Shown here piece after piece: positions 1-31,377 of a stretch of 31,377 nt of DNA. This DNA comes from a virus. The stretch lies in the UHGV virus genome UHGV-0092341; one strand, written 5' to 3'. The notes below the pieces were generated by a model. That model was not told the DNA's origin. It ran no database searches and saw only the letters and a list, made by a program, of their open reading frames with translations. The translations under genes and the position numbers were made by a program. How positions within the stretch are numbered: the first letter of the stretch is position 1; each line of letters starts with the position of its first letter.

Positions 1-175
1 CTGCCAGCTCTGCCGCGAGGTCACTTTCGCTGCCCTGTCCGTTCAGGTTGCGGGCAGCACTGGCCGCCAGTTCAGCGGCCTCTTCTGTCAGTTTCAGGGC
101 CTGTGCGTCCGGCCCGAAACGCTGCAGGGCCAGACGGTAGAGAGCGGCGCGGGTGTGTACGGTATTCCGTGTCAT
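1..175 (-). CDS. hypothetical early-region protein, N-terminal 58 codons only (gene continues leftwards past window start)
   Basis: Minus-strand ATG at 175-173, open to position 1 (hand translation MTRNTVHTRAALYRLALQRFGPDAQALKLTEEAAELAASAARNLNGQ...). SD-like GAGGG 6 nt upstream. Absent from ORF track because no stop lies in the window. Confidence 0.4.
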   Translation of the reverse strand, partial: MTRNTVHTRAALYRLALQRFGPDAQALKLTEEAAELAASAARNLNGQGSESDLAAELA

Positions 176-184
176 ACCGCGCCC

Positions 185-457
185 TCAGTGCTTCCGGTCA
201 ACAATGATGTGCAGGTCGCCTTCTGCAGTGATTTCCATCCGGTACGGCACCTCGTGCTCTGCCGCGTGGGTGAGTGTGTTCACCAGTATCTGCAGGGCGG
301 CCTCCTTTCCGTTGGTCGCCACAATGGCCTGCGTGGCCATGCTGATTAACGCCGTCAGGGCGCACATGATATCGGTGAGGTCACGGCATTCACACTCGTT
401 GATGTACCGTTCAACAAGGGCGCGGGCGCGCTGATGTGCTTCCTGTGGGGTAATCAT
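185..457 (-). CDS. hypothetical early-region protein (90 aa)
   Basis: ORF in track; start overlaps stop of upstream gene (454-457, coupling); same strand as early operon. Confidence 0.5.
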   Translation of the reverse strand: MITPQEAHQRARALVERYINECECRDLTDIMCALTALISMATQAIVATNGKEAALQILVNTLTHAAEHEVPYRMEITAEGDLHIIVDRKH

Positions 458-648
458 TGCGCGTCCTCCCTGTCCGGGCGTGAGAACTCCATAACGGGCA
501 CATCTGCCGAAAAATGCTGGCTGCAGTACGGGCAGACCAGGGTGACGCGCACTGACGGTACGTGGTACTTACCGGACATCACGGCGACGGCGCTGTGAAA
601 ACGCAGGGTTGTAATATCTCTTTCGCACTGAATACATTTAAATATCAT
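454..648 (-). CDS. small CxxC...CxxC zinc-ribbon-like protein (64 aa)
   Basis: Two Cys pairs (CIQC, CPYC); strong SD GAGGAG 7 nt upstream of ATG at 648. Confidence 0.55.
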   Translation of the reverse strand: MIFKCIQCERDITTLRFHSAVAVMSGKYHVPSVRVTLVCPYCSQHFSADVPVMEFSRPDREDAQ

Positions 649-745
649 GATTTAATTCTCCTCTGTTTCCGGCGTGCAGAAGCCCACGGCGCTGACGCCG
701 GAATAAAAAAGAAAATGTTTTTATTAAATAATTAACGTGGTGTGT

Positions 746-1276
746 TTACTGCACATCCTGCTCAAAAGGAATTATTGAAAAATCCTCAATATCACTTTTT
801 ATGGTAATACCGGGAATATTTTTCACGGCGTCCTTTTCATTCAGGATAGCGTCTTTATTTATTTCCTCTTTTACACGAATAAAGCGCTCAAGCCCCAGAC
901 GTCTCAGTAGTTCAATAACATTATCCGCTCCGCGAATGCTGACTGACGGCGGGCGGTTTCGCCACTGCACCTCGCCGGTGGTGAGGTTAGCAAACTTCAC
1001 CTTCCCGTTGCCGGTCAGTTCATCACGGTGTGCCTCACACCATGTCTGGATACCGGACTGCAGTTCGGCCATGCGTTTTTTCAGGCTCTCGGTGAGCGGG
1101 GCATAACGTGCAGTGATGTCGCCAATGGTGTCATTCATTTCTGTTTCAGCCCTGACCAGTTCACGTTGTGCGTCACCGAGCAGTCTGATGCCCTCAATGA
1201 CCTCTTCGCGTGTCCCTGGTACCCAGAGTGCCGCTGCGGACTTGATACGTTTTGCCCCTTTTGTACTTTTTGCCAT
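746..1276 (-). CDS. gam: Gam-like host-nuclease inhibitor / DNA-end-binding protein (Mu Gam family)
   Basis: 176 aa; N-terminal MAKSTKGAKRIKSAAA and C-terminal GITIKSDIEDFSIIPFEQ closely match my recollection of Mu Gam; sits downstream of B as in Mu. Confidence 0.85.
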   Translation of the reverse strand: MAKSTKGAKRIKSAAALWVPGTREEVIEGIRLLGDAQRELVRAETEMNDTIGDITARYAPLTESLKKRMAELQSGIQTWCEAHRDELTGNGKVKFANLTTGEVQWRNRPPSVSIRGADNVIELLRRLGLERFIRVKEEINKDAILNEKDAVKNIPGITIKSDIEDFSIIPFEQDVQ

Positions 1277-1303
1277 ATCTTATGATTTCTCCAGTTGTGC
1301 TGA

Positions 1304-1573
1304 TTACCACAAAGATTCCGGCCACACGACGCGACAGCCGTGCAGTTCGAAAACGCCCTGACGGAAATATCCCCTGTGGTCATGTCCGGTATACAGATAA
1401 CAGGCCTTTCCCTGCTCAAGCATGCGCATGCAATGCGCACTCCGGGAAACGCGGATGACAGGTTTGTTACCCCTGATGGTGATGCTCTGTATATCCGTAT
1501 TCGTCGCCTTAAGTGCCATAATGGCTGACTGCACTTTGTTAATCTGCTGGCTGATAACTGTGGTGGATTTCAT
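1304..1573 (-). CDS. hypothetical early protein (89 aa), semi-essential-region-like
   Basis: ATG 2 nt after B stop; SD-like AAGGGG upstream; no recognisable motif. Confidence 0.5.
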   Translation of the reverse strand: MKSTTVISQQINKVQSAIMALKATNTDIQSITIRGNKPVIRVSRSAHCMRMLEQGKACYLYTGHDHRGYFRQGVFELHGCRVVWPESLW

Positions 1574-1575
1574 TA

Positions 1576-2742
1576 TTAAACCCCTTTGACAACGTCAGCA
1601 TTGACCTGTGGAACCCCGATTTCAGCGGCCAGATTCATGGCGGCTATCACCAGGTTACTGACGGCCAGCGGATACAGCAGGCTGACCATATTTTTACGAT
1701 GACTTCCCGGATTGCTCAGGCGGGCACGTATGGCATCCACTGCGCTGGCGTCCATAATGTCCGTCAGTTGTTTACCGGCCCGTTGCAGTTTGAACGTCAG
1801 AAATTCTTCAAGGTTATTGTCCAGAGGCAGAAGTTCGACCACCTCACAGCGCTGAACGACTTCACGGACTTCCATATTGCGTTCAGACAGTTTTGTCGCC
1901 AGTTCCGGCTGGCCAATCAGCACGATGGACAGCAGTTTTTTGAAACCGGACTCCAGCTCAAAAAAGCGTTTGAGGTGTTTCAGTGTCGGAATGGGCAGAC
2001 TGTGGGCCTCCTCAATCACCAAAACGTGGCTGAACCCCGCCTGGCTGCTGTCTTTCAGGACGCGATGCAACTGGCGAAAACGGGCGTCCTGACTGCGTCT
2101 GATGCTTTCCAGTGGTGCGATGGTACTGATAATGGCTTCGGCAATCGCTGCTGCCTTCAGGGTTTTCCCTTTCACATCGTTGTCTTCCATAGCGATGATG
2201 TATGGCTCGATAACAATTACCGGCGCATTCTCGCGGTTGATACGTTCAGTCAGGTCGCGGCGCAGCGTGGATTTACCCGCACCGGACTCACCGATGACGG
2301 CCATAAACCCACCATGACGGGCTGTCTGGTACAGCGCCTCACGCACGTAGCGAATGTCCGGGGTGGTGAACACATCATCAGAACCCTGCATGGCTTCGTC
2401 GGCGAACGGGTCACGGAAAAGACCAAACGCTTTTTTGGTTGCTGGAAATAACACCTGTTTTTTGAGTAACATATTCTCTTCCTCACTGAGGCTCGTTTTA
2501 TCTGTGGTACCCGCTGTACGGGGCGTGGCCGCGCCCTGTACAGCATCAAAACTCTTCGTTGTATCAATCCCCTGACTTTCCAGCCAGGACGCAAGACGCC
2601 GGCGCACTTCTCCAGGGCGGGTGCGGGGCCACGCGTTATGATTCACAATCTGGGCCAGCGTGGCCTCAGAAACATCGACAGCTCTCGCCACCACCGCCTG
2701 TGGGATACGGGCCTCTTTCAGTTGCTGCTTCAGTACCAGCAT
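1576..2742 (-). CDS. AAA+ ATPase, transposition target-DNA activator (MuB-like)
   Basis: Walker A GESGAGKST and Walker B HVLVIEEAH; directly downstream of transposase. I place the start at ATG 2742-2740 (SD GGAGG, 5-nt spacer, 10 nt after A stop) rather than the track's GTG at 2781. Confidence 0.8.
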   Translation of the reverse strand: MLVLKQQLKEARIPQAVVARAVDVSEATLAQIVNHNAWPRTRPGEVRRRLASWLESQGIDTTKSFDAVQGAATPRTAGTTDKTSLSEEENMLLKKQVLFPATKKAFGLFRDPFADEAMQGSDDVFTTPDIRYVREALYQTARHGGFMAVIGESGAGKSTLRRDLTERINRENAPVIVIEPYIIAMEDNDVKGKTLKAAAIAEAIISTIAPLESIRRSQDARFRQLHRVLKDSSQAGFSHVLVIEEAHSLPIPTLKHLKRFFELESGFKKLLSIVLIGQPELATKLSERNMEVREVVQRCEVVELLPLDNNLEEFLTFKLQRAGKQLTDIMDASAVDAIRARLSNPGSHRKNMVSLLYPLAVSNLVIAAMNLAAEIGVPQVNADVVKGV

Positions 2743-2752
2743 GTTTTCCTCC

Positions 2753-4522
2753 TCAGTTGCCGTTAACAATGCTGATAACACTGCTGCGGACCGGCGTGGT
2801 CAGCGTGGCCATGACTTCATCCAGTGCGGCTTCCGGTACGCCGTCCGGGTACTGTGCCGTTAACTGGCGGTAATGTTCCGGCGTCCAGGTAAGGCCGTCG
2901 GCGCTGAACTTATCGCGCAGGGCTTTCGCGGCCTCCACATGAGTCATGGGACGTTGTTCAGTGCGCGGCCCGCGTACGTCAGAGGCCTGACCACGCTTCG
3001 GCATATAGGCCGGAAGTGTGGCGTCATCAATATGTTTATACGGGTCAAGCCGCCCGCCGAACGGCAGCGCCTTCGCCTTGCGTGCGGCGGCTGCATCTGC
3101 GGCGTTGTCTGTACCGGTAACCAGCGCTTCGGTTTCTTTTGCCGCCATCTGTGCCGGGGTTTCCGGCAGGGCTTTGTAACTTTCGCCAAATACCGCCGCG
3201 CCTTCAGCAAAGCCAAACTCGTTCTTTCTGACCTCTTCGACCAGGAAGAACGTCTCGTGGCCGTCCTCACCGGTCAGAACCACCTGTGCCACATCGCTGC
3301 GCCATGGGTTACGGGTAATCATCAGTTTTTCACCAACCAGTACGCCCGGTACCGTTGATACGTCAAATTCAGTGCCCCGGAACGAGACACGAAGTTTTGG
3401 CGTGACTTTGCGGAGTTCTGGTGTCGCCACAGCCAGTTCACGGCATACCTCAACGGAAGGCGCTTTTTTCAGCTGCTCAGCAGTAATCTTCAGCCAGATA
3501 TCCGTGCGGGTTTTACCGTGGCGGCTGTGAACAGCCGTGGCGTTAAAGTGGCTGCGCCATTTCGCGGCCAGCGCGTTGAGTTCTTCCAGACTGTGAACCG
3601 GCCGGAACTTCAGACCCGGCTCCAGCTTGCGTTCGATAATGTCACGCGCCTTTTCCACCTGTCCGGTGGCGCGGGCGTTATGCGGCTTGTGTGCTATCAG
3701 GTCGATGCCCAGTGAGCGGCACATGTTTTTCGTCATACCCGCGGTGTTTGCCGAGCCGGGGTCGAGATAGAGTATTTTCGGCACGCCGTGCAGCACGTCT
3801 GCGCCGCCACGCTCCTGCATGGCGTTGATAAGCACAGAACACAGGTTCTCACCGGATTCCGCACCCGTCACATACTCAACGTAAATCCAGCCGCTGGCAT
3901 GGTCGGTAATCTCGTAACTCCACACGCGGTCACTGGCGATACGGGCAAGGTTAGCGGGCTTGTTCTTGTAGAACTTCGCGCTGTCCATCACCTGCAGTCC
4001 TTTGTGTCCATTACTCAGGTAGTAAAGCGTGCAGAGCGAGGCATCAATCTGCCAGACATGATTGGGATGCAGACTGGCCACTTCAGTATGTGGTGCAGGG
4101 GCATCCAGTTGTTCCGGGTGCAGGCCATAGTTACGCAGGGCTCGGCTGATGGCATCTTCGGACAACGGGAAAAACTCACCGGTGGTTTCATCTGTTCTGC
4201 CTGCGGAGATAAAGCCGTTAGCCCGCAGGGTTTCCACTGCATCCGCGATGGAATAGAGACGCTTACCGTTCTTGCGGGTGGCCTCACGCAGTGTGGCAGA
4301 TATCAGCGCGGCTTCGTCGCGGGTCAGGGCGCTGCGCCCGGCATCGGCGCGTTTTTTGCGTTTATCAGTCACAGAGACCTCCTTCAGCCTGCGCAGCAGA
4401 GTGGCGCGGGACATGCCAAGTTCAGCACAGGCAGCGTCGTATACTGCACCGCGTTTACCATGCCCCGCATTACGTGCCGCGCGGGCTGTTTCAACCAGTT
4501 TTTCAGTCAGTGCCGGGGTCAT
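2753..4522 (-). CDS. DDE transposase (MuA-like, rve/integrase core)
   Basis: 589 aa; HVWQIDAS-type first catalytic Asp region; N-terminal HTH-like segment; paired with B ATPase downstream; SD AGGGAAG upstream. Confidence 0.85.
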   Translation of the reverse strand: MTPALTEKLVETARAARNAGHGKRGAVYDAACAELGMSRATLLRRLKEVSVTDKRKKRADAGRSALTRDEAALISATLREATRKNGKRLYSIADAVETLRANGFISAGRTDETTGEFFPLSEDAISRALRNYGLHPEQLDAPAPHTEVASLHPNHVWQIDASLCTLYYLSNGHKGLQVMDSAKFYKNKPANLARIASDRVWSYEITDHASGWIYVEYVTGAESGENLCSVLINAMQERGGADVLHGVPKILYLDPGSANTAGMTKNMCRSLGIDLIAHKPHNARATGQVEKARDIIERKLEPGLKFRPVHSLEELNALAAKWRSHFNATAVHSRHGKTRTDIWLKITAEQLKKAPSVEVCRELAVATPELRKVTPKLRVSFRGTEFDVSTVPGVLVGEKLMITRNPWRSDVAQVVLTGEDGHETFFLVEEVRKNEFGFAEGAAVFGESYKALPETPAQMAAKETEALVTGTDNAADAAAARKAKALPFGGRLDPYKHIDDATLPAYMPKRGQASDVRGPRTEQRPMTHVEAAKALRDKFSADGLTWTPEHYRQLTAQYPDGVPEAALDEVMATLTTPVRSSVISIVNGN

Positions 4523-4537
4523 AGCTTGTCTTCCCTG

Positions 4538-4855
4538 TTATCCGATTCTGGCGGCAATTTTTCTGGCGAGGTCGCACAGTGTTTCGCCATCGCAGGCTTT
4601 CACCACGGTATTTACCGGTTGCGGTACAGCTACCGGGCGCAATGCTGACTGAGACTGCAGGCGTCTTATCTGCTGCATCAGCATCTCCTCCATCGTCAGT
4701 ACAAACGGGTGCGCCTCCTGTGCGGGTACGCAGATTTCACCGGAAGGGGTTACCACGCGGAAACCCTGCACCATTTCCGGCACCAGATTACACAGTGCGT
4801 GCCCCAGTGCCTCAGGGCTGTCCATCAGGATATTTTGTGTGTTATTCGTATTCAT
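4538..4855 (-). CDS. hypothetical early protein (105 aa)
   Basis: ORF in track; ATG overlaps stop of upstream 305-aa gene (coupling); 15 nt upstream of transposase. Confidence 0.5.
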   Translation of the reverse strand: MNTNNTQNILMDSPEALGHALCNLVPEMVQGFRVVTPSGEICVPAQEAHPFVLTMEEMLMQQIRRLQSQSALRPVAVPQPVNTVVKACDGETLCDLARKIAARIG

Positions 4856-5772
4856 TACTGCATATCCTCCGGTCGGTTGATTTCAGGTTCCGGTTCGGTC
4901 AGCCAGGCGGGGACATCGTTACCCGATGGTGCGGCATCAAGGTCAAACGTCTCACGCAATGCATGAACACTGCGTTCAATCTGACAGACCAGACCGGCCA
5001 TGAAATCTCTGGGGGTATCAATCATGTTTTTACTGCAGTATTCACACAGGGTTTCAAAGGCACCGGACAGCCGGACGGCAACAGCAGATTCCGCTTCAAC
5101 CGCTAATGCCGTCACTTCCGCCCGCAGCTTCTTCATCTCTTCATCAGGCTCAGGCGGCTGAATACGGGATTTCTTCTCCAGTCTGGTGGAGAGTGAATCT
5201 ATTTTTTCATTTTTGTCGGCAAGTACGCGCTGTTGTGCTGCGTTGGTTTCACGCGCTTCGCGCAGAGCCTGACGGAGTTCACGTACTGACATGCGATCAA
5301 CGTCGTCAAGCGTCAGGCCGGCAACTGTGCCGCCGTCGGCCAGTTCGGCAAGGTCTTCGTCATCTTCAGCAACAAGTTCAAATAATTTTGCCTTACCTAA
5401 AAGCGACAACGTTGTCGCTTTTGGCTCTAGTTTTGGTGAAAGGTATTTCAAAGATGCTTTCATCATTCGTTGTGCTGCGCGCACATGCAGACCAAGTTGT
5501 TCTTCTACAATTCCAACAAAGTCCCCGTGTGGTTCATTTTCTTTGAGAATAATAAGCCGTTTACCTGCCTCCAGCATGGCCTCAGCGCTCTGTGCCATAT
5601 AAAACCGAGCCTCATGAACTATGCGATCTCGCTCATAGGGCTGACCATCGCCAAACTGCTGCATGATCTCCATGCGATGCTGTGTCATGGCGTTCAGACT
5701 GACATTGAGATCATCCGACAGAGGCTCCTCGGCGTTCAGTTCAGTGTTAACGGGGGATTTGGTGCGTCCCAT
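4855..5772 (-). CDS. hypothetical early protein (305 aa), acidic with coiled-coil-like centre
   Basis: Strong SD AAGGAG 6 nt upstream of ATG at 5772; no catalytic motif recognised. Confidence 0.55.
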   Translation of the reverse strand: MGRTKSPVNTELNAEEPLSDDLNVSLNAMTQHRMEIMQQFGDGQPYERDRIVHEARFYMAQSAEAMLEAGKRLIILKENEPHGDFVGIVEEQLGLHVRAAQRMMKASLKYLSPKLEPKATTLSLLGKAKLFELVAEDDEDLAELADGGTVAGLTLDDVDRMSVRELRQALREARETNAAQQRVLADKNEKIDSLSTRLEKKSRIQPPEPDEEMKKLRAEVTALAVEAESAVAVRLSGAFETLCEYCSKNMIDTPRDFMAGLVCQIERSVHALRETFDLDAAPSGNDVPAWLTEPEPEINRPEDMQ

Positions 5773-5782
5773 TGATTACTCC

Positions 5783-6091
5783 TTACAAACGACTACCTGA
5801 AATAACACGTTGGTTGATTTCGTTAATGCGATCCTGTGCACGTGCCATCTCGTTACTGTGGGCCATGGCGATCTGCAGTAACTGGATGCCCGGCGCGAAA
5901 CGCCCGTTTTCCAGTTTCAGAGCCAGCCCTTCTTCGATGAGGGTGTTGAGTGCCCGGTTGATGTTTGCCGGTGACTCGTGCAGTGCTGCCGCCAGTTCAC
6001 CGTTAGAAATACCATTCAGGGCATGACCGCGCAGCGCTTTGAGTACCCGGAGGATGCGACTGCCGGAGCTTGAAACATTCGTCTTACTCAT
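5783..6091 (-). CDS. winged-helix/HTH DNA-binding protein (second early regulator)
   Basis: HTH-like RILRVLKAL...ISNGELAAAL...INRALNTLIEEGL. I prefer ATG at 6091 (SD AAGAGG, 7-nt spacer) over track start 6097. Confidence 0.5.
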   Translation of the reverse strand: MSKTNVSSSGSRILRVLKALRGHALNGISNGELAAALHESPANINRALNTLIEEGLALKLENGRFAPGIQLLQIAMAHSNEMARAQDRINEINQRVISGSRL

Positions 6092-6143
6092 CTGCATACC
6101 TCTTTTGCGATATGTGATAACCTTTTACAAAGACTCAAAATCT

Positions 6144-6332
6144 TCAGGCTGCCTGAGCTGTTGATTTCAGCCCCAGTTTCACGGCGATTTCATGGGATTT
6201 ACCGTAACGGGCTTTGGTCTGCCCGTTGAGAACGCGGTATACCTCATTGCGGTTGTAGCCGTTTTCTTCTGCCCAGCGGGTGAACGTGATCCCGCGCTGG
6301 CGAAAGAGGGCTTTGACTTGTTCTGCAGTCAT
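6144..6332 (-). CDS. Ner/Cro-like small DNA-binding protein, first early gene
   Basis: 62 aa; strong SD AAGGAG; first gene of leftward operon, divergent from repressor as in Mu c/ner. Confidence 0.6.
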   Translation of the reverse strand: MTAEQVKALFRQRGITFTRWAEENGYNRNEVYRVLNGQTKARYGKSHEIAVKLGLKSTAQAA

Positions 6333-6432
6333 CGTTGTCTCCTTTGTTGATGCAATGATGTTTGCCTTATGTGTGATAGATTATGGTGCAGATTACCTCA
6401 CCAGTCAACTTAAAGAGTGCAGAAAAACTCAC
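6333..6432. promoter_or_regulatory. divergent early/repressor control region (promoters and operators expected)
   Basis: 100-bp AT-rich gap between divergent starts of Ner-like gene (6332) and repressor (6433); operators not mapped. Confidence 0.4.
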
Positions 6433-6771
6433 ATGATCGGGTTACGTATTAAAGAAGAAAGAGAGCGTCTATCTCTTACACAGCAAGGGTTGGCTGATGC
6501 TATAGGTGTGGCAAAGAGAACTTTCATTGATTGGGAAAAAGATCGCACTTCTCCTACTGCAGTGCAGTTATCTGCACTATCAGAAATCGGTGTAGATATT
6601 TTGTATGTAGTTACTGGGGTGCGGAGTCAGCCTGTTGTTGCACCGTATGTGTCACAAGAAAAGAAAGAGTTAATGGATGCATTCGACGAAATGAGCCCCG
6701 AACAACGGAGGGCAATTCTTGAGGTCGGCAAAGTCTTCATTCAACCAAAACCGAGCAAACTCGCAGGCTGA
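6433..6771 (+). CDS. XRE-family HTH repressor (c-repressor analogue)
   Basis: HTH LSLTQQGLADAIGVAKRTFIDWEKDRTSP. Start taken at ATG 6433 because the track's 6280 start would overlap the Ner-like gene. Confidence 0.65.
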   Translation: MIGLRIKEERERLSLTQQGLADAIGVAKRTFIDWEKDRTSPTAVQLSALSEIGVDILYVVTGVRSQPVVAPYVSQEKKELMDAFDEMSPEQRRAILEVGKVFIQPKPSKLAG

Positions 6772-6857
6772 TTCTGACCCGGACACAAAGGGCGCGTGGT
6801 TGATCTGGATGCTTTCAGAAAACATCGCCAGTGACATAGTGGAAGTTGTCTGGTTTA

Positions 6858-6884
6858 CCGGAAAGCATTGCGCTTTCCGGTTTT
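6858..6884 (+). terminator. rho-independent terminator-like hairpin (9-bp stem CCGGAAAGC/GCTTTCCGG, 5-nt loop, then TTTT)
   Basis: Read directly from sequence; lies between convergent repressor and methyltransferase 3' ends. Confidence 0.5.
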
Positions 6885-6887
6885 GCT

Positions 6888-7652
6888 TCAGAAGTTGCAG
6901 ATTACCAGTTCACGGCGCGGCGTGGGTTTCCCCGCCAGACTGTAGTTGATATTCACCGTCTGTATGTTCAGTTCAGTGAACACCCGACGCATCTGCGGAA
7001 TGTCGTTCACCGAGATAATCATCTTTCCTCTGATGCACCGGGCCAGTTCTGCGAGTAGTGTGTAGTTCTCTTCAGGAAAATCCACACCATAGCCTTCCGT
7101 CCCCAGATAGGGCGGATCACAGTAGAACAGCGTGTGCGGACGGTCATAACGCTTAATGCACTGGTGCCAGTCCATGTGTTCTATCACCGTTCTGGAAAGC
7201 CGCAGGTGTGCCGCTGACAGTTCTTCTTCAATACGTAGCAGATTGAAGCGTGGCGGAGATGTGGTGGAGGTGCCGAAGCTGTGCCCTGCCACCTTGCCAC
7301 CAAATGCCTGCTTCTGGAGGTAGTAGAACCGTGCCGCACGCTGGATATCCGTCAGTGTTTCTTCCGGGGTGATCTGCAGCCATTTGTAGATCTGCCGGCT
7401 GACCAGCGCCCATTTGAACTGGCGGATAAATTCTTCCAGGTGATGTTTTACCACCCGGTACAGATTCACCAGTTCACCATTGATATCGTTAATGACTTCG
7501 AGCTTGCCGGGAGTCTTGAGAAAATAGAGCGCAGCTGCGCCGCAGAACGGCTCCACATAACATTCATGCGCAGGAAACAGCGGCAGGATGTGTTTTCCCA
7601 GGCGGCGTTTGCCACCAATCCATGGAACGATGGGTAATGTCTGCGTTTTCAT
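6888..7652 (-). CDS. Dam-like N6-adenine DNA methyltransferase (D12 class), orphan
   Basis: 254 aa; motif I FCGAAA near N-terminus and motif IV DPPY (FYCDPPYLG) near C-terminus; no adjacent restriction-enzyme-like gene. Confidence 0.8.
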   Translation of the reverse strand: MKTQTLPIVPWIGGKRRLGKHILPLFPAHECYVEPFCGAAALYFLKTPGKLEVINDINGELVNLYRVVKHHLEEFIRQFKWALVSRQIYKWLQITPEETLTDIQRAARFYYLQKQAFGGKVAGHSFGTSTTSPPRFNLLRIEEELSAAHLRLSRTVIEHMDWHQCIKRYDRPHTLFYCDPPYLGTEGYGVDFPEENYTLLAELARCIRGKMIISVNDIPQMRRVFTELNIQTVNINYSLAGKPTPRRELVICNF

Positions 7653-7693
7653 AATCTGTAAGCCTTTTACAATTATTAAAAATATGGCAGGCT

Positions 7694-7794
7694 AGTCTGG
7701 TCTCGCGAGACTGACTGAACCTCGGTCGGCTCACAGCGCATTCCTGTGGGACGATGGCCAGCCCGGCTTTCGGGTGCCGGGCTGGTCGTTCTTT
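7694..7794. other. structured intergenic element: 12-bp perfect palindrome (7700-7711) plus 10-bp-stem GC hairpin (7758-7785) followed by T-rich tract
   Basis: Read directly; hairpin plus TCGTTCTTT resembles an intrinsic terminator in plus orientation although no plus-strand gene precedes it. Confidence 0.3.
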
Positions 7795-7841
7795 CATGAT
7801 GCGGCAGGGATAGTGGGATTTCTGTTAATGTGGTTTAGGGA

Positions 7842-8057
7842 TTATCCGGGGCGATTTTCTGACCTTATCTGGTCCAGGGCATAAGTGATCCCTTCTGCAA
7901 AAACAGAAGTATCAAACTGCTTTTGTATTTCCTGAAAATGAACAGTAGCACGACAGATACTCAGTTCTCCGCGATGTAACCGGATAATATCTTCCAGAAT
8001 ATTGTTCACTGCTTCAGCACGGCGCTGATGTTCTGTTAACGTTAATCGGGGATTCAT
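7842..8057 (-). CDS. hypothetical protein (71 aa)
   Basis: Perfect SD AAGGAG with 6-nt spacer before ATG at 8057; no motif recognised. Confidence 0.5.
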   Translation of the reverse strand: MNPRLTLTEHQRRAEAVNNILEDIIRLHRGELSICRATVHFQEIQKQFDTSVFAEGITYALDQIRSENRPG

Positions 8058-8460
8058 GATGCACTCCTTAAATGATGATTTTTATGTACTCACCGGCAAA
8101 ATATTCTGCCGATTACTGAACACGCATCCGGCACCTCAGGTTTTGATTTATTCTGGTTTTTTCGATATCCCGGACCAGGTTGATCACGACCAGAAAAAGT
8201 GCCGGTATTTTATTGATACGCTGATATGGCTTCGGGATAACAGCTATATTCGTTACTCTCAGTTGCTGGCTGTGGGAGCGGCTGATGTCGTCCTCACGGA
8301 AAAAACGCTCTGTCTGCTCAATGCCATGCCGACCTTTCTGCAGCCCCGGCCCGTACCATTTAAAGAGTTGCTTCTGGATGCAGTAAAAACCGGCGAAAAT
8401 GCAGTCATCGCTGAATGCGTATCCCGGATTATGCGTTACGTGTTTAATGAACGTAAGTGA
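8056..8460 (+). CDS. hypothetical protein (134 aa), AT-rich, nested antisense between two minus-strand genes
   Basis: Only long ORF across 8058-8435. Start codon overlaps the divergent 71-aa gene start; 3' end overlaps the P-loop gene 3' end by 25 nt. About 39% GC over the first 105 nt (hand count). Weak RBS. Confidence 0.45.
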   Translation: MMHSLNDDFYVLTGKIFCRLLNTHPAPQVLIYSGFFDIPDQVDHDQKKCRYFIDTLIWLRDNSYIRYSQLLAVGAADVVLTEKTLCLLNAMPTFLQPRPVPFKELLLDAVKTGENAVIAECVSRIMRYVFNERK

Positions 8461-9179
8461 GGTTTATCTGCTGTCTGCATAATCCCGATAGCCAGTGCGA
8501 GGGGAAGTAATTCCGGGGAAACTCTTTCAAACAGCGATGCCCATTCTCCTCTCGCCATCACTCTGTCCAGTCCGCCCCCCAGCTGCATTTCAGCAATCTT
8601 CCTGATTTCCCGGAACAACGCCGCTTTGATCTCTTCATGCTCAGCTTTATTTTCCGGTGTCAGAATGTATTCGTCGAAGAACCGGGGAAGCTGGTTAACG
8701 GGGATTGTGTTCACCGGGAGGTGTTCCTGCTTCCCGTACTTCGGGGCCGAAAAACATTCTGTTGGCTGACCGGTGAGTTTACGTAACTCCTTCATGAGCA
8801 GTTCCTGATCGTAAACTGTCATCAGTGCCGCAATGGTGGCATGCAGTGCATCGGGCAGTATCCAGGGTTGTCGGCCCGTGGGGCATATAACATCCAGCAG
8901 CTCATTCGTCCGACAGATACGCTCCTCGCCGTATGACAACAGGTCCTGTCCTGTGTATTCCTCCAGCCTGATCACTGTGCCAGCCCGTGGCTTCTGCCAG
9001 GTCGTCAGATCATCGCCACTCATACGGCGCTCATTCTCCACGTCAGCAGCATCGACAATGACGCTGTTTCCGAGTTCCTGTTTCACCACTTCCTCTATCC
9101 GCGCCAGTACGTAACTTTTACCGCTGCCCACAGGACCGGACACGGTGACAGTGATGACCGGATTCAGTGTATGTGTCAT
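8436..9179 (-). CDS. P-loop NTPase/kinase-like protein (247 aa), function unknown
   Basis: Walker A GPVGSGKS at residues 15-22, candidate Walker B VIVDAAD about 20 residues later; SD GAGGAG 8 nt upstream; divergent from late operon. Confidence 0.65.
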   Translation of the reverse strand: MTHTLNPVITVTVSGPVGSGKSYVLARIEEVVKQELGNSVIVDAADVENERRMSGDDLTTWQKPRAGTVIRLEEYTGQDLLSYGEERICRTNELLDVICPTGRQPWILPDALHATIAALMTVYDQELLMKELRKLTGQPTECFSAPKYGKQEHLPVNTIPVNQLPRFFDEYILTPENKAEHEEIKAALFREIRKIAEMQLGGGLDRVMARGEWASLFERVSPELLPLALAIGIMQTADKPHLRSLNT

Positions 9180-9237
9180 GTTGCATTCTCCTCTGTGAAT
9201 AATTCATCGTTTATCCTGCACATCCCGTATCCCCGGC

Positions 9238-9288
9238 TCTCTTAACGCGCTTTAAAATCCTTCGCGCCCTGTATTTGTGATGCTGTCT
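9238..9288 (+). promoter_or_regulatory. candidate late promoter P-lys (conserved bipartite motif, copy 1)
   Basis: TCTCTTAA-N4-CTTTAAAATC-N20-ATGCTGTCT, ending 22 nt before the first late gene; same architecture at three other sites. Confidence 0.5.
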
Positions 9289-9309
9289 CCACCAGACAAG
9301 GAGACACAC

Positions 9310-9660
9310 ATGAAAAACCTGAAAAAATTCATTCCCCCTGTTAAAAAACCTCGCCTCAGCGGCTGGCTGCTGACCTCAGTGCTGTTGCTGGGCACCATCG
9401 CTCTGGTCTCGCCACAGCAGTTGCCTGTTGTGATCTACAAGCTGGCACTCATCACGCTGGCAGCAGTGCTGGGTTACTGGCTTGACCGTTCGCTCTTCCC
9501 TAAAGCCCGTCCCGGTCAGTACCTGAAACATGAAGACAGGCTGATGGCTGATGGGCGTTTCCCTGTACAGACCGGCCTTCACCTGGTGTTTTCTGCTGCG
9601 TTAATCCGCCGTGCACTGATTGTTGCAGCAGTCTGTCTGGCCGTAGCGATGGGGCTTTAA
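9310..9660 (+). CDS. holin-like membrane protein (three predicted TM segments)
   Basis: SD AAGGAG before ATG 9310; three hydrophobic helices; first gene of lysis cassette, stop overlaps endolysin start. Confidence 0.55.
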   Translation: MKNLKKFIPPVKKPRLSGWLLTSVLLLGTIALVSPQQLPVVIYKLALITLAAVLGYWLDRSLFPKARPGQYLKHEDRLMADGRFPVQTGLHLVFSAALIRRALIVAAVCLAVAMGL

Positions 9661-10403
9661 TGATGACTATTTATATGTACTGGCCTCAGGTTGTCTGGGC
9701 CGTGCTGGTATTGCTGGGGCTGGGCAGCGAACTGGCCCGCCACGGGCAGGCCCAAACGGGTAAGCACAGTTTCTGGTGGCGGCTCTTTGGTTCAGTAACA
9801 GTAGCCTGGCTGCTCTGGTGTGGCGGCTTCTTCAGTCAGGCCCGCGCAGCGCAGCCTCCGCAGGCTGCGCTGCAGTATCGCGATGATGTGATCCGTAATG
9901 CCCGGCTTGAATGGGGACTGTCTGCGCCGGTGGCCGATTTCGCTGCGCAACTGCATCAGGAAAGCGGCTGGCGACCTGATGCGGTCTCGCCGGTTGGTGC
10001 TCAGGGACTGGCGCAGTTCATGCCCGCCACTGCTGACTGGATAAGTCAGCTGATGCCGGGGCTTAACAGCCGTGAGCCGTTTAATCCGGCATGGGCCATC
10101 CGGGCGCTGGTCAGCTATGACCGCTGGCTGTGGCAGCGCGTCAGCGCCGCCAACGACTGCGAACGTATGGCCATGACACTGTCGGGCTATAACGGTGGTC
10201 TGGGCTGGGTACAACGGGACAGGCAGCTAGCATCACAGAAAGGCCTGGACAGCACCCGCTGGTTCGGGCATGTCGCCACGGTGAATGCCGGACGCAATGC
10301 TGCCAGCTGGCGGGAGAACCGCCATTATCCACAACGCATCCTGCACGAGCTGGCACCGCGATATCTCACATGGGGAGGCTGCAGCTGTGTGGCATCTGGT
10401 TAA
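9660..10403 (+). CDS. endolysin, lytic transglycosylase (SLT domain) with N-terminal hydrophobic segments
   Basis: SLT motifs QESGW, GLAQFMPATA, SGYNGG; N-terminal ~70 aa carry two hydrophobic stretches. Confidence 0.8.
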   Translation: MMTIYMYWPQVVWAVLVLLGLGSELARHGQAQTGKHSFWWRLFGSVTVAWLLWCGGFFSQARAAQPPQAALQYRDDVIRNARLEWGLSAPVADFAAQLHQESGWRPDAVSPVGAQGLAQFMPATADWISQLMPGLNSREPFNPAWAIRALVSYDRWLWQRVSAANDCERMAMTLSGYNGGLGWVQRDRQLASQKGLDSTRWFGHVATVNAGRNAASWRENRHYPQRILHELAPRYLTWGGCSCVASG

Positions 10404-11037
10404 AAATCTACCGTGGCGCGGCATTCTGCTGGCCATTCTTATCAATGCCTTTCTGGTCGGCCTGTATGCCATGGGATACAGAAGTGGTCATGACTCTGCA
10501 AAGCGTGACGGTGATGCCGCGCTAAGTCAGTTGCAGTCAGCATTTGACGCGTACAAAACGGAGCAGGCAACGCTTGAGAATGCTGCGCTGCGGGCCTGGG
10601 CCAGACGGTATCAGGAGCAGGTGGCCGCCGGGCAGCAGGCTGAAGCCGGTTACCTTGAGCAGATTGCTCAACTGGAGAGCCGGAACAAACAACTACAGGG
10701 GCAAATTAACGATGTCACACAGCGCTGGATTGATGAAAAAGGTAAGAGCCATCCCATTGAGTGCGTGTTTACTCGCGGTTTCGTGCGCCAGTACAACGCT
10801 GCACTCGGATATGACAACGCATCCGTCGACACCGGTCATTCAGACTCAGTTGCCGCCGCTGGCACCCGCTCTGGCACAGCGACCGGGCAACCTGAAACCG
10901 CTGATACCCGGTTACGCGATTCGGGTGTCTCCCAGCGTGACGTTCTCGCCAACATCATCGACAACGCAGGGCAATGTCGTCGCTGGCGAAACCAGATAAA
11001 CGCGCTGCTGGATGAACGGGAAGGATTACAGAAATGA
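10387..11037 (+). CDS. i-spanin (Rz-like): N-terminal TM plus coiled-coil periplasmic domain
   Basis: GTG start 10387 preceded by GGAGG (8-nt spacer); TM segment then long helical region; fully contains a lipoprotein ORF in the +1 frame. Confidence 0.55.
   Translation: MWHLVKNLPWRGILLAILINAFLVGLYAMGYRSGHDSAKRDGDAALSQLQSAFDAYKTEQATLENAALRAWARRYQEQVAAGQQAEAGYLEQIAQLESRNKQLQGQINDVTQRWIDEKGKSHPIECVFTRGFVRQYNAALGYDNASVDTGHSDSVAAAGTRSGTATGQPETADTRLRDSGVSQRDVLANIIDNAGQCRRWRNQINALLDEREGLQK
10733..10999 (+). CDS. o-spanin (Rz1-like) outer-membrane lipoprotein, embedded in i-spanin gene
   Basis: MKKVRAIPLSAC... signal peptide with lipobox-like LSAC / AVSC; proline-rich mature part; entirely inside 10387-11037 in another frame. 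Confidence 0.6.
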   Translation: MKKVRAIPLSACLLAVSCASTTLHSDMTTHPSTPVIQTQLPPLAPALAQRPGNLKPLIPGYAIRVSPSVTFSPTSSTTQGNVVAGETR

Positions 11038-11360
11038 CACTGCAGGTTGAATTCTGGACGGTGGTGAGTTTTCTGCTCACCTTCATGGGGTTTGTTGGAG
11101 GGCTCGCCAAATGGTTGTTCAGTAAAACAGAAGAACGCCAGGCGGCACGATTCGCCTCCCTTGAACAGGCCCTGCAACAGTCCGCCTCCAACTGGGGCGA
11201 GCTGGAAAAGGAATTTATGCGATTTAAAGCGGATTTACCGCTGAATTATGTCCGTCGCGAGGATTATATCCGTGGCCAGACAGTCATTGAAGCCAAACTG
11301 GACGCGCTTTACAACAAACTGGAAGTGGTACAACAGTACCGCAATACCGGAGGTCAATAA
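11034..11360 (+). CDS. small membrane-anchored protein (108 aa)
   Basis: N-terminal TM segment then helical region; ATG overlaps spanin stop. Confidence 0.5.
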   Translation: MTLQVEFWTVVSFLLTFMGFVGGLAKWLFSKTEERQAARFASLEQALQQSASNWGELEKEFMRFKADLPLNYVRREDYIRGQTVIEAKLDALYNKLEVVQQYRNTGGQ

Positions 11361-11671
11361 TGGTCGATATTATCCGTGTGCGCCGCGAATCCCTGCGCTG
11401 GAGTCTGCTGGTTGCCCTGAACAAAACCCGCCCTTACACCGCCAGCGAGACGCTGCTGCTGGACGTGTCCCGTGCCATCTACCCGGACACCACGCAACTG
11501 GAGCTGCGCCGTGAGCTTGATTACCTGGCAGATCGCAAAATGGTGGAGCTGGAGAAGAGACCGTCCGGTGACTGGTTTGCCGATCTGAGTCGCCTTGGTG
11601 TGGATATTGTGGAATACACCGTGGAATGCGGCCCCGGTATTGCCCGCCCGGAAAAATACTGGAGTGAATGA
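11360..11671 (+). CDS. hypothetical late protein (103 aa)
   Basis: ORF in track; overlapping start/stop with neighbours; position between lysis genes and terminase. Confidence 0.5.
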   Translation: MVDIIRVRRESLRWSLLVALNKTRPYTASETLLLDVSRAIYPDTTQLELRRELDYLADRKMVELEKRPSGDWFADLSRLGVDIVEYTVECGPGIARPEKYWSE

Positions 11672-12222
11672 TTATGGGACGTCGCAGCAGCATTGATTCT
11701 CTCCCGACAGAAGTACGCCGCTGGCTGGAGCGGGCGCTGACGGAGAATAACTTCAGTGGATATGCCCGGCTGGAAGCCCTGCTGAAGGAGAAGGGATACG
11801 TCATCACCCGCTCTTCCCTGCAGCGGTTTGGCTACAAAATGGAGCGACAACTGGCCCGCATCCGCGCCGCCACCGAGGCCGCGCGTCTGATGGCGCAGGA
11901 AGCCGGTGACGAGGCGGACGATCGTTCTGCCGGGATGATGGCACTGATTCAGACCGAGATGCTGGATGTTCTGATGCGTCTGCAGGAAATCGGGGAAAGT
12001 GATGATCCTGCAAAACGCGCAAAACTGCTGGCCACTGCTTCAGAAAGTATTGCCACTCTGGTACGGGCTTCGGTGACCCACAAACGATTCCGGGCCGAGG
12101 TGCTGGCAAAAATTGAGGCGCGGATGAATGCTCTGGAAAAACAGGCGAAGTCCGGCGACACCCGCCTGAGTCTGGAAACCCTGAAGATGGTGCGGGAACA
12201 GATTTACGGGGTGATCTCATGA
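11668..12222 (+). CDS. putative terminase small subunit (Mu gp27-like)
   Basis: 184 aa, immediately upstream of and overlapping large terminase; helical, basic N-terminus. Confidence 0.55.
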   Translation: MIMGRRSSIDSLPTEVRRWLERALTENNFSGYARLEALLKEKGYVITRSSLQRFGYKMERQLARIRAATEAARLMAQEAGDEADDRSAGMMALIQTEMLDVLMRLQEIGESDDPAKRAKLLATASESIATLVRASVTHKRFRAEVLAKIEARMNALEKQAKSGDTRLSLETLKMVREQIYGVIS

Positions 12223-13535
12223 CAGCAGCCATTCAGCTGTATCCCTACCAGCAGACGTGGTTTCTGGATCGTGCCCGTTTCAAGATTGGTATGTTTGCCC
12301 GCCAGACGGGCAAGACGTTCACCACCACGCTGGAACTGGTTGACGACTGTTTTGAAACGGAGGCATCAGGGGGACGCACACGCTGGGTGATCCTCTCGCG
12401 TGGGGAACGTCAGGCAAAAGAAGCCATGGTGGAGGGGGTGAAAAAACACTGCAGTGCCTACCGGATGGCGGCCCGTGAGGTGGAAAGTTATTACCGTGCT
12501 GAAAGCGGCGAACGCTACACCATGCTTGAGGTGGAGTTACCCGGTGGCTCCCGTATCACGGCCCTGCCGGCGAATCCCGACACGGCCCGTGGTTTTGCAG
12601 CCAATGTCTTTCTGGATGAGTTTGCCTTCCATGCTGACAGCCGCAAAATCTGGACCGCCCTGTTTCCGGTCATTTCCAACGGCTACAGACTGCGGGTAAC
12701 GTCGACACCGAACGGCAAGGGCAACAAGTTTTATGAACTGATGACCAGCAGCGCCCTTGAAAATGTCTGGTCACGTCACATCGTGGATATTTACCGTGCT
12801 GTGCACGATGGCCTGCCGCGTGATATTGCGCAGATGCGGCAGGCTCTCAATGATGATGATGCCTGGGCGCAGGAATTTGAACTGAAGTGGCTGGATGAGG
12901 CATCGGCCTGGCTGACGTTTGAACTGATTGACGGCGTGGAGCACGATGCTGCCGGGCTGGCGATGCACTATACGGGTGGCCCCTGCTTTGTGGGAGTGGA
13001 TATTGCTGTCCGTAATGATCTGTTTGTGATCTGGGTGCTTGAACAGGTGGGGGATATCTACTGGACCCGGGAAATCATCACCCGTAAACGGGCCACATTT
13101 GCTGAGCAGGATGCTTTGCTGGATGACGTATTTTTCCGTTACCGCGTGCTGCGCTGCTGTATGGATCAGACCGGGATGGGAGAAAAGCCGGTGGAGGATG
13201 CACAGGGTCGCCATGGCAGAAGCCGTGTGGAGGGGGTGATATTTAACAGCCCGAACAAGCTCACCCTCGCGACCCGTGGCAGGGAGATGTTTGAGGACCG
13301 CCGCCTGCGTATTCCGGCGGGAGATGTGGTCCTGCGCAGTGATCTGCATAAACTTCGCAAGGTTACCGGGCCTACCGGAACTCCCCGCTTTGTGGCCGAA
13401 AGTGATGCAGCAGGTCACGCCGACCGCACATGGGCCTGTTTTCTGGCAATAAACGCCACTGACGGACCGTCAGGGCCGGTGATGGCCCGTTCGCGTCACC
13501 GCCGTGAGGCTGGTCATATACTGGAGGGATTCTGA
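12219..13535 (+). CDS. terminase large subunit (Mu gp28-like)
   Basis: 438 aa; Walker A-like FARQTGKTF near N-terminus; followed by portal. Confidence 0.8.
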   Translation: MTAAIQLYPYQQTWFLDRARFKIGMFARQTGKTFTTTLELVDDCFETEASGGRTRWVILSRGERQAKEAMVEGVKKHCSAYRMAAREVESYYRAESGERYTMLEVELPGGSRITALPANPDTARGFAANVFLDEFAFHADSRKIWTALFPVISNGYRLRVTSTPNGKGNKFYELMTSSALENVWSRHIVDIYRAVHDGLPRDIAQMRQALNDDDAWAQEFELKWLDEASAWLTFELIDGVEHDAAGLAMHYTGGPCFVGVDIAVRNDLFVIWVLEQVGDIYWTREIITRKRATFAEQDALLDDVFFRYRVLRCCMDQTGMGEKPVEDAQGRHGRSRVEGVIFNSPNKLTLATRGREMFEDRRLRIPAGDVVLRSDLHKLRKVTGPTGTPRFVAESDAAGHADRTWACFLAINATDGPSGPVMARSRHRREAGHILEGF

Positions 13536-15031
13536 TGGCGAGGGGGATCTGGGTTTCACCCGATGAATTTGTTGCTTTTTCTGAGCCTCAGAAATCACTG
13601 ACCGCGCAGATTGCCTCCCGCAGCCGCGCGATCGACTTTTACGGACTGGGCATGTATCTGCCCAATCCTGATCCCATTCTCAAGGCTCAGGGACGGGATA
13701 TCCGTATCTACCGCGAACTGCGCACCGACCCGCTGGTTGGGGGCTGTATCCGCAGACGTAAAGCAGCGCTCAAATCACTGGAGCGTGGACTGGAGCGCGG
13801 TCACGCTTCTGCCCGGGTCTTCCGTTTCATCCGCGACATGCTCGACGATCTGGATCTGTCCCGCATCATCGGTGAGATGAGTGATGCCGTGCTCTACGGG
13901 TATCAGCCCTGTGAAATCATGTGGGGCCGTTCGGTCAGGGCGTGGGCAGTGACGGATATTGTCGGCAAACCGCCTGAGTGGTTTCAGTTTGATACGGACA
14001 ACTGCCTGCGCTTCCGGGCGCGTGATGCGGGTGTGGAGGGTGAGCTGCTGTCACCGTCAAAATTCGTGGTGCCGGCACAGGATGCCTCGTATGACAATCC
14101 TTACGGTTTCCCGGACCTGTCCATGTGCTTCTGGCCGGTCGCCTTCAAGAAAGGCGGGATGAAATTCTGGCTCCGCTTTGCCGAAAAGTTTGGCTCCCCG
14201 TGGGTGATCGGTAAACACCCGAGGGGTGCAAATGATGCAGAGATTGAAAAACTGCTGGACTCCATGGAGCAGATGGTGGAGGACGCGGTGGCCGCCATCC
14301 CCGATGACAGCAGCATCGAACTCAAAGCCGCGGATGGTAAGGCGGACAGCAGCGAGGTATTCCGCGAGCTGATCACACTGTCACGCAGTGAGATCTCCAT
14401 TGCATTACTTGGTCAGAATCAGACCACGGAAGCGAACAGTAACAAGGCCTCTGCACAGGCCGGGCTGGAGGTAACGGCTGATATCCGCGATGCGGATGCG
14501 GACATCATTCAGGCAGCAGTGAATCAGGTTATCAGAACGGTGGTCACCCTGAACTTCGGCGATGTGCCGTGTCCGGTCTGGGCCATGTGGGAACAGGAGA
14601 CCATTGATGACACCCGCGCCACCCGCGACGAAAAACTCACCCGGGCGGGTCTGCGTCTGACCCCGCAATACTTTAAGCGTGAGTACCAACTGCAGGACGG
14701 CGATATTGACGAGACATCACCGTCGGAACGCCAGAATAACATGCTGCCGCTGTCATTTGCCGAGGCGATTGATGCCGATATTCAGGCTCAGCAGCAGCTT
14801 GACGACGCGCTGGACATTCTGATGAACGGAGGTGTGTTAAATGGCACGCTGGAACCCGTCCTGGCACCTCTGTTTAAGCGGGTCGAAAACGGGGTTAACC
14901 CGACTGAGCTGCTGGGCGAACTGGCGGAGCTCTACCCTCAGATGAACACGGACGATCTGCAGGAACGGCTGGCCCGTATTCTCTTTGTGGCAAATATCTG
15001 GGGACGTCTGCATGAGCGTGACAACGGCTGA
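13535..15031 (+). CDS. portal protein (Mu gp29-like)
   Basis: 498 aa, directly after large terminase; conserved order terminase-portal-F. Confidence 0.75.
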   Translation: MARGIWVSPDEFVAFSEPQKSLTAQIASRSRAIDFYGLGMYLPNPDPILKAQGRDIRIYRELRTDPLVGGCIRRRKAALKSLERGLERGHASARVFRFIRDMLDDLDLSRIIGEMSDAVLYGYQPCEIMWGRSVRAWAVTDIVGKPPEWFQFDTDNCLRFRARDAGVEGELLSPSKFVVPAQDASYDNPYGFPDLSMCFWPVAFKKGGMKFWLRFAEKFGSPWVIGKHPRGANDAEIEKLLDSMEQMVEDAVAAIPDDSSIELKAADGKADSSEVFRELITLSRSEISIALLGQNQTTEANSNKASAQAGLEVTADIRDADADIIQAAVNQVIRTVVTLNFGDVPCPVWAMWEQETIDDTRATRDEKLTRAGLRLTPQYFKREYQLQDGDIDETSPSERQNNMLPLSFAEAIDADIQAQQQLDDALDILMNGGVLNGTLEPVLAPLFKRVENGVNPTELLGELAELYPQMNTDDLQERLARILFVANIWGRLHERDNG

Positions 15032-15833
15032 ACTGGCGTACTGCATGACGCTTCCCCCGAAGCGGGCAGTCAGTTACCTGAAGTCCAAAGGGTATCAGAT
15101 TACCTGGGACTGGGAAGAAATGTGGCAGGAGGCCCATGCCCGCGCCTTTACCGTTGCTAAAGTGACCCGCCTGGATATCCTGGAAGATATTCGCGGGGCA
15201 CTGCAGCAGGCTGTCGATGAAGGAAAAACCGATCGCTGGTTCCGGCAGGAGCTGGAGCCGGTGCTGAAGCGTAAGGGATGGTGGGGACCACGTGACACGA
15301 CTGACCCGGTAACGGGTAAGCCGGTCACCATTCAGCAGGGCAGTCCGTGGCGGCTCGATACCATCTTTCGCACCAATATGTCCGTACTCTACAGCGCCGG
15401 TCGTTGGGCGGAACAGATGGAAAACGTCGACGACAGGCCGTACTGGATGTATACCGGCATCAACGACAGCCATACCCGCAGGAGCCATCTGGCGCTGCAT
15501 GGTCTGGTGCTGCGCTGGGATGACCCGTTCTGGCAGGCATTTTACCCGCCGAACGGCTGGCGCTGCCGCTGTAGTGTGATTGCCCTGAGTGCGGCGGATG
15601 TACGTGCCCGTGGCCTGAAGGTTATCAGCTCCGGCTCTGCCATGGGCCAGGAACTGAAACTGGTCTCAGAGAAAACCGGCGAAATGCGGAACGTGGCCAC
15701 CTTTAATACCGGCACCACGAAGGTGACCACCGACGTCGGCTGGTCTTATGCACCGGGGGCAGCATACCGTCCCGACCTGGCCCGCTATCAGGGTACGCTT
15801 CAGCCACTGGCACAACAGGAACTGAGAGGATAA
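15012..15833 (+). CDS. head morphogenesis protein (Mu F-like)
   Basis: Follows portal; start uncertain (ATG 15012 or 15045; track gives 14985). Confidence 0.65.
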   Translation: MSVTTAELAYCMTLPPKRAVSYLKSKGYQITWDWEEMWQEAHARAFTVAKVTRLDILEDIRGALQQAVDEGKTDRWFRQELEPVLKRKGWWGPRDTTDPVTGKPVTIQQGSPWRLDTIFRTNMSVLYSAGRWAEQMENVDDRPYWMYTGINDSHTRRSHLALHGLVLRWDDPFWQAFYPPNGWRCRCSVIALSAADVRARGLKVISSGSAMGQELKLVSEKTGEMRNVATFNTGTTKVTTDVGWSYAPGAAYRPDLARYQGTLQPLAQQELRG

Positions 15834-15835
15834 CA

Positions 15836-16294
15836 ATGGCTTCCGATAACCTGGTCAGTATCACCATTAACGATAAATCCCTGCGCCGGAGCCTCCGTGC
15901 GCTGGATCTTGCTGCCACAGACCTGGAGCCCGCGATGCGCAAAATCGCCGGAACCCTGCTGGCGGAAACACAGTTTAACTTTCTTGATGAGGGGCGTCCG
16001 GGGTGGATCCCCTCGCTGGCAGCGGAAGAACGTGACGGGCAGACACTGCAGGATACCGGGCGTCTGATGGGGTCAGTATCAACCGACCATGACGACCGGC
16101 AGGCTGTTGTGGGGACCAACGTTGTTTACGGTGCCATTCACCAGTTCGGGGGTAAAACGGGGCGTAATGAGTCTGTTGAACTTCCGGCCCGCCCGTTCCT
16201 GCCGGTGACGGGGGATGGAGAACTACAGCCTGAAGTGGTAATCCCCATCCTCGATACCATTGTCCGCCATCTTGAATCAGCGGCCCGTCGCTGA
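15836..16294 (+). CDS. virion morphogenesis protein (Mu G-like)
   Basis: 152 aa, directly after F-like gene; followed by a 214-bp gap containing a late-promoter motif. Confidence 0.6.
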   Translation: MASDNLVSITINDKSLRRSLRALDLAATDLEPAMRKIAGTLLAETQFNFLDEGRPGWIPSLAAEERDGQTLQDTGRLMGSVSTDHDDRQAVVGTNVVYGAIHQFGGKTGRNESVELPARPFLPVTGDGELQPEVVIPILDTIVRHLESAARR

Positions 16295-16431
16295 GTTTTC
16301 TCTCTTCAGGCGGGTGATTTATCATTGCCAGCGAATGAGGGGCTGTATTACCTTTATAAAGGCTTTACAGCCTCTGTTTTATAACCGCCTCCGGTTCACC
16401 GCATTGCTTTCCCTGTCCTTCTCCCCTGATG

Positions 16432-16482
16432 TTTTCTAAAGCAGATTAAAATCGCCGGGCCTGCATTTCTCACAAACTGTCT
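16432..16482 (+). promoter_or_regulatory. candidate late promoter P-I (conserved bipartite motif, copy 2)
   Basis: TTTTCTAA-N4-GATTAAAATC-N20-AAACTGTCT, ending 27 nt before ATG 16509; upstream half weaker than other copies. Confidence 0.45.
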
Positions 16483-16508
16483 CCGACAACATAACGCGGG
16501 ACAGCAAA

Positions 16509-17624
16509 ATGTCAGCCATTCACATTTTTAAAGCCGGTACTCATACCGATATGCACGGCAAAAAACTGCCGTTCACGCCAGACGATCTTGCCGCCTGCGT
16601 GAAAGCCTATGACCCGTCCGTCCATGAAGCACCACTCGTGATTGGTCATCCCAGAACGGAAGACCCGGCGTGGGGCTGGGTGAAAGCCCTGTCGCTCAGC
16701 GGCGTCGATCTGATGGCAGAGCCTGCCCAGCTGGACCCGCAGTTTGCTGAGATGGTCACCGACGGACGATTCAAAAAAGTGTCCGCCTCTTTCTACCTCC
16801 CGGATTCACCGTCCAATCCGAAGCCCGGCGTGCTCTACCTTCGCCATGTGGGCTTTCTCGGGGCACAGCCACCTTCCGTCAAGGGGCTGAAACAGGTGTC
16901 CTTCAGTGAGCAGGAAGAAGGTGTGGTGGAGTTCGCCGACTGGCAGGCCATCACGAATGCCTCCCTGTGGGGAAAGCTGCGCGATTTTCTGATCGCCCGC
17001 TTCAGTCTGGACGAGGCAGAAAAAGTCCTGCCGGAATGGCAGCTCAACAGTCTGCGCGAAGAGGCGTACCGCGACACACTGTCGCAGGATGCAGCAGGTG
17101 CACAATTCAGTGAGACAGGCCCGGGGCCGTCTTCCGCAAGTAACGAGGAATCATCGATGACAAAAGAAGAGATTGAAGCCCTTCAGGAGGAGAACCGCCG
17201 CCTGAAGCAGCAGGCTGCTGATCGCGATGCGCGTGATGCACAGGTCAGACAGGAGCAACTGCATAAGGACAATGTGGCCTTTGCAGAAAAACTGGTCGCA
17301 GAGGGCCGTCTGGCTCCCCGCGCCTCCTCCGTGGTGGTTGCCCTGCTGGATGCCGTCGCCGGTGGCGACAAGCCGGTGGAGTTTGCTGAGGGGGAAAGCC
17401 GCACACCGCTGGCCACCGCCTTTCGTTCATTGCTCTCCGACGGGGAGCCGGTGATGAATTTCGCCGAACAGGCCACAAAAGAGCGTGTCGGCGACACGGT
17501 GAAGGTGGATGTGGCAGAGTTTGCGGAAGCCGATCCTGAGCGTCTGGCCCTGCATCAGAAAGCAGTGGCCCTGTCCAAAAAAGAAGGCATCAGCTATGAG
17601 GCTGCTGTCGCACGCTGCCTGTAA
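16509..17624 (+). CDS. putative head protease/scaffold (Mu I-like)
   Basis: 371 aa between G-like gene and major capsid; C-terminal half helical and charged (scaffold-like). Assignment by position. Confidence 0.5.
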   Translation: MSAIHIFKAGTHTDMHGKKLPFTPDDLAACVKAYDPSVHEAPLVIGHPRTEDPAWGWVKALSLSGVDLMAEPAQLDPQFAEMVTDGRFKKVSASFYLPDSPSNPKPGVLYLRHVGFLGAQPPSVKGLKQVSFSEQEEGVVEFADWQAITNASLWGKLRDFLIARFSLDEAEKVLPEWQLNSLREEAYRDTLSQDAAGAQFSETGPGPSSASNEESSMTKEEIEALQEENRRLKQQAADRDARDAQVRQEQLHKDNVAFAEKLVAEGRLAPRASSVVVALLDAVAGGDKPVEFAEGESRTPLATAFRSLLSDGEPVMNFAEQATKERVGDTVKVDVAEFAEADPERLALHQKAVALSKKEGISYEAAVARCL

Positions 17625-17638
17625 TTTAAGGAGAGAGC

Positions 17639-18592
17639 ATGTCTGATTACTTAAAAGGTAAACGTGTCGTTGATCCGGTACTGACCAGTATCGCCCGTGG
17701 CTATAAAAATGCCGCATTCATCGGCGAACGTATTTTCCCCGTCGTGCTGACGGACAAGGAAGGCGTGCGTGTACCGACCTTCGGGAAAACCGCCTTTGTG
17801 GAATATGACACCGAGCGTGCCGTCGGGGCGGACAGCAATGTTCTGGTCCGTGAAAAAACAGGCACGCTGGACCTGGTGCTGGGTGAACACGATCTGGCTG
17901 CGCCGGTGGACTATCGCGAGCAGGCGGAGTCCATGTTTAACGAAGAGAGCAAGGCCATCCGTCGCGCCACGAATGGCGTGAACCTGCGCCGTGAACTTAT
18001 CGCTGCCCGTCTGGCTCAGGATGAAAAGGTCTACCGTACCGGGCACGTCAAAAAACTGACAGCCAGTGATCGCTGGGCCGGTGGTAAGGGGGACCCCATC
18101 GGGGTGATTGAAGCCGGTATGGAAGCGGTCCGTACGGCCACGGGGCTGCGTCCTAACCTGATGACCATGGGGGCCGGCGTGATGGCGCTGCTGAAGTTCC
18201 ACCCGGCGATTCAGGCCGCCATCGGAGCCAACGAACGCAAGCGCATCACCACAGAAATCCTGCAGGACCTCTTTCAGATCGAAGAGATCGTCATCGGTGC
18301 CCCGGTCTCCTTGCCGTCCATGAAAGCGGCAATGGATAAGAACAGCGTGCCGGCGGATATCTGGGGAGACAATCTGATGCTGCACTATGTCGGCAAACCG
18401 CAGCCGGGGGCGGACAGCGCGGACGAGAACGAGCCGTCCTTCGGCTACACCCTGCGTCGTAAGGGGATGCCTGTTGCCGACAAATACGACGGAGCCGGTG
18501 GCAAGGTGAAGTACTGCCGTTATACCGATATCTACAAAGTCGCCGTGGTTGGTGGCGATGCCGGGTATCTCATTACCGGTATCAGTAAATAA
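17639..18592 (+). CDS. major capsid protein (Mu T-like)
   Basis: 317 aa, strong SD (AAGGAGAG); conserved position after protease/scaffold. Confidence 0.75.
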   Translation: MSDYLKGKRVVDPVLTSIARGYKNAAFIGERIFPVVLTDKEGVRVPTFGKTAFVEYDTERAVGADSNVLVREKTGTLDLVLGEHDLAAPVDYREQAESMFNEESKAIRRATNGVNLRRELIAARLAQDEKVYRTGHVKKLTASDRWAGGKGDPIGVIEAGMEAVRTATGLRPNLMTMGAGVMALLKFHPAIQAAIGANERKRITTEILQDLFQIEEIVIGAPVSLPSMKAAMDKNSVPADIWGDNLMLHYVGKPQPGADSADENEPSFGYTLRRKGMPVADKYDGAGGKVKYCRYTDIYKVAVVGGDAGYLITGISK

Positions 18593-18601
18593 GGAGGCGT
18601 T

Positions 18602-18940
18602 ATGGGAACCACTCAGCAGGTCATTCTGATCACAACCGTAACGGCAGGGGCAGCACTGGCACAGCAGCGTTTTGTCGGGGCAGATAATACCCCCTGTAAA
18701 GCCGGTGCCGCAGCGCTCGGGGTTGCCGAAGTGGATGCTGTTACCGGCGACAGCACGCCGGTGAGCGTTCTGGGCATTATTGCTGTCGAGGCCGGGGCCG
18801 CTGTCAGCCGTGGTGTGGCTGTTCAGTCAGATGCTCAGGCCAGAGCCGTGCCGCAGTCCGGCGACGGTAAATCCTGTGGTATTGCACTTGATGAAGCCGG
18901 GGGTGAAGGCGACGTCATTCGTATCCTGCGCGGGGTGTGA
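18602..18940 (+). CDS. small Gly/Ala-rich head-associated protein (112 aa)
   Basis: SD AGGAGG upstream; position right after major capsid gene. Confidence 0.5.
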   Translation: MGTTQQVILITTVTAGAALAQQRFVGADNTPCKAGAAALGVAEVDAVTGDSTPVSVLGIIAVEAGAAVSRGVAVQSDAQARAVPQSGDGKSCGIALDEAGGEGDVIRILRGV

Positions 18941-18941
18941 C

Positions 18942-19388
18942 ATGTACTGCACCCTGGAGGATTTGCTTGCGCAGGTGCCGGAGCGGACGCTTATCGAGCT
19001 CACCAGTGAAGAGATGGACTTCGACTCGCCTGCAACAGTGAATACCCGTGTGGTGGACAGCTGTATCCGCTATGCCGACGAGCTGATTGATGCCCATCTG
19101 CGCGGACGCTATATCCTGCCACTGGCAGAGATACCGACTGTTCTGCGGGACATTGCCATCACGCTGGTCCGTTACCGGCTCTACGCCCGCCGCCCGGAAG
19201 GTGACCTCCCGGATACGGTGAAGGATGACCACAAAGAAGCGCTGCGGCAACTCAGGGAGTTACGTGATAACAGGCTCACGCTGGGGCTGCCGTCCACTCA
19301 GAAAGATGTGCCTGAGCCTGGCGAGTTTCGTGTACGCAGTCGCCCGGCCACTTTCGGCGGTCGTGACGGTTTACTGGAGAAATACTGA
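18942..19388 (+). CDS. head completion protein (Mu gp36-like)
   Basis: ATG 18942 directly after previous stop (track start 18780 would overlap); 148 aa. Confidence 0.5.
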   Translation: MYCTLEDLLAQVPERTLIELTSEEMDFDSPATVNTRVVDSCIRYADELIDAHLRGRYILPLAEIPTVLRDIAITLVRYRLYARRPEGDLPDTVKDDHKEALRQLRELRDNRLTLGLPSTQKDVPEPGEFRVRSRPATFGGRDGLLEKY

Positions 19389-19852
19389 TGAACGTTCTGC
19401 CCGTCCTTGATGCGGTACTGGCCCGGTTACGCGAGAAGCTGCCGCAACTGCAGGTGGAGTACTTCCCGGAGAAACCGGCTGAATATCGCCTGAACCATCC
19501 GGTTGGCGCGTTGCTGTTGAGCTATGCCGGTTCGCGCTTTGACAGGCCGGATGATACCGGTGCGGTGATCCAGTCTCAGACTATCCAGCTCTGCGTCACG
19601 GTGGTCTTCCGCCAGCTCAACGGTAAAAAAGGGGCGATTAATGTCCTGGATGCTGTCCGCCGCATTCTCGGTGGCCACACCCCGCCCGGCTGCCGCCGCC
19701 GTATCTGGCTGACCCGCGAGGTGTTTATCGGTGAAGTCAGGGGGCTGTGGCAGTACGCCCTCGACTTCGCGACTGAAAGCGTCTTTATCGAAGACAGCGA
19801 TTTACCGTCCGGCCCGCTGTTAACCGAAGTGAACTATGAGGAAAGCGAGTGA
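19388..19852 (+). CDS. head-tail connector region protein (Mu gp37-like)
   Basis: 154 aa; overlapping start/stop with neighbours. Confidence 0.5.
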   Translation: MNVLPVLDAVLARLREKLPQLQVEYFPEKPAEYRLNHPVGALLLSYAGSRFDRPDDTGAVIQSQTIQLCVTVVFRQLNGKKGAINVLDAVRRILGGHTPPGCRRRIWLTREVFIGEVRGLWQYALDFATESVFIEDSDLPSGPLLTEVNYEESE

Positions 19853-20103
19853 TGAAAGAATACCGCTATTCCGGCCCGGCCAGCGGCGTCACGCTGTCGG
19901 ACGGAACCGAAATCCTGCTCTGGCCGGGGAAGACGGTTTCCCTGCCGGAGGAGCATGACTACGTGAAGGTACTGGTGGCGCTGAAACATCTGACGCCGGT
20001 ACCTGAAGAGACTAAACCCGCCGGCACACCGGCTGTGCAGTCACCAAAGCGCAGAAGCAGCAGTGACAGCGAAGTGAAAACGGAGGACACCCATGGCAGC
20101 TAA
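19849..20103 (+). CDS. small hypothetical protein (84 aa)
   Basis: ORF in track; overlaps neighbours at both ends. Confidence 0.45.
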   Translation: MMKEYRYSGPASGVTLSDGTEILLWPGKTVSLPEEHDYVKVLVALKHLTPVPEETKPAGTPAVQSPKRRSSSDSEVKTEDTHGS

Positions 20104-21520
20104 CTATCTGCATGGTCCCGAAACCATTGAGGTGGAAAACGGTGCCCGCCCGGTTAAAACGGTGAAATCTGCCGTTATTGGCCTGATTGGTACCGCCCCG
20201 ATGGGGGATGTCAATACGCTGGTACAGTGCCTGTCTGAGAAAGACGCAGCGGCATTTGGCAGCCAGTTCACCGGCTTTACCATTCCGCAGGCGCTGGATG
20301 CGATTTATGACCATGGTGCAGGTACCGTTCTGGTCATTAACGTCCTCGACCCGGCGAAACATAAAACGGCGATCGAGGATGAGGTGGTTACCTTTGACAA
20401 ATCGACAGGGCAGGCCAGACTGGCGCATCCGGTTGTCGCTAATGTGGTGGTGAAAAACAGTGAAGGCAGCACCTCCCACACGGCGAACACGGACTACCGT
20501 GTTGATGCGCAGGCGGGTGTGCTCACGAACCTGGGCAAGGCTATTGAGGCCGGTGGCAGCGTGAAGGTGAGCTATGAGTACGCGGACCCGTCGAAGGTGA
20601 CTGCGGCGGACATCATCGGCGGGGTGAACAGCGCCGGAAACCGAACCGGCATGAAGCTGCTTAACGACAGCTTCAACCTGTACGGCTATTTCGCCAAAAT
20701 TCTGATTGCGCCGGTGTTCTGCACCCAGAAGAGTGTCGCAGTTGAGCTTATCGCCATGGCAGAGAAGCTGGGCGCGGTAACCTACATTGATGCGCCTGTC
20801 GGTACCACCTTTGCACAGGCTCTGGCAGGTCGTGGCCCGGAAGGCACCATCAACTTCAATACCAGCTCCGACCGCGTCCGTCTGTGCTATCCGCATGTGA
20901 AGGTATATGACCCGGTGACAAACACAGAGCGTCTGGAGCCGCTCAGCCAGCGTGCAGCAGGTCTGCGTGCCAGAGTCGATCTGGACAAGGGCTACTGGTG
21001 GTCATCCTCCAATCAGGAGATTCTGGGGATCACCGGCGTGGAGCGCCAGCTGTCCGCGATGATTGATGACCCGCAGAGTGAGGTGAACCTGCTTAACGAA
21101 CAGGGGATCACCACGGTATTCAGCAGTTACGGCAGCGGCCTTCGTCTGTGGGGTAACCGGACGGCAGCATGGCCAACGGTCACCCATATGCGTAACTTTG
21201 AGAACGTTCGCCGCACCGGTGATGTGATCAACGAGTCCATTCGTTATTTCAGCCAGCAGTACATCGACATGCCGATTACTCAGGCGCTGATTGATGCACT
21301 GACGGAGTCGGTCAACGCCTACGGTCGCAAAATGACTGGTGATGGTGCGGTACTGGGCTTCCGTTGCTGGTTTGATCCGGCCCGCAATCCGGAGACGGAG
21401 CTGGCCGCCGGGCACCTGTTGCTGAGCTACAAATATACGCCACCACCGCCGCTGGAGCGACTGACGTTTGAGACTGAGATCACCTCGGAATACCTGTTAA
21501 CCCTGAAAGGGGGCAACTGA
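20093..21520 (+). CDS. contractile tail sheath protein (Mu L / P2 FI-like)
   Basis: 475 aa; SD ACGGAGGA upstream; immediately followed by tube gene. Confidence 0.8.
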   Translation: MAANYLHGPETIEVENGARPVKTVKSAVIGLIGTAPMGDVNTLVQCLSEKDAAAFGSQFTGFTIPQALDAIYDHGAGTVLVINVLDPAKHKTAIEDEVVTFDKSTGQARLAHPVVANVVVKNSEGSTSHTANTDYRVDAQAGVLTNLGKAIEAGGSVKVSYEYADPSKVTAADIIGGVNSAGNRTGMKLLNDSFNLYGYFAKILIAPVFCTQKSVAVELIAMAEKLGAVTYIDAPVGTTFAQALAGRGPEGTINFNTSSDRVRLCYPHVKVYDPVTNTERLEPLSQRAAGLRARVDLDKGYWWSSSNQEILGITGVERQLSAMIDDPQSEVNLLNEQGITTVFSSYGSGLRLWGNRTAAWPTVTHMRNFENVRRTGDVINESIRYFSQQYIDMPITQALIDALTESVNAYGRKMTGDGAVLGFRCWFDPARNPETELAAGHLLLSYKYTPPPPLERLTFETEITSEYLLTLKGGN

Positions 21521-22041
21521 TGTCAAAGATTGAGATAAACCGCATCACGAATGCCAACATCTATCTGGATGGTACTAACCTGCTGGGACGGGCTGAGGAA
21601 GTTAAACTCCCCGATGTCTCCATGATTATGCAGGAACACAAGGCGCTGGGGATGGTGGGTAAGGTGGAACTCCCGGCTGGTTTTGACAAACTGGAAGGCG
21701 AAATCAAATGGAACAGCTTTTACCGCGATGCGATGCTGTCTGCCGCGAACCCGTACAGGTCGCTGGCACTGCAGTGTCGTTCCAGCGTCCAGCGCTACAG
21801 CTCGCAGGGGCTGATTGACGAAATCCCGCTGGTCACCTTCCTGACGATTATGTTCAAGAAGAACCCGCTGGGGACGTTCAAACAGCACGAGAACGCCGAG
21901 TTCTCCAGTAGCTTCACCTGCACGTATATCAGACAGGTACTGGATGGTGAAGAGCTGCTGCAACTGGACTATCTGGCCAACATCTTCCGGGTCGGCGGTG
22001 TTGATCAACTGACTGACTACCGTATCAATATCGGGGGCTGA
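21520..22041 (+). CDS. tail tube protein (Mu M / P2 FII-like)
   Basis: 173 aa, overlapping start with sheath stop; typical size and position. Confidence 0.75.
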   Translation: MSKIEINRITNANIYLDGTNLLGRAEEVKLPDVSMIMQEHKALGMVGKVELPAGFDKLEGEIKWNSFYRDAMLSAANPYRSLALQCRSSVQRYSSQGLIDEIPLVTFLTIMFKKNPLGTFKQHENAEFSSSFTCTYIRQVLDGEELLQLDYLANIFRVGGVDQLTDYRINIGG

Positions 22042-22043
22042 CG

Positions 22044-22325
22044 GTGAGTGTTGAACTGACGGATAAAGGAGGACGATGTGCGGCACTGGGCATGTCAAAT
22101 GGTACGTGGTTTACCCTCCTTGATATTCCGGGGGTGGAAACCCTTTTTAATACCCGTAAAACCAATGACCCGATTGACTGCACACGTTCAAAGGCCCGCA
22201 AACTGGCGGATTTGATTGAAGCATGGGAGCCTCCCGACCACTGGTTCTCCGGCATCGGCAAATCTGAGGGAAAGACGCTTCTCATCGCTTTCCTGCGTAA
22301 CTGCAAGGGGTTTCGCACTTGCTGA
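22044..22325 (+). CDS. uncertain ORF (93 aa, GTG start)
   Basis: No convincing RBS/start combination (SD AAGGAGG is 3 nt from an out-of-frame ATG and 19 nt from the in-frame ATG 22092). Confidence 0.3.
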   Translation: MSVELTDKGGRCAALGMSNGTWFTLLDIPGVETLFNTRKTNDPIDCTRSKARKLADLIEAWEPPDHWFSGIGKSEGKTLLIAFLRNCKGFRTC

Positions 22326-22331
22326 CATCAC

Positions 22332-22357
22332 AGGGGCTCCGGCCCCTTCTTCTTAAT
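22332..22357 (+). terminator. terminator-like hairpin (AGGGGC-TCCG-GCCCCT) followed by TTCTTCTT
   Basis: Read directly; overlaps upstream edge of the late-promoter motif at 22349. Confidence 0.4.
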
Positions 22358-22399
22358 CTCCTTTAATATCCGTCACGCGCTTCTCCCGACATACTGCCC
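22349..22399 (+). promoter_or_regulatory. candidate late promoter (conserved bipartite motif, copy 3), upstream of tail chaperone/tape-measure block
   Basis: CTTCTTAA-N4-CTTTAATATC-N20-ATACTGCCC, ending 24 nt before ATG 22423. Confidence 0.5.
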
Positions 22400-22422
22400 T
22401 GAACTTACACAGGAGCACAATC

Positions 22423-22758
22423 ATGTCACAGACCCCATCCGATACTTTTAAATTGTCTTATCCCTTCACCACTGCTGCAGGCACCAGAATTGAGCTGGTT
22501 GAACTGAAACGCCTGACGGTAAAAGACCTGAAGCAGGTGCGCAAAATCAGCAAAAACCCGGCAGACTGGGACGAACCGCTGATTGCCCGCAGTACTGGTC
22601 TTCTCCCGGAAGATCTCGACAATATGGATCTGGCTGATTACCTGCAGTTACAGAAACGATTTCAGCTCATCACGGGGATGGGTGAGAGCAACCAGGGCGC
22701 TGACGCAGGCGCAGGGGCTGCTGGCGAGATGGTTCCGGTTTCAGCCGGGGGAGATTGA
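22423..22758 (+). CDS. tail assembly chaperone (P2 gpE-like)
   Basis: 111 aa acidic protein just upstream of tape measure; SD CAGGAG; overlapped at 3' end by a protein-like ORF in the +1 frame. Confidence 0.6.
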   Translation: MSQTPSDTFKLSYPFTTAAGTRIELVELKRLTVKDLKQVRKISKNPADWDEPLIARSTGLLPEDLDNMDLADYLQLQKRFQLITGMGESNQGADAGAGAAGEMVPVSAGGD

Positions 22759-22840
22759 TGCCCTCGATACTGACGATCTGGAGATGTGGCTGGAGCAGGC
22801 TGAAGAGCAAATAAAAAGCGAGTACGGCGACAAATCATAG
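22748..22840 (+). CDS. frameshift extension of tail chaperone (E'-like), +1 frame
   Basis: +1-frame reading ...GEIDALDTDDLEMWLEQAEEQIKSEYGDKS is protein-like; the -1 frame has a stop at 22683. G5 run at 22747-22751 is a possible slip site. Confidence 0.4.
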   Translation, partial: GEIDALDTDDLEMWLEQAEEQIKSEYGDKS

Positions 22841-22915
22841 TACAGACAGCCGCCAGTAGCGGCTGTTCTGCGTTATCCCCTCACGTCTTTTCACCTTCCC
22901 CGGAGGTTAACCACT

Positions 22916-25867
22916 ATGTCGGGACAGTTTTCAGTCGGCGTTGTTATCGGCGGGATGATTGGTAGCACATTCCGTTCTGCAATGAGCGGTACCCGCCGTG
23001 CGCTTGATTCCCTGAGCGATACCTCACGCCGCCTGCAGGAACGTCAGAACGCTTTAACCCGTGCAACAGAACGTTATGGTCAACTGGGTTCTTCCCGGAT
23101 GCAGCATCTCAACAGCGAGCTGCTGCGGGTAAGCCGCACCATGGAGCAAATTGAGCGCCAGCAGCGCCGTCTGTCAGCGGCATCCGCTACCAGTGATGCG
23201 CTGAAAGCTAACCGCATGGCGCTGTATGGTCAGGGGATTGAAGCGTATGGCATGGCACAGACTGTTTATCATACGGTTTCCCCTGCCGTTCAGCAGTCCA
23301 TGTCTTTTCAGGACAAAATGATTGATATGTCGATCACCGCAAAATATGACAATAAAACGCGGGATGGACTTGCCGGACAGATAAAAGGCTGGGCGCTTAA
23401 ATACAATCAGTATCAGGATGAGCTGCAGGAGGCGGTGGGTTCACTCATCAGCGACAATATTGATAATGTGTCAGATATCGGTTTTCTGATGCCGGATATT
23501 GCCCGCGCGGCAACGGCAACACGCACGTCTGCTCAGGACTGGGCAAAAGTGGCCGCAGTCTGGCAAAACTCCCTGAAAGGTGCGGCCAGAGATTTTGGTG
23601 CCGTTCAGAATATTATGGCTTATGCCGGTGACCAGGGGTCATTTGAAATCCCGGATCAGGTCAAGTGGATGCAGTCCCTGGCCCCAATGATGGCGGGTAT
23701 TGCCAGTGGAAAAGAGGCTGTTGCTGAAATCGGGGCCAGTCTCCAGATAGCAAAAATCGGTGCAGGTTCCACCGACGAAGCAGCCAATAATTTTAAAAAC
23801 TTTCTTACCAAAATTTTTGCCCGCGATACTCAGAAACAGTTTGCTGATCTGGGTATTGATTTGCAGGGATCTATTGCGAGTTATAAAGCTGCGGGGATCT
23901 CTCCGATTGAAGGGATGTTGAGTGTTATAGAACGTTACCTCAATGCCAAAAGCCCCGAAGCGCTGGCCGGCTTCAAATCAGCCATGAAAATAAAGAATGA
24001 TACGGCAAGAGATGAGGCACTTCAGGCTCTGGCGAAAAACTTTGGTCTGGGCGATATGTTCGCGGATATGCAGGTCATGGCATTTATCCGCCCGATGCTG
24101 GCCAACATGGACAGATATCGAGAGATCCGTGCCGGTGCTCTCAGGGCTGCGGATAACGATTTGCTTGCCAGTGCTTATGATCAGCGGCTGAAATCTCCCC
24201 TTGAAGCCACTAAAACACTTATGGTCAGCAGTCGCGATCTGGCAATTACGCTGGGCGATCAATTAGCTCCATCTTTTATTTCTTTGACTCAGGAACTGCT
24301 TCCACTCATTCAGGGGGCAAAACACTGGGTAGCGACTCACCCGCAATTTGTCAGTGGGGCTTTTAAGCTCATCAGTGCGCTCCTTGCGATTAAGATAGCG
24401 ACTGTTGGTCTCAAACTGGGGCTGAATCTCCTTATTTCCCCCTTTGTAAGTGTCTGGAAAAATGCTGTTTTACTTCGGGCCAACTGGCTTCGTCTGTCGC
24501 TCGCACTGGGGCAAGGCGGTAAGCTCCGCTGGCTGGTGACCGGATTTAGCGCCGTCGCCAGAGGAGCCAGAACACTGAGTGGCGTGCTCTCCGGGGGGCT
24601 GGTTCGCGGAATTATGCTCGCCGGACGTGCTGTTCTCTGGATTGGGCGTGCGCTGATGATGAATCCCATCGGTCTCGTTATCACCGCTGTCGCGGCAGCA
24701 GCTTACCTTATCTACCGCAACTGGGGGGCAGTCAGTGGCTGGTTTAAACAGCGCTGGGCAGACATTCAGGAAGCCTTTAACGGCGGCATTGTGGGAATTG
24801 GTAAGTTACTGATTAACTGGTCGCCGGCAGGCCTGCTCTATAAAGCCTTTGCGGCTGCGCTGAAATATTTCGGCGTTGCTCTGCCGGCAAAGTTCACCGA
24901 CTTCGGTGGCCATCTTATCGACGGTCTGATTAACGGTATCAAAAACAAATGGGGGTCGCTCAAATCCAGTGTAACCGGAATGGGTGACAGCATCAGTAGC
25001 TGGTTTAAACAGTGCTGGGCTGACATTCAGGAAGCCTTTAACGGCGGTATCGCGGGAACTGGTAAGCTGCTGATTAACTGGTCGCCGGCAGGTCTGCTCT
25101 ATAAAGCCTTTGCAGCTGCGCTGAAATATCTTGGTGTTGATCTGCCGGCAAAGTTTACCGACTTCGGTGGCCATCTTGTCGATGGTCTGATTAACGGTAT
25201 CAAAAACAAATGGGAGTCGCTCAAATCCAGTGTAACCGGAATGGGTGACAGCATCAGTGGCTGGTTCAGCGAAAAGCTGGGCATTCATTCGCCGAGCCGC
25301 GTGTTTATGGGCTTTGGTGACAATATCGCGCAGGGGGCCGCCATTGGCCTGCAGCGGACCACTCCGCTTGCAGCTCTGGCCGGGCAGCGAATGGCCAGTG
25401 AACTGCTCCCCAGAATGCCCGTGAGCATCCAGGGGCCAGAAATACGGGATAACACTTCAGGTGTTCGCTTCAGTATGCCGTTGCCCGATATCAACGGGTT
25501 TATGTCGTCTGCTAAAAATGCGATCGGAGCCGTAATCAATAGTTTGTCTTCCATGCCCGTTATTCCGCTCTCCACCCGGGCATCGATTTTACCAGGGCAA
25601 CGTCTGGCAAATGAGATGACACCGGATGTTCCCCGTATCCCCTCGTCTGAAATCCTGGCTGCCGGATATTCAGGCCGTGGTGCAGCTGCAACCGGCGGTG
25701 GAACGTCTGGTGGTATCCAGGTCAGCTTTAATCCTCAGTTTTTCCTCAATGGCAAGGAAACCACAGCGCCTGCAGGACTGACTGGTGCCCTGAATATGAG
25801 TCTGCATGAGCTGGAAAAAATGCTGGAGCGTCTGCTGGCTCAGAAACAACGTAAGGAGTACCGCTGA
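22916..25867 (+). CDS. tail tape measure protein
   Basis: 983 aa, helical N-terminal half, hydrophobic segments, internal tandem repeat; downstream of chaperone pair. Confidence 0.85.
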   Translation: MSGQFSVGVVIGGMIGSTFRSAMSGTRRALDSLSDTSRRLQERQNALTRATERYGQLGSSRMQHLNSELLRVSRTMEQIERQQRRLSAASATSDALKANRMALYGQGIEAYGMAQTVYHTVSPAVQQSMSFQDKMIDMSITAKYDNKTRDGLAGQIKGWALKYNQYQDELQEAVGSLISDNIDNVSDIGFLMPDIARAATATRTSAQDWAKVAAVWQNSLKGAARDFGAVQNIMAYAGDQGSFEIPDQVKWMQSLAPMMAGIASGKEAVAEIGASLQIAKIGAGSTDEAANNFKNFLTKIFARDTQKQFADLGIDLQGSIASYKAAGISPIEGMLSVIERYLNAKSPEALAGFKSAMKIKNDTARDEALQALAKNFGLGDMFADMQVMAFIRPMLANMDRYREIRAGALRAADNDLLASAYDQRLKSPLEATKTLMVSSRDLAITLGDQLAPSFISLTQELLPLIQGAKHWVATHPQFVSGAFKLISALLAIKIATVGLKLGLNLLISPFVSVWKNAVLLRANWLRLSLALGQGGKLRWLVTGFSAVARGARTLSGVLSGGLVRGIMLAGRAVLWIGRALMMNPIGLVITAVAAAAYLIYRNWGAVSGWFKQRWADIQEAFNGGIVGIGKLLINWSPAGLLYKAFAAALKYFGVALPAKFTDFGGHLIDGLINGIKNKWGSLKSSVTGMGDSISSWFKQCWADIQEAFNGGIAGTGKLLINWSPAGLLYKAFAAALKYLGVDLPAKFTDFGGHLVDGLINGIKNKWESLKSSVTGMGDSISGWFSEKLGIHSPSRVFMGFGDNIAQGAAIGLQRTTPLAALAGQRMASELLPRMPVSIQGPEIRDNTSGVRFSMPLPDINGFMSSAKNAIGAVINSLSSMPVIPLSTRASILPGQRLANEMTPDVPRIPSSEILAAGYSGRGAAATGGGTSGGIQVSFNPQFFLNGKETTAPAGLTGALNMSLHELEKMLERLLAQKQRKEYR
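24740..25261 (+). repeat. in-frame tandem duplication inside tape measure gene (2 x 261 bp = 2 x 87 aa)
   Basis: WFKQRWADIQEAFNGG...DSISS and WFKQCWADIQEAFNGG...DSISG are near-identical; second copy starts exactly 261 nt after the first (24740 vs 25001). Confidence 0.85.
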
Positions 25868-26751
25868 TGTTTGCCGTACTGGGTGATATTGAGTTTGAGC
25901 TGATTACCTACTGGGACGGCTTCGAGGCCACGTTCGGCGTCGATTATGCGGAGCATGCCCGCATCGGGGGTAAGCCTGGCCTGCAGTTCGTCGGCGACAG
26001 GCTGGACGAAATCCAGATAAGTCTGGTCTTCCATCAGCATTATTGTGTACCCGATGTGGAGCTGGCGAGACTGCGAACAACCATGAAAGCCCATCAGGCA
26101 CTGGCGCTGGTCTTCGGCAACGGTGACTATCGTGGCTGGTTCGTGATTACCGATGTGACCGCAACCAGCGAGCAGACAGACAGCACCGGTAACGTGCTGG
26201 CTGTCAGTGCCACCGTGTCTCTCCGGGAATACACCGGTGATCCGAAAAATCCTCTGCAACCACCGGCAATACGCACGAAGCTCCCGGGTGTCGGGGCGGT
26301 CTCCGGTGCCATTCCTTCACCTTCAGGGGTGGCGCAGTTCATCCGCAACGGCGTCAACTATGCGAAACAGGCGCAGTCTGTACTCCAGACCACTATCAGA
26401 GCCGTTCGGGTGACACAGAAAATGAAGGATAACCCCGTTGTCGCACTGACCCGTGTGCCGGGGCTGATGAGCGGACTGGGTAATATATCCGGGGCTCTGG
26501 GGAAAAGTGTTCCGGCGTTTAACGCACTCTCTGAATCCATGCCCGATGCCATCAGTCTGGCCAGAACAGCCAGCGAAGCAGCCACGTATGTACAGCAGGC
26601 ACAGTCTGCGCTGAGTGGTGTGGACAAAAGAAATATTGCAGGTGCTCTGGATACCGTTTCCGGGCAGCTTAACGCCGCCGGCACAGCATTCAACCGCATG
26701 TCTCCGGGATTAAGTGCAATGGCCGCCAGAATACTGACGAGGAGTGTGTGA
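25867..26751 (+). CDS. tail protein (Mu N / P2 gpU-like position)
   Basis: 294 aa; ATG overlaps tape-measure stop (TGATG). Assignment mainly by position. Confidence 0.5.
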   Translation: MFAVLGDIEFELITYWDGFEATFGVDYAEHARIGGKPGLQFVGDRLDEIQISLVFHQHYCVPDVELARLRTTMKAHQALALVFGNGDYRGWFVITDVTATSEQTDSTGNVLAVSATVSLREYTGDPKNPLQPPAIRTKLPGVGAVSGAIPSPSGVAQFIRNGVNYAKQAQSVLQTTIRAVRVTQKMKDNPVVALTRVPGLMSGLGNISGALGKSVPAFNALSESMPDAISLARTASEAATYVQQAQSALSGVDKRNIAGALDTVSGQLNAAGTAFNRMSPGLSAMAARILTRSV

Positions 26752-26963
26752 TGTTTCTTGAACATGTTACCCGTGACGGAGAGCGCTGGGATTCGCTGGC
26801 ATGGCAGTACTACGGTGACCCGCTGGGCTATCCCCGGATTATTGCCGCCAATCCGCACGTGGCCATCACGCCGGTGCTGCCCTCCGGGCTGTTGTTACTG
26901 ATCCCGGTGATTGAGGCTGAAGAAGCCCGTACAGAAGAGGATATTGCCCCATGGCTGAGATAA
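26748..26963 (+). CDS. tail protein X-like (LysM-like, P2 gpX family)
   Basis: 71 aa; pattern RWDSLAWQYYGDP...IIAANPHV resembles gpX/LysM motif; sits between gpU-like and gpD-like genes as in P2. Confidence 0.6.
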   Translation: MMFLEHVTRDGERWDSLAWQYYGDPLGYPRIIAANPHVAITPVLPSGLLLLIPVIEAEEARTEEDIAPWLR

Positions 26964-28120
26964 ACAGCACTGCGCAAGTCACATCAGCGTTAACCGGCGT
27001 CAGCGATGTGCTGACACCGGTGTTCACTCTGTGGTATCTGCAGAAAAACATCACCTCTGATATCGCGCCTTATGTCACCCGTGTGACCTGGAGCGATAAC
27101 ATCAAAAATGAGTCCGATACCATTGAGGTGGAACTGGACGACACCGATGGCCGCTGGCTGGATAAATGGTATCCGGGCAAGGGTGACACGCTGACGCTGA
27201 AAATGGGCTATCAGGGCGAGAAGCTGCTGTCCTGCGGTACGTTCTCTATAGACGAGATCGAAGTGAGTTCGCCCGCTTCCGTTGTTTCTATCCGTGGGGT
27301 GGCCACCTCGGTTAACAGTGCCCTGCGGACTAAAACCAGTCGTGGTTTTGAGAACACCACGCTGGCAGCTGTTGCGGGGCGGATTGCCAGAAAGCACCGA
27401 CTGAAACTGGTGGGCAGCATTGAGTCCATCAGAATCGACCGGGTGACCCAGTATGCTGAAACGGACGTGGGTTTTCTGCGCCGGCTGGCCAGCGAGTATG
27501 GTTATGCAGTGAAAGTGGTCAGTGACCAGCTGATTTTTTCTCATCTGGCCACACTGCGCAGTCAGGAGCCGGTCAGGCAGTTAAAACCGCAGGATGTGGC
27601 CCGCTTTTCCCTGCGTGACACCATCAACCGGGTCTATAAATCTGCAAAGGTAAAACACCAGAAAAGCAGCAGTAAAAAACTGATCGTCTACGAAGCTGAT
27701 GGTGGTACCCGTGAAAGCGACAAACAAACCAAAGGCGGTAAGGTCACCAGTGCCGACTCACTGAAGGTCAACAGCCGCGTCAGCGACCCGGACAGCGCCC
27801 GGATTAAAGCGGATTCGGCGCTGGCCAGGCATAACGAATACCAGCAGAACGGCTCCCTGACGCTGACGGGAACACCTCAACTGACTGCAGGCAACAAAAT
27901 TGAACTGGTGGGTTTTGGACAGTTATCCGGGCCATGGCTGATAACCACTGCCCGCCATGCGTTTGACCGCAACAGCGGCTATATCACCGAACTGGAGGTG
28001 GCGCGAGGGCCGGTCACGCAGGGCAAGGCGAAGAAAGGTAAAAAGACCGGCAAGAGTCAGACACTGACCGTCTATAAACCGGACGGCAGCACATCTACGG
28101 TAACAAAGGAGAAGAAATAA
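26951..28120 (+). CDS. tail/baseplate hub protein (P2 gpD / Mu P-like)
   Basis: 389 aa (P2 gpD is about this size); lysine-rich C-terminal tail; conserved order. Confidence 0.65.
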   Translation: MAEINSTAQVTSALTGVSDVLTPVFTLWYLQKNITSDIAPYVTRVTWSDNIKNESDTIEVELDDTDGRWLDKWYPGKGDTLTLKMGYQGEKLLSCGTFSIDEIEVSSPASVVSIRGVATSVNSALRTKTSRGFENTTLAAVAGRIARKHRLKLVGSIESIRIDRVTQYAETDVGFLRRLASEYGYAVKVVSDQLIFSHLATLRSQEPVRQLKPQDVARFSLRDTINRVYKSAKVKHQKSSSKKLIVYEADGGTRESDKQTKGGKVTSADSLKVNSRVSDPDSARIKADSALARHNEYQQNGSLTLTGTPQLTAGNKIELVGFGQLSGPWLITTARHAFDRNSGYITELEVARGPVTQGKAKKGKKTGKSQTLTVYKPDGSTSTVTKEKK

Positions 28121-28632
28121 TGGCAGGTGTCACCCGTCAGGTCGGTACGGTCAGCGCCGTCGATGCCGACAAGGTTCAGGCCCGCGTTCGTCTGCCTGAG
28201 TGCGATAACCTGCGCACTAACTGGCTTAACGTACTCCAGCGCAACACCCAGGATAACAAGGATTACTGGCTCCCTGACGTGGGGGAGCAGGTTGAGGTGC
28301 TGCTCGATGCCAACGGCGAGGATGGTGTCATTCTGGGCGCGGTGTACTCAGGCGTCGATAAGCCACCGTTCAGCGACAAAAACGTCCGGGGCACGAAATA
28401 CGCGGATGGCGCAGAGTTCAGCTATAACCGCGCGACCCATACGCTGACGGTCAAAGGTGGTATCGAGCGCGTAGTAATCGAGGTTGCGGTAGGTATCAGC
28501 CTGAAGGGGAAAACCATTGATTTGACCGCTGACACCACCACGGTGAACGGCAACCTTGAAATCAACGGCAATGCCCACTCCACAGGTAGCATGCTGTCTG
28601 ACGGCCAGAACTCTAATCACCATTCCCACTGA
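28120..28632 (+). CDS. baseplate central spike (P2 gpV / Mu gp45-like)
   Basis: 170 aa; C-terminal beta-rich segment typical of spike tips; conserved position. Confidence 0.65.
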   Translation: MAGVTRQVGTVSAVDADKVQARVRLPECDNLRTNWLNVLQRNTQDNKDYWLPDVGEQVEVLLDANGEDGVILGAVYSGVDKPPFSDKNVRGTKYADGAEFSYNRATHTLTVKGGIERVVIEVAVGISLKGKTIDLTADTTTVNGNLEINGNAHSTGSMLSDGQNSNHHSH

Positions 28633-28633
28633 C

Positions 28634-28684
28634 CTTCTTAAACGCCTTTAATATCGGCGTTCCCGCACAGGGGCAATACTGCCC
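28634..28684 (+). promoter_or_regulatory. candidate late promoter (conserved bipartite motif, copy 4), upstream of baseplate genes
   Basis: CTTCTTAA-N4-CTTTAATATC-N20-ATACTGCCC; spacer holds hairpin GGGGCA-ATAC-TGCCCC; motif ends 3 nt before ATG 28687. Confidence 0.5.
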
Positions 28685-28686
28685 CC

Positions 28687-29034
28687 ATGAAAACAACTTC
28701 CGTATTCTGGCAACCGGCCCTGCAGGCTCCCGGCGAAATTGTCCGGGGGCTGGATGATATCTGGCAGGCGATTCAAATTATCCTGCGAACTCCCCGTGGC
28801 AGCGACCCGCATCGCCCAGAGTTCGGCAGCAATCTGCATCTTTATATCGACTGGCCTGTAAACCGGGCCATTCCTCATGTGGTGCGCGAATCTGTCGATG
28901 CCATCCGGCGCTGGGAGCCTCGCTGCCAGCTTATGTCGGTTAAACCCGCCGTCGACGGCGAACATCTTACGCTCCGGGTGAGCTGGAAAGGCTCTGACGG
29001 ACAGCCCCGGACTCAGGAGTTGCTATGGCGCTGA
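28687..29034 (+). CDS. baseplate wedge protein (GPW/gp25-like)
   Basis: 115 aa; motif RTPRGSDPHRPEFGSNL typical of gp25/GPW family; no SD, start may be leaderless or mis-set. Confidence 0.65.
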   Translation: MKTTSVFWQPALQAPGEIVRGLDDIWQAIQIILRTPRGSDPHRPEFGSNLHLYIDWPVNRAIPHVVRESVDAIRRWEPRCQLMSVKPAVDGEHLTLRVSWKGSDGQPRTQELLWR

Positions 29035-30128
29035 CAGAACCCGATTTTATTGAACGTGATGCCGACAAAATCACGGCTGAAATGATTGCACAGTACGAAG
29101 CCGCAACCGGCAAAACGCTGTACCCCGCTCAGGCTGAGCGCCTGTTGATTGACCTGTGGGCATACCGCGAAATGCTGGTCAGGGTAGCGGCGCAGGAAAT
29201 AGCCAAACAGAATCTGGTCGCCTTTGCCCGTGAGCCGATGATTGATTACCTCGGTGAACTGGTCGGTGTTTACCGCCTTGCCGCGCAGCCTGCCACCACC
29301 ACGCTCCAGTTCTCCGTGGATGAGGCACTGGCCATTGACGTGCTGATTCCGGCGGGTACCCGCGTCAGCGCTTCCGACAGCGTTATTTTTGCCACCGATA
29401 CAGATGTGGTACTGAAGGCCGGATTGCTGCTGGTCAATGTCACGGCCACCTGTACCGAACCCGGTACCGCTGGTAACGGCTGGCAACCTGCGCAGGTCAG
29501 TCAGTTACTCGATGAGATTGATAACGTCGACCTGCTGGTGAGCAATCTGACGGCCAGTTCCGGCGGTTCAGAACAGGAAGACGATGACAGGCTCCGGGAG
29601 CGTATCAGACTGGCCCCGGAGTCATTCACCAATGCCGGAAGCCGTGGCGCATACCGCTTTCATGCCATGCAGGCCCATCCCAACATTGTCGATGTTGCTG
29701 TGCTTTCCCCGGTTCCCGGCACCGTAGATCTGTATCCGCTGCTCAGTACCGGTCTGCCGGACGGCGGTGTTCTCACGCTGGTAGAGAGTTTCTGCTCTGA
29801 TGAGAAAGTCAGGCCGCTCACTGATACCGTGCGGGCTAAAACACCTGTGCAGGTGGATTATGCCATTGAAGCCAGGATTACGATCTATCGTGATCAGGAT
29901 GCCGGGTCTGTAAAAGATGCCGCCAACAGTGCCATCCAGAACTGGGTGGCATCACGTGCCGCCACGCTGGGGCGCGATATTGTCCCCAGCCAGATTATCA
30001 GTGCATTGTCCGTTTCCGGGGTGTACCAGGTTGAGCTGGTGACACCGGCACTGCGGGTGGTGGCAGAAAACGAATGGGCAAACTGTACGGCGATCACACT
30101 TAACATGACCAGGGTGTCCGATGGCTGA
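29025..30128 (+). CDS. baseplate protein J-like (P2 gpJ / Mu gp47-like)
   Basis: 367 aa directly after GPW-like gene; conserved W-J-I order. Confidence 0.7.
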   Translation: MALTEPDFIERDADKITAEMIAQYEAATGKTLYPAQAERLLIDLWAYREMLVRVAAQEIAKQNLVAFAREPMIDYLGELVGVYRLAAQPATTTLQFSVDEALAIDVLIPAGTRVSASDSVIFATDTDVVLKAGLLLVNVTATCTEPGTAGNGWQPAQVSQLLDEIDNVDLLVSNLTASSGGSEQEDDDRLRERIRLAPESFTNAGSRGAYRFHAMQAHPNIVDVAVLSPVPGTVDLYPLLSTGLPDGGVLTLVESFCSDEKVRPLTDTVRAKTPVQVDYAIEARITIYRDQDAGSVKDAANSAIQNWVASRAATLGRDIVPSQIISALSVSGVYQVELVTPALRVVAENEWANCTAITLNMTRVSDG

Positions 30129-30699
30129 GCCGCTACAACTCCCGCCACCGCTTGAGGGGGATATCAGCCTCAGAACGCTGGGAAGACTGGCCGGGCGGCT
30201 GGATAACATCGACCTGAGCGTACTGATGGTCTATCTCGTCGATATCGTCGACAGTTCCGCGCTGCCATGGCTGGGAGAGCAGTTCTCACTGTTCGGCGAT
30301 GGCTGGGAGCTGGCGGAATCGGACGATGTTCGCCGCATGCTTATAAAAGCAGCCATCGAACTACACCAGTATAAAGGGACGCCGTGGTCAATCCGGGAAG
30401 TTATCCGCCGTTTTGGCTTTGGTGAAGTGGATCTGATTGAAGGCACAGGTCGTCTCAGTTACGACGGCAATCGCAGCTATAACGGACTGTTTGTTCATGG
30501 AGATGCAGCCGCCTGGGCGGTTTATCGCGTTATTCTGAAACAGCCCATTACTAACGATCAGGCCGCGATGCTGCGTCAGACGCTCGCTGCATTTGCACCG
30601 GCCCGCTGCCATCTGGCCAGCCTGGAGTATCAGTCTGTGGCTATTCGCTATAACAATACCGCCATCCATGATGGCAGTTATAACCACGGGAGCAGTTGA
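30121..30699 (+). CDS. baseplate/tail protein I-like (P2 gpI / Mu gp48-like)
   Basis: 192 aa; overlaps J-like stop; immediately precedes tail fibre gene. Confidence 0.6.
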   Translation: MAEPLQLPPPLEGDISLRTLGRLAGRLDNIDLSVLMVYLVDIVDSSALPWLGEQFSLFGDGWELAESDDVRRMLIKAAIELHQYKGTPWSIREVIRRFGFGEVDLIEGTGRLSYDGNRSYNGLFVHGDAAAWAVYRVILKQPITNDQAAMLRQTLAAFAPARCHLASLEYQSVAIRYNNTAIHDGSYNHGSS

Positions 30700-30701
30700 T
30701 T

Positions 30702-31377
30702 ATGGGAAACCTGAATGAAACAGAAAAGTGGGAAGAAAATATCTATCAACTGGAGACATCAGATCCGGTTCTGGGTGGTGCTGACGGGATATCAAATCGA
30801 GCCCCCCGGCAACTGGCAAACAGGACGAAATGGCTGAAGAAGAAAACGGAGGAAGCCGCACAGTCACTGGCTGAACACGTGCGTTCCCGTAACCACCCGG
30901 ACGCGACACTGACAGCTAAGGGGTTCACCCAACTGAGCAGTGCCACCAACAGCACCTCTGAAACGCTGGCCGCCACACCAAAAGCCGTCAAGGCTGCATA
31001 CGACCTTGCAGCCGGCAAGGCGCCCGTCAGCCACACTCACCCGTGGAGTCAGATAACGGGAGTGCCTGCTGCCTCGCTGACGGCAAAAGGCACCGTACAA
31101 CTGAGCAGCGCCACGGACAGTCAATCAGAAACTGAGGCTGCCACGCCGAAGGCTGTGAAAATCGCGTATGATCTGGCCCGGGGAAAATACACAGCCCAGG
31201 ATGCAACAACGACCCGTAAAGGGATCGTACAACTGAGCAGTGCCACCAACAGCACCTCTGAAACGCTGGCCGCCACACCAAAGGCCGTCAAGGCTGCATA
31301 TGACCTGGCTGCCGGCAAGGCCCCCGTCAGCCACACTCACCCGTGGAGTCAGATAACGGGAGTGCCTGCTGCCTCGC
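30702..31377 (+). CDS. tail fibre protein, N-terminal 225 codons only (runs off window end)
   Basis: ATG 30702 two nt after gpI-like stop; hand translation MGNLNETEKWEENIYQLETSDPVLGGADGISNRAPRQLANRTKW... followed by ~50-aa repeat units (QLSSATNSTSETLAATPKAVKAAYDLAAGK). Absent from ORF track because no stop in window. Confidence 0.75.
   Translation, partial: MGNLNETEKWEENIYQLETSDPVLGGADGISNRAPRQLANRTKWLKKKTEEAAQSLAEHVRSRNHPDATLTAKGFTQLSSATNSTSETLAATPKAVKAAYDLAAGKAPVSHTHPWSQITGVPAASLTAKGTVQLSSATDSQSETEAATPKAVKIAYDLARGKYTAQDATTTRKGIVQLSSATNSTSETLAATPKAVKAAYDLAAGKAPVSHTHPWSQITGVPAAS
30931..31377 (+). repeat. tail-fibre repeat units (about 150 bp each); units 1 and 3 near-identical, 300 bp apart
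   Basis: 30931-31077 and 31231-31377 differ at only a few positions; a diverged unit lies between them. Confidence 0.8.

Follow-up and report, generated by a model that had tools for sequence, protein, structure and literature searches.

Gene organization of the window

The DNA analysed here, a stretch of 31,377 nucleotides that we refer to as the window, is composed of two opposed arms (Table 1). Ten genes between positions 185 and 6332, including those for Gam, an AAA+ analogue of the B protein and a DDE transposase, are read leftward. About 29 lysis, head and tail genes at 9310-31377 are all read rightward, unbroken from the holin gene to the window edge. The signs of both GC and AT skew switch in step with gene direction. 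An initial annotation had placed transposase, B and Gam on a leftward arm and the lysis and morphogenesis genes on a rightward one, and the ORF list, Pfam and skew agree with it.

Table 1. Coordinates of genes and sequence elements in the window
Feature	Position	Strand	Evidence
Leftward gene	185-457	-	ORF list
Leftward gene	454-648	-	ORF list
Gam host-nuclease inhibitor	746-1276	-	Pfam Phage_Mu_Gam, E 7.8e-41
Leftward gene	1304-1573	-	ORF list
AAA+ transposition ATPase, BcepMu gp08 orthologue	1576-2742	-	Pfam AAA_22, E 4.4e-20
DDE transposase, rve/Tn552 type, BcepMu gp09 orthologue	2753-4522	-	Pfam rve
Leftward gene	4538-4855	-	ORF list
DUF3102 protein, BcepMu gp10/B3 ORF13 orthologue	4855-5772	-	Pfam, PHROGs, BcepMu/B3 comparison
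Winged-HTH early regulator, BcepMu gp12/B3 ORF14 orthologue	5783-6097	-	Pfam HTH_IclR
BcepMu-gp16-family HTH protein, first gene of early operon	6144-6332	-	NCBIfam TIGR04111
Putative divergent promoter/operator region	6333-6432	.	Promoter scan
c-like HTH_3 repressor, BcepMu gp17/B3 ORF18 counterpart, predicted immunity determinant	6433-6771	+	Pfam HTH_3
Intrinsic terminator between convergent repressor and dam genes	6857-6881	+	10-bp stem, 6 GC pairs, T run
Dam methylase	6888-7652	-	Pfam MethyltransfD12; PADLOC MTase_II
Accessory ORF	7842-8057	-	PHROGs of unknown function
Accessory ORF	8056-8460	+	PHROGs of unknown function
Accessory ORF	8436-9179	-	PHROGs of unknown function
Late-promoter-like motif 1, before lysis/packaging operon	9243-9287	+	Motif scan
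Holin	9310-9660	+	Pfam, PHROGs, BcepMu colinearity
SLT endolysin	9660-10403	+	Pfam, PHROGs, BcepMu colinearity
Rz, with embedded Rz1 (10733-10999)	10387-11037	+	Translations
TerS, Mu gp27-like	11668-12222	+	Pfam, PHROGs
TerL	12219-13535	+	Pfam, PHROGs
Portal, Mu-type	13535-15031	+	Pfam, PHROGs
Mu F	15012-15833	+	Pfam, PHROGs
Mu G	15836-16294	+	Pfam, PHROGs
Late-promoter-like motif 2, before head protease gene	16437-16481	+	Motif scan
Head protease/scaffold	16509-17624	+	Pfam, PHROGs, BcepMu colinearity
Major capsid	17639-18592	+	Pfam, PHROGs, BcepMu colinearity
Cement-like	18602-18940	+	Pfam, PHROGs, BcepMu colinearity
gp36	18942-19388	+	Pfam, PHROGs, BcepMu colinearity
gp37	19388-19852	+	Pfam, PHROGs, BcepMu colinearity
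Gene in head/tail-shaft operon	19849-20103	+	
Tail sheath	20093-21520	+	Pfam, PHROGs, BcepMu colinearity
Tail tube	21520-22041	+	Pfam, PHROGs, BcepMu colinearity
Gene after tail tube	22044-22325	+	
Late-promoter-like motif 3, before tail chaperone gene	22354-22398	+	Motif scan
Tail chaperone, gpE-like	22423-22758, extension frame to 22840	+	Pfam
Tape measure	22916-25867	+	Pfam
gpU-like	25867-26751	+	Pfam
gpX-like	26748-26963	+	Pfam Phage_tail_X, E 3.7e-18
gpD-like hub	26951-28120	+	Pfam
gpV-like spike	28120-28632	+	Pfam
Late-promoter-like motif 4, before baseplate/fibre operon	28639-28683	+	Motif scan
gpW	28687-29034	+	Pfam
gpJ	29025-30128	+	Pfam
gpI	30121-30699	+	Pfam
Tail fibre, gpH-like	from 30702, cut at 31377	+	Pfam

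Concerning the early arm, the transposase (589 aa) matched Pfam rve and none of the Mu-specific Pfam domains. It displays 68% identity to BcepMu gp09 over 581 aa and 56% to the B3 transposase; a Tn552/IS1604-related rve DDE transposase orthologous to gp09 is a hallmark of the BcepMu type. Residues D160, D254 and E290 were invariant across 102 homologues. Comparison with MuA gave a BLASTP E-value of 0.47 and no match by tblastn, and sequence-level matches to solved transposases all fell short of significance. A fold search with the AlphaFold2 model (pLDDT 91.5) ranked TnsB (1.9e-18) above IstA (4e-15) and the MuA transpososome (3e-11). The modelled fold is thus nearest to TnsB, and kinship with MuA appears at the fold level only. 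The AAA+ ATPase is 59% identical to BcepMu gp08 and 55% to B3 ORF11, with no match to MuB (BLASTP E 2.5; none by tblastn). This ExeA-like protein, encoded directly downstream of the transposase, would be a functional analogue of MuB. Gam is 62% identical to Mu Gam, and sequence comparison with the BcepMu and B3 genomes gave no counterpart. The proteins originally named transposase and B are not orthologues of MuA and MuB. The HTH protein encoded by the first gene of the operon scored 97.4 bits against TIGR04111 (BcepMu_gp16; cut-off 34), is 71% identical to B3 ORF17, and is Ner/Cro-like by position.

The central 6.3-9.3 kb is more than a simple divergent switch: the repressor gene and a strong terminator are followed by four genes of mixed orientation. 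A promoter scan identified a leftward sigma-70-like early promoter with -35 TTGACT (6408-6403) and -10 CATAAT (6385-6380), matching at 10 of 12 positions. The repressor is DicA/RstR-like by NCBIfam, and its region is merely 63-72% identical to most relatives that elsewhere reach 94-98%. The three accessory ORFs gave no match in Pfam, PADLOC or NCBIfam; an exclusion or defence function possibly lies hidden in the variable leftward-reading stretch at 7842-9179, just ahead of the lysis promoter. The late genes are not driven from the central control region proposed initially; the c-like gene is followed by the terminator and a 2.4-kb mixed block.

In the late arm, Mu-type packaging and head genes are combined with a P2-type contractile tail cassette, as the BcepMu type requires (Pfam, colinear tblastn). 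Two small genes lie between Rz and TerS in the lysis/head operon (9310-16294), and 22423-28632 is colinear with BcepMu gp41-gp48. The sole PDB sequence match of the gpX-like protein was the R-pyocin 'glue' protein PA0627, a weak one (E 0.052), and BLASTP against P2 gpX produced no alignment. The presence of this gene between U-like and D-like genes, noted previously, was confirmed by Pfam; the order, taken at the time to be P2-like, is that of BcepMu.

Comparison with BcepMu, B3, Mu and P2

When the 45 window proteins were compared with phage genomes by tblastn, 34 matched BcepMu, all colinear and with strands agreeing, and seven matched Mu. This synteny supports the earlier view that the organization is of the BcepMu type and not that of canonical Mu. 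A layout in which the bottom strand carries the early genes and the top strand the late ones has been described for BcepMu-type phages (PMC2771037, PMC5977238), and further literature (PMC2628397) also counts in favour of this reading. BcepMu (NC_005882) consists of two divergent gene clusters with the gp16/gp17 control pair at their interface, as in the window, and shares the SLT endolysin, the embedded Rz1, the Mu-type head genes and the P2-type tail with the order U-X-D (gp45-46-47). BcepMu differs from the window in its morons, one of which is an acyltransferase, and has no match to Gam, Dam or the accessory block. It is also reported to be devoid of a tail-fibre inversion system (PMC2771037); the E. 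coli relatives of the window, in contrast, have a Gin-like invertase with 229-nt inverted repeats.

B3 (NC_006548) matched 18 of the 45 proteins, in the early, lysis and head arms, and shares the layout, with an inverted early operon running from Mor at the left end through to the c/HTH switch. Besides the transposase and ATPase, homology extends to DUF3102, the regulators and the lysis and head genes, and a 6-bp target duplication has been reported (PMC8705779). Its tail, in contrast, is of the siphovirus type, shows no homology to the window tail genes and includes the Dam gene in its region. B3 and D3112 had been grouped together in the initial annotation; this cannot be maintained, as the B3 layout is inverted like that of the window and D3112 is laid out like Mu.

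Mu (NC_000929) shares the transposable lifestyle, the Gam, Mor and GemA families, TG...CA ends, the gp27, TerL, portal, F and G head genes, and the use of several activator-dependent late operons. On the other hand, nearly all early, middle and late genes of Mu are unidirectional, with c at the left end, which is not the case in the window, and its tail genes are unrelated to those of the window at the BLAST level. Mu uses two activators in succession, Mor and C; the annotation of the window's relatives shows only one Mor-family gene. Mu proper (Muvirus) was ruled out, as MuA/MuB sequence homology and a unidirectional layout are lacking and the duplication is 6 bp, not 5 bp, in four of four relatives.

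Homologues of the P2 (NC_001895) tail genes FI, FII, E, T, U, D, V, W, J, I and H are present in the window; besides a weak TerL match, P2 matches were confined to tail genes, the head genes being of Mu type. The P2 genome places X between L and Y, with U and D directly adjacent and the V operon ahead of the F operon, whereas X lies between U and D in the window. P2 integrase, cos and replication genes were not found in the window. A P2-like phage (Peduoviridae) was thus ruled out on the absence of the integrase, cos, A/B replication and P2 head genes and on the misplaced X.

Relatives, termini and insertion sites

A query consisting of window positions 1-25000, which spans both arms, was matched in 648 of 5,426 complete E. 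coli genomes (about 12%) with DNA identities of 94-97%. Phage PhiKM (PQ738613) is 96.6% identical to the window and is classified as Bcepmuvirus in the GenBank taxonomy. Across most of the window, nucleotide identity to PhiKM and to the prophages in E. coli strains MS 21-1, C51, A20 and NRZ14408 is 94-99%, and gene content and order are shared. Alleles vary in the immunity region (6.0-7.0 kb), the N-terminus of holin/endolysin and gpV; the gene at 4538-4855 is absent from two relatives, and PhiKM also differs in the terminase region. The ICTV genus threshold is about 70% genome-wide nucleotide identity. The window itself gave no megablast match to BcepMu, with protein identities of 23-76%, although PhiKM is placed under Bcepmuvirus. 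Membership in the BcepMu organizational type is safe; whether the window belongs to the genus in the strict sense is doubtful.

The end motif GNGATAAWT has no match in the window, and the ends of relatives lie beyond it, so that both prophage ends are outside, as originally stated. Prophages with 94-97% identity have their left end 3,384 bp to the left of position 1 and their right end some 2.0-3.0 kb past position 31377, indicating that about 3.4 kb and 2-3 kb of the prophage, respectively, are missing. Four such relatives occupy four independent sites (fryA, the yfiB-rplS region, the dpiA-dcuC region and an eib gene), each with identical 5'-TGA...TCA-3' termini. All four are flanked by 6-bp target duplications (GCTGGC, GCGCCG, CCGGCA and TGAAGA), and a reconstructed empty site with a single GCGCCG showed 100% identity to other E. 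coli genomes along 494 nt. A 37,152-bp copy has just four occurrences of GNGATAAWT: both ends carry one at nucleotide 12 and one at nucleotide 35, in inverted orientation. The ends of BcepMu, also TGA...TCA, carry repeats in the same layout. Mu-type terminal repeats and a 5-bp duplication had been anticipated in the flanks. Ends with two repeats each were indeed found in the relatives, but the duplication is 6 bp, not the 5 bp of Mu (PMC8705779). Transposon status is drawn from these relatives and not from the window's own copy, because its ends, Mor and GemA lie outside the window.

We considered whether a P2/Mu-like late-gene prophage had been joined centrally to an unrelated transposon or second element carrying the rve transposase and AAA+ ATPase. 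The central 6-9 kb is lower in GC (0.48-0.51 versus about 0.57) and mixed in orientation, the accessory block at 6888-9179, Dam included, has no BcepMu tblastn match at E<=1e-3, the B3 homologue of the Dam gene is located at a quite different genome position, and the immunity region is mosaic across relatives. Nevertheless, the element is not composite, because in each of four independent insertions both arms lie within a single pair of inverted ends and a single target duplication. Both arms are also colinear with BcepMu and B3, and 591 of the 648 matching E. coli genomes carry at least 80% of the query in one place. The end motif has no internal occurrence, and the Mor activator is encoded on the left arm with its candidate target motifs on the right. 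The composite reading is thus already contradicted, and we give it practically no credence; the enclosed arms argue equally against a non-transposable phage, which the initial annotation had also considered.

A defective, immobile remnant retaining BcepMu-like genes seems very unlikely. Damage does occur in the relatives: one (L002) has an IS21 within gpJ and a frameshifted DUF3102 gene, another (L009) a frameshifted invertase, and a third (L005) a frameshifted small gene and an invertase reduced to a remnant; the window itself is incomplete. However, the 40-odd window ORFs are all intact and full-length relative to BcepMu, PhiKM was deposited in GenBank as a phage, and some induced human-gut prophages have been classified as Bcepmuvirus (PMC12629997). 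The occupation of four different insertion sites, with duplications still intact, implies recent mobility. The window is, with high probability, an internal part of a temperate transposable myovirus of about 37 kb in E. coli, of the BcepMu/B3 organizational type. This kind of prophage is common and already described, and its inverted early/late layout has been published.

Proposed life cycle and candidate late promoters

In the temperate transposable phage, the transposase is predicted to bind the two repeats (nucleotides 12-20 and 35-43) at each TGA...TCA end and, with the adjacent AAA+ ATPase, would join these ends to target DNA cleaved with a 6-bp stagger. Both integration and replication would proceed by transposition, the ends, repeats and 6-bp duplications being those seen in near-identical relatives. 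The c-like repressor would shut off the leftward early promoter within the divergent region of 100 bp. Once the prophage is induced, transcription of the early operon would proceed leftward through the genes for the gp16-type HTH protein, regulator, DUF3102 protein, transposase, ATPase and Gam, and then GemA and Mor beyond the window. Mor is predicted to activate four rightward late promoters devoid of a -35 consensus, at 9243, 16437, 22354 and 28639, which would serve the lysis/packaging, head/tail shaft, tape measure/hub and baseplate/fibre operons, respectively. Packaging is presumed to be headful, taking in flanking host DNA, by the precedent of BcepMu, whose virion DNA is reported to carry random host DNA at both ends (PMC2771037). 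For the window's own copy, transposable lifestyle and inducibility are predictions.

The full late motif, TAA-N6-TTAAWATC-N20-A-N2-CTG-N-C, matches the window at exactly four places, all of them in plus-strand gaps preceding an operon, a count that is not independent because the pattern was derived from those four sites. Independent support lies only in its position and in the BcepMu half-motif. The half-motif TAA-N6-TTAAWA matches five times in the window, at the four sites and at 22460 on the minus strand, and only twice in the 36.7 kb of BcepMu, at the orthologous holin and protease sites. The counterpart of motif 1 precedes the BcepMu holin gene (TAAAGCCGATTAAAAGAC), the same half-motif precedes gp32 as the counterpart of motif 2, and that of motif 4 precedes gp49 (TTAGCCGGCTTTAATATCC). 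The motif is absent from B3. Consensus sigma-70 promoters were not found in the four gaps. Terminator-like hairpins (16277-16294 and 16360-16373) lie shortly upstream of motif 2, and another (22332-22347) directly precedes motif 3. We found no prior description of the motif in the literature, the original BcepMu and B3 papers aside, and it may already have been published.

In the relatives, Mor, 56% identical to BcepMu gp01 and 31% to Mu Mor, is located at the left end, where Mor and GemA form the distal end of the early operon. The four late elements may serve this one Mor-family activator as binding sites and promoters, giving a two-tier cascade, a proposal for and against which we see the case as evenly balanced. 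If true, the late motif, kept at orthologous positions from E. coli to Burkholderia, would belong to a BcepMu-type cascade leading from the early operon through Mor to four late operons, as opposed to the three tiers of Mu, in which Mor is followed by C and then by the late genes.

Divergent arms of the prophage

The initial annotation described leftward early and rightward late arms. An ORF map of the window, combined with Pfam, PHROGs and NCBIfam scans, revealed ten genes in a row on the minus strand (185-6332) and an unbroken plus-strand series from 9310 to the window end, and the sign change of GC and AT skew matched the strand switch of the genes. The two arms were therefore confirmed. 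Searches of the window for tRNA genes and Rfam families returned none.

Features of the window
Feature	Coordinates	Strand	Remarks
Two small genes	185-457, 454-648	-	No assigned function
Gam	746-1276	-	Phage_Mu_Gam, E 7.8e-41
Small gene	1304-1573	-	No assigned function
AAA_22 ATPase	1576-2742	-	Pfam
Transposase	2753-4522	-	589 aa; rve the sole Pfam domain
Small accessory gene	4538-4855	-	
DUF3102 protein	4855-5772	-	
Winged-HTH regulator	5783-6097	-	
62-aa HTH protein	6144-6332	-	NCBIfam 'BcepMu_gp16 family', 97 bits (cut-off 34)
c-like HTH_3 repressor	6433-6771	+	ATG at 6433
Hairpin terminator	6857-6881		Strong; directly 3' of repressor gene
Dam-type methylase	6888-7652	-	
ORF	7842-8057	-	No assigned function
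ORF	8056-8460	+	No assigned function
ORF	8436-9179	-	No assigned function
Late-motif matches	9243, 16437, 22354, 28639	+	Ahead of holin, head protease, tail chaperone, gpW
Holin, SLT endolysin, Rz-like spanin	from 9310	+	Lysis genes, in this order; endolysin 9660-10403, spanin 10387-11037
Embedded lipoprotein ORF	10733-10999	+	88 aa
Mu gp27-type small terminase, large terminase, Mu portal, Mu F, Mu G		+	In this order
Intergenic gap	16295-16508		214 bp, G to protease
Head protease, capsid, cement-like protein, gp36, gp37		+	In this order
Sheath, tube, tail chaperone, tape measure		+	In this order; chaperone 22423-22840
gpU, gpX, gpD, gpV, gpW, gpJ, gpI, truncated tail fibre	to window end	+	In this order; gpX 26748-26963

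Relatives and synteny

Megablast with positions 1-25000 as the query identified Escherichia phage PhiKM (96.6% identity), placed in Bcepmuvirus in the GenBank taxonomy, followed by the Phi06_2974 B and Klebsiella KP12 phages (~85%). Matches were present in 648 of the 5,426 complete E. coli genomes, roughly one in eight, and in 591 of these genomes at least 80% of the query was found in one place. Two contigs from JGI metagenome 3300029738 carry a transposase sequence identical to that of the window. Among the E. coli copies, variation is located in the immunity region, the small accessory gene, the holin/endolysin N-terminus and gpV. A literature search for PhiKM returned only papers on phiKMV. 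The element is of a well-known kind and nearly identical to deposited sequences.

We then compared 45 window proteins with each reference phage by tblastn. BcepMu matched 34, strictly colinear and with strands in agreement (transposase 68%, ATPase 59%, sheath 76%), whereas Mu matched only seven (Gam 62%, F 48%, TerL, portal, G, a baseplate protein and a fibre segment). This agrees with the initial view that the prophage is of the BcepMu type and unlike canonical Mu. B3 matched 18 proteins, from the early arm and the lysis and head genes, and P2 matched 10, comprising nine tail genes and a weak TerL match. B3 and D3112 had been named together for comparison; B3 does have the inverted layout of the window, Mor and GemA being encoded at its left end and the transposase leftward, but D3112 is laid out like Mu. 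These results are in accord with the literature, in which the inverted early operon and Tn552-related transposase have been on record since 2004 (BcepMu, B3).

Unlike BcepMu, the window carries a Mu-like Gam and a Dam/accessory block, and its E. coli relatives have a tail-fibre inversion system that BcepMu is reported to lack. These differences are mosaicism and do not define a new kind. Gam, without counterpart in BcepMu or B3, looks like a module that the two kinds of transposable phage have exchanged in enterobacteria.

The gpX-like LysM gene does lie between U- and D-like genes as first noted, but its placement is not P2-like. The protein (71 aa, Pfam Phage_tail_X) is 56% identical to BcepMu gp46, and in BcepMu gp45-46-47 X also lies between the U and D homologues, whereas the P2 order places X between L and Y, with U directly next to D. 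BLASTP against P2 gpX found nothing, and the sole match in a PDB sequence search was a weak one to the R-pyocin baseplate 'glue' protein PA0627 (E 0.052). The term P2-like is fair for the whole tail module, not for the position of this gene.

Termini and target duplication

Because the prophage ends lie beyond the window, four near-identical prophages were examined instead. They are inserted inside fryA in E. coli MS 21-1 (duplication GCTGGC), in the yfiB-rplS region near the yfiB 3' end in C51 (GCGCCG), between dpiA and dcuC in A20 (CCGGCA), and inside an eib gene of another prophage in NRZ14408 (TGAAGA). All four copies start with 5'-TGA (TGATCAGACATGAGATAAATG in three, TGAAGGGACGTGAGATAAATG in A20), end with ...CATTTATCGCGCGGCGCATCA-3', and have a 6-bp direct repeat on both flanks. 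When the C51 empty site was rebuilt with a single GCGCCG, all 494 nt aligned without interruption and at 100% identity to other E. coli genomes, indicating that the duplication is real and 6 bp long. Terminal repeats and a target duplication had been anticipated, but with the 5 bp of Mu rather than 6 bp.

The 37,152-bp C51 copy has just four matches to GNGATAAWT, two per end at nucleotides 12 and 35 counted inward, and inverted, an architecture like that of the BcepMu termini. The motif has no match in the window, which, with the ends located in the relatives, confirms that both ends lie outside it. In the relatives, 3,384 bp separate the left end from window position 1, a stretch encoding GemA, Mor and two or three more genes. 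Between the window end and the right end, 2.0-3.0 kb farther on, the fibre gene is completed and a gene for fibre assembly is present, as is a Gin-like invertase gene in most copies.

We considered the possibility, raised initially, that two elements had been joined in the central region. In the relatives, however, both arms lie within a single pair of ends and a single duplication, which excludes such a composite. An IS-insertion reading was also weighed and rejected. Transposable prophages of the present type insert almost anywhere, as in fryA, near the yfiB 3' end, in the dpiA-dcuC region and in the eib gene, and therefore give rise to insertional mutations.

Other features were observed in the records of the relatives. 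The Gin-like serine invertase lies in the tail-fibre region (L002 45180-48741, beyond the window; also in L006 and L009), where 229-nt inverted repeats are 90% complementary, a system resembling the host-range switch of the Mu G segment. In L002, an IS21-family ISEc10 is inserted in gpJ (42033-44284). In L009, the record of the NRZ14408 copy, the junctions at 8387/46034 lie within an immunoglobulin-binding (eib) gene of a lambdoid prophage.

Transposase and ATPase

In 102 aligned, diverse homologues from a representative search, sharing 31-55% identity with the query, D160, D254 and E290 were invariant, and E290, 36 residues past D254, fits a DD(35)E triad. An AlphaFold2 model from this alignment had a mean pLDDT of 91.5; a model from a shallow alignment of 16 sequences, none below 67% identity, reached a pLDDT of 57 with the catalytic core unmodelled, and was set aside. 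The top Foldseek match in the PDB was TnsB of a type V-K CRISPR-associated transposon (E 1.9e-18, 470-540 aligned columns), followed by IstA of IS21 (E 4e-15), Tn7 TnsB (E 5e-13) and the MuA transpososome (E 3e-11), with retroviral integrases ranked below. These top fold relatives all pair with a dedicated AAA+ partner (TnsC, IstB, MuB), and the window transposase adjoins the AAA_22 ATPase. Fold and gene context thus suggest that the pair works like MuA/MuB. At the sequence level, the pair falls outside the MuA/MuB families: tblastn against Mu gave no match to MuA or MuB among the window proteins, and direct BLASTP gave E values of 0.47 (MuA) and 2.5 (MuB). The genes initially labelled 'transposase' and 'B' are thus not orthologues of MuA and MuB. 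A PDB sequence search with both proteins gave insignificant matches only.

Central region and late transcription

The gp16-type gene and the repressor gene diverge from a 100-bp gap, in which a sequence scan found a good leftward sigma-70-like promoter (TTGACT-17-CATAAT). Downstream of the terminator following the repressor gene is a 2.4-kb block of mixed gene orientation. Because of this terminator and block, the late genes are not transcribed from the switch; the supposed central control region does have the late genes to its right, but does not drive them.

In the accessory block, the methyltransferase was the sole PADLOC match, and Pfam, PADLOC and NCBIfam searches with the three ORFs were empty. 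The last ORF has a weak P-loop match, and two relatives have a shorter or different product in its place, which suggests a moron or exclusion hotspot. For the methylase, the B3 counterpart is ORF48 (63% identity), located in the B3 tail region on the opposite strand. The block lies between the immunity gene and the lysis promoter. The immunity region (6000-7000) is 63-72% identical to four relatives that are otherwise 94-98% identical, and 95% identical to the C51 copy. Such divergence among near-identical prophages points to several immunity types in the population.

Ungapped alignment of four plus-strand intergenic gaps identified a common motif, TAA-N6-TTAAWATC-N20-A-N2-CTG-N-C. It has exactly four matches in the window and none in shuffled sequence, a count that is not independent because the pattern was built from these sites. 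The half-motif TAA-N6-TTAAWA matches these sites and one more, at 22460 on the minus strand. Independent evidence comes from context and from BcepMu. The motif sites occur only in gaps ahead of operons, two with terminator-like hairpins directly upstream, and the four gaps contain no consensus sigma-70 promoter. In the 36.7 kb of BcepMu, the half-motif has just two matches, immediately ahead of the holin and protease orthologues, with a one-mismatch version ahead of gp49; in B3 the late motif is absent. The relatives carry a Mor-family gene at the far left end, whose product shares 56% identity with BcepMu gp01 and 31% with Mu Mor. We infer a cascade of two tiers: the leftward early operon would terminate in Mor, and Mor would turn on the four rightward late operons via the predicted sites.

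The gap between G and the protease gene is situated close to the centre of the full element, which corresponds to the relative position of the strong gyrase site in Mu. A hairpin in this gap, whose core TTTATAAAGGCTTTAC is found also in the BcepMu gap, is read here as a terminator.

Lysis and tail chaperone genes

Within the spanin gene, in the +1 frame, is embedded a proline-rich lipoprotein ORF (MKKVRAIPLSACLLAVSC...). The pair resembles Rz/Rz1 of BcepMu (gp23/gp24), and this Rz1-like ORF is not listed as a gene in the prophage annotations examined. The endolysin is extended at its N-terminus by ~65 aa that include two hydrophobic stretches, and BcepMu gp22 aligns only with residues 70-239; the enzyme may be of the membrane-tethered or signal-anchor-release type. 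In the tail chaperone, the extension (to 22840) lies in the +1 frame with respect to the gpE-like ORF, in contrast to -1 in P2 E/E'. A candidate slip site is the CCGGGGGAG run (G-run 22745-22753), two codons ahead of the stop.

Implications

With the divergent arms confirmed and the BcepMu-type interpretation supported with corrections, the discovery value is small, as the layout has been described and the prophage is common in E. coli. For annotation, MuA/MuB labels are unsuitable for the transposase and ATPase, and searches for the ends of such elements should look for TGA...TCA termini flanked by a 6-bp duplication. The predicted late-promoter motif and the end repeats are small, testable additions.

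Follow-up and report, generated by a model that had tools for sequence, protein, structure and literature searches.

A covarying segment in a conserved early gene of BcepMu-type prophages points to an undescribed regulator of phage transposition

Introduction

What is encoded by the three genes that separate a small helix-turn-helix (HTH) gene from the transposase gene in the virus genome UHGV-0092341, and do they belong there? A preliminary description of this DNA (31,377 nucleotides, called the window when its full length is meant) had compared it with phage Mu, where A indeed follows ner directly, and had regarded all three genes as inserted into the Mu layout, perhaps serving as extra early regulators, transposition accessory factors or anti-host functions. 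To our knowledge, Mu is the source of everything known about the mechanism of transposable-phage transposition; the Mu transposase has an enhancer-binding domain of its own. The following features of the early region are referred to throughout:

6433..6771, plus strand: divergent cI/XRE-type repressor, 112 aa (Pfam HTH_3, 1.6e-7)
6144..6332, minus strand: HTH gene of the BcepMu gp16 family, 62 aa, first gene of the early operon (TIGR04111, 97.4 bits, cutoff 34)
5783..6097, minus strand: winged-helix gene, ORF1 (Pfam HTH_IclR; phrog_1368)
4855..5772, minus strand: DUF3102 gene, ORF2, 305 aa (phrog_1748, PF11300)
5368..5520, minus strand: hypervariable "V" cassette, about codons 85–135 of the DUF3102 gene, marked by a jump in entropy
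5399..5422, no strand assigned: spacer-less palindrome inside the DUF3102 gene, perfect over 24 bp, candidate cognate DNA site
4538..4855, minus strand: accessory ORF, ORF3, 105 aa (phrog_5446)
2753..4522, minus strand: TnpA, Tn552-type DDE (rve) transposase, 589 aa (Pfam rve; phrog_310)
1576..2781, minus strand: TnpB, AAA+ (AAA_22) transposition protein (Pfam AAA_22, 4e-20; phrog_296, 8e-94)

Results

Phage type and layout of the early operon

The three ORFs lie at the stated positions, on the minus strand between the 62-aa HTH gene and the 589-aa transposase gene, and, as had been described, they are tightly coupled. ORF1 and ORF2 are separated by 10 nt, ORF2 and ORF3 overlap in TAATG and 15 nt separate ORF3 from the transposase gene. 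Each ORF is preceded by a Shine-Dalgarno sequence: GAGG for ORF1, AGGAG at a distance of 7 nt for ORF2, and GGAGG for ORF3. Each ORF gave a full-length PHROG match and all three are under purifying selection, with dN/dS values of 0.03–0.07 for ORF1, 0.07–0.23 for ORF2 and 0.3–0.56 for ORF3.

Mu is nevertheless the wrong reference for this locus. The window and Escherichia phage PhiKM (Bcepmuvirus) share 93.7% identity, and the window TnpA, 68% identical to BcepMu gp09 and 56% to B3 ORF12, lacks the domains of MuA. All four Pfam domains were detected in MuA, none of them in the window TnpA, which also gave no BLAST match to MuA. Pfam returned rve only, phrog_310 aligned from profile position 130 on, and the N-terminal DNA-binding domain of MuA is missing. 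The canonical Muvirus layout, in which a transposase with HTH_Tnp_Mu_1, DDE_2 and Mu-transpos_C comes right after ner, was thus not found. Instead the window shows the BcepMu/B3 early module: a gp16-family HTH gene, a gp12-like winged helix and a gp10-like DUF3102 gene precede tnpA, an rve transposase gene is followed by an AAA_22 tnpB, and the early operon is divergent from the late genes. The HTH gene had been called Ner-like. It occupies the position of Mu ner, but its product belongs to the gp16 family (71% identity to B3 ORF17 by BLAST) and showed no BLAST similarity to Mu Ner. These comparisons place the window among prophages of the BcepMu type (Bcepmuvirus), not among Mu-type phages, and class its transposase as Tn552-type; the locus is best explained as the front half of the early, transposition-related operon of this prophage. 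Prophages of the BcepMu/B3 type were found in 639 of 5426 complete E. coli genomes, and also in Burkholderia, Pseudomonas, Pectobacterium, Photorhabdus and insect symbionts.

A conserved four-gene cassette

We determined the gene order around DUF3102 genes at 72 species-level loci. The winged-helix gene is located directly upstream in 68 of them and tnpA downstream in 68, with a median gap of 3 nt between the DUF3102 stop and the tnpA start. The order winged helix, DUF3102, TnpA, TnpB is also found in BcepMu, phiE255, B3, JBD18, PM105, KP12, phiSHP3, Bise and Mae-JY22, nine named phages that span Burkholderia, Pseudomonas, Stenotrophomonas, Klebsiella and others. By synteny, the winged-helix and DUF3102 genes are ancestral core genes that form a four-gene cassette with tnpA and tnpB. 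The three genes do differ from Mu, but of the proposed insertion only the part concerning the 105-aa ORF was retained. The preliminary description had counted conserved housekeeping functions present in all relatives against its own reading; two of the three genes largely answer to this by their conservation in all relatives, though not by an assigned function.

Direct orthologues in the same order, right before a Tn552-type transposase and an AAA+ TnpB, are BcepMu gp12 and gp10 and B3 ORF14 and ORF13. BcepMu carries an additional 70-aa gene (gp11) between gp12 and gp10, whereas the window has the 105-aa gene after the DUF3102 gene instead. Annotation of these orthologues stops at "transcriptional regulator" and "conserved hypothetical/DUF3102", and we found no published function for any of the four in the literature searched. 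Matches to DUF3102 proteins on plasmids turned out to be integrated prophages and provided no independent context.

The winged-helix and DUF3102 proteins

The first ORF had been described as an HTH protein of 104 aa. The HTH was recovered; the most likely translation start is the second ATG (6091), which both the PhiKM annotation and PGAP use and which gives 102 instead of 104 aa (pI 10.7). The protein matched HTH_IclR with 27.3 bits (cutoff 22, E=3e-6) and phrog_1368 with 9e-45. With identities of 57% to B3 ORF14 and 34% to BcepMu gp12 (BLAST, E=1e-14 for gp12) it is, by sequence, the orthologue of both. The N-terminal winged HTH is shared with IclR-family regulators, yet these have about 250 aa with a C-terminal effector-binding domain, whereas the window protein of 102–104 aa consists of the winged helix and a C-terminal helix. 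It thus carries an IclR/MarR-type DNA-binding domain without effector domain and does not belong to the IclR family. PADLOC gave generic wHTH matches only. We also considered whether the gene is a split-off I-alpha domain of MuA and rejected this, as BLAST matched it to the N-terminus of neither MuA nor D3112 A; all that survived of the idea is the complementarity between DUF3102 and I-alpha described below.

The second protein is an acidic coiled-coil protein of 305 aa, as had been noted, with a pI of 4.8, a net charge of -19 and a long helix at residues 163–200. It matched phrog_1748 (3e-140) and BcepMu gp10 (BLAST E=4e-54), and sequence comparison makes it the orthologue of gp10 and of B3 ORF13. 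PF11300 was reached marginally, with 24.5 bits over residues 65–172 at a gathering threshold of 24.4; among 52 diverse relatives 46 gave a match at E<=0.05, a cutoff different from the gathering threshold (best 2e-7). The family comprises 1522 clusters at 50% identity. Two AF2 models were usable, with pLDDT values of 77.8 and 70.5, the former, that of the DUF3102 protein, all-alpha. The protein begins with an invariant block of helices, to which an HTH-like core, another helical subdomain and the long helix are joined; it ends in a helical hairpin and a P-x-W tail that is conserved. Values of pI range from 4.6 to 5.95 in the family, with the HTH core itself neutral. Such strong acidity is unusual for DNA binders and, like the lack of a match to any characterised DNA-binding protein, speaks against a DNA-binding function.

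Of the checks suggested in the preliminary description, profile searches yielded HTH_IclR, DUF3102 and the PHROG families, while structure searches with Foldseek against the PDB gave nothing significant for either AF2 model (best match for the DUF3102 protein E=1.2). No PDB relative of the DUF3102 protein was found by sequence, profile or fold, and in a viral structure library its model matched only other DUF3102 proteins. Long N-terminal extensions of P0160, P0197, P0200 and related proteins, taken as possible domain-fusion clues, had no Pfam match. Neither the 305-aa nor the 105-aa protein matched a PADLOC model, and NCBIfam was no more informative about them. The only DNA-binding complex near the top among Foldseek matches was Spo0J-parS (4umk), a weak match (TM 0.42, probability 0.28, E=3.1). 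The B. subtilis spo0J gene, which encodes a ParB protein, contains a parS site within its own sequence. The DUF3102 gene resembles it in encoding an HTH protein with a predicted palindromic target inside its own coding sequence. Unlike ParB, the DUF3102 protein has no ParB N-terminal/CTPase domain, its locus contains no ParA partner (Pfam) and its context is a transposition operon rather than partition, so that it is not a member of the ParB/Spo0J family.

A hypervariable cassette and an intragenic palindrome

In the DUF3102 alignment, entropy rises from 0.05–0.5 bits at residues 41–85 to 1.0–1.6 bits at residues 86–125. The hypervariable V cassette spans the predicted helix-turn-helix (helices 82–92 and 97–110) together with the palindrome-coding codons. 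Variable positions (86, 87, 89, 91, 92, 96, 97, 99, 101 and 102) surround an invariant hydrophobic core, a pattern expected for an HTH specificity surface. Within the DUF3102 gene, the window and PhiKM diverge only in the V segment. At least 19 V types were distinguished among 71 loci. V type was uncorrelated with TnpA, TnpB and winged-helix sequence (rho 0.02–0.12), these proteins staying 94–99% identical across V types, and a contingency table showed no association with immunity type; in these comparisons the cassette reassorts independently of all four. Covariation of the V cassette with the immunity region, considered for E. coli-type phages, was rejected, since an apparent signal among closely related pairs vanished in the table of V type against immunity type.

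The repeat search detected a perfect palindrome of 24 bp at 5399–5422, AAAAGCGACAAC-GTTGTCGCTTTT, which extends to 28 bp at 5397–5424 with one mismatch and encodes about residues 117–125 of the DUF3102 protein. In the 31-kb window no further copy was found and copies of the half-site were not above chance. Equivalent palindromes, spacer-less and 24–30 bp long, are present in 111 of 145 DUF3102 genes, compared with 9 of 2900 codon-shuffled genes (0.3%). Those of B3 (26 bp), BcepMu (30 bp), phiE255 (26 bp) and Mae-JY22 (28 bp) are perfect. The covariation score was 0.467 versus 0.130, with none of 500 shuffles as high, and compensatory double changes occur at 9 of 13 palindrome pairs, reaching the dyad centre. 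There the central pair switches between G:C and A:T (34 versus 25 sequences, 2 unpaired) on at least five backgrounds.

It is the inner half-site that varies, while the outer CAAAA/TTTTG and the centre of the site are conserved. The half-site core pairs with the motif of the recognition helix across beta- and gamma-proteobacteria: R.ARRMM is found with ACGGAC, RTARL.M with CGGCAAGC, RIAQKM with GCGAAA, RAAQRMMK with GCGACA, RTAQRMM with GCGCCA and YRTSVRMM with TGTGCCA. As no more than about 20 codons separate the helix from the palindrome, this correlation may reflect linkage or cassette ancestry and not recognition. Further copies were observed outside the gene, three with identical core in Mae-JY22 and two at locus L056. 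At L071 and L078 the palindromes are located in the spacer between the winged-helix and DUF3102 genes rather than within the gene, and the tandem intergenic palindromes of L064, L071 and L080 differ in their inner sequences.

As RNA, the element is built like a bidirectional terminator (A4-stem-T4), with a fold of -16.8 kcal/mol (z=-4.05). A terminator scan flagged it on the plus (antisense) strand only, the sense strand continuing with U4 and then AGG. There was no Rfam match for the element and no enrichment of G:U at variable pairs. Tandem stems that differ from each other fit hairpins better than operators of one specificity. Covariation at the central pair speaks for symmetry at the level of DNA.

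DUF3102 modules fused to repressors

In six V types from insect-symbiont prophages, the gene at the repressor position encodes a complete XRE repressor to which a DUF3102 module is fused. The 112-aa window repressor aligns over its whole length with the C-terminal half of these fusion proteins, which keep part of the coiled coil. The V cassette of each fusion differs from that of the same phage's DUF3102 gene at 0–3 of 153 nt; it lies on the opposite strand in a different transcript. Between phages, V cassettes are only 21–81% identical. Flanking sequences differ by 5–15% in five of the six types; those of L248/L249 show no or almost no differences (0/120 and 1/90 nt). The window, with its plain XRE protein, and the other E. 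coli types have repressors without the module. A module shared by repressor and transposition-associated protein, as in Mu, is thus seen in the six symbiont-prophage types and not in the window. Since V type is independent of immunity type and E. coli repressors lack the module, immunity coupling of the Mu kind is not general.

Distribution relative to the enhancer-binding domain of MuA

KS10-like phages have MuA-core transposases of 541–550 aa, which lack HTH_Tnp_Mu_1 and align to MuA only from residue 96. A DUF3102-like gene is located directly upstream in all eight KS10-like loci (hhalign probability 97.3%). KS10-like phages also have similar palindromes but no winged-helix gene. By contrast, none of about 58 Mu/D3112-like loci with an HTH_Tnp_Mu_1 transposase has one. 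This suggests that DUF3102 genes go with transposases lacking the enhancer-binding domain of MuA, an anticorrelation that comprises only 3–4 independent lineages and one exception (L161).

Mu repressor c and MuA have been reported to share the operator/enhancer-binding domain (PMC5977238), and a MuN HMM built here matched both. The DUF3102 system would resemble that of Mu in that a cis site is placed internally, close to the immunity region, and has a DNA-binding module dedicated to it, both predicted here, and, in the symbiont-prophage sublineage only, in a repressor with the same module. In its distribution, the DUF3102 module is complementary to I-alpha. Unlike in Mu, the module is a separate acidic 305-aa protein instead of a transposase domain, it has no sequence similarity to I-alpha, and the site is hypervariable and lies inside the protein's own gene.

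The 105-aa ORF

The last of the three genes fills a normally empty slot, the junction of the DUF3102 gene with tnpA. Of 708 E. coli copies 414 contain it and about 42% do not, and elsewhere it is rare; KP12 and E. coli S22EC and 510016 lack it. Only 11 clusters were found among 5.8e9 proteins. A scan of species-representative genomes found no copy, and our own iterated HMM, the only method to do so, detected distant homologues at only 4 of 77 species-level loci, where they occupy two different slots. From this distribution we regard the ORF as a dispensable accessory gene, possibly directed against the host or a competitor. The closest analogy is to the small, patchy genes between Ner-like gene and transposase in D3112 (orf3-5) and beetreviruses (the exclusion gene, gene 10). 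The 105-aa ORF shares no sequence similarity with these variable early genes and its slot is a normally closed junction. Across relatives, then, the comparison asked for in the preliminary description separated a patchy 105-aa ORF from a pair too widely conserved to be an insertion. Likewise, of the proposed functions, regulation or assistance in transposition is favoured for the pair, and an anti-host role is plausible for the 105-aa gene only.

Discussion

The explanation that accounts best for the whole, to which we assign a probability of roughly 45%, is that the DUF3102 protein acts as a site-specific DNA-binding accessory or regulator of transposition. The protein would be a dimeric, sequence-specific DNA binder with its HTH at about residues 82–110 in the exchangeable cassette, and the same cassette would encode, a few codons downstream, the dyad-symmetric 24–30 bp site that covaries with the recognition helix. 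With HTH and site in one cassette, protein specificity and DNA target would therefore travel together. We infer that the DUF3102 protein probably binds the palindrome. From this site, immediately upstream of tnpA and some 0.9 kb away from the operator region, the bound protein would act on the transposition machinery via its coiled coil and C-terminal domain. Its most likely role would be that of a trans-acting counterpart of MuA domain I-alpha that assists in assembling or controlling the transpososome; alternatively it may be a roadblock or autoregulator of tnpA-tnpB expression. The basic winged-helix protein, its obligate neighbour, is probably a partner DNA-binding protein. A positive transposition factor appears tentatively possible at best, and a purely regulatory protein seems unlikely. 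It is likewise doubtful that the V cassette is a self-contained exchangeable module of about 120–150 bp, combining an HTH surface with its own target as an enhancer system for transposases without I-alpha. It would then set an incompatibility or immunity type at the level of transposition, independent of the repressor, to which some prophages have fused the module.

The pair might instead consist of early transcriptional regulators without a direct part in the transpososome, the palindrome being their operator. Such proteins might time lysis and lysogeny, auto-repress or block the early operon, or provide a second layer of immunity or incompatibility. HTH-type folds are predicted in both, their genes come right after the Ner-like gene in the early operon, an operon transcribed on induction in beetreviruses (PMC9936078), and a dimer bound inside it upstream of tnpA would block elongation; the fusions are explained equally well by a repressor gaining a second operator-binding module for looping or a roadblock. 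This leaves unexplained why, in two unrelated transposase families, the pair keeps its place beside tnpA when other early genes are gained and lost, and why it anticorrelates with I-alpha; V type is also independent of immunity type, and we consider the explanation rather unlikely. Reading all three genes as extra regulators or anti-host functions, inserted in this lineage into an early operon like that of Mu, has precedents in the three ORFs between ner and transposase in D3112 and in the variable superinfection-exclusion genes that beetreviruses carry there (PMC9936078). The genes are absent from Mu, and the 105-aa ORF behaves accordingly. For the conserved pair this is largely refuted by universal synteny: two of the three genes occur throughout the lineage and show strong purifying selection, the phage is not of the Mu type, and there was no PADLOC or anti-defence match, which makes an insertion of all three highly improbable.

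Two other explanations concern the palindrome. As an RNA element, a partial intrinsic terminator or attenuator or a processing hairpin, it would throttle tnpA-tnpB expression, and codon hypervariability, instead of marking a DNA-binding specificity, would arise secondarily from compensatory changes in the stem and from recombination. The A-tract, stem and T-tract, the fold energy and the terminator call on the plus strand agree with this, as do stems that vary between invariant tracts, stems that differ in tandem copies, and intergenic positions just upstream of the DUF3102 gene or Ner in some phages. But the dyad symmetry with its compensatory switches runs through four central bases that would be unpaired in RNA, the sense-strand tail is only U4, G:U is not enriched and Rfam is silent. 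Moreover, identical copies are dispersed in Mae-JY22 and L056, the varying residues are the HTH recognition surface up to 30 codons from the hairpin, and a nucleotide-identical fusion cassette sits on the opposite strand of a different transcript, so that we judge an RNA element improbable. Less probable still is a V cassette that forms a protein-protein specificity surface, homotypic or for a partner, while the winged-helix or a host protein binds the palindrome and the fusions serve hetero-oligomerisation of repressor and DUF3102 protein. Family acidity, the part of the coiled coil kept in fusions and the joint conservation of outer CAAAA/TTTTG, site centre and winged-helix protein would suit it. 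Yet the inner half-site varies while the winged-helix protein, TnpA and TnpB stay 94–99% identical, KS10-like phages have palindromes and DUF3102-like genes without a winged-helix gene, and helix motif and half-site pair consistently.

In summary, a covarying segment with a probable DNA-reading helix and its matching palindrome points to an undescribed regulator of phage transposition. Even if the protein is only regulatory, the palindrome, currently missed by annotation pipelines, constrains nine codons of a conserved protein. Should the DUF3102 protein and its embedded site supply enhancer function in trans, they would be a component for reconstituting transposition in the BcepMu/B3-type family. 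This would also explain why the winged-helix and DUF3102 genes are inseparable from tnpA, would be a rare case of DNA-binding specificity and target co-encoded in one recombining cassette, and the repressor fusions would make sense as a second layer of immunity.

The early region has a BcepMu/B3-type layout

Three ORFs are located between a Ner-like HTH gene and the transposase gene, at the positions and with the sizes claimed in the preliminary description:

6144–6332, HTH gene (Ner-like), 62 aa, flanking the three ORFs
5783–6097 (− strand), winged-helix gene (ORF1), 104 aa; 102 aa if translated from the second ATG (6091)
4855–5772 (− strand), DUF3102 gene (ORF2), 305 aa
4538–4855 (− strand), accessory gene (ORF3), 105 aa
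2753–4522, rve transposase gene (TnpA), 589 aa, flanking the three ORFs

The transposase is followed by a 401-aa AAA+ protein (TnpB), an 89-aa ORF and Gam. The tight coupling and Shine-Dalgarno (SD) sequences also described there are present: ORF2 runs into ORF3 in a TAATG overlap, the distance from ORF3 to the transposase gene is 15 nt, and AGGAG lies 7 nt 5' of ORF2. All three ORFs gave full-length PHROG family matches in profile searches and are under purifying selection, with dN/dS of 0.03–0.07 (ORF1), 0.07–0.23 (ORF2) and 0.3–0.56 (ORF3). Two neighboring genes have ambiguous starts: TnpB (1576–2781) comprises 401 aa from a GTG overlapping tnpA or 388 aa according to other annotations, and the repressor (6280–6771) is 112 aa long, or 163 aa if read as an ORF that overlaps the Ner-like gene. 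The immunity region is separated from the lysis genes by a DNA adenine methylase gene (6888–7652, − strand), which PhiKM and many E. coli copies also have.

In Mu, as had been stated, A comes directly after ner with none of the three genes in between. The window is not a Mu-type phage, though, and the region represents the ordinary, already sequenced BcepMu/B3-type layout. Escherichia phage PhiKM (Bcepmuvirus) shares 93.7% identity with the window, and Klebsiella phage KP12 shares 85%. The transposase consists of the rve core only, is 68% identical to BcepMu gp09 and 56% to B3 ORF12, and showed no match to MuA in sequence comparison. The Ner-like protein is a member of the BcepMu gp16 family (TIGR04111), and the early operon is divergent from the late genes as in BcepMu and B3 (PMC5977238).

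The order winged-helix gene, DUF3102 gene, TnpA, TnpB is found in BcepMu (gp12, gp10, gp09, gp08) and B3 (ORF14–11), and likewise in phiE255, JBD18, PM105, KP12, phiSHP3, Bise and Mae-JY22. We surveyed 77 species-level genome loci from beta- and gamma-proteobacteria, 72 of them with enough flanking sequence. The winged-helix gene directly precedes the DUF3102 gene in 68/72 loci and TnpA lies downstream of it in 68/72, the median gap between DUF3102 stop and tnpA start being 3 nt, with space for a gene in only 6 of 68. The winged-helix and DUF3102 genes are therefore core genes of the lineage, and the proposed insertion into the Mu layout applies to the 105-aa ORF only. Other unrelated small ORFs sometimes occupy the DUF3102–tnpA junction in Microbulbifer and Rubrivivax prophages (L065 5826–6529, L066 5814–6373, L086 5826–6027). 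The variable stretch of the lineage is located between the Ner-like and the winged-helix gene; it measures no more than 100 nt in 34 loci and reaches up to 2.4 kb in 25. Exclusion gene 10 of the beetreviruses (PMC9936078) and ORF15/16 of B3, for instance, lie there. No published function for the winged-helix or DUF3102 gene was found in the literature searched.

The 105-aa ORF is an accessory gene, the one add-on among the three. It is missing from KP12, E. coli S22EC and E. coli 510016, where tnpA starts 2–3 nt past the DUF3102 stop. Of 5426 complete E. coli genomes, 639 carry the transposase (708 copies) and 410 carry the 105-aa gene (414 copies). A search of 5.8 billion proteins yielded only 11 clusters of the protein, whose members all come from E. 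coli or Salmonella. Iterated HMM searches detected distant homologues of its helix-hairpin-helix core in 4/77 loci. Distant core homologues occupy two different slots (L040/L045 5890–6123; L050 4248–4601; L067 ~4350–4565; Ralstonia phage YO107_2 29045–29224): a Xenorhabdus homologue lies in the same DUF3102–tnpA slot, and those of two beta-proteobacterial MAGs lie directly upstream of the winged-helix gene. The AF2 model (pLDDT 70.5) has no significant neighbour in the PDB, and PADLOC gave no match. Comparison with the variable early genes of transposable Pseudomonas phages leads us to conjecture that the protein may target the host or competitors.

The DUF3102 gene contains a hypervariable cassette

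Between the window and PhiKM the winged-helix protein, TnpA and TnpB are 99–99.5% identical, but the DUF3102 protein only 81%, and this divergence is confined to residues ~85–200. In 71 enterobacterial viral contigs mean pairwise identity of residues 85–135, here called the V cassette, is 60% compared to 77–87% in adjoining segments, and at least 19 sequence types (V types) occur. V type is uncorrelated with the winged-helix protein, TnpA, TnpB and p89 (rho 0.02–0.12) and independent of the immunity-region type; the cassette reassorts freely.

The DUF3102 family comprises 1522 clusters at 50% identity. Homologues P0197, P0252 and P0259 (526–537 aa) carry N-terminal extensions of ~240 aa with repeated Cys-rich motifs and without Pfam match. 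The AF2 model of the window protein is all-alpha (pLDDT 77.8) and has no significant resemblance to any solved structure found. A conserved N-terminal helix block is followed by helices 82–92 and 97–110 with the helix-turn-helix-typical pattern G-x-F ... L-G-L ... R-x-A-Q-x-M-M; further on come another helical subdomain and a helix of 38 residues, and the C-terminal part comprises a helical hairpin plus a conserved P-x-W tail. Entropy is near zero at residues 41–85 and rises sharply at 86, 87, 89, 91, 92, 96, 97, 99, 101, 102, 108, 114 and 116–124, while F85, I88, L93, M103, A106, K109 and L125 are fixed. Judged from the alignment, this is the pattern of a putative HTH with conserved structure and variable recognition surface.

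A covarying palindrome lies within the cassette

A repeat search detected a perfect, spacer-less 24-bp palindrome with the arms AAAAGCGACAAC and GTTGTCGCTTTT at 5399–5422, which encodes residues ~117–125 and is present in one copy only in the window. Palindromes with arms of at least 12 bp occupy the same codons in 111/145 full-length homologues; codon-shuffled controls contained one anywhere in just 9/2900 genes (0.3%). B3 (26 bp), BcepMu (30 bp), phiE255 (26 bp) and Mae-JY22 (28 bp) have perfect palindromes. The outer CAAAA/TTTTG is constant, and the inner bases vary by V type with complementarity kept. Among 63 distinct sequences compensatory double changes occur at 9/13 pairs, with 150 doubly changed cells against 52.7±5 after shuffling and a covariation score of 0.467 versus 0.130 (equalled by 0/500 shuffles); these sequences were chosen for pairing, so that the unbiased statistic is 111/145 against 0.3%.

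The element is terminator-like in shape, a main caveat for its reading as a DNA site; Rfam gave no match. The innermost variable pair, which would fall into the loop of an RNA hairpin, alternates between G:C and A:T (34 vs 25 sequences, 2 unpaired) on at least 5 otherwise identical backgrounds, and neither of its codons (Thr/Ala, Leu) forces the coupling. The symmetry would thus be a property of the DNA duplex, which speaks for a protein binding as a dimer and against an RNA hairpin.

The motif of the putative recognition helix pairs consistently with the half-site core across distant hosts, a correlation that physical linkage alone could produce:

R.ARRMM with ACGGAC
RTARL.M with CGGCAAGC
RIAQKM with GCGAAA
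RAAQRMMK with GCGACA
RTAQRMM with GCGCCA
YRTSVRMM with TGTGCCA

Palindromes also occur outside the gene. The Microcystis phage Mae-JY22 (L092) has three with the same core (centres 1876, 1921 and 4799), two of them in tandem 45 bp apart and outside the gene; L056 likewise has two same-core copies (centres 2405 and 5329), one of them in non-coding DNA. The palindromes of L071 and L078 are located in the spacer between winged-helix and DUF3102 gene and not within the DUF3102 gene. In more distant relatives we observed tandem CAAA...TTTG palindromes with differing inner sequence in intergenic early regions (L064 2718/2765, L071 4853/4896, L080 3999/4037). Such different cores are not easily explained by a binding protein of single specificity, and these few loci are a main caveat of the DNA-binding reading.

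Repressor fusions carry the matching cassette

Prophages of Arsenophonus, Sodalis, Symbiopectobacterium and 'Ca. Pantoea bathycoeliae', along with related viral contigs, have a fusion gene at the repressor position, in divergent orientation to the Ner-like gene. It links a DUF3102 module (68% identity to window residues 36–187) to a complete homologue of the window XRE repressor (L046:1172–2302, L048:3199–4179, L054:3198–4115 and L055:3199–4179, all − strand; also L245–L250). In 6/6 V types its V cassette differs from that of the same phage's DUF3102 gene at only 0–3/153 nt, V being 21–81% identical in amino acids between fusion-bearing phages. Flanking codons differ by 5–15% in 5/6 V types; the flanks of L248/L249 are identical or nearly so (0/120 and 1/90 nt). 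This island of identity, placed exactly on the most variable segment, indicates that fusion repressor and DUF3102 protein would have to share one specificity; the match may be upheld by gene conversion. Similarly, Mu repressor c and transposase A have an operator/enhancer-binding domain in common, and an HMM built on the MuA N-terminus also matches Mu-type repressors. The window phage's own repressor lacks the DUF3102 module, a main caveat of the overall interpretation.

KS10 and eight KS10-like contigs encode MuA-core transposases of 541–550 aa without Pfam HTH_Tnp_Mu_1, which align to MuA only from residue 96 onward. A DUF3102-like gene lies directly upstream of each transposase gene (hhalign probability 97.3%, E=1.7e-11). 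No DUF3102 gene was found in ~58 Mu-like/D3112-like loci with the N-terminal domain on the transposase. KS10-like and Tn552-type patterns taken together, DUF3102 accompanies transposases without a domain of the type of I-alpha, the N-terminal enhancer-binding domain of MuA, in two unrelated families. The anticorrelation comprises few independent lineages (3–4), with one exception, a 654-aa MuA-core transposase (L161:3117–5081) that lacks the Mu N-terminal DNA-binding domain and has no DUF3102 gene upstream either.

A putative DNA-binding protein encoded together with its proposed target

The best-supported reading is that DUF3102 is a putative site-specific DNA-binding protein and that its specificity determinant is encoded together with the target. 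It would function alongside the transposition genes, as a regulator or roadblock of tnpA–tnpB or as an enhancer-binding factor acting in trans, with the basic winged-helix protein as a conserved partner. Main caveats are the uniformly acidic nature of the family (median pI 5.0) and its lack of a characterised homologue. We found no description of the hypervariable HTH cassette, the covarying intragenic palindrome or the cassette-matched repressor fusions. Together, cassette, palindrome and fusions provide a specific, testable hypothesis on the control of transposition in a large group of phages.

Follow-up and report, generated by a model that had tools for sequence, protein, structure and literature searches.

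Genes and flanking features of the locus

We analyzed the viral genome UHGV-0092341 over its whole length (31,377 nt, referred to below as the window), the source of which is a Bcepmuvirus-type (BcepMu-like transposable) prophage. Prophages ∼95% identical to it are present in ∼12% of complete E. coli genomes, and hosts of the family include ST131 and ABU 83972. The lysis cassette was found in 636 of 5426 E. coli genomes, and 494 of the 636 with the prophage family carried the full island that lies between the repressor and lysis genes. The four genes that the initial annotation had placed in this island were found at their positions, based on ORF coordinates and, for the methyltransferase, on a match to PF02086. 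The genes and flanking features are as follows:

6857-6881, + strand: intrinsic terminator after the repressor gene, a 10-bp stem followed by a T run (terminator scan)
6888-7652, - strand: orphan Dam-family (D12 class) N6-adenine DNA methyltransferase, 254 aa (PF02086, E 2.7e-27)
7653-7797, - strand: conserved structured 5' leader of the Dam mRNA, ∼145 nt (comparative alignment and folding)
7842-8057, - strand: 71-aa protein (phrog_4490), cargo, co-oriented with Dam, SD AAGGAG
8056-8460, + strand: 134-aa protein (phrog_2266, E 1e-43)
8436-9179, - strand: 247-aa mosaic protein (phrog_3787), SD GAGGAG
9226-9309, + strand: late (Mor/C-type) lysis promoter region, CCCC...TTAAAATC (9252)...CTGTCTCC (9283)

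Strong SD sequences had been assigned to all three minus-strand genes, and this was correct for the 247-aa (GAGGAG) and 71-aa (AAGGAG) genes, but the SD of Dam (AAAGG) is weak, and sits within a conserved RNA helix. The 134-aa ORF is not nested antisense within another gene, as had been thought, but lies between the 71- and 247-aa genes, overlapping the former by 2 nt at their divergent starts and the latter by 25 nt at their convergent ends. The 189-nt gap at 7653-7841 contains the conserved structured element.

On the left, the repressor gene ends at 6771, as annotated, and likely starts at ATG 6433 rather than GTG 6280. The 116-nt spacer between the repressor and Dam stop codons contains the intrinsic terminator, and constitutes a second variable cargo slot, in which relatives carry lipoprotein or other genes. 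On the right, the earlier estimate of a late promoter at 9238 was close, since the motif TTAAAATC was found at 9252; it is repeated in + strand intergenic regions at 16446, 22363, and 28648 (the search for the late motif, TTAAWATC, covered the + strand only). This promoter is divergent from the 247-aa gene, and the holin ATG follows at 9310. In a promoter scan, neither the 247-aa/71-aa/Dam unit nor the 134-aa gene showed a sigma-70-like promoter.

The island had also been described as compositionally foreign. This description fits the 71-aa and 134-aa genes (43% and 46% GC), and the reported hand count, 39% GC for the opening 105 nt of the 134-aa ORF, was exact (0.39), but overall the shift is modest and local. 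The island has 51.0% GC, below both the window (55.5%) and the late region (56.5%), and ranks 61st lowest among 582 sliding windows of the same size. Dam and the 247-aa gene are both at 53%, the early region is at 54%, and the repressor gene, at 45%, is as AT-rich as the 71-/134-aa pair. The GATC count was 91, against 119 expected.

Dam is a conserved flank of a variable hotspot

The assignment of the 254-aa protein is supported by its PF02086 match (96.6 bits against a cut-off of 22, residues 11-234), as well as by phrog_56 (E 1e-97) and the PADLOC model MTase_II (E 6e-111); the score for TIGR00571 'dam', 111.4 bits, falls slightly below the cut-off of 114.85. DPPY is located at residues 179-182 (FYCDPPYLG, 176-184), and an FxGxG-type AdoMet-binding motif, EPFCGAAALYF, lies N-terminal to it near residue 35, giving the alpha motif order. 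Among solved structures, those of DpnM and E. coli Dam are nearest to it. The window enzyme belongs to the same Pfam family as T4 Dam, P1 Dam, and gp27 of the Burkholderia phage phiE125, to which it is 64% identical, and the phiE125 enzyme is reported to methylate adenine. A Type II restriction-modification system was considered and rejected, because no cognate endonuclease gene lies beside Dam; no restriction enzyme gene adjoins it, and no nuclease domain was detected in any ORF of 6700-9300. Dam is bordered on the left by the terminator and repressor gene, and on the right by the leader and 71-aa gene.

Dam homologues were found in 145 phage records. By direct comparison, Dam is 78-82% identical at the amino acid level in Serratia and Citrobacter/Salmonella relatives, and it is retained in Klebsiella phage KP12 and in other E. 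coli relatives regardless of which cargo is present. One E. coli variant is without Dam, the 71-aa gene, and the 134-aa gene. Thus, the methyltransferase is not part of the cargo, as had been proposed, but a conserved flank of the hotspot, fixed in the Escherichia, Serratia, Salmonella, Citrobacter, and Klebsiella relatives. It may provide the phage's own DNA modification and anti-restriction function, as a counterpart of mom in Mu.

The proposal that the slot is a variable hotspot was borne out by 77 related IMG/VR loci, in which 246 to 2556 nt separated the start of Dam from the divergent holin. At minimal spacing the hotspot is empty and Dam stands alone (36 of the 77 loci), with the lysis late promoter ∼250 nt from the Dam ATG in cargo-free relatives; window-type cargo is present in 11, and most of the other filled loci carry unrelated small genes, with at least 24 other clusters of small proteins represented. 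The Serratia slot reads 89 aa, 139 aa, 73 aa, Dam; in Citrobacter/Salmonella the order is a 291-aa mosaic, 86 aa, 113 aa (opposite strand), Dam; and another Salmonella slot has a 364-aa mosaic followed by Dam. In KP12 and two E. coli variants, Dam stands by the holin alone or with one unrelated gene. The lysis late promoter is the right-hand boundary of the hotspot, and these comparisons support the view that the 247-, 134-, and 71-aa genes are cargo placed between it and the leader.

This variability bears on the possibility that the 247-, 134-, and 71-aa proteins are unnamed regulators of the lysis or late program, or of transposition, and are thus core phage functions. Their position next to the lysis late promoter, the presence of the full island in 494 of 636 E. 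coli genomes with the prophage family, and an identical gene order in Serratia would fit such a role. However, the cargo is missing from about half of related loci, leaving Dam ∼250 nt from the holin, unrelated genes take its place in relatives from Salmonella, Citrobacter, and Klebsiella, none of the three genes is in BcepMu itself, and the PhiKM relative has its annotated Mor/C late activator at another location. Conservation at this position, which would be expected of core genes, was found for Dam only, and we regard a core role for the other three as very unlikely.

A defence module that includes the methyltransferase had also been suggested, but each gene was found without the others, and none of the 71-, 134-, and 247-aa proteins matched a defence or anti-defence family in PADLOC, Pfam, or NCBIfam, with zero matches to PADLOC-DB v2.0.0 for the 71- and 134-aa proteins. 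In its broader form this reading would join the methylase to the P-loop protein and its small partners in a single integrated system, of a BREX/DISARM/MADS style in which methylation is linked to self/non-self recognition, or of a modification-dependent abortive kind. The genes are indeed adjacent, with three on one strand separated by short gaps, and they occupy a hotspot; the methyltransferase has a weak PD-Lambda-5_B match (E 4e-16), and the 247-aa protein has marginal matches to SngB, mad8, and HerA (E 0.01-0.04). The PADLOC matches of the 247-aa protein, however, cover its Walker-A stretch only and are far below significance, the best matches of the methyltransferase are to generic Type II/orphan models, and there is no nuclease, helicase, or complete ATPase. 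Nor are the components co-inherited: 36 of 77 loci have Dam by itself, the mosaic gene is also seen where the 71-/134-aa genes are lacking, the 71-/247-aa genes occur without the 134-aa gene, 134-like genes are present in unrelated phages, and a truncated N-domain protein was found without Dam. We consider a single integrated system highly improbable.

The arrangement resembles that of lambdoid 'morons' and of the P2 and P4 prophages, which are said to carry defence hotspots, in that a fixed site flanked by conserved genes accommodates many alternative small genes in either orientation, some of them AT-rich. In contrast to these cases, half of the related loci are empty, the window cargo matches no known defence or anti-defence family, and the Dam-strand cargo comes from a single pool of shuffled modules, not from complete systems. 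Weak defence-like matches were obtained for the cargo of relatives (a 2TM effector, E 0.005; KwaA-like, E 8e-5).

The three cargo genes

The 247-aa protein is composed of three parts:

8955-9179, - strand: N-terminal mini-domain of 75 aa, with the motif GPVGSGKS at 9114-9137
8637-8954, - strand: middle region
8481-8636, - strand: C-terminal module (aa 182-233), matching the product of a stand-alone 89-aa Serratia gene

In an exhaustive HMMER analysis, 54 representatives shared just residues 1-75, followed by shuffled modules, some of which are stand-alone Dam-sense genes within the same hotspot; in an E. coli variant the protein is cut at about aa 158, at a recombination junction. Naming it a P-loop protein goes too far, since what it has is a Walker-A-like motif in the N-domain, and none of the AAA and other NTPase models reached threshold. 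GPVGSGKS is present in this protein and most relatives, and is replaced by GKN or altered glycines in several (P0051, P0074, and P0076). A complete P-loop NTPase of the AAA+, ABC, KAP, or other type was rejected, because no NTPase model matched at threshold across Walker A, Walker B, and the core sheet. The N-domain model (pLDDT 85.7) gave no fold match, and the full-length model was unusable (pLDDT 42).

The 71-aa family was seen only in BcepMu-like phages of E. coli and Serratia, where the Serratia homologue occupies the same position and is 36% identical, and the protein had no PDB or Pfam match. The 134-aa protein has a winged-helix-like sequence pattern, and its Serratia homologue is 53% identical and differs by in-frame indels; a relative with 53% identity bears the source name 'DUF2513'. 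Assignment to DUF2513 or a YjcQ-like family was rejected, because the Pfam model was not matched and 'DUF2513' is a label of the source only: the 134-aa protein, the Serratia homologue, and a 27% identical paralogue inserted in E. coli M-17 had no Pfam match even at E 10, and the YjcQ match of one distant relative was weak (E 0.083). The gene is deleted to 18 codons in one locus (L031), and unrelated phages carry relatives that are 29-31% identical, one of which (L029) lies on the opposite strand beside the tail tube gene, downstream of a tape-measure-like minor tail gene. The 134-aa ORF is a real gene that is separately mobile.

The head-to-head starts of the 71- and 134-aa genes (2-nt overlap in E. 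coli, 1 nt apart in Serratia) raise the possibility of a two-gene unit, acting as toxin and antitoxin or as regulator and target, in which each promoter would lie within the coding sequence of the other gene and the 134-aa protein would repress divergent transcription of 71-aa/Dam. The two genes are more AT-rich than those around them, and their joint acquisition is probable. A functional pair is nevertheless unlikely, because some phages have lost the 134-aa gene by a clean deletion yet retain the 71-aa gene, the 126-aa M-17 paralogue has no 71-like partner, distant 134-like genes have different neighbors, no toxin-antitoxin family was matched, and the 71-aa family is limited to this phage group.

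As cargo, the two Dam-sense genes might be co-transcribed with Dam and serve as host-takeover or counter-defence factors in the lytic phase, and the 134-aa gene might be expressed separately, with a regulatory or exclusion role. No terminator is evident for the 134-aa transcript ahead of the lysis promoter, which would be awkward for a gene expressed in the lysogen.

A structured leader precedes the Dam gene

The covariance-model match to the leader extends over 7650-7797, including the Dam ATG at 7650-7652. Its elements, in the order in which they are transcribed, are listed below, with P1 also given as it reads on the other strand:

7758-7785, - strand: P1 hairpin
7750-7795, + strand: P1 read on the other strand, a GC-rich stem followed by GTTCTTTC
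within 7743-7749, - strand: P2 5' arm, CACAG, pairing with CUGUG inside the anti-SD across a 7-nt loop
7728-7736, - strand: anti-SD, CUGUGAGCC
7688-7723, - strand: P3, with its tip GUCUCGCGAGAC at 7700-7711
7665-7682, - strand: P4
7656-7664, - strand: SD region, GGCUUACAG

We collected 79 distinct versions of the leader from upstream of Dam homologues, and aligned 48 non-redundant sequences. The long-range helix between anti-SD and SD was predicted by RNAalifold unprompted, and 99.3% of its cells were paired. Over the leader as a whole, 93.5% of cells were paired, compared with 31-49% in slid controls, compensatory changes were found at 12 pairs, and the score was reached by 0 of 500 shuffles. 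The long-range helix, P3, and P4 showed a G.U asymmetry of 144 to 6 in favor of the Dam-sense strand. Folded as a single sequence, the leader had an MFE of -54.2 kcal/mol (z = -4.5), and this fold likewise contained the anti-SD/SD helix.

Because the collection pattern itself prescribed the 3' strand of the anti-SD/SD helix (AAAGGCTTAC.G), the invariance of this strand in the alignment is partly by construction; this bias is mitigated by loci that were reached via their proteins, and by the Pseudomonas phage UMP151. The covariance model matched upstream of Dam in UMP151 (63 bits), in Burkholderia phiE125 (32.5 bits), and in Stenotrophomonas phiSHP3 (22.9 bits). UMP151, which was outside the pattern-based selection, shows compensatory changes in P2 as well as in the anti-SD/SD helix; P2 is invariant in Enterobacteria, so that its covariation was assessed from UMP151 and phiE125 only. 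No Rfam match was obtained with 4227 covariance models over the whole window at gathering thresholds, matches within 7500-8000 were at chance level (E ≥ 0.55), and we found no description of this leader for orphan phage Dam methylases such as phiE125 gp27, T4 Dam, and P1 Dam. The leader is a structured RNA that had not been catalogued before, and its structure is supported by covariation.

The asymmetry of P1 runs the other way, with wobble pairs favoring the + strand by 63 to 18, and a T-rich tract past its stem is conserved (invariant AAAGA.CG in the Dam sense). P1 is probably also an intrinsic terminator, halting transcripts that run rightward out of the immunity region before they reach the cargo and lysis genes; we infer this role, because a simple terminator scan gave no call for P1. 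The same two observations, together with a promoter-like TTTTCA-16-TACAAT at 7646-7673 (+), could indicate that all of 7653-7797 is a + strand feature, either a small RNA antisense to the start of Dam or nothing more than a read-through terminator. However, 144 G.U cells of the long-range helix, P3, and P4 would become A.C mismatches on that strand, against 6 in the reverse case. Furthermore, the promoter-like site is not conserved in other leader versions, an SD and ATG invariably mark the exact end of the element, and a terminator alone would leave 100 conserved and covarying nt beyond P1 unexplained. We consider the + strand interpretation quite unlikely, and the conserved structure better assigned to the Dam mRNA.

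Possible gating of Dam translation and comparison with Mu

According to the predicted structure, the anti-SD (CUGUGAGYC) is paired with the SD region and spacer GGCUUACAG, whose unpaired probability is at most 0.06, and the ribosome-binding site of the modification gene would be occluded. The upstream CACAG would compete for CUGUG by forming the local hairpin P2, making the two helices mutually exclusive. In folding predictions P2 appears in nascent RNA of 75-130 nt, and forcing it costs just 3 kcal/mol, suggesting that P2 may fold first on the nascent RNA and be displaced after the SD region is transcribed. If P2 forms early and is then displaced, Dam would be translated briefly, or only with a factor that holds the open form. 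The leader may thus gate translation of Dam as a mom-like anti-restriction methylase, or alternatively it could act on RNA stability or processing.

Leaders that sequester an SD and exert long-distance translational control are found in the MS2 maturation gene and hok mRNA. The leader described here shares with them the opposition of an anti-SD/SD helix and an earlier-forming local hairpin, and differs in being a computational prediction.

In Mu-like prophages, com occurs with a Dam-related adenine methyltransferase that replaces mom, and these enzymes shield DNA from many restriction enzymes (2012, PMC3299994). The mom function is harmful to the host and under tight control, and in Mu the modification gene is held back post-transcriptionally by RNA structure at the ribosome-binding site (PMC3299994). 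Like Mu, the window phage is a transposable phage with a DNA-adenine modification gene and no restriction partner. In UMP151, a distant relative, a Com gene lies between leader and Dam (PF10122, E 2.9e-23), and in Curvibacter TJ1, likewise distant, a Com-like ORF, recognized by eye only from a CxxC...CPRC pattern, sits between Dam and a degenerate version of the leader, also seen by eye only; in both, a Dam of the same family lies directly behind a Com-type gene. In contrast to Mu, the window is without com, as neither tblastn nor a six-frame CxxC...CxxC scan detected a Com-like ORF in it, and the PhiKM annotation shows no com for the left end of the phage (∼3-4 kb beyond the window). In addition, the enzyme is an ordinary D12 Dam-family methylase rather than Mom, the leader is a 145-nt multi-helix element located upstream of the first gene, and its covariance model found no match in the Mu com-mom region.

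Taken as a whole, the segment probably has two parts, a conserved Dam with a structured leader that gates it, and a variable insertion hotspot that holds a three-gene cargo. More tentatively, it is possible that the leader represents an undescribed class of phage riboregulator and that Dam and the cargo form a lytic-phase counter-defence operon, two readings that are compatible with each other. Such a riboregulator class would be widespread among gamma- and betaproteobacterial phages, in some cases coupled to Com, with anti-SD and anti-anti-SD helices gating a potentially toxic methylase, and com-less phages using another trigger. The Dam-sense cargo would then be a set of freely recombining modules (the Walker-A mini-domain and at least 8 others), each countering a different host defence.

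Implications

The prophage family is present in about one of eight complete E. coli genomes, so these "hypothetical" genes have been annotated thousands of times. A methylase that serves as a fixed anchor next to swappable cargo offers a clean route to mining this site for accessory functions, and the module-shuffled 247-aa family, for which neither a fold nor a function is recognized, would be inexpensive to include in screens for phage defence. The leader combines strong comparative support with the lack of an Rfam family. If it does gate translation, the com/mom paradigm of Mu would be extended to ordinary Dam-family enzymes in many unrelated phages, and the silencing of these enzymes in lysogens would be explained.

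Prophage setting and composition of the island

The window belongs to a BcepMu-like (Bcepmuvirus) transposable prophage. Over 2.6 kb round the flagged island (6888-9179), identity is 94.5% with Escherichia phage PhiKM and reaches 95.7% with E. coli chromosomal prophages. The lysis cassette was found in 636 of 5426 complete E. coli genomes, and at least 80% of the island length is present in 494 of these 636. The four open reading frames of the island lie at the positions assigned to them by the initial annotation, in the following order.

Left end, minus strand: early genes (gam, B-like ATPase, transposase, DUF3102 protein, IclR-like protein, Ner-like protein)
Right of the early genes, plus strand: HTH repressor
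6888-7652, minus strand: Dam-like methyltransferase (Dam)
7653-7797, minus strand: structured RNA leader, 5' of Dam
7842-8057, minus strand: 71-aa protein
8056-8460, plus strand: 134-aa protein
8436-9179, minus strand: 247-aa protein
Right of the island, plus strand: lysis genes (first the holin, ATG 9310), head and tail genes

The 134-aa frame, which had been described as nested, shares 2 nt with the start of the 71-aa gene and 25 nt with the 3' end of the 247-aa gene. The island was also thought to be AT-rich, and its GC content (51.0%) is indeed below that of the window (55.5%) and of the late region (56.5%), but the 71-aa (43%) and 134-aa (46%) genes carry the deviation. At 53%, Dam and the 247-aa gene are close to the early region (54%), and the repressor (45%) is as AT-rich as the two deviating genes.

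The mechanical frame of the repressor runs from GTG 6280 to 6771 and overlaps the Ner-like gene (6144-6332, minus strand). Since its homologues have 116-121 aa and the HTH begins at residue 52, the true start is probably ATG 6433 (112 aa). A promoter-like TTGACT-17-CATAAT at 6408-6380 on the minus strand would be a candidate early promoter. The proposed late promoter before the lysis genes was recovered as CCCC...TTAAWATC...CTGTCTCC 5' of the holin, with TTAAAATC at 9252. There are four copies of this late-promoter-like TTAAWATC on the plus strand (9252, 16446, 22363 and 28648), all intergenic and ahead of the lysis, head and tail gene blocks; of these, at least the first two have a C-run on their 5' side and, ∼25 nt beyond them, CTGTCTCC. 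The set mirrors the four late promoters of Mu that depend on C. For the 247-aa/71-aa/Dam unit and for the 134-aa gene, no sigma-70 site was seen that was convincing or conserved. One related BcepMu-like phage genome, a 40.5-kb circular record from E. coli JCH8249, is filed as 'plasmid unnamed', and could represent an excised form, a replicative form or an assembly artefact.

Dam anchors a hotspot of variable cargo

The methyltransferase is a clear D12/Dam-family enzyme (PF02086, E 2.7e-27; PADLOC MTase_II, E 6e-111), as had been proposed, and no nuclease gene adjoins it. The 247-, 134- and 71-aa proteins fall into PHROG families without function (phrog_3787, phrog_2266 and phrog_4490, respectively), and match no family, whether of defence, anti-defence or other kind, in Pfam, NCBIfam or PADLOC; a word-indexed homologue search for the cargo proteins returned close relatives only. 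Comparison of the slot across related phages bore out the suggestion of a variable hotspot, with cargo absent, swapped or rearranged from locus to locus, but not the idea of a single module that includes the methyltransferase, because its parts are inherited separately.

Gene order in the window and related loci, from the holin side to the repressor side
Window and major E. coli type: 247 aa, 134 aa (opposite strand), 71 aa, Dam
Serratia: 89 aa, 139 aa (opposite strand), 73 aa, Dam
Citrobacter/Salmonella: 291-aa relative of the 247-aa N-terminus, unrelated 86 aa, unrelated 113 aa (opposite strand), Dam
Salmonella: 364-aa relative, Dam immediately after
Klebsiella phage KP12 and two E. coli variants: Dam adjoins the holin, or is accompanied by one unrelated gene
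E. coli AR_0015: Dam, 71-aa and 134-aa genes absent; two plus-strand genes after the repressor; 158-aa truncated N-domain protein kept
One IMG/VR phage: Dam, 71 aa and 247 aa retained; 134-aa gene cut to 18 codons
E. coli M-17: additional 126-aa paralogue of the 134-aa gene and second copy of the Dam 5' end
BcepMu itself: three unrelated plus-strand genes

To gather loci, a short pattern at the start of Dam was used, and 91 of its 106 matches have a Dam homologue immediately downstream, the other 15 being chance matches. Upstream sequence of at least 1.5 kb was available for 77 loci, and in 75 of them the divergent holin lies 246-2556 nt from the Dam ATG; 36 have no cargo (the minimal Dam-holin spacing of 246-264 nt), 11 hold window-type cargo, and the rest hold other genes. 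The cargo proteins of 23 sampled loci, which have 45-250 aa and are encoded in either orientation, form at least 24 clusters, and one IS transposase is also present. Cargo on the Dam strand again consists of pieces of the mosaic family to which the 247-aa protein belongs. Opposite-strand cargo differs from this and includes a 192-aa protein that probably corresponds to the 188-aa DUF2441 protein of KP12 (PF10386, E 1.1e-6), a two-TM protein with a weak PADLOC 2TM-effector match (E 0.005), and 108-119-aa proteins to which no type was assigned. In one IMG/VR locus (L093), the hotspot insert was judged by eye to hold an IS3-family transposase fragment. From the separate inheritance of the parts and the 77-locus survey, we conclude that Dam is the conserved anchor of an insertion hotspot, and that the 247-, 134- and 71-aa genes are its cargo.

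In E. coli M-17, a 634-bp insertion relative to the window (3953-4776 of that locus) holds the 126-aa paralogue, a second Dam leader copy that is 74% identical, and a remnant of the first ∼16 Dam codons. The presence of this leader copy and codon remnant points to exchange of cargo by recombination inside the Dam 5' end and leader.

The cargo proteins

When 1.84 billion representative proteins were searched exhaustively with HMMER, 54 matched the 247-aa protein; nearly all of these cover residues 1-75 alone, and the sequences come chiefly from Salmonella and Citrobacter. In these relatives the N-terminal unit is followed by varying combinations of at least eight recognisable modules, several of which match further PHROG families without function, and some of which are stand-alone genes within the same hotspot; the Serratia 89-aa protein aligns only to residues 182-233. 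The initial annotation had called this a P-loop protein. A Walker-A-like GPxGSGKS is usual among the relatives, but it is not invariant (GKN in several), and no NTPase model reaches threshold, the matches spanning only ∼40 residues. The full-length AlphaFold2 model, from a shallow alignment, was unusable (pLDDT 42). Residues 1-80 were modelled confidently (pLDDT 85.7), and against solved and viral folds this model matched only an uncharacterised 82-aa viral protein (30% identity, E 0.02), which is probably a homologue. Taken together, the shared residues 1-75, the shuffling of modules, the variable Walker-A motif and the sub-threshold NTPase matches identify a mosaic protein with a minimal phosphate-loop-like domain rather than a demonstrated ATPase. 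E. coli prophages with different cargo align to the window only from 8714 rightwards, and encode truncated N-domain proteins of 141-158 aa labelled 'ABC transporter ATPase'; their match from this position on places a recombination junction inside the 247-aa gene.

An open reading frame antisense to its neighbours might be an artefact, but the 134-aa protein has a homologue in Serratia (53% identical, indels in frame), the M-17 paralogue (27% identical), and relatives in unrelated phages (29-31% identity). One of the latter, in a myovirus, lies on the opposite strand beside the tail tube gene, 3' of a tape-measure-like minor tail gene. Because relatives occur in unrelated phages among other neighbours, the gene appears to move on its own, which also argues against an artefact. 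Its conserved pattern is F..L.G.IF.RL...P ... WL...GY ... LT.KGL..LNA.P, and the protein looks like a winged helix; family support for this is limited to the source label "DUF2513" and, in one relative, a YjcQ match at E 0.083. Only the E. coli and Serratia phages carry the 71-aa protein, which had no match in family or PDB searches, and profile searches of the PDB with the 134-aa and 71-aa families found nothing.

A covarying RNA leader precedes Dam

The 71-aa gene and Dam are separated by 189 nt of sequence that is conserved together with Dam irrespective of the genes upstream, and 79 distinct versions of the leader were recovered. Structure was evaluated in 48 non-redundant sequences. Unguided RNAalifold gave the hairpins P1 and P4, a long P3, and a long-range helix that pairs CUGUGAGYC (the anti-SD strand, CUGUGAGCC at 7728-7736 in the window) with GGCUUACAG (7656-7664), which comprises the GG of the SD and the spacer ahead of the AUG. 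Paired cells made up 93.5%, versus 31-49% in controls with the partners slid by 1-3 columns, and the covariation score was 0.213, which 0 of 500 shuffles reached, versus 0.025-0.051 in the slid controls. Compensatory changes were seen at 12 pairs. In the long-range helix, the 3' strand was set by the pattern used to gather loci and the 5' strand was free to vary, and loci found through proteins agree with the helix. Strand-diagnostic G.U pairs in the long-range helix, P3 and P4 favour the Dam-sense strand by 144 to 6, so these are features of the Dam mRNA. In P1 the bias is reversed (18 Dam-sense versus 63) and a T-rich tract follows on the plus strand, and P1 therefore probably also terminates rightward read-through.

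An invariant CACAG lies 7 nt 5' of CUGUG and is able to form a local hairpin, P2, that is mutually exclusive with the long-range helix. The predicted minimum free energy structure of the window leader is the closed form (-54.2 kcal/mol, z = -4.5), and GGCUUACAG is unpaired with a predicted probability of at most 0.06. P2 is present in predicted nascent transcripts of 75-130 nt, and forcing it is predicted to cost only 3 kcal/mol. The tip of P3 (7700-7711) is a perfect DNA palindrome, GTCTCGCGAGAC, and other leader versions carry different palindromes there (GTTCTCGAGAAC and GTCATCGATGAC); this could be a candidate protein-binding site at the DNA or RNA level. The leader family is absent from Rfam, and known riboswitches, including the SAM and SAH classes, gave no Rfam match.

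Relation to com and mom of Mu

A search with a covariance model built from the leader gave further occurrences, which lie in phages of quite different types. The leader was found immediately 5' of a Dam homologue in Burkholderia phage phiE125 (32.5 bits) and Stenotrophomonas phage phiSHP3 (22.9 bits), and in Pseudomonas phage UMP151 (63 bits), which has CUGCAAGCC as anti-SD, GGCUUUGCAG on the SD side and GCAG as P2 arm, changes that are compensatory in both competing helices. In UMP151 (1189-1500 of the locus compared) the leader AUG starts a Com zinc-ribbon gene (PF10122, E 2.9e-23), and Dam is next. Curvibacter phage TJ1 (∼1160-1530) has a degenerate leader, a Com-like ORF identified by eye, and then Dam; its annotated 51-aa ORF begins too late, the real start being an upstream ATG (MEIVRCGRC...).

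In Mu, Com is the translational activator of mom. Expression of mom harms the host and is under strict control, and there are Mu-like prophages in which com is accompanied by a Dam-related adenine methylase that replaces mom and shields DNA from many restriction enzymes (PMC3299994). The covariance model had no match in Mu, which argues against homology of the leader to the mom region. No com was found in the window, and the 71-aa protein is a poor candidate for a Com analogue, having a single cysteine and no zinc ribbon and being missing from most leader-bearing loci. In the enterobacterial phages the leader adjoins Dam itself, and Dam begins with codons (ATGAAAGA...) that are similar to the start of UMP151 com. 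A putative loss of com by deletion would account for this arrangement.

A second variable slot

Besides the hotspot, the slot from the repressor to the Dam 3' end is variable (6772-6887 in the window, and seven of the related loci: L004, L009, L015, L017 and L035-L037). In the window it is empty save for a terminator at 6857-6881. Relatives carry there a YecR-like protein (PF13992) with two small proteins whose N-termini appear lipoprotein-like by eye, a 328-aa and 193-aa pair, a 312-aa gene, or a 401-aa protein with a weak KwaA-like match (E 8e-5) paired with an NA37 nucleoid-associated protein. Because these genes share the repressor strand in several relatives, they may be expressed in the lysogen.

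Implications

The island does not demonstrate a new defence system. Phages were already known to carry orphan Dam genes and accessory hotspots and to restrain their DNA modification after transcription. Recognition of the Dam-anchored site as a rich cargo hotspot appears new, as does the leader, a widespread and covarying element that Rfam lacks and that did not turn up in the literature that could be searched. The comparisons show how the genes are arranged, that the hotspot and the mosaic family exist, and that a covarying structured leader is associated with Dam and sometimes with com. Our confidence is high in the architecture; it is moderate for translational gating of Dam by the leader, and low for any function of the cargo genes.

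We propose that translation of Dam would normally be shut by the anti-SD helix and opened in a transcription-coupled window or by some factor, and that P1 would keep read-through from the immunity region out of the cargo and lysis genes. The 134-aa gene may be a self-contained unit with a regulatory or exclusion function. The 247-aa and 71-aa genes would share a leftward transcript with Dam and supply lytic-phase accessory factors, and since modules shuffle between near-identical phages, our best guess is that they act in counter-defence. During lytic growth, the methylase would modify phage DNA and thereby blunt restriction.

Follow-up and report, generated by a model that had tools for sequence, protein, structure and literature searches.

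Organization of the locus

We analysed a 31,377-nucleotide stretch of viral DNA (UHGV virus genome UHGV-0092341; the window throughout), in which a predicted DNA methyltransferase gene and a candidate small structured RNA lie divergently between a repressor gene and the lysis genes (Table 1). The slot that holds the methyltransferase gene is variable and belongs to a BcepMu-like transposable prophage common in E. coli, and the surrounding 3.3 kb is ~96% identical at the DNA level to a prophage of E. coli ABU 83972, whose methylase is WP_000783855.1 and whose equivalent of the gene at 6280-6771 is annotated as a repressor in RefSeq. In BcepMu itself the corresponding slot holds different genes, with a holin present and the methyltransferase absent, and the methyltransferase gene is therefore cargo, as an earlier note made from the sequence had suggested. 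The cargo ORF block (7842..9179) fills the interval between the RNA and the holin gene. The earlier note left the strand of the methyltransferase gene (minus) unstated and overlooked the conserved structured RNA predicted beside it.

Table 1. Features of the methyltransferase locus, in window coordinates
Feature	Position	Strand	Basis
cI-like repressor gene (HTH), converging on the methyltransferase gene	6280..6771	+	PF01381 HTH_3, E=3e-7; PHROG transcriptional-repressor families
Hairpin resembling an intrinsic terminator, between repressor gene and methyltransferase 3' end	6857..6881	+	Terminator scan; 10-bp stem, TTTGCTTC tail
Orphan D12-class N6-adenine DNA methyltransferase gene (predicted)	6888..7652	-	ORF of 254 aa; PF02086; phrog_56
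Motif IV (catalytic), D179-P-P-Y182	7107..7118	-	Direct sequence reading, residues 179-182
Predicted DNA-recognition beta-hairpin, residues 117-136 (FGGKVAGHSFGTSTTSPPRF)	7245..7304	-	Alignment to the EcoDam hairpin
Motif I (AdoMet binding), F36-C-G-A-A-A41	7530..7547	-	Direct sequence reading, residues 36-41
TGgCAGGCT, predicted extended -10 element of the RNA promoter	7685..7693	+	Positional conservation; putative function
Candidate small structured RNA, ~98 nt, divergent from the methyltransferase gene	7700..7797	+	Covariance model, covariation, folding; approximate, predicted ends
RNA 5' hairpin	7700-7711	+	Consensus structure
RNA helix P1	7712-7720 with 7788-7796	+	Consensus structure
RNA helix P2	7725-7755	+	Consensus structure
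RNA helix P3, GC-rich, followed by a U-rich tract	7756-7787	+	Consensus structure
Cargo ORF	7842-8057	-	One of the function-unassigned families phrog_4490, phrog_2266 and phrog_3787
Cargo ORF	8056-8460	+	One of the same three families
Cargo ORF, N-terminal P-loop	8436-9179	-	One of the same three families
Holin gene, first of the lysis/late cluster	9277..9660	+	PF13272 Holin_2-3, E=1.8e-41

A D12-class methyltransferase with a rebuilt recognition hairpin

The ORF is intact from its ATG at 7652 down to 6888, and its inspection leaves no possible in-frame start farther upstream. The MethyltransfD12 profile (PF02086) covers it from positions 1-248 of 253 at E=2.7e-27 (96.6 bits, cut-off 22), a PHROG search returned phrog_56, 'DNA methyltransferase', at E=1.2e-97, and in PADLOC the MTase_II model PDLC03253 matched at E=6e-111, with the best orphan-Dam model at E=1.8e-27. 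Relatives in the PDB found with phmmer were DpnM (E=3e-16) and EcoDam (E=1.6e-13); T4 Dam was not detected at E<0.001. The earlier assignment to the D12 class, made from motif I (FCGAAA) and DPPY, is borne out by both motifs and by the profile match, and the arrangement of an N-terminal motif I, a central hairpin and a C-terminal DPPY is the D12/alpha-class order. The DPPY of the window protein aligns with D181-Y184 of EcoDam and D171-Y174 of T4 Dam, and its motif I with F35/G37 of EcoDam. Among 75 subfamily members the phenylalanine and first glycine of motif I are kept in 74, the remaining one having a gap, and DPPY, whose loss on alignment the earlier note had raised, is kept in 73 with two gaps; catalytic and AdoMet residues are invariant apart from such gaps. 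We judge from these matches and motifs that the ORF is a real D12-class N6-adenine DNA methyltransferase gene, and its intact catalytic and AdoMet residues suggest an active enzyme. An AF2 model of the protein was dropped for its mean pLDDT of 50.5, its alignment being 16 sequences that are 84-94% identical.

By sequence relationship the enzyme belongs to a distinct and widely mobile subfamily comprising phiE125 gp27, phi1026b gp26, KS9 gp25, phiHAP-1 ORF26 and plu3449, in which the homology of the phi1026b protein is taken from annotation notes rather than from alignment. The window enzyme is 94.9% identical to the PhiKM methylase, 80.5% to plu3449 (M.PluTORF3449 of Photorhabdus laumondii TT01), with which it shares a near-identical hairpin, and 62-65% to KS9 gp25 and phiHAP-1 ORF26, both of which have the same partner RNA beside them. 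Members occur in BcepMu-like, lambda-like (KS9), telomere-phage (phiHAP-1) and myovirus contexts. About 12% of complete E. coli genomes carry the subfamily, and so do many Gamma- and Betaproteobacteria.

The predicted DNA-recognition hairpin equals the Y119-Y138 hairpin of EcoDam in length and retains its intercalating aromatic (Y119/F111 in the GATC enzymes, F117 in the window), which is phenylalanine in all 75 members. The contacts to the bases of GATC that EcoDam has in common with T4 Dam and DpnM are made by R124, L122, P134 and N120, and loss of R124 leaves EcoDam without discrimination at position 4 (PMC4417163). In the window protein R124 is replaced by A122, at a position that varies between A, E, S and D across the 75 members, while L122 has become K or R, P134 has become S, A or T, and N120 has become G; the subfamily conserves a hairpin signature of its own, FGTxTT..P(R). 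Since the residues with which EcoDam, T4 Dam and DpnM read GATC are replaced throughout the subfamily, GATC specificity should not be assumed, and the target of a DNA-reading hairpin rebuilt in this way need not be GATC. The window protein also scores below the cut-offs of TIGR00571 (Dam; 111.4 bits against 114.85) and NF008152 (63.7 bits against 441). Judged by its hairpin residues and profile scores, the window methyltransferase is not a canonical Dam. The earlier description 'Dam-like' thus holds for the catalytic core and the D12 class and fails for the GATC-contact residues and the Dam model, while the earlier statement that specificity cannot be read from the sequence was correct. In the literature covered, no recognition sequence is given for plu3449, phiE125 gp27, phi1026b gp26, KS9 gp25 or phiHAP-1 ORF26, and papers on Mu-like prophage methylomes, on second dam genes and on VHML likewise yielded no specificity.

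It is possible, if fairly unlikely, that the enzyme is nevertheless an ordinary GATC-specific phage Dam with an alternative GATC reader for a hairpin, which tops up host Dam methylation on fast-replicating phage DNA and thereby, for example, avoids MutH nicking or satisfies a methylation-dependent phage step. The nearest solved relatives, DpnM and EcoDam, are all GATC enzymes, databases name relatives Dam, DpnIIA or 'methyl-directed repair' methylases, the shortfall against TIGR00571 is slight, and even between T4 Dam and EcoDam the residues that read the first base pair differ, this contact being stated to be non-conserved in the family (PMC4417163). This reading has to accommodate the absence of R124 from a position that is variable within the subfamily together with the replacement of L122, P134 and N120, as well as a GATC content of the window that is below expectation (O/E 0.56, a weak signal), and the tight control by Com or RNA described below would be more fitting for an enzyme whose activity is harmful or broad than for a duplicate of Dam. 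Many carriers of the subfamily, moreover, are Betaproteobacteria such as Burkholderia, which are not known to have Dam. Finally, REBASE gives no target for plu3449 even though GATC is predicted for another TT01 enzyme (PMC6092372).

A candidate structured RNA divergent from the methyltransferase gene

The covariance model of the candidate RNA matches the window at 7707-7806 with 86.2 bits (E=1.2e-23), and the single window sequence folds with an MFE of -53.7 kcal/mol (z=-4.5). Covariation was seen at 19 of 31 pairs among 35 representatives, with every measure above all 500 of 500 shuffles, and at 29 of the 31 base pairs among 52 diverse loci. P3 is followed by GUCGUUCUUUC, and the U-rich tract doubles as the 3' strand of P1. 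Matches to the model were found at about 65 of 80 genome loci, in addition to KS9 and phiHAP-1; each of them lies on the strand opposite to the methyltransferase gene and immediately 5' of that gene or of com. A pattern search for the RNA that was independent of the methyltransferase returned identical viral loci; BcepMu, SuMu and Acba_14 gave no match to the model. The RNA is absent from the annotation of the genome records inspected, and Rfam 15 gave no match in the window at the gathering threshold. A permissive Rfam search yielded only a generic hairpin in the window (E=0.55) and, on the correct strand of other loci, ctRNA_pGA1 (30.7 against a gathering threshold of 45) and SymR (29.8 against 61), scores that place the RNA outside both families. 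Covariation and folding thus point to a previously uncatalogued structured RNA with which the methyltransferase subfamily travels, head-to-head, across unrelated phage types.

A TAnnnT hexamer starts 19 to 21 nucleotides upstream of the model start in 35 of the 52 loci, other offsets occurring in 0-4 loci each; the window copy has CAGGCT at -19 in its place. The predicted RNA start is ~48 nt upstream of the methyltransferase ATG, and the ribosome-binding site is therefore not covered. From sequence we infer that the RNA is transcribed, with approximately the ends given in Table 1, and has a regulatory role.

The same element could be read as the 5' leader of the methyltransferase mRNA, acting in cis to inhibit translation or in a riboswitch-like manner, or as a terminator that insulates the lysis genes, readings to which we give a low probability. 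Twenty close sequences do share a consensus fold on the sense strand as well, with CUGUGAGCC paired to the Shine-Dalgarno region, but this helix is without covariation, and folding one alignment of 35 diverse sequences on both strands favours the + strand (-40.6 kcal/mol; other strand, -21.9) and overturned our candidate of a sense-strand leader hiding the Shine-Dalgarno sequence. The P2 cells of the alignment include 68 G.U and 0 A.C pairs when read on the + strand, and those G.U cells would become A.C on the sense strand; the -10 element, too, is placed for + strand transcription. A candidate cis-regulatory motif named 'D12-methyl', located ahead of D12 methylase genes, was reportedly described by Weinberg in 2017 and would count for a leader; a text search of the literature gave no match to the name, and the element matches none of the Rfam families, that motif included if it is among them. 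As for a terminator, P3 and its U-rich tail resemble one on the + strand right before the holin gene in Photorhabdus-type prophages, yet the position of the element relative to the methyltransferase gene is constant in KS9, phiHAP-1 and the com-containing loci, where no holin follows, and the element is absent from BcepMu, which has a holin but no methyltransferase. This same distribution led us to reject the RNA as a lambda-6S-like leader, or as an insulator, for the lysis operon.

Com-associated relatives, expression and neighbouring genes

In 14 of 74 homologue loci the gene next upstream encodes a Com-like zinc ribbon (PF10122, E=4.7e-14), and these com-preceded homologues stand at the mom position in myovirus prophages, following homologues of the Mu baseplate proteins gp45/47/48. 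The window methyltransferase has no Com-like frame upstream and, placed between repressor and lysis genes, is off the mom position. Mu-like prophages carry the non-specific adenine methyltransferases Hia5, Hin1523 and Nma1821 (Drozdz et al. 2012, PMC3299994), and we considered and rejected an enzyme of the Hia5 type: with SuMu gp53, a mom-position methyltransferase, as proxy for that subfamily, BLASTP gave E=0.007 over 47 residues in the DPPY neighbourhood only, and PF02086 scored gp53 at 23 bits against the 96.6 of the window enzyme.

A sigma-70 scan gave no convincing promoter for the methyltransferase gene. The phiE125 gp27 protein is reportedly active as a methyltransferase. According to a report cited in PMC10688831, the phiE125 methyltransferases methylate the phage episome and leave the host chromosome and the prophage unmethylated. 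In a P. laumondii lysogen plu3449, which we equate with P0184 by mass (29,803 Da, published 29,802 Da), is expressed at <0.001x gyrB and adds no attributable motif to the methylome (PMC6092372). The phi1026b homologue, related by annotation only, is expressed in a lysogen with an RPKM of 21,563 (PMC2920897), which argues against universal silence.

These data bear on the suggestion that the prophage expresses the enzyme as a regulator in lysogenic conversion, methylating the host chromosome and altering host expression, which we consider highly doubtful. The accessory slot adjoins the immunity region and the gene is oriented against the late genes, the phi1026b adenine methylase is seen in lysogen RNA-seq, and such prophage methyltransferases exist, PamA of S. 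aureus being one (PMC13076061). Set against this are the silence of plu3449 in its lysogen, the host chromosome left unmethylated in the report on phiE125, and the Com-controlled homologues at the mom position, which point to late, lytic expression. Of the two roles proposed earlier, anti-restriction or epigenetic, the evidence from the Com/mom-position homologues and the silent plu3449 leans towards self-modification in the lytic phase and away from the epigenetic one.

The claim that no restriction endonuclease is adjacent was confirmed. The flanking ORFs have no nuclease or defence match in Pfam, PADLOC or PHROGs, the cargo ORFs have no relative in the PDB, and the 143 immediate neighbours over 74 homologous loci fall into 109 unrelated clusters with no conserved neighbour. 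The three cargo ORFs are missing from KP12 and Photorhabdus-type prophages that keep the methyltransferase and the RNA, and Photorhabdus, Xenorhabdus and Mixta prophages have the methyltransferase without them. On this distribution the ORFs at 7842-9179 are not partners of the methyltransferase. The adjacent, co-inherited endonuclease that defines a Type II restriction-modification system is found neither in the window nor in the 74 loci, and with a variable prophage slot and no co-travelling endonuclease, the description as orphan phage cargo holds. That the enzyme instead supplies the modification activity of a restriction-modification system, or of another type of defence, with a neighbour for partner, such as the P-loop protein at 8436-9179, is scarcely credible in the face of this distribution, even with three adjacent ORFs of unassigned function, one having an N-terminal P-loop, and with relatives called 'restriction endonuclease subunit M' in some database records.

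A model for lytic self-modification

We propose a model, to which we give an even chance, in which a stand-alone, non-canonical D12 methyltransferase is repressed by a partner RNA and serves to modify the phage's own DNA during lytic growth. The methyltransferase and the ~98-nt three-helix RNA would form a two-part cassette, in which a promoter ~48 nt ahead of the methyltransferase ATG drives transcription of the RNA away from the gene. In the lysogen the RNA, or transcription from its promoter, would repress the methyltransferase, either by pairing of the RNA with transcripts that read in from upstream or by promoter competition; the RNA probably keeps the enzyme off in this state. During lytic growth strong transcription would override the repression, and the enzyme would methylate replicating phage DNA, such that the methylated progeny may escape, in the next host, restriction that is sensitive to adenine methylation. 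The methyltransferase would in this respect be a functional analogue of Mu Mom. The analysis establishes the gene, its class and orphan status, the altered hairpin, and the presence, strand and gene linkage of the structured RNA; within the model we infer the activity of the enzyme, its timing, the regulatory role of the RNA and the anti-restriction benefit. Against the model stand the expression of the phi1026b homologue in a lysogen, the CAGGCT hexamer of the window copy, an RNA start that leaves the ribosome-binding site uncovered and, should the enzyme be GATC-specific, the small anti-restriction gain to be had in E. coli, which has a Dam of its own.

More tentatively, and as a possibility short of an even chance, the pair may constitute a mobile, self-regulating 'Mom-like' anti-restriction cassette, to which Com has been added in some phages. 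The enzyme would then be a host-harming, non-GATC and possibly relaxed methyltransferase, and the RNA, acting as an antisense or by binding protein, a regulator of a new class that silences it until lytic growth.

Many phages carry orphan methyltransferases, which are routinely called "Dam" by annotation pipelines; here a very widespread subfamily has been mislabelled in this way, with predicted DNA-reading residues unlike those of every structurally understood GATC enzyme. If the RNA regulates the enzyme, it would represent a third way for a phage to silence a DNA-modifying enzyme during lysogeny and release it in the lytic cycle, beside the two existing solutions of translational activation by Com and control of mom by Dam/OxyR/C. 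Furthermore, the enzyme may be of use as a reagent should its specificity prove new or relaxed, as with Hia5 (PMC3299994).

Comparison with known systems

The window enzyme shares with EcoDam, T4 Dam and DpnM the Pfam family, the motif order, the AdoMet and catalytic residues and the intercalating aromatic, and with Dam and T4 Dam also its orphan status. It is only distantly related in sequence to EcoDam and DpnM, and the contacts common to all three, R124, L122, N120 and P134, are replaced. The members of its own subfamily, plu3449, phiE125 gp27, phi1026b gp26, KS9 gp25 and phiHAP-1 ORF26, are likewise solitary and phage-borne but differ in host phage type and genome position.

Like Hia5, Hin1523 and Nma1821, the window enzyme is a phage-borne, D12-related adenine methyltransferase of a transposable prophage with a divergent recognition region, and some of its homologues take the same position behind com; it belongs, however, to a separate subfamily, the window copy has no Com and is not at the mom position, and SuMu lacks the partner RNA. 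The likeness to com-mom of Mu lies in a DNA-adenine-modifying function of a transposable phage under what would be unusually tight control at the post-transcriptional or promoter level, and a divergent promoter, momP2, is also present in the mom promoter region of Mu. Mom, however, is an unrelated enzyme whose product is N6-carbamoylmethyl-adenine. The window protein is a methyltransferase of the AdoMet type, and an RNA takes the place of Com beside its gene.

Antisense RNAs are known from restriction-modification systems and form a comparable cis-antisense class. The candidate RNA resembles the ctRNA of pGA1-type plasmids and SymR of the type I SymE/SymR system in being an RNA of about 100 nt that lies opposite a potentially harmful gene, on its 5' side, and in having a stem-loop and, after it, a GC-rich hairpin that ends in a U tail. 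It differs from both in a covarying three-way junction, for which simple antisense RNAs have no need, and in a predicted start that lies clear of the methyltransferase ribosome-binding site.

Orphan methyltransferase with a rebuilt hairpin

The gene encodes a stand-alone D12 adenine methyltransferase in which the catalytic core is intact and the recognition hairpin has been rebuilt, and it lies head-to-head with a plus-strand gene for a structured RNA that is co-inherited with it across unrelated phages. No earlier in-frame start is possible in the window sequence, and the FCGAAA and DPPY motifs from which the earlier note assigned the Dam/D12 class are both present, as is nearly the whole profile of Pfam PF02086 (D12-class N6-adenine DNA methyltransferase, E=2.7e-27). 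The protein also matches PHROG phrog_56 (E=1.2e-97) and the solved structures of DpnM (E=3e-16) and EcoDam (E=1.6e-13), and a profile of the subfamily returned a structure list identical to that of the single-protein search. Some deposited annotations (285 or 320 aa) give the methyltransferase a longer N-terminus that runs over the RNA-encoding region, as in phage PhiKM (L001 6900-7754, minus strand) and in protein P0001 (320 aa); these are probably start-codon mis-calls.

The main rival explanation, which we consider rather unlikely, takes the enzyme for just one more Dam that reads GATC. EcoDam, T4 Dam (the sequence exactly matching PDB 1q0s) and DpnM were aligned with 75 members of the subfamily. 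As in these references, the AdoMet and catalytic positions (W10, K14, E33, F35, G37, D54 and DPPY) are essentially invariant, and the intercalating aromatic (EcoDam Y119) is present, as F in 75/75 members. The base-reading residues, in contrast, have been lost. EcoDam R124 contacts Gua4, and the R124A mutant loses discrimination there (PMC4417163); this arginine is common to EcoDam, T4 Dam (R116) and DpnM in the alignment, whereas the position is A122 in the window protein and varies between A, E, S and D within the subfamily. L122 is replaced by K/R, P134 by S/A/T and N120 by G, and the subfamily carries its own conserved signature, AFGGKV..(Q/H).FGT.TT..P(R).NLLR. The window protein scores 111.4 bits against TIGR00571 (cut-off 114.85) and 63.7 bits against the E. 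coli Dam equivalog (cut-off 441), while PADLOC gives E=6e-111 to a separate methyltransferase cluster versus 1.8e-27 to its best orphan-Dam model. The window enzyme is not a canonical Dam, and the labels "Dam family", "DpnIIA" and "methyl-directed repair methylase" on relatives are not justified. "Dam-like" holds for the D12 class and catalytic core but not for the base-reading residues, and the caution that specificity cannot be read from the sequence was right, given the variable R124 position and rebuilt hairpin. Over the whole window GATC is rarer than expected (91 observed versus 162 by second-order Markov and 119 by base composition), and CTAG (O/E 0.40) and AATT (0.55) are also low.

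Host prophage and neighbouring genes

The window corresponds to a transposable prophage of the BcepMu type. At the DNA level, the 3.3 kb surrounding the gene shares 94.8% identity with Escherichia phage PhiKM (genus Bcepmuvirus; 89% query coverage) and about 96% with the E. coli ABU 83972 prophage. Among 5,426 complete genomes of E. coli, 636 contain related DNA. In ABU 83972 a histidine-kinase fragment, "partial in the middle of a contig", directly follows rstA at the prophage boundary (L002 1-173), pointing to interruption by the prophage of the gene that comes after rstA, presumably rstB from its position. The slot is accessory because BcepMu has gp18-20, and no methyltransferase, between repressor (gp17) and holin (gp21); "cargo" is thus a fair word.

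The three cargo ORFs beside the RNA are inserted between it and the holin gene only in the E. coli lineage, and the methyltransferase is kept without them in Klebsiella phage KP12 and in Photorhabdus, Xenorhabdus, Mixta, Erwinia and Brenneria prophages. None has a nuclease or defence match in Pfam, PADLOC or PDB, and the 247-aa protein has no recognisable domain beyond its P-loop. Clustering of the ORFs called at 74 homologous genome loci placed the 143 immediate neighbours in 109 clusters, of which the few recurrent ones were all prophage backbone (holin, repressor, transposase). No endonuclease co-travels with the methyltransferase gene, which bears out its description as an orphan.

Features of the window and of homologous loci (L-numbers)
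Feature	Position	Strand	Remarks
Gam	746-1276	-	early operon
ExeA/MuB-like ATPase	1576-2781	-	early operon
Transposase	2753-4522	-	early operon
Ner-like HTH	6144-6332	-	early operon
cI-like repressor	6280-6771	+	
Methyltransferase ORF	6888-7652	-	ATG at 7652; uninterrupted, 254 aa
D179-P-P-Y182 motif	7107-7118		read from sequence
F36-C-G-A-A-A41 motif	7530-7547		read from sequence
-10-like element TGgCAGGCT	7685-7693		positional match to TAnnnT hexamer of other loci
RNA 5' hairpin	7700-7711	+	predicted from start near 7700
RNA P1	7712-7720 with 7788-7796	+	consensus fold
RNA P2	7725-7755	+	consensus fold
RNA P3	7756-7787	+	consensus fold
Cargo ORF	7842-8057	-	phrog_4490, function-unknown PHROG
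Cargo ORF	8056-8460	+	phrog_2266, function-unknown PHROG
Cargo ORF, 247 aa	8436-9179	-	phrog_3787, function-unknown PHROG; N-terminal P-loop GPVGSGKS
Holin and late genes	9277 onward		
RNA	L005:3856-3957	-	covariance-model match
RNA	L006:3842-3940	-	covariance-model match
Com loci (14)			L025, L030, L032, L033, L036, L048, L050, L052, L057, L061, L062, L066, L071, L073

A structured RNA divergent from the methyltransferase gene

When the DNA 5' of the gene was aligned for enterobacterial prophages, about 150 nt beside the start codon proved far more conserved than the flanking sequence, and several hairpins in this stretch showed paired changes. A viral-contig pattern that included the ribosome-binding region gave 100 matches, 99 of them directly followed by a methyltransferase homologue, and a second pattern, independent of the gene as it was restricted to the RNA core, recovered essentially the same viral loci. 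The 11-nt ribosome-binding region (window 7658-7668; plus strand GTAAGCCTTTT) reads AAAAGGCTTAC on the methyltransferase-sense strand and is invariant or nearly so in 35 representatives from distant hosts, an invariance partly imposed by the search pattern; its position is that expected for a -35 or UP element of the RNA promoter, and it is complementary to AGCCT of the RNA -10 region.

Twenty close sequences alone gave similar consensus folds on both strands. When a single alignment of 35 representatives (<93% identical) was folded on each strand, the consensus reached -40.6 kcal/mol on the window plus strand versus -21.9 on the methyltransferase-sense strand; P2 cells on the plus strand comprised 277 Watson-Crick, 68 G.U and 0 A.C, and the G.U:A.C ratio in P3 was 57:16 versus 13:27 on the opposite strand. 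The consensus fold of the plus strand forms a three-way junction of 31 pairs, 19 with double compensatory changes; 94.7% of cells are paired, versus 39-52% with partners slid, and five measures, two of them robust to phylogeny, all exceed 500/500 shuffles. In a 52-locus alignment, which leans towards structure because it was fitted to the model, 29 of the 31 pairs covary. For the window copy the folding energy is -53.7 kcal/mol (z=-4.5).

With the covariance model the RNA was detected at about 65 of the 80 genome loci (among L008-L087), as well as in KS9 (E=3.7e-13) and phiHAP-1 (E=1.9e-11), and not in BcepMu, SuMu or Acba_14. It always lies opposite the methyltransferase, just 5' of the gene, or 5' of com where com is present. 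Of the 52 loci, 35 have a TAnnnT hexamer, often after TGn, that begins 19-21 nt ahead of the model start, versus 0-4 loci for any other offset; from this positioning the RNA is predicted to begin near 7700 with a 5' hairpin and to be about 98 nt long. Nothing in Rfam 15 reaches the gathering threshold, and permissive scans of six diverse loci gave only sub-threshold likeness to the antisense RNAs ctRNA_pGA1 and SymR. Weinberg and co-workers reportedly proposed a "D12-methyl" candidate motif in 2017.

Proposed mechanism and comparison with known systems

We propose that in the lysogen the RNA, or RNA polymerase on its promoter, holds the enzyme off, and that late transcription would override this block. 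The space between the upstream late gene and the methyltransferase or com is taken up entirely by the RNA gene in KS9, phiHAP-1 and the com loci, so any read-through transcript would be antisense to the RNA. Once the block is overridden, the enzyme would methylate the DNA of the progeny and so shield it from adenine-methylation-sensitive restriction, as Mom does in Mu. We regard this mechanism, taken whole, as evenly balanced between right and wrong. The Photorhabdus laumondii relative P0184 (80.5% identical, near-identical hairpin) has a computed mass of 29,803 Da, versus 29,802 Da listed for plu3449, a solitary methyltransferase of prophage P80 that lacks a REBASE-predicted target, is expressed at <0.001x gyrB and has no motif attributable to it in the methylome (PMC6092372). 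According to a secondary citation, phiE125 methyltransferases methylate the phage episome and not the host chromosome or prophage (PMC10688831). A counter-case comes from RNA-seq of a lysogen, which detected a phi1026b adenine methylase (PMC2920897).

The earlier observation was correct and its interpretation broadly right, and an orphan phage methyltransferase is an ordinary kind of thing; what the interpretation lacked, and what is new here, is a hairpin unlike that of Dam, the link between relatives and Com and, most of all, a partner RNA not yet catalogued, which together make a bench test worthwhile. The gene is a promiscuous phage moron: in the lambda-like Burkholderia phage KS9 its relative gp25, whose annotation notes similarity to phiE125 gp27 and phi1026b gp26, follows the lysis cassette, and in the telomere phage phiHAP-1 another relative follows the tail genes. 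There is no Com-like frame upstream of the window methyltransferase. A 65-aa stop-free frame in the early region (457-651, minus strand) has two CxxC pairs (KCIQC...CPYC) separated by about 30 residues, a wider spacing than in Mu Com.

Hia5, Hin1523 and Nma1821 are non-specific adenine methyltransferases that replace mom in Mu-like prophages (PMC3299994). A Hia5-type enzyme was ruled out through the proxy SuMu gp53, which occupies the mom position behind a Com gene: BLASTP finds only the DPPY neighbourhood in common (E=0.007), placing the window protein in a different subfamily. In 14 of the 74 loci, mostly from Betaproteobacteria and with methyltransferases 60-75% identical, a Com-like zinc-ribbon ORF (PF10122, E=4.7e-14) lies directly upstream on the same strand, at most 450 nt from the methyltransferase start (5772-5999 in L036, for example) and after homologues of the Mu baseplate proteins gp45, gp47 and gp48. 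Judged by gene order, the com-mom position is thus taken by a second D12 subfamily besides Hia5, in an arrangement like that of Mu com-mom with a window-type methyltransferase in place of Mom.

What the first reader, a model, noticed from the sequence alone, without database searches (positions are those of the whole stretch)
8056..8460. 134-aa ORF nested antisense between two opposite-strand genes, overlapping both
Its ATG (8056) overlaps the ATG of the divergent 71-aa gene (8057-8055), and its last 25 nt overlap the 3' end of the convergent P-loop gene. It is the only long ORF in the 375-nt gap, is AT-rich and has a weak RBS. Either it is a real gene in an unusual antisense arrangement (mutual transcriptional interference, toxin/antitoxin-like control), or the gap is a long non-coding spacer of a polycistronic minus-strand mRNA and the ORF is spurious.
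Basis: seen in the sequence. Interest (0 to 1): 0.5.

Follow-up and report, generated by a model that had tools for sequence, protein, structure and literature searches.

The report
Conserved head-to-head phage gene pair
The 134-codon ORF is a real, conserved prophage gene for a small acidic winged-helix protein, and in many temperate phages it sits start-codon-on-start-codon against a small opposite-strand gene, so each gene's ribosome-binding site lies inside the other's coding sequence.

Summary
ORF 8056-8460(+) shares 2 nt of its ATG with the ATG of the 71-aa gene (tetranucleotide CATG) and 25 nt with the 3' end of the P-loop gene.

It is not spurious:
- It matches phage family phrog_2266 over its full length (E 1e-43).
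- It has frame-conserved homologues down to about 25% identity (192 clusters).
- The P2-like subfamily is under strong purifying selection (median dN/dS 0.08).
- It gives a confident winged-helix model (pLDDT 91).
- RefSeq already annotates it as a hypothetical protein.

The window is a BcepMu-like transposable prophage of E. coli. The locus is present in 499 of 5426 complete genomes, including ST131 strain EC958.

The new point is the arrangement. In all 11 paired lineages sampled (BcepMu-like and P2-like phages, metagenomes), a 63-90-aa minus-strand gene starts at the same CATG. Each gene's Shine-Dalgarno lies in the partner's first codons. The pair is a mobile, lower-GC two-gene cassette found in accessory and defence-hotspot slots.

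My best reading is either/or expression through obligatory antisense overlap of the two translation-initiation regions. This is inferred, because no transcript data were available. Protein function is unknown. A toxin-antitoxin reading has no positive support: with ORF134 as the antitoxin it is argued against, and the converse was not tested.

A conserved structured RNA with a terminator lies upstream on the same strand.

The parts
8056..8460 (+). ORF134: gene for a 134-aa (or 133-aa, if it starts at ATG 8059) winged-helix protein of family phrog_2266.
7842..8057 (-). 71-aa partner gene (phrog_4490), predicted to be a three-helix protein. It starts on the same CATG.
   Evidence: AF2 gives three helices, pLDDT 76. 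It is homologous to the small partners of five other lineages: 19.3 bits against an HMM built without it, reached by 0 of 200 shuffles. It is 36% identical to the Serratia partner.
8055..8058 (.). CATG junction, where the two start codons overlap by 2 nt.
   Evidence: The same junction is present in 11 of 11 paired lineages.
8064..8069 (-). Shine-Dalgarno AAGGAG of the 71-aa gene, 6 nt before its ATG. It lies inside codons 3-5 of ORF134.
   Evidence: Sequence. Duplex with the anti-SD is -8.5 kcal/mol, and an equivalent site is present in all paired lineages.
8048..8052 (+). Shine-Dalgarno-like GGGGA of ORF134, lying inside codons 2-4 of the 71-aa gene.
   Evidence: Duplex energy is -5.7 kcal/mol, and equivalents are present in all paired lineages.
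8436..9179 (-). Convergent P-loop gene (phrog_3787). It is a variable neighbour whose last 25 nt overlap ORF134.
   Evidence: In Salmonella only its N-terminal 74 aa are conserved. In Serratia it is replaced by an 89-aa gene homologous to its C-terminus. It is absent from the P2-like cassettes.
7675..7801 (+). Conserved structured RNA element ending in an intrinsic-terminator-like hairpin (7756-7787) plus a T-run. It is on the same strand as ORF134 and upstream of it, and may be a leader/attenuator or a small RNA.
   Evidence: MFE -56.8 kcal/mol, z -4.0. Alignment and consensus structure. Covariance-model hits occur only in the BcepMu-like loci, plus a second copy directly upstream of an unpaired paralogue in L008. 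96% of cells are paired and 8 pairs carry compensatory changes, reached by 0 of 500 shuffles. No Rfam family matches.
7646..7673 (+). Promoter-like site TTTTCA-16-TACAAT just upstream of the RNA element. It is a consensus match only.
   Evidence: The number of such sites in the region is not above the shuffle expectation.
8094..8111 (.). Near-perfect 18-bp palindrome CGGCAAAATATTCTGCCG in codons 13-19 of ORF134. Its core GGCAAAATATTCTG is identical in Serratia. It is also the left end of a natural deletion.
   Evidence: Function unknown.
6888..7652 (-). Dam-type DNA adenine methylase, downstream of the 71-aa gene on the minus strand. It is a neighbour, not part of the cassette.
   Evidence: Pfam PF02086, E 2.7e-27. 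In Salmonella L044 a DUF7424 gene takes its place.

Best explanation
ORF134 is a genuine protein-coding gene. It encodes a small, mostly acidic winged-helix protein with a MarR/PadR-like topology and two extra C-terminal helices.

It is one half of a conserved, horizontally mobile two-gene cassette of temperate phages. The other half is a 63-90-aa helical protein encoded on the opposite strand. The two genes are joined head to head on the tetranucleotide CATG, and each gene's Shine-Dalgarno lies inside the partner's first five or six codons.

Both genes keep a Shine-Dalgarno, so both mRNAs must have 5' leaders. The two mRNAs are therefore perfectly complementary across both translation-initiation regions, and their promoters must face each other from inside or beyond the partner gene.

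The most likely working principle is either/or expression. Transcription of one gene interferes with the other through promoter collision and occlusion. Where both RNAs coexist, the duplex buries both ribosome-binding sites.

In this window the 71-aa gene lies in line with the minus-strand genes P-loop, 71-aa and Dam. Expression of that unit would run antisense through all of ORF134. A plus-strand transcript reaching ORF134 would run antisense through the 71-aa gene.

What the two proteins do to each other or to the cell is not known. My guess is a regulator or effector (the winged-helix protein) and its antagonist or partner (the small protein), expressed in opposite states of the prophage.

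Shown: the gene is real, its fold, the conservation of the cassette, and the embedded Shine-Dalgarno sites. Inferred: overlapping transcripts and reciprocal silencing. Speculative: the roles of the proteins.
For: The gene is real:
- phrog_2266 E 1e-43.
- 53%-identical Serratia homologue in frame.
- 192 clusters at E<=1e-3.
- Median dN/dS 0.08 for the large gene and 0.19 for the small gene across 47-49 P2-like pairs.
- PGAP calls it.

The cassette is conserved:
- The same 2-nt start overlap occurs in E. coli, Serratia and Salmonella BcepMu-like prophages, in P2-like phages Midge, FSL SP-004 and ST147-VIM1phi7.1 plus IMG/VR relatives, inside P2-like tail and lysis operons, next to a HipA-like gene, and in a metagenome contig.
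- SD-like sites for both genes are present in 11 of 11 lineages. Three of five unpaired relatives have no SD-like site on the opposite strand and two have only weak ones.

The cassette is mobile and moron-like:
- It has lower GC than its surroundings.
- Its neighbours differ in every lineage.
- In P2-like phages it lies inside the gpA-gpQ defence hotspot (PMC9122126).

The initiation regions are open. Both fold less stably than shuffles, z +0.55 to +1.8 in six of eight and about -0.2 in the two Salmonella (L044) ones, as expected for sites used for translation.

Co-transcription of the small gene with the upstream gene is plausible. In natural deletion variants the 71-aa gene sits about 55 nt behind the P-loop gene. 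In P2-like phages a strong terminator follows the small gene on its own strand.
Against: - No transcript, transcription start site or ribosome data were available.
- Consensus scans found no convincing sigma-70 promoter for either gene in any lineage.
- There is no extended block of synonymous-site constraint that would mark an embedded promoter.
- Within E. coli the alleles are too similar for dN/dS to be informative.
- The family is acidic (median pI 5.1) and has no conserved basic residues in the putative recognition helix. DNA binding is therefore doubtful.
- The P2-type and L037-type small partners show no detectable homology to the window type. 'One cassette' rests on position and on the large gene.
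- The orientation of the cassette relative to surrounding operons is not uniform.
- ORF134 can be lost, so it is not essential to the prophage.
Confidence: 0.6

Rival explanations
1. The winged-helix protein is a transcriptional regulator of the neighbouring accessory, defence or toxin cargo, comparable to the BrxR/CapW-type regulators that accompany many defence systems. The small protein would be its co-regulator. The head-to-head layout would then simply be a compact divergent regulatory unit.
For: - The fold is a winged helix of MarR/PadR type.
- The neighbours are often defence- or toxin-like. They include a P-loop NTPase, an AbiJ-like gene, a HipA-like gene, Fic, and proteins with a DUF262-like N-terminal motif, ATPase-like proteins and a gene the record annotates as 'polymerase' in P2 hotspots.
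Against: - The cassette also occurs alone inside P2-like tail and lysis operons, with no cargo.
- The cargo lies on either side, in either orientation, and is never the same.
- The protein family is acidic and lacks conserved basic residues.
- There is no Pfam, NCBIfam or PADLOC regulator match.
Confidence: 0.15
2. The pair is a toxin-antitoxin or abortive-infection module. One protein would be toxic and the other would neutralise it, with the antisense overlap acting as an RNA-level safety catch.
For: - It is a two-gene, mobile, prophage-borne unit that is often near toxin or Abi genes.
- The small partner evolves quickly.
- The arrangement forces the two RNAs to be antisense to each other.
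Against: - Neither protein has a toxin or antitoxin domain or any PADLOC match.
- The genes are divergent, not a co-transcribed operon.
- ORF134 is deleted (L033, L034) or frameshifted (L014) while the small gene is intact. This rules out ORF134 as an indispensable antitoxin.
- About 7 of 499 E. coli genomes carry only partial copies of the locus.
Confidence: 0.1
3. The acidic winged-helix protein is an anti-defence or host-takeover factor and the small protein controls it. This would be functionally like an anti-CRISPR gene with its Aca repressor inserted as a moron in Mu-like phages.
For: - The family is small and acidic: median pI 5.1, and 84% of members are below pI 6.
- It is inserted moron-style into late operons and accessory slots of Mu-like and P2-like phages.
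- The Midge record notes a weak HHpred resemblance to T7 gp5.5/5.7.
Against: - No similarity to any known inhibitor was found by sequence or fold.
- The small protein's model has three long helices and no family match; whether it is HTH-like was not tested.
- The layout is divergent, not the acr-aca operon layout.
Confidence: 0.1
4. ORF134 is a chance ORF in a non-coding spacer of a minus-strand polycistronic mRNA.
For: - The PhiKM GenBank record leaves it unannotated.
- The RBS in front of the first ATG is poorly spaced.
- Some prophages have lost it.
Against: - Full-length family match.
- Homologues down to about 25% identity with the frame kept.
- dN/dS 0.08.
- pLDDT 91.
- Only 0.7% of shuffles give a comparable stop-free run.
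Confidence: 0.02

Closest known systems
Excludon-type loci (Listeria; Wurtzel et al. 2012, PMC3377988; review PMC4179725)
   Same: These are divergent genes whose transcripts overlap in antisense, so that expressing one side suppresses the other. It is an either/or logic built into gene layout.
   Different: Excludons use a long 5' UTR or antisense RNA that spans a neighbouring gene, and the coding starts are well separated. Here the two start codons themselves overlap and each SD is inside the partner's ORF. The overlap of transcripts is inferred here, not observed.
Face-to-face promoter switches of P2 (Pe/Pc) and 186 (pR/pL) (own knowledge of the literature)
   Same: They occur in temperate phages, including the P2 family. 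Convergent promoters give overlapping 5' transcripts and transcriptional interference between a lysogenic and a lytic unit.
   Different: Those switches have an intergenic control region with operators, and known repressor and Cox/Apl proteins. This cassette has no intergenic DNA at all, its proteins match no described protein family, and it sits in accessory slots rather than at the immunity region.
Phage morons (own knowledge)
   Same: It is a small autonomous insertion of deviating GC content between conserved phage genes, including inside late operons, and it is variable between related phages.
   Different: Classical morons are single transcription units with a promoter and a terminator. 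This one is a bidirectional two-gene unit with fused starts.
MarR/PadR-type winged-helix regulators
   Different: There is no Pfam match to the MarR, PadR or any other HTH family. The family is acidic and has no conserved basic residues. Dimerisation and DNA binding were not tested.
Cis-antisense control of phage and toxin genes (P22 sar/ant, symE/symR, type I toxin-antitoxin systems; own knowledge)
   Same: An RNA complementary to a translation-initiation region blocks translation of the target.
   Different: In those systems the antisense partner is a non-coding RNA. Here both partners are mRNAs of conserved proteins, and the complementarity is reciprocal.

Membership tests
PHROG phrog_2266 (phage protein family, function unknown) | Full-length match to the family profile. 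| tested here: met
   E 1.1e-43, residues 2-133 against profile positions 1-142 of 144. The P2-like, Serratia and metagenome relatives hit the same PHROG.
Winged-helix fold | Helix-turn-helix followed by a beta-hairpin wing. | tested here: met
MarR / PadR transcription-factor families | Sequence membership, meaning a Pfam model above its threshold. | tested here: not met
   0 Pfam families for the window protein at E<=1. No consistent family among 62 relatives. No NCBIfam match.
MarR / PadR transcription-factor families | DNA binding through a basic recognition helix and wing. | tested here: inconclusive
   Conserved positions are hydrophobic (F9, P25, W58, L59, L80, K83, L85, P92). The family has a median pI of 5.1. 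No binding assay is possible with these tools.
DUF2513 (name given by UniRef to homologue P0012) | Match to the Pfam DUF2513 model. | tested here: not met
   P0012, P0005 and P0001 give no DUF2513 match even at E<=10.
Type II toxin-antitoxin module | Two co-directional genes in one operon, with recognisable toxin or antitoxin domains. | tested here: not met
   The genes are divergent. There are no toxin or antitoxin families in Pfam, NCBIfam or PADLOC.
Type II toxin-antitoxin module | The antitoxin cannot be lost while the toxin is kept. | tested here: not met
   This holds for the case where ORF134 would be the antitoxin. ORF134 is deleted in L033 and L034 and frameshifted in L014 while the small gene stays intact. 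The converse case was not informative.
Excludon / antisense-overlapping divergent pair | Divergent genes whose transcripts overlap in antisense. | not testable with these tools
   Overlap follows only if both SDs are used, and SD-like sites for both genes are present in 11 of 11 lineages. No RNA data were available.
Phage moron | Autonomous insertion between conserved phage genes, with deviating base composition. | tested here: met
   The insertion sites differ: the BcepMu accessory slot, the P2 gpA-gpQ hotspot, a P2 tail operon and a P2 lysis operon. GC is 43-46% against 55.5%.
Phage moron | Own promoter and terminator. | tested here: inconclusive
   No promoter above chance was found. There are terminators after the small gene in P2-like phages and a plus-strand terminator element upstream in the BcepMu-like loci.
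Known anti-phage defence systems (PADLOC-DB v2) | Match to a defence-system protein model. | tested here: not met
   0 families for ORF134, the 71-aa protein and P0012. The P-loop protein gives only sub-threshold P-loop noise.
Rfam RNA families (for the upstream structured element) | Covariance-model match. | tested here: not met
   No match in 7653-7841 at E<=1.

The most novel reading that the evidence does not exclude
The cassette is a self-contained genetic toggle of a kind not yet described. Two protein-coding genes are fused at their start codons, so their mRNAs mutually mask each other's ribosome-binding sites. This would give strictly exclusive expression of a winged-helix effector in one prophage state and of its antagonist in the other. 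In BcepMu-like phages a novel structured leader or terminator RNA upstream would gate entry of plus-strand transcription into the toggle. The module would have spread as a unit between unrelated temperate phage families.
Probability: 0.25. Interest if true: 0.75.

Novelty: new variant of a known kind. Interest (0 to 1): 0.55.

Why it matters
- The pair is widespread and has no assigned function. The locus is in about 9% of complete E. coli genomes, including the pandemic ST131 strain EC958. The P2-type version is on more than 1000 Salmonella contigs and also occurs in Klebsiella, Enterobacter and Citrobacter.
- It sits in the accessory and defence-hotspot regions that are now mined for new immune systems. 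It could be miscounted there as part of a neighbouring system.
- Gene callers often miss the small partner or call it on the wrong strand, and one GenBank record misses ORF134 itself.
- If the inferred reciprocal antisense control is real, this is a very compact natural either/or switch made of two coding genes with no intergenic DNA. That would be of interest for phage regulation and for synthetic biology.

Tried and rejected
- **Annotation searches.** Pfam, NCBIfam and PADLOC gave nothing for ORF134 or the 71-aa protein.
- **UniRef name 'DUF2513'.** This name for a homologue could not be reproduced with Pfam.
- **Solved and predicted structures.** PDB sequence searches gave only noise. BFVD gave nothing below E 0.04. 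Foldseek of the small protein against the PDB gave nothing below E 1. The afdb50 library was not available.
- **Domain fusions.** Longer family members show none. One sub-threshold hit to ABC-3C 'MC2' (E 0.08) was not pursued.
- **Homology between small partners.** The window-type and P2-type small partners are not related by hhalign: probability 0.2% and 0.9%.
- **Leaderless-mRNA idea.** I rejected it because both genes keep SD motifs in all lineages. The only -10-like hexamer next to a start (L044) is too close to it.
- **Self-sequestration of the SD.** I tested whether each SD pairs with the partner's anti-SD-like complement in the same mRNA. The hairpins are weak and no better than shuffles.
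- **Embedded promoters.** Looking for synonymous-site constraint found nothing extended.
- **dN/dS within E. coli.** There are too few substitutions.
- **Genome-contig scan.** It returned a single locus.
- **Profile-based locus search.** The 62-sequence alignment was too divergent for the tool.
- **Literature.** Searches by accession numbers and by 'DUF2513' or 'overlapping start codons' found no description of the pair.
- **Frameshifted small gene.** Its contig was too error-ridden to use.
Full report
**1. The observation**

The ORF exists as described. It runs 8056-8460 on the plus strand, starts with ATG and encodes 134 aa.
- The divergent 71-aa gene (7842-8057, minus) starts at the complement of 8055-8057, so the two ATGs share 2 nt within the tetranucleotide CATG.
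- The convergent 247-aa gene with a Walker-A motif (8436-9179, minus) overlaps the last 25 nt of the ORF.
- No other ORF longer than 49 aa lies in the 378-nt gap.
- A stop-free run this long occurs in 0.7% of shuffles of the gap.
- The ORF and the 71-aa gene have 46% and 43% GC, against 55.5% for the window.
- GGGGA at 8048-8052 is a poorly spaced SD for ATG 8056 but a well spaced one for the in-frame ATG 8059.

**2. Context**

The window is a BcepMu-like (Bcepmuvirus) transposable prophage of E. coli.
- It is 100% identical over 7800-8500 to the chromosome of strain CUVET21-PYO5, and 95.7% identical over 7600-9400 to phage PhiKM.
- On the minus strand lie the early genes, including the transposase. 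They are followed by a plus-strand HTH repressor-like gene (6280-6771).
- Next comes an accessory slot holding the Dam methylase, the 71-aa gene, ORF134 and the P-loop gene. From 9277 onward lie the plus-strand holin, SLT and late genes.
- BcepMu itself carries different genes in this slot.
- The locus is present in 499 of 5426 complete E. coli genomes, always on the chromosome. One of them is ST131 strain EC958.

**3. The ORF is a real gene**
- It matches phrog_2266 over its full length, E 1.1e-43.
- PGAP annotates it at exactly these coordinates as a hypothetical protein, WP_031606340.1. The PhiKM record leaves it out.
- A Serratia BcepMu-like prophage encodes a 53%-identical protein in the same place.
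- P2-like phages Midge, FSL SP-004 and ST147-VIM1phi7.1 encode proteins about 30% identical to it.
- A profile search of 1.84 billion representatives found 192 clusters at E<=1e-3, nearly all 125-155 aa long.
- Among 12 diverse P2-like loci the median pairwise dN/dS is 0.08 for the large gene and 0.19 for the small one.
- Within E. coli there are too few substitutions to judge.
- All public names are 'hypothetical protein'.

**4. The protein**
- AlphaFold2 with a 62-sequence alignment gives pLDDT 91.4 and pTM 0.86. The model has a long N-terminal helix, a strand, a second long helix ending in the conserved W-L-x3-G-Y-I, a beta wing, an 'LTxKG' helix and two C-terminal helices.
- There is no Pfam, NCBIfam, PADLOC, PDB-sequence or BFVD relative.
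- The family is acidic. Median pI is 5.1 and 84% of members are below pI 6. The window protein has pI 6.8. The conserved positions are hydrophobic.
- The fold is therefore that of a transcription factor, but DNA binding is not assured.

**5. The conserved cassette**

This is the main result. Everywhere I could read DNA around a reasonably close relative, a minus-strand ATG ORF of 63-90 aa starts on the same CATG as the large gene.
- The lineages are: E. coli, Serratia and Salmonella BcepMu-like prophages; a metagenomic BcepMu-like phage next to an AbiJ-like gene; the P2-like phages and their IMG/VR relatives; insertions inside a P2-like tail operon and a P2-like lysis operon; a locus next to a HipA-like gene; and a short metagenome contig. 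That makes 11 lineages.
- In five of these the public gene calls had missed the small gene, or had called an ORF on the wrong strand.
- In all 11 lineages an SD-like motif for the small gene lies in codons 2-6 of the large gene. In the window it is a perfect AAGGAG, 6 nt from the ATG. An SD-like motif for the large gene lies in codons 2-5 of the small gene.
- Five more distant, unpaired relatives lack the CATG partner. Three of them have no SD-like motif on the opposite strand.
- The window's 71-aa protein is homologous to the small partners of five other lineages. It scores 19.3 bits against an HMM built without it, reached by 0 of 200 shuffles.
- The P2-type (phrog_2454) and L037 partners show no detectable similarity to it.
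- The small protein is predicted to be three helices, pLDDT 76, with no informative structural neighbour.

**6. What belongs to the unit and what does not**
- The neighbours vary. The P-loop gene shares only its N-terminal 74 aa with the Salmonella neighbour.
- In Serratia the P-loop gene is replaced by an 89-aa gene that matches only its C-terminus.
- Dam is replaced by a DUF7424 gene in Salmonella.
- In P2-like phages the pair lies between portal gene Q and replication gene A, with different cargo on both sides. The cargo includes proteins with a DUF262-like N-terminal motif, ATPase-like proteins, Fic, a gene the record annotates as 'polymerase' and an IS element. This is the hotspot of antiviral systems described by Rousset et al. 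(PMC9122126).
- The tail-to-tail overlap with the downstream gene is specific to each lineage: 25 nt here, 37 nt in Serratia, 4 nt in Salmonella, and none in P2-like phages.
- ORF134 is dispensable. L033 and L034 carry a deletion of 8110-8427 that leaves the small gene, its SD and the P-loop gene intact. L014 has a frameshifted ORF134. About 7 of 499 E. coli genomes have only partial coverage of the locus.

**7. How it probably works**

Both genes keep an SD, so both mRNAs must have leaders.
- The leader of each mRNA is then the antisense of the partner's start region, and the promoters must face each other.
- In the window the small gene is in line with the P-loop gene and Dam on the minus strand. 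The deletion variants show it can sit directly behind the P-loop gene. Minus-strand transcription from the 9180-9276 region would therefore cross all of ORF134 in antisense.
- In P2-like phages a strong intrinsic terminator follows the small gene on its own strand.
- Conversely, any plus-strand RNA that reaches ORF134 must cross the small gene in antisense.
- This anatomy predicts either/or expression by transcriptional interference and by duplex formation over both ribosome-binding sites. The logic resembles an excludon or the P2/186 face-to-face promoters, but here it is compressed to zero intergenic DNA.
- The two initiation regions are themselves unstructured. Folding z-scores are +0.55 to +1.8 in six of eight and about -0.2 in the two Salmonella (L044) ones. 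They look like sites that ribosomes use, and self-sequestration of the SD is not supported.
- I could not locate promoters. All of this step is inference.

**8. A related element found on the way**

The 189-nt spacer between Dam and the 71-aa gene holds a conserved, strongly structured plus-strand element at 7675-7801.
- Its MFE is -56.8 kcal/mol, z -4.0.
- It ends in a 12-bp GC hairpin followed by a T-run.
- It is conserved in the Serratia and Salmonella prophages even though the left-hand neighbour differs.
- It contains G-U pairs that only work on the plus strand.
- 96% of cells are paired and 8 pairs carry compensatory changes, reached by 0 of 500 shuffles. Slid controls give 34-55% paired. 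The caveat is that there are few independent lineages and the alignment was fitted to the model.
- A covariance model finds it only in BcepMu-like loci. A second, divergent copy (75 bits) lies about 45 nt upstream of an extra, unpaired phrog_2266 paralogue in L008.
- Rfam has no match.
- In every case it lies upstream of a gene of this family on the same strand. It could therefore be a leader with a conditional terminator that gates plus-strand transcription into the cassette. It could also be a small RNA antisense to the Dam leader, or simply a terminator and recombination boundary. I could not distinguish these.

**9. Comparison with known systems, and verdict**

The ORF itself is already in the databases as a hypothetical protein and as a PHROG family. 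What appears undescribed is the conserved fusion of two coding genes at their start codons, with reciprocally embedded ribosome-binding sites, moving as a unit between Mu-like and P2-like temperate phages. Literature searches by accession and by keyword found nothing.
- It works like an excludon or a face-to-face promoter switch. This is inferred.
- It behaves like a moron. This was tested and met for insertion pattern and GC content.
- It has a MarR-like fold but fails sequence membership in that family.
- It fails the tests I could apply for a type II toxin-antitoxin module or for a known defence system.

I rate it a new variant of a known kind, of moderate interest. The gene is certainly real. 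The regulatory mechanism is plausible and directly testable. The biological role is still open.

Noticed in passing
window 7675-7801 (+); also L039 4658-4783, L044 3665-3792, L008 2985-3111 and 3620-3746: A conserved, strongly structured plus-strand RNA element ending in an intrinsic-terminator-like hairpin. Folding z-score is -4.0, there are 8 covarying pairs, and there is no Rfam match. It always lies upstream of a phrog_2266 gene on the same strand. It is a candidate attenuator, leader or small RNA.
   Followed up: partly
L008 3157-3537 (+): One E. coli prophage carries a second, unpaired phrog_2266 paralogue (126 aa). It is inserted between Dam and the cassette and is flanked by two copies of the structured RNA element.
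   Followed up: partly
window 8110-8427; L033 and L034 about 4054: A natural 318-nt deletion removes the body of ORF134 but keeps the 71-aa gene, its SD and the P-loop gene. Its left end lies in the 18-bp palindrome at 8094-8111. L014 has a frameshifted ORF134.
   Followed up: yes
window 8094-8111: A near-perfect palindrome, CGGCAAAATATTCTGCCG, lies inside ORF134, 37-54 nt upstream of the 71-aa gene's ATG. Its 14-nt core is identical in Serratia despite 52% protein identity. It could be an operator or just chance.
   Followed up: partly
window 8436-9179 (-): The P-loop protein (phrog_3787) is modular. Its N-terminal 74 aa are 55% identical to a Salmonella neighbour. Its C-terminal roughly 50 aa are 46% identical to a stand-alone 89-aa Serratia gene. 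It has no family assignment beyond P-loop noise.
   Followed up: partly
L049 2278-2520, L050 2254-2487, L037 251-506, L051 1477-1738, L052 2173-2496: Public gene calls miss the small minus-strand partner, or call an implausible plus-strand ORF in its place. The real partner starts on the CATG.
   Followed up: yes
L001 (PhiKM, PQ738613) 9459-9838: The GenBank record of the closest cultured phage leaves ORF134 unannotated, although the protein there is 98.5% identical.
   Followed up: yes
L003 174-198 (-), L004 3649-3671 (-): A strong, conserved intrinsic terminator follows the small gene in P2-like phages. In Midge it falls inside the annotated plus-strand CDS CPTMidge_047, so that CDS may be spurious.
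   Followed up: no
window 6857-6881: A 10-bp hairpin terminator lies between the convergent repressor-like gene (6280-6771, +) and Dam (6888-7652, -). It insulates the accessory slot from plus-strand read-through.
   Followed up: no
window 6888-7652 (-): This is a prophage-borne Dam-family (D12 class) adenine methylase, co-directional with the 71-aa gene. The same prophage is in ST131 strain EC958, whose lineage-specific methyltransferases have been studied (PMC4659465; I did not read it for this gene).
   Followed up: no

Follow-up and report, generated by a model that had tools for sequence, protein, structure and literature searches.

The reading frame at positions 8436-9179, on the minus strand of the window (the whole stretch of 31,377 nucleotides of viral DNA that was analysed), is a genuine gene under purifying selection and not a chance reading frame. 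Its product joins a miniature P-loop module of ~75 amino acids, which also occurs alone as phage proteins of 68-90 aa, to helical modules that are reshuffled among its relatives. The autonomous module, its fusion to reshuffled modules, and the promoter context in which the gene lies are new, the family having been known already as an unannotated PHROG cluster. The protein is tentatively interpreted here, with somewhat less than even confidence, as a lineage-specific accessory protein of enterobacterial BcepMu-like phages, in which a mini P-loop head carries swapped helical modules, and which would be made late and play a role in phage-host conflict.

The gene itself is marked by the following features:

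8436-9179, minus strand: complete open reading frame with an ATG start, 247 aa plus stop, a member of phrog_3787
9188-9193, minus strand: Shine-Dalgarno sequence GAGGAG, 8 nt upstream of the ATG, with a GAGGA core that is invariant across lineages
9114-9137, minus strand: Walker A motif GPVGSGKS, residues 15-22, from direct reading of the sequence and from conservation

The first-pass annotation had pointed to this Walker A motif, to a strong ribosome-binding site of the gene's own, and to transcription divergent from the late operon, and all of this is confirmed: the motif stands in the translation and is at least 90% conserved at G15, G18, G20, K21, and S22 (alignments of 22-51 relatives), the ribosome-binding site is that listed above, and the target is on the minus strand, with the holin, SLT endolysin, and late genes on the plus strand. 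The reading frame can be taken as more than chance because the phrog_3787 profile (PHROGs v4) matches residues 1-247 over its positions 1-242 of 242 (E = 1.1e-162), because the public protein collection holds an identical 247-aa protein and near-identical copies in many contigs, because the region 7800-9300 is found in 584 of 5426 complete E. coli genomes (~11%), and because dN/dS among nine 247-aa variants is low (0.33 for residues 1-78, 0.17 for 79-140, 0.08 for 141-173, and 0.12 for 174-247). The same PHROG is matched by 43 of the 51 family members. The closest sequenced phage is Escherichia phage PhiKM (genus Bcepmuvirus), in which the target protein has 92.7% amino acid identity, and the relatives with reshuffled modules come from E. 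coli, Salmonella enterica, and Citrobacter braakii, nearly all of them recorded as “hypothetical protein”. The gene was not found in the literature on BcepMu-like E. coli prophages, Bcepmuvirus, PhiKM, JBD25 morons, or minimal P-loops.

The part of the protein that carries this argument is its N-terminus:

8946-9179, minus strand: N-terminal mini P-loop module, residues 1-78, the sole part common to all relatives, also present as standalone phage proteins of 68-90 aa
9027-9032, minus strand: E50-R51, an almost invariant Glu with Arg/Lys as the next residue, located behind strand 2 in a loop or short helix, from family conservation
8958-8975, minus strand: third strand, with the TVIRLEE core, residues 69-74, ending in the nearly invariant E74, a candidate Walker-B-like acid (AF2 strand at 69-75)

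An exhaustive phmmer search of 1.84 billion representatives, at a cut-off of E ≤ 0.001, returned 54 relatives, and in those that are not close (proteins of about 70-364 aa) the alignment is confined to residues 1 to ~75. Several relatives, of 73-90 aa, consist of the module alone, while a profile search added further module-alone proteins of 70-90 aa but yielded no annotated relative, and the shortest standalone module read has 68 aa (locus L035). A word-indexed homologue search recovered close E. coli copies only, and a scan of the GTDB species genomes gave two loci, one of which (L007) encodes a true PilT ATPase and was rejected as a false positive. The family is rare and phage-restricted, yet it is carried by about one in ten complete E. 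coli genomes. To our knowledge, the ~75-residue module is smaller than any natural P-loop NTPase known.

The family signature starts with a hydrophobic strand, G-P/x-x-G-x-G-K-S, and a helix of the form x-V-L-x-x-I-E-x-x-L...Y/F-G, which is followed by a short hydrophobic strand and [D/E]-L/V-x-x-E-[R/K], and it ends with W-x-x-P, in most of the longer multi-module members, and a hydrophobic strand closed by Glu. Outside the Walker A motif, I28, E50, and E74 are also at least 90% conserved in the alignments, and W61, found in most of the longer multi-module members, reaches this level in the 22-sequence alignment only. A few members carry GKN in place of GKS, and in the sub-lineage of P0026, P0049, and P0051 the changes S22 to N, D46 to A, and E50 to K occur jointly. 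Because these residues change together, the alignment suggests that S22, D46, and E50 may form one ligand or metal site, which this lineage would have given up. The mildly acidic character of the module speaks against non-specific binding to nucleic acids.

In structural terms, the module resembles the first third of a P-loop NTPase and is without the five-stranded core, the canonical Walker B, the LID, and the acceptor site, and its membership of the superfamily is at the motif level only. A Walker A of the form GxxxxGK[ST] lies between strand 1 and helix 1, and a three-layer alpha/beta/alpha core with a parallel sheet of at least five strands is absent; the likeness is found in the segment of strand 1, P-loop, helix 1, and strand 2, as in the ABC NBDs and in the SIMIBI-class UreG, dethiobiotin synthetase, and GPN-loop GTPase. 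The full-length AF2 model (51 aligned sequences, pLDDT 62.6) has a strand at residues 8-14, a helix at 21-39, a two-residue strand at 41-42, and a strand at 69-75, followed beyond the module by helices, a disordered stretch at 141-173, and a C-terminal helical bundle. The AF2 model of residues 1-80 (pLDDT 86, pTM 0.74) has, according to DSSP, helices at 21-39 and 45-54 only and zero strands, and given that the two runs disagree on the strands, the pairing of strands 1 and 3 and the Walker-B-like role of E74 are uncertain. Foldseek comparison of the full-length model with the PDB gave zero matches at E < 0.1 (best E = 0.15), and in BFVD one unnamed 82-aa viral protein has the same fold as the module (TM 0.67, 32% identity).

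The profile searches are of a similar nature. Pfam matched the target at sub-threshold scores only (best AAA_30, 17 bits against a cut-off of 27), and over the 51 members it touched about 25 different P-loop families, always in the P-loop segment and never at threshold; the NCBIfam, PADLOC, and PDB-sequence searches with the target returned only sub-threshold P-loop noise. The long motif-free stretch that had been described after the P-loop is borne out, as ~170 residues match no profile, and no housekeeping function emerged with confidence, phrog_3787 being a cluster label only, without function, structure, or literature. When the family profile was compared with PDB sequences, it aligned over positions ~10-48 only, with ABC-transporter NBDs (E = 1e-5), the “phosphate-loop protein” 6c2u (E = 1.3e-4), cytidylate kinase (E = 3.7e-4), the designed ATPase 9jix (E = 6e-4), and UreG.

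Outside the ABC proteins, the best sequence matches were the engineered minimal P-loops, for which the E-values above were obtained by profile and 0.034 by single sequence. The engineered “phosphate-loop protein” prototypes (PDB 6c2u/6c2v) and the de novo ATPase PL2x4_2 (PDB 9jix) resemble the module in size and in having the beta-(P-loop)-alpha unit; the module differs from them in being natural, phage-restricted, and mildly acidic, and in having its own E50/W61/E74 signature and a ligand binding that is putative. Minimal P-loop prototypes of this kind are reported to bind nucleotides, polyphosphate, and nucleic acids (10.1101/2020.07.30.228619; PMC10119929). If the phage module binds or hydrolyses nucleotides, it would be the natural counterpart of the engineered minimal P-loops that model the origin of NTPases, and it would give a measure of how little sequence a Walker A domain needs in order to work in vivo.

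A different reading of the same motif, which we consider quite improbable, is that of a small nucleotide, nucleoside, or polynucleotide kinase or a zeta-like kinase toxin, in which the Walker A binds ATP and the Asp ~20 residues downstream activates the acceptor. GxxGSGKS followed by hhhhD ~20 residues later resembles T4 PNK, shikimate kinase, and gluconate kinase, and the target has in common with the small kinases and kinase toxins (adenylate, cytidylate, and shikimate kinases, T4 PNK, zeta) the N-terminal GxxGxGK[ST] and a strand with an acid at about this distance; there are, in addition, weak matches to Zeta_toxin (E = 0.12) and uridine kinase (E = 0.17), besides the cytidylate kinase match of the family profile. 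These matches, however, were rejected, with Zeta_toxin at 12.2 bits against a cut-off of 22.3, uridine kinase at 11.4 against 180, and Cytidylate_kin in 2 of the 51 members only (best E = 7e-4). The first-pass annotation had proposed a small nucleotide kinase-like fold from the Walker A motif and the VIVDAAD strand, and this strand is indeed present at residues 40-46 of the 247-aa protein, but its D43 is not a conserved functional Asp, as the position reads D, E, V, G, T, or L among the relatives, so that the Walker A is conserved and the proposed Walker B Asp is not. Nothing is conserved past residue ~75, and the searches gave no LID or acceptor-binding region, no profile match at threshold, and zero structural matches to kinases. 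Given this, the target is not a recognisable kinase, and the proposed fold is unsupported.

An ABC-type ATPase, with its Q-loop, LSGGQ signature, Walker B hhhhDE, and H-loop, was also considered and rejected, since ABC_tran matches only 12 of the 51 members and below threshold (best E = 1e-4), and the PDB alignments cover only positions 10-48. The heptapeptide LGGGLDR (residues 200-206) was discarded as an ABC signature, given that G201 is E in variants and that no hhhhDE Walker B follows it. The target also falls outside the known defence ATPases, the best of the PADLOC defence profiles (KAP/BrxC/SngB/HerA/mad8 and others) being SngB at E = 0.011, over the P-loop segment only. Some database records of the relatives are auto-named “ABC transporter ATPase”.

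Beyond the module, the protein is divided as follows:

8760-8945, minus strand: middle helical segment, residues 79-140, the W-x-LPDA-H-x-IAAL...YDQ-L...ELRK module
8661-8759, minus strand: predicted disordered linker, residues 141-173, with AF2 pLDDT below 50
8439-8660, minus strand: C-terminal helical bundle, residues 174-247, not present in the variants of 141 aa and 158 aa

Past residue ~75, the enterobacterial proteins are made up of short modules that recur in varied orders and combinations. The module of the middle segment (W-x-LPDA-H-x-IAAL..YDQ.L..ELRK) is found mid-protein in the target and at the C-terminal end in the Salmonella proteins P0024 and P0026, a module of the form I-T-x-DDL-x-DRPVPVHIQ...DLQPV-DLVNWA is present in at least 12 members, and the remaining ones occur in two or three members each; a Pfam search of the variable modules of the 51 family members gave zero matches. 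Among the close copies, the alignment shows 182-aa forms that lack residues ~53-124 and are without the middle helical segment, and 141-aa forms in which the C-terminal half is missing and a different short tail is found, with the 158-aa forms shortened similarly. Residues 98-177 of P0034 are homologous to a free-standing 124-aa gene of the Pseudomonas Mu-like phages (E down to 4e-8), which in JBD25 (gp0023) is without a P-loop and occupies the identical slot, divergent from the holin/SLT cassette. This indicates that at least some of the modules are independent units and that the slot serves as an accessory position in more than one genus.

The window is a BcepMu-like transposable prophage, and the genes that lead up to the target are the following:

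746-1276, minus strand: Gam
1576-2781, minus strand: AAA_22 MuB/TniB-like ATPase
2753-4522, minus strand: rve transposase
4855-5772, minus strand: DUF3102 protein
5783-6097, minus strand: winged-helix Ner-like protein
6280-6771, plus strand: HTH_3 repressor
6857-6881: bidirectional terminator-like hairpin after the HTH_3 repressor
6888-7652, minus strand: D12-class Dam methylase
7842-8057, minus strand: orf71
8056-8460, plus strand: orf134

On its other side, the target is divergent from the plus-strand holin (PF13272, E = 1.8e-41) and SLT endolysin, with which the late region begins, and in 27 of 27 BcepMu-like loci its start lies ~100-130 bp from the holin, on the opposite strand. In BcepMu, a homologue of the target is absent and the same interval holds the unrelated plus-strand genes gp18-20, from which it follows that the target is lineage-specific cargo. 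The genes downstream of the target vary extensively: orf134 is deleted in L009 and L011, and several loci have lost, or are without, orf134 and orf71; L010 has an additional orf134-like gene, 27% identical; in L014-L019, where the protein is shortened to 158 aa, two membrane proteins replace orf134, orf71, and Dam; and L028-L031 have other orphan genes. When the downstream cargo genes were compared with defence and counter-defence profiles, zero matches were obtained, and the only Pfam identity was a YecR-like lipoprotein.

The co-direction of the target with orf71 and the D12-class Dam, in a unit that ends at the terminator, speaks for a helper of the methylase in a late “mom-like” DNA-modification operon (P-loop protein, orf71, Dam). 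The com-mom operon of Mu is a precedent for late-expressed DNA modification, with which the present case shares a non-structural unit that contains DNA modification under apparent late control, and the order P-loop gene then Dam is also found in the Salmonella loci L003, L004, L028, and L031. This reading is nevertheless very unlikely, given that L014-L019 and L029 keep the P-loop gene without Dam, that orf134, on the opposite strand, separates the target from the Dam side in the window, and that the standalone relatives are unlinked to methyltransferases. A comparison of the neighbourhoods of the standalone members detected no common neighbour gene, and the lack of an obligatory neighbour argues against either a toxin-antitoxin or a Dam-helper pair. 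An obligate two-gene system of either kind was set aside, as the partner genes are dispensable across loci.

The region between the target and the holin provides valuable insights into when the gene may be expressed, and together with two further sites it reads as follows:

9242-9255: dyad TTAACGCGCTTTAA (TTAAAG-N2-C[G/T]TTAA), a candidate late-activator site, from cross-lineage intergenic alignment
9213-9218, minus strand: -10-like hexamer CAGGAT on the target side, exactly 30 nt from the dyad centre
9279-9284, plus strand: -10-like hexamer GATGCT after TGT on the holin side, exactly 30 nt from the dyad centre
22353: further intergenic copy of the dyad, with CATACT at 22390-22395, 30 nt from its centre, before the plus-strand late ORF 22423
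28638: further intergenic copy of the dyad, with AATACT at 28675-28680, 30 nt from its centre, before the plus-strand late ORF 28687

The dyad centre stands at about -42.5 of two back-to-back promoter-like sites. By script, the distance from the dyad centre to the target-side hexamer CAG[A/G]AT is exactly 30 nt in all 27 of the 27 loci, and the distance to the holin-side GATGCT, after TGT, is exactly 30 nt in 24 of 27, and a search of the divergent intergenic region for a sigma-70 -35/-10 pair detected none. The window has four dyad matches against 0.45 expected by chance, a number that was not attained in any of 100 shuffles. Searches of BcepMu and JBD25 showed that both are without the dyad, and inspection of the small ORFs at the window's left end did not reveal a Mor/C-type activator.

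The same arrangement of an activator site and a -10 is known from the Mor/C-dependent promoters of Mu. The likeness to the C-dependent late promoters lies in a dyad ~43 bp upstream, a weak or absent -35, and repeats at several late operon starts; the dyad described here differs from that of Mu in being specific to the enterobacterial BcepMu-like lineage and in that one site, as read from the sequence alone, apparently serves two divergent promoters. Because the geometry of dyad and hexamer is shared with the holin side and with two other late operon starts, the target is likely to be switched on together with the late genes, from the back of the activator site of the lysis operon. The arrangement offers a concrete model for the organisation of late promoters in enterobacterial BcepMu-like prophages.

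The same intergenic region bears on two other explanations. A prophage defence or superinfection-exclusion protein, active in the lysogen, would use its variable C-termini to sense invader proteins and its P-loop as a switch, and a constant NTPase head with variable C-termini is typical of the sensor-type defence proteins. The gene is also part of the variable cargo found between the immunity repressor and the lysis genes, beside swappable membrane proteins, lipoproteins, and the Dam methylase. On the other hand, the promoter geometry is shared with the late operon, with no sigma-70 promoter detected upstream, the PADLOC match cited above is not significant, the head is far too small for a STAND, AAA, or ABC engine, an effector domain is absent, and the standalone members of 70-90 aa are without a sensor part, all of which makes a lysogen defence unlikely.

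The second explanation is that the gene is what is left of a larger ATPase gene, decaying or without function, and is kept only because its 5' end overlaps the late-promoter region, as might be suggested by the many truncated or frameshifted fragments among the database matches and by the constant part abutting the conserved intergenic region. It is, however, highly improbable: the dN/dS values of the four segments all fall well short of 1, Walker A persists in module copies of 33-58% identity from unrelated phages that have no late promoter of the 9242 type, and the intact 247-aa clusters hold many more member sequences than the truncated ones.

A late-expressed accessory protein of phage-host conflict is the reading preferred here. 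The mini P-loop would bind a nucleotide or another phosphate-bearing ligand through its Walker A, with E50 and/or E74 taking the role towards Mg2+ or water, and the head would self-associate, probably as an oligomer, to complete the site, an oligomer being proposed because a single module is too small for a complete NTPase core. The P-loop head may then be the “handle”, for binding or for switching, on which the variable modules sit, and these modules would engage the changing protein targets of host or phage. Transcription of the gene would come late in the lytic cycle and start from the back of the activator site that serves the lysis and late operon, and this timing points to an accessory role in conflict or host takeover, most likely counter-defence, rather than to a metabolic kinase. 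Such a role fits because the gene combines probable late expression with mosaicism, phage restriction, and a swap-prone slot; it is by variability that the locus is taken for a conflict locus, as defence and counter-defence matches are absent and the neighbouring cargo is orphan.

A bolder version, which we hold to be rather doubtful as a whole, is that of a small polyvalent counter-defence protein, in which a natural autonomous mini P-loop with an oligomer-completed site would act as a constant handle for swappable neutralisers of host factors, made late and possibly packaged in the virion. If a constant head and a reshuffled tail do share a fixed, probably late-activated slot in this manner, the arrangement would be of a kind from which new host-interference functions have come time and again; if none of these readings holds, the target would be another orphan prophage gene.

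Finally, the putative late promoter and the neighbours of the distant relatives, which repeatedly adjoin TerS, HNH-TerS, and virion structural clusters in unrelated phages, lend something to the idea of an accessory factor of morphogenesis or packaging, or of a virion-packaged protein ejected with the DNA. We would still call this idea an outside chance, since the gene is absent from BcepMu and JBD25, which have the same virion module, and since truncated forms of 141 aa, 158 aa, and 182 aa are common, which indicates that the target is not an essential assembly factor. The association with late modules is a tendency of the distant members and not a rule, given that some standalone members adjoin SSB or DNA ligase genes and not late genes. 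One distant member follows the small terminase TerS (Terminase_2, E = 1e-8), another lies between an HNH gene and TerS, and P0055, P0056, and P0058 are directly upstream of DUF7941 paralogues, which match PHROG “virion structural protein” families.

The position occupied by the P-loop gene, divergent from the cassette of the holin and the SLT endolysin, is also filled in a transposable phage of Pseudomonas, JBD25, by a gene whose product shows homology to a module located inside two P-loop proteins from Salmonella (P0029 and P0034):

JBD25 (L043) 3908-4282, gp0023, hypothetical protein of 124 aa

This homology, combined with the same position, suggests that the region is a cross-genus accessory slot. 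In the prophages of loci L014-L019 (6515-8173), the P-loop protein is shortened to 158 aa, and two predicted membrane proteins of 196 and 328 aa are found in place of orf134, orf71, and Dam. These proteins matched no known family and are co-oriented with the repressor, and they are candidates for exclusion functions expressed in the lysogen.

Among the more distant relatives sharing the N-terminal P-loop module, three are followed directly downstream by clusters of three to five DUF7941 paralogues, which match PHROG families of the "virion structural protein" category, in metagenomic contigs of at most 141 kb:

L005 1449-1973, DUF7941 paralogue cluster
L044 7730-12591, DUF7941 paralogue cluster
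L045 5209-10210, DUF7941 paralogue cluster

In the sub-lineage of P0026, P0049, and P0051, the Walker A motif reads GAE[SN][SA]GKN, in which Asn takes the place of Ser, and the same proteins have A instead of D46 and K instead of E50. This sub-lineage may be a pseudo-enzyme branch, in which the fold is kept and the ligand site lost.

The region adjoining the P-loop gene in the window includes the following features:

6857-6881, hairpin with a 10-bp stem and T-runs, between the convergent repressor and Dam genes
6888-7652, D12-class Dam methylase
8056-8460, plus strand, orf134 (phrog_2266, function unknown)

The hairpin looks like a bidirectional terminator, and the Dam gene is found in most, but not all, of the related prophages. 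The orientation of orf134 is opposite to that of the flanking minus-strand genes. At its 3' end, it has an overlap of 25 nt with the 3' end of the P-loop gene, and at its other end, its start codon abuts, back-to-back, the start of orf71 (8057). It is deleted in two loci (L009 and L011), accompanied by an extra orf134-like gene, 27% identical, in another (L010), and left unannotated in the GenBank record of phage PhiKM.

The dyad TTAA-N6-TTAA (core TTAAAG-N2-CTTTAA) was observed four times in the window, against 0.45 expected. Three of these copies lie between genes; for each of them, a plus-strand late ORF is located downstream, and a -10-like hexamer is found at a distance of exactly 30 nt from the centre of the dyad:

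9242-9255, dyad, hexamer GATGCT
22353-22366, dyad, hexamer CATACT
28638-28651, dyad, hexamer AATACT

These three sites look like activator-dependent late promoters, which would be analogous to Plys, PI, and PP of Mu. The fourth match (1576-1589), which lies inside a coding region or on its border, is probably a chance occurrence.

Given that the Pfam and PHROG matches of the holin begin at residue 12 or later, its start codon is probably the ATG at 9310 and not the GTG at 9277 of the ORF list. The inverted repeat GTCTCC-N9-GGAGAC (9285-9305) overlaps the Shine-Dalgarno sequence AAGGAGAC, which is located directly 5' of this ATG, and both arms of the repeat are invariant across all lineages, while the loop is variable. 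This repeat may form a hairpin that masks the ribosome-binding site of the holin, which would place lysis timing under translational control.

Finally, the early operon includes, downstream of Gam, a small zinc-ribbon-like ORF, whose matches to Pfam zinc fingers are only faint:

454-648, minus strand, ORF of 64 aa with two CxxC pairs

Follow-up and report, generated by a model that had tools for sequence, protein, structure and literature searches.

The stretch of DNA analysed here, 31,377 nucleotides of the virus genome UHGV-0092341 (hereafter the window), is most of a BcepMu-type, that is Mu-like and transposable, E. coli prophage, and the repeated element described in it very probably corresponds to activator-dependent late promoters. 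The explanation that best covers the whole of the data is that these would be late promoters switched on by a single early activator of the Mor/C family, acting on dyads like the one in the middle promoter (Pm) of phage Mu, and we assign it a probability of roughly 0.87. Judged by its sequence, the layout adds a new instance to a type of switch already known, the Mor-activated middle promoter of Mu, with predicted details that appear to be new: a fifth promoter ahead of dam, a leftward promoter sharing the lysis box, a leaderless gpW message, and an inverted repeat at each promoter.

A preliminary description of this DNA had reported four plus-strand copies of the motif, and all of them are in place. 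The informative core can be recast as (N)TAA-N6-TTAA-N23-NANNNT, in which a dyad of 14-16 bp, (N)TAA and TTAA around a G/C-rich N6, is followed after exactly 23 bp by a -10-like hexamer, NANNNT, with no -35 element at any copy. The count of four was nevertheless incomplete, because a fifth strong copy on the minus strand (7838-7796) had been missed and the first box is probably bidirectional. Copies 3 and 4 fit the three-block consensus of that description exactly, and copy 1 departs from it at a single position of the upstream block. Copy 2 (TTTTCTAA-AGCA-GATTAAAATC) is the most divergent, with five mismatches in the upstream block and an imperfect distal half-site (CTAA), although it retains the core and the fixed spacing. 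The third block, CTG(C/T)C(C/T), lies outside the putative activator site, being the last bases of the predicted -10 hexamer plus one arm of an inverted repeat.

The motif is real and non-random. The 13-base pattern TAA-N6-TTAA-N24-A-N3-T gives 6 matches in the window versus 0.02 expected from 100 dinucleotide-preserving shuffles of it, the largest value among these being 1. Moreover, a weight matrix was trained on 52 sites of non-enterobacterial relatives plus Mu Pm, with no contribution from the window or from related enterobacterial prophages. When both strands of the window are scanned with it, the five highest scores (16.2-21.7 bits) fall on the four copies and one additional site, and 100 shuffles reach 10.9 at most. 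No sigma-70 consensus promoter is found at the motifs, and the late region contains 6 promoter-like matches versus 9.9 expected. A different reading takes the proximal half-site within CTTTAAWATC (TAAAAT in copies 1 and 2, TAATAT in copies 3 and 4), which matches TATAAT at 4-5 of 6 positions, as the -10 element of -10-only promoters that need no activator and would start about 30 nt further upstream. This is extremely improbable: no suitably spaced -35 element is found, and the high-GC relatives read TTAAAAG or TTAACTG at this place, with loss of the T at -7, whereas TTAA and the hexamer at N23 are kept. Also, the equivalent bases of Mu Pm are the footprinted Mor site (PMC4287176), and a start 30 nt upstream would leave unexplained the gpW ATG located 6-7 nt after the hexamer in 52 of 54 loci.

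A motif search over related prophages, as the preliminary description had proposed, finds copies at the equivalent junctions. In relatives found in Klebsiella, Burkholderia, Ralstonia, Pseudomonas, and Pasteurella, the pattern occurs at the same four gene junctions, which are kept in KP12 (~84% nucleotide identity), in phiE255 and BcepMu (~50% amino-acid identity), and in Pasteurella AFS-2018a (~44% amino-acid identity); Komp_PAO1_1 and Ralstonia YO107_2 show four matches each versus 0.01 expected. Furthermore, 80 additional gpW-anchored prophage loci (1.04 Mb) contain 96 sense-strand matches and 0 antisense ones, 54 of them at gpW and 39 at the chaperone junction, the latter meeting the strict pattern 5.8-7.0 kb upstream of gpW and all on the sense strand. 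A dyad could take any dimeric protein, and these sites might be operators of another one (phage repressor, GemA, host IHF, or Fis) that would modulate late transcription without creating promoters. We regard this as very unlikely, since the fixed 23 bp to the -10-like hexamer and the strict sense orientation (96 to 0) fit an activator replacing the -35 contact and would be unexpected for a repressor site. In addition, the layout is identical to that of the one site with demonstrated Mor binding, and the dyad, read by eye, does not fit the IHF consensus WATCAANNNNTTR.

No Mor gene is found in the window (tblastn E=2.8), in agreement with the preliminary description, whose proposal of a Mor/C-like activator encoded to the left holds for a 97.6%-identical E. 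coli prophage, in which a Mor/C-family gene (Pfam PF08765, 148 bits) is present left of the window equivalent. The distance in the closest relative is ~1.9 kb and, judging from the relatives, the Mor gene of this particular genome would lie outside the window. A single Mor-family gene ends the early operon in six of the relatives examined, from E. coli, Klebsiella, Burkholderia (two), Pseudomonas, and Pasteurella, and its recognition helix VSLQWVY is kept across these relatives in parallel with the conserved box. The activator of this family shares 31% identity with Mu Mor and 35%, over a shorter stretch, with Mu C; being no closer to Mor than to C, its designation as Mor-type rests on the DNA site and not on protein orthology.

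With respect to that site, Mu Pm reads GTAAagccggTTAA-N23-TATCCT, that is GTAA-agccgg-TTAA, N23, and TATCCT, whereas the Mu C box at Pmom is TTAT-N6-ATAA. The earlier idea of a Mu-like logic with a different sequence would then stand as regards the late, activator-dependent kind of promoter, but not as regards the sequence, which matches the Mor box of Mu and not its C box. Late promoters of the Mu C type, requiring a second, C-like activator from a Mor-dependent middle operon in a three-tier cascade, are highly improbable, even though the -10 region of P_I in the window, CAAACTGTC, resembles that of Mu PI, CAAACTGAC: the pair of half-sites is the TTAA/TTAA of Pm and not the TTAT/ATAA of Pmom, a single Mor/C-family gene is annotated in each of E. 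coli MS 21-1, KP12, BcepMu, phiE255, and Komp_PAO1_1, and no Mor box precedes any regulator gene in the window.

The placement of the copies ahead of the lysis, protease/capsid, tail-chaperone/tape-measure, and baseplate blocks is borne out for all four. The lysis promoter, P_lys (9242-9284, plus strand, 21.7 bits), comprises the Mor box TTAAcgcgctTTAA (9242-9255), the 23-bp spacer, and the hexamer GATGCT (9279-9284), and from this geometry a start is predicted at ~9291, with the holin ATG at 9310. Every one of 46 distinct regions upstream of the holin, taken from viral contigs, carries the box with a hexamer at N23, and in the phylogenetic footprint of these lysis regions both box and hexamer reach 1.65 bits per position versus 0.5-0.7 for the spacers. 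This dyad is palindromic, and a second -10-like hexamer (CAGGAT, 9213-9218, minus strand) is located 23 bp to its left, giving a minus-strand match at 9213-9254; its predicted start at about 9205-9207 would serve the minus-strand gene at 8436-9179, which has the Shine-Dalgarno GAGGAG. A CANNAT hexamer 23 or 24 bp left of the lysis box appears in 39 of the 46 distinct regions, versus 0-9 at other spacings, and the genes on that side vary among relatives, being dam in 17 regions and unrelated cargo in others. The weight-matrix score of the leftward reading is just 3.9 bits, and we consider that the lysis box probably fires in both directions.

The additional minus-strand promoter, P_dam (7796-7838), contains the Mor box CTAAaccacaTTAA (7838-7825), a 23-bp spacer, and the hexamer CATCAT (7801-7796), and is the third-best weight-matrix site in the window (21.3 bits). 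A start predicted at ~7789 would produce a leader of ~137 nt that contains a hairpin (7785-7758) and ends at the dam ATG at 7652, the gene (6888-7652, minus strand) being a D12 N6-adenine methyltransferase. The start of dam lies 177-180 nt to the left of the actual lysis box in 17 distinct relatives, and KP12 retains, ahead of dam, the dyad GTAAatcgcgTTAA, which has a candidate hexamer at N24.

The promoter of the protease/scaffold gene, P_I (16436-16478, plus strand, 20.9 bits), has the Mor box CTAAagcagaTTAA (16436-16449), the 23-bp spacer, the hexamer CAAACT (16473-16478), and a predicted start at about 16485-16486, ahead of the ATG at 16509; its equivalent is found in KP12, phiE255, BcepMu, Komp_PAO1_1, Ralstonia YO107_2, and Pasteurella AFS-2018a. 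In P_chaperone (22353-22395, plus strand, 16.2 bits), the Mor box TTAAtctcctTTAA (22353-22366) is separated by 23 bp from the hexamer CATACT (22390-22395), with a predicted start at ~22402 and the tail assembly chaperone ATG at 22423. The hairpin previously said to adjoin this copy is present at 22332-22347 (plus strand), with AGGGGCTCCGGCCCCT followed by TCTTCTT in the manner of an intrinsic terminator; it heads the list of terminator-like sites in the region and is the predicted end of the head/sheath/tube transcription unit directly before copy 3. KP12 and phiE255 have the same arrangement.

In the baseplate promoter, P_W (28638-28689, plus strand, 21.5 bits), the Mor box TTAAacgcctTTAA (28638-28651), the 23-bp spacer, and the hexamer AATACT (28675-28680) are followed by the gpW ATG at 28687, which starts 6 nt past the hexamer and coincides with the predicted transcription start. 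An in-frame ATG is located 6 nt (42 loci) or 7 nt (10 loci) past the hexamer in 52 of the 54 loci with a strict box, so that the near-leaderless transcript suggested for copy 4 holds, and gpW would have a conserved leaderless mRNA, its start being placed by geometry. The hairpin reported in this copy is also present (GGGGCA/TGCCCC, 28670-28685, plus strand); its arms are lineage-specific, and z averages -1.9 in 49 distinct sequences. Here, the arm in the third block pairs with GGGGCA upstream of the hexamer, and in copies 1-3 it pairs with the downstream Shine-Dalgarno region. For example, at P_lys (fold-back pair 9285-9305, plus strand), GTCTCC (9285-9290) immediately precedes the predicted start and complements GGAGAC in the Shine-Dalgarno region at 9300-9305, a duplex of -11.5 kcal/mol (z -2.4) whose mean z in 32 distinct relatives is -3.1, with 81% below -2. 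An inverted repeat accompanies each promoter, its upstream arm lying ahead of the predicted start.

These hairpins lie over or beside the -10 regions and are kept among relatives, with arms particular to each lineage, and terminator-like hairpins stand ahead of copies 2 and 3, which could mean that the elements act mainly in RNA, as processing sites, terminators, or translational operators in polycistronic late transcripts, with the leaderless-looking gpW arising from cleavage. We give this hardly any credence, given that conservation is highest in TTAA-N6-TTAA and the hexamer, which are not the parts that pair, the dyad is too short and too A/T-rich for a stable RNA stem, and Rfam gives no match in the window. 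The structures are better explained as an add-on that would silence read-through transcripts.

Under the Mor/C-activated scheme, host sigma-70 RNA polymerase would be unable to use the late promoters alone because of their weak -10 and the absence of a -35. The 16-bp dyad, with 5-bp inverted repeats TTAA(N) and a G/C-rich hexanucleotide between them, would be the site for the single Mor/C-family activator of the phage, which the final gene of the early operon, a short way left of the window, would encode. Positioned at about -43.5, this protein would substitute for the -35 contact and recruit the polymerase, like Mor at Mu Pm. Then, one early protein would directly switch on five boxes and six transcription units (lysis, the leftward cargo gene from the lysis box, protease/capsid, tail chaperone/tape measure, baseplate W-J-I-H, and dam), a separate middle stage being absent. 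At the lysis, protease, and chaperone promoters, the arm formed by the hexamer and the next 6 nt would pair with the Shine-Dalgarno/start region, and at gpW the inverted repeat would abut the leaderless ATG, in such a way that only transcripts begun at the Mor-dependent promoter would be translatable and read-through RNA would be folded shut; this silencing is less certain. We infer Mor binding, the start sites, and the activator dependence. In the literature searched, no transcript 5' ends, binding data, or genetics were found for this phage group, and the only dRNA-seq set covering a relative, from an uninduced lysogen of B. cenocepacia J2315 (BcepMu), shows no starts at the predicted late positions (PMC4603805, Table S3), which, in the uninduced state, carries no information on them and does not count against them.

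Among other known systems, phages P2 and 186 (Ogr/B) also have weak promoters of several late operons that depend on a small phage activator, and the tail module here is P2-like, with a related gene order (FI, FII, E, T, U, D, V, W, J, I, H). However, the late promoters of P2 have a TGT-N12-ACA element, with its centre near -55, as the target of a zinc-finger protein. This element is found upstream of none of the four sites, and the P2 promoters lie before FI and V, whereas those described here lie before E and W. On the other hand, the fold-back arms recall IS10 and IS50, where sequence just upstream of the transposase promoter's own start is complementary to the ribosome-binding site and the inhibitory hairpin would be formed only by externally initiated, read-through RNA. 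The complementarity between an arm upstream of the predicted start and the ribosome-binding site is shared, but here it occurs at phage late promoters, the upstream arm overlaps the -10 hexamer, and the basis is complementarity statistics.

The closest likeness is with Mu itself. In Mu Pm, two 5-bp inverted repeats surround a G/C-rich hexanucleotide, and a -10 is present without a -35 (PMC4287176, PMC4390567), the footprinted Mor dyad spanning -51 to -36 with its centre at -43.5 (PMC4287176). The promoters of the window share the 16-bp dyad with its TAA/TTA core, the 23 bp from the proximal half-site to a weak -10, the predicted centre near -43.5, the lack of a -35, a T-rich stretch just upstream of the dyad (in Mu, the place of alpha-CTD binding), a transcription terminator against or inside the promoter, and a PF08765 activator as the last gene of the early operon. 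Nonetheless, Mu has one such promoter, driving the middle operon with C, whereas here five boxes would directly serve late structural, lysis, and dam genes; the activator is ~31% identical, with VSLQWVY in place of the VTFNTVY of Mor, one box appears bidirectional, and fold-back arms and a predicted leaderless start at gpW are added. With the C promoters of Mu (Plys, PI, PP, and Pmom), the likeness is in several late operons served, here putatively, by one Mor/C-family protein beside a weak -10, namely lysis, head protease I, baseplate, and a DNA-modification gene in both systems; positions match for lys, I, and the baseplate region, mom and dam match functionally, and the -10 region of PI is nearly identical to that of P_I (CAAACTG). 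In contrast to Pmom (TTAT-N6-ATAA) and the other, irregular C sites, the boxes here are regular TTAA-N6-TTAA, an additional promoter precedes the tail chaperone/tape measure, and dam is on the opposite strand beside the lysis genes and not at the genome end.

The four copies of the bipartite motif in the preliminary description are present where they were placed, on the plus strand at 9238-9288 (copy 1, P_lys, lysis), 16432-16482 (copy 2, P_I, protease/scaffold), 22349-22399 (copy 3, P_chaperone) and 28634-28684 (copy 4, P_W, upstream of the baseplate gene gpW). Their common core is better described as (N)TAA-N6-TTAA followed, after exactly 23 bp, by a hexamer NANNNT. The corresponding 13-base pattern, TAA-N6-TTAA-N24-A-N3-T, is found six times in the window, with 0.02 matches expected from shuffled sequences. 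The reported copies account for four of these, a leftward reading of copy 1, whose palindromic dyad also fits the pattern in that direction, for one, and a new site on the minus strand at 7837-7796 (P_dam) for the last. Moreover, a weight matrix trained on 52 sites from Pseudomonas, Burkholderia, Ralstonia and other non-enterobacterial relatives, together with the middle promoter Pm of phage Mu, gives as the top five positions on both window strands the four copies and the minus-strand site, with 16.2-21.7 bits, the maximum over 100 shuffles being 10.9 bits.

The boxes are TTAA-cgcgct-TTAA in copy 1, CTAA-agcaga-TTAA in copy 2, TTAA-tctcct-TTAA in copy 3, TTAA-acgcct-TTAA in copy 4 and, on the minus strand, CTAA-accaca-TTAA in the fifth copy. 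All five agree with the definition of a site for the Mu activator Mor, being 16-bp dyads with 5-bp inverted repeats and a G/C-rich hexanucleotide between them. The hexamers (GATGCT, CAAACT, CATACT, AATACT and CATCAT) all have A as their second base and T as their sixth. A -10 element is recognisable at the window copies and a -35 hexamer is absent, with no sigma-70-type promoter detected at any copy by a consensus scan. Given initiation 7-8 nt past the hexamer, the predicted center of the dyad would be at -42.5 to -43.5, and this geometry predicts starts at approximately 9291, 16485, 22402 and 28687 on the plus strand and at approximately 7789 on the minus strand. Terminator-like hairpins are found between units at 16277-16294 and 22332-22347. 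The third block of the motif as first described, CTGYCY, is reread here as the end of the hexamer plus one arm of an inverted repeat.

The conservation at equivalent positions expected for such promoters is observed, since all the relatives examined have the motif architecture at these four junctions. For example, KP12, phiE255, BcepMu and the Pasteurella phage AFS-2018a have all four junctions, and Komp_PAO1_1 and Ralstonia YO107_2 have four matches each (0.01 by chance), located where expected. Also, 80 loci (1.04 Mb) were collected from bacterial genomes with a gpW profile, with hosts in Enterobacterales, Pseudomonas, Burkholderia, Lysobacter, Chromobacterium and other groups. In these loci, the gene-sense strand has 96 matches to the strict pattern and the opposite strand has 0. 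From these matches, 54 are directly upstream of gpW, 39 are at the chaperone junction (5.8-7.0 kb upstream) and 3 are elsewhere. The information content of the box and of the hexamer, across 46 distinct regions upstream of holin genes in viral contigs, is 1.65 bits per position, versus 0.5-0.7 in the spacers. The sites thus exist, are conserved and match the architecture of Mor promoters. In a separate group of loci (L081-L084, prophages of Pigmentiphaga, Burkholderiaceae and Devosia), the Mor box is absent upstream of gpW, and a perfect dyad CCGGACA-N2-TGTCCGG is found ~60 nt upstream of this gene and 24 nt upstream of a GATCAT hexamer, which has a GC-rich inverted repeat on its flanks and the gpW ATG 6 nt after it. 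By its layout, this arrangement resembles the Mor-box promoters in design, with an activator that would have another specificity. A further box variant, TTAA-N6-TTAC, is found in Lonsdalea.

Other explanations for the copies were considered. A mobile repeat of the MITE or REP kind disagrees with copies that are syntenic, strand-fixed and conserved in short blocks only, and the consensus of an IHF site is not matched. An alternative-sigma promoter was also rejected, with no sigma-factor gene annotated in the relatives examined and the spacing of sigma-28 not fitted. Moreover, no Rfam family matches the whole window at gathering thresholds, so the motif is not explained by any known RNA family.

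Of the 5,426 complete genomes of E. coli, 644 match window bases 8400-23400, in most cases with 95-99% identity, and further matches correspond to PhiKM (99%) and to KP12 and Phi06_2974 B (~84%). Judging from the annotated twin, the prophage of E. coli MS 21-1, and from relatives at the protein level, the element is a BcepMu-type transposable prophage. Its early operon is oriented leftward, with transposase, ExeA-like B protein, Gam and other genes and, in the last position, a Mor-family gene, and it is followed by the repressor and dam region. The late genes run rightward and comprise holin and lysis, terminase, portal, G, protease/scaffold, capsid, sheath, tube, chaperone, tape measure, D, V, W, J, I and fibres.

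The absence of an identifiable activator gene from the window, remarked in the preliminary description, agrees with a tblastn search using the MS 21-1 Mor protein, which finds no Mor gene there. In the twin (97.6% identical), this gene is located ~1.9 kb to the left of the equivalent of the window's start, and its product scores 148 bits against PF08765 (Pfam). Each of six relatives (MS 21-1, KP12, BcepMu, phiE255, Komp_PAO1_1 and the Pasteurella phage) has one Mor-family gene. The recognition helix VSLQWVY is kept across hosts and is unlike those of Mu Mor and Mu C, the other Mu activator, and overall the protein is about equally distant from both.

The minus-strand copy, P_dam, is upstream of a D12 adenine methyltransferase gene, and late control of this gene would parallel that of mom in Mu. 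In the window, dam has its own box and is separated from the lysis box by ~1.4 kb of other genes. A set of 17 distinct relatives has the dam start 177-180 nt from the lysis box itself, on its left side. A CANNAT hexamer is found 23 or 24 bp to the left of this box in 39 of 46 distinct regions (0-9 at other spacings), and it is kept although the intervening sequence and the leftward gene vary among relatives. In the window, this leftward hexamer corresponds to 9213-9218, with a 247-aa gene at 8436-9179 (-) behind it and a predicted start at ~9206 (-). A single palindromic Mor box would serve as the activator site of two divergent promoters at once, leftward for dam or cargo and rightward for lysis, and this would fit a centrosymmetric Mor/C tetramer.

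The segment between dam and the lysis box (8056-9179) contains a convergent pair, a 134-aa ORF (+) and the 247-aa ORF (-), the latter matching P-loop/AAA_30 weakly (E=0.005), short of the Pfam cutoff. In relatives, the same slot is filled by dam or by other, unrelated genes, which gives it the appearance of a variable slot for cargo genes with late control. Also, a hairpin at 7758-7785 (-), with a 10-bp stem CCAGCCCGGC/GCCGGGCTGG, is located at the start of the predicted dam leader and has no U-run after the stem on the minus strand. The stem is kept in KP12 with a different loop, and a related stem-forming stretch is found in contigs where dam abuts the lysis box; this hairpin may stabilise the 5' end or have a regulatory role.

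Regarding translation, gpW has an in-frame ATG 6 or 7 nt past the hexamer in 52 of the 54 loci with a strict box, and the ATG of the window begins at 28687, seven bases past the hexamer of copy 4. A gpW transcript starting at this predicted position would be leaderless. The protease gene is arranged like gpW in the beta-proteobacterial phages phiE255, BcepMu and Ralstonia YO107_2. Here, the protease/scaffold ATG is 6-7 nt past the hexamer (L004 5037-5090, L003 18813-18862 and L008 18079-18120), and an inverted repeat flanks the hexamer, as in CGCCC-GATGAT-GGGCG. The protease mRNA of these phages would be leaderless too, and the RefSeq start of BcepMu gp32 (18850), upstream of that ATG, may be misplaced.

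In copies 1-3, the arm in the third block is complementary to the Shine-Dalgarno sequence and start region of the first gene, with duplexes of -9 to -11.5 kcal/mol. In the case of gpW, the arm pairs with GGGGCA upstream of the hexamer, forming a hairpin around the -10 that abuts the ATG (mean z -1.9). For the lysis set, the mean z of the fold-back is -3.1, and for the chaperone set, where arm sequences differ between lineages, it is -1.7. The core of the lysis stem, GTCTCC/GGAGAC (left arm at 9285-9290), includes the Shine-Dalgarno sequence and for this reason hardly varies, and support for this fold-back comes from the shuffling z-scores and from the lineage-specific arms at the chaperone and gpW promoters. 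These structures could form only in read-through RNA, as a transcript beginning at the predicted start would not include the upstream arm. The arm would sequester the ribosome-binding site of the first gene, or abut a leaderless AUG (at gpW in all cases and at the protease gene in the beta-proteobacterial phages), and read-through RNA would be silent, with translation occurring only from activator-initiated RNA. We infer that the fold-back arms are a safeguard confining translation to these transcripts. That translation is gated by the start site and, jointly, that the palindromic box fires two divergent promoters is a tentative proposal, to which we give slightly less than one chance in two.

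For transcription, a Mor homologue made early (WP_001281696.1 in E. coli) would bind each dyad at approximately -43.5 and recruit the sigma-70 polymerase. With this direct binding, the cascade would have two tiers, early and then late, instead of the three of Mu, which suggests that the Mu cascade is shortened in the BcepMu-type group. In the searchable literature, which does not include the BcepMu paper (J Mol Biol 2004), no late promoters or Mor boxes are reported for these phages. The one dRNA-seq set for a relative, that of B. cenocepacia J2315 (PMC4603805, Table S3), corresponds to an uninduced BcepMu lysogen, where the J2315 position is 609955 minus the BcepMu position. In these uninduced cells, no start is found at the predicted late promoters, and sense-strand starts in the late region occur only within gpV and upstream of gp20 (PMC4603805); this condition means that the absent late starts neither support nor refute the model. 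The same data contain a very strong antisense start inside the transposition gene gp08 (BCAS0547), at 605588 of chromosome 3 (~BcepMu 4367, +), which may represent an antisense RNA against the early operon.

The resulting map, in which one early activator would act on five boxes to control six transcription units, is testable and covers the prophage of those 644 E. coli genomes, with relatives in Enterobacterales, Pseudomonas, Burkholderia, Ralstonia and Pasteurella. More than 100 naturally varied sites for a Mor/C-family protein are now at hand, which is of use given the reported cryo-EM structures of the activation complexes of Mor and C (bioRxiv 10.1101/2025.05.02.651988). Also, the predicted leaderless baseplate mRNA, which is conserved, the anti-Shine-Dalgarno arms embedded in the promoters and the apparently bidirectional box might serve as parts for tightly off, activator-gated expression.

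In the G-I gap, a palindrome CCTTTATAAAGG is found at 16342-16371 (core 16351-16362), within a longer inverted repeat GCTGTA...TACAGC and ~86 bp upstream of the P_I Mor box. Its core, TTTATAAAG(G)C, is at the same place in KP12, BcepMu, phiE255, Komp_PAO1_1 and Ralstonia YO107_2. Because the strong gyrase site of Mu is located in the same gap, the palindrome might be its analogue or a second protein-binding site.

The pattern also matches Mu itself directly after the mor gene, where GTAAagccggTTAA, 23 bp and TATCCT correspond to Pm, with the box GTAA-agccgg-TTAA. At this promoter, the Mor footprint covers a 16-bp dyad from -51 to -36, centered at -43.5, with two 5-bp inverted repeats and a G/C-rich hexanucleotide between them, and a -10 is present without a -35 element (Howe laboratory; PMC4287176, PMC4390567). 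Pm and the window copies thus have in common the TAA/TTAA half-sites, the G/C-rich N6, the 23 bp to the hexamer (in 5/5 copies), the lack of a -35, and A and T at positions 2 and 6 of the hexamer. Since the box is common to both, cross-activation between Mu and these prophages is possible. In contrast, the C box of Mu at Pmom is TTAT-N6-ATAA, carried as TTATgccccaATAA at position 35696 of Mu, and none of the five window boxes, with their TAA/TTAA half-sites, is a C-type site. This indicates that the window sites are Mor-type rather than C-type promoters by architecture, and Mor would be the family of the protein that binds them. The activator-dependent late promoters first proposed would therefore be right in kind, and the Mu-like late logic would hold, with a Mor box in the place of the Mu C box. 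The P2 Ogr-type box, TGT-N12-ACA, is absent within -90 to -30 of all four predicted starts. Regarding the core promoters, the -10 region is common to Mu PI (ATAA-N24-CAAACTGAC) and window P_I (TTAA-N23-CAAACTGTC), and TCCCGCAC, common to Mu Plys and PI, is also found in the spacer of copy 4, keeping the distance to the hexamer of Mu PI (Mu ~17990-18056 and 10390-10480 compared with window 16473-16484 and 28661-28669). The core promoters of Mu and the window may share ancestry despite their different activator boxes. Altogether, this is an unreported yet unsurprising case in the class of Mor/C-dependent promoters, with several design details.
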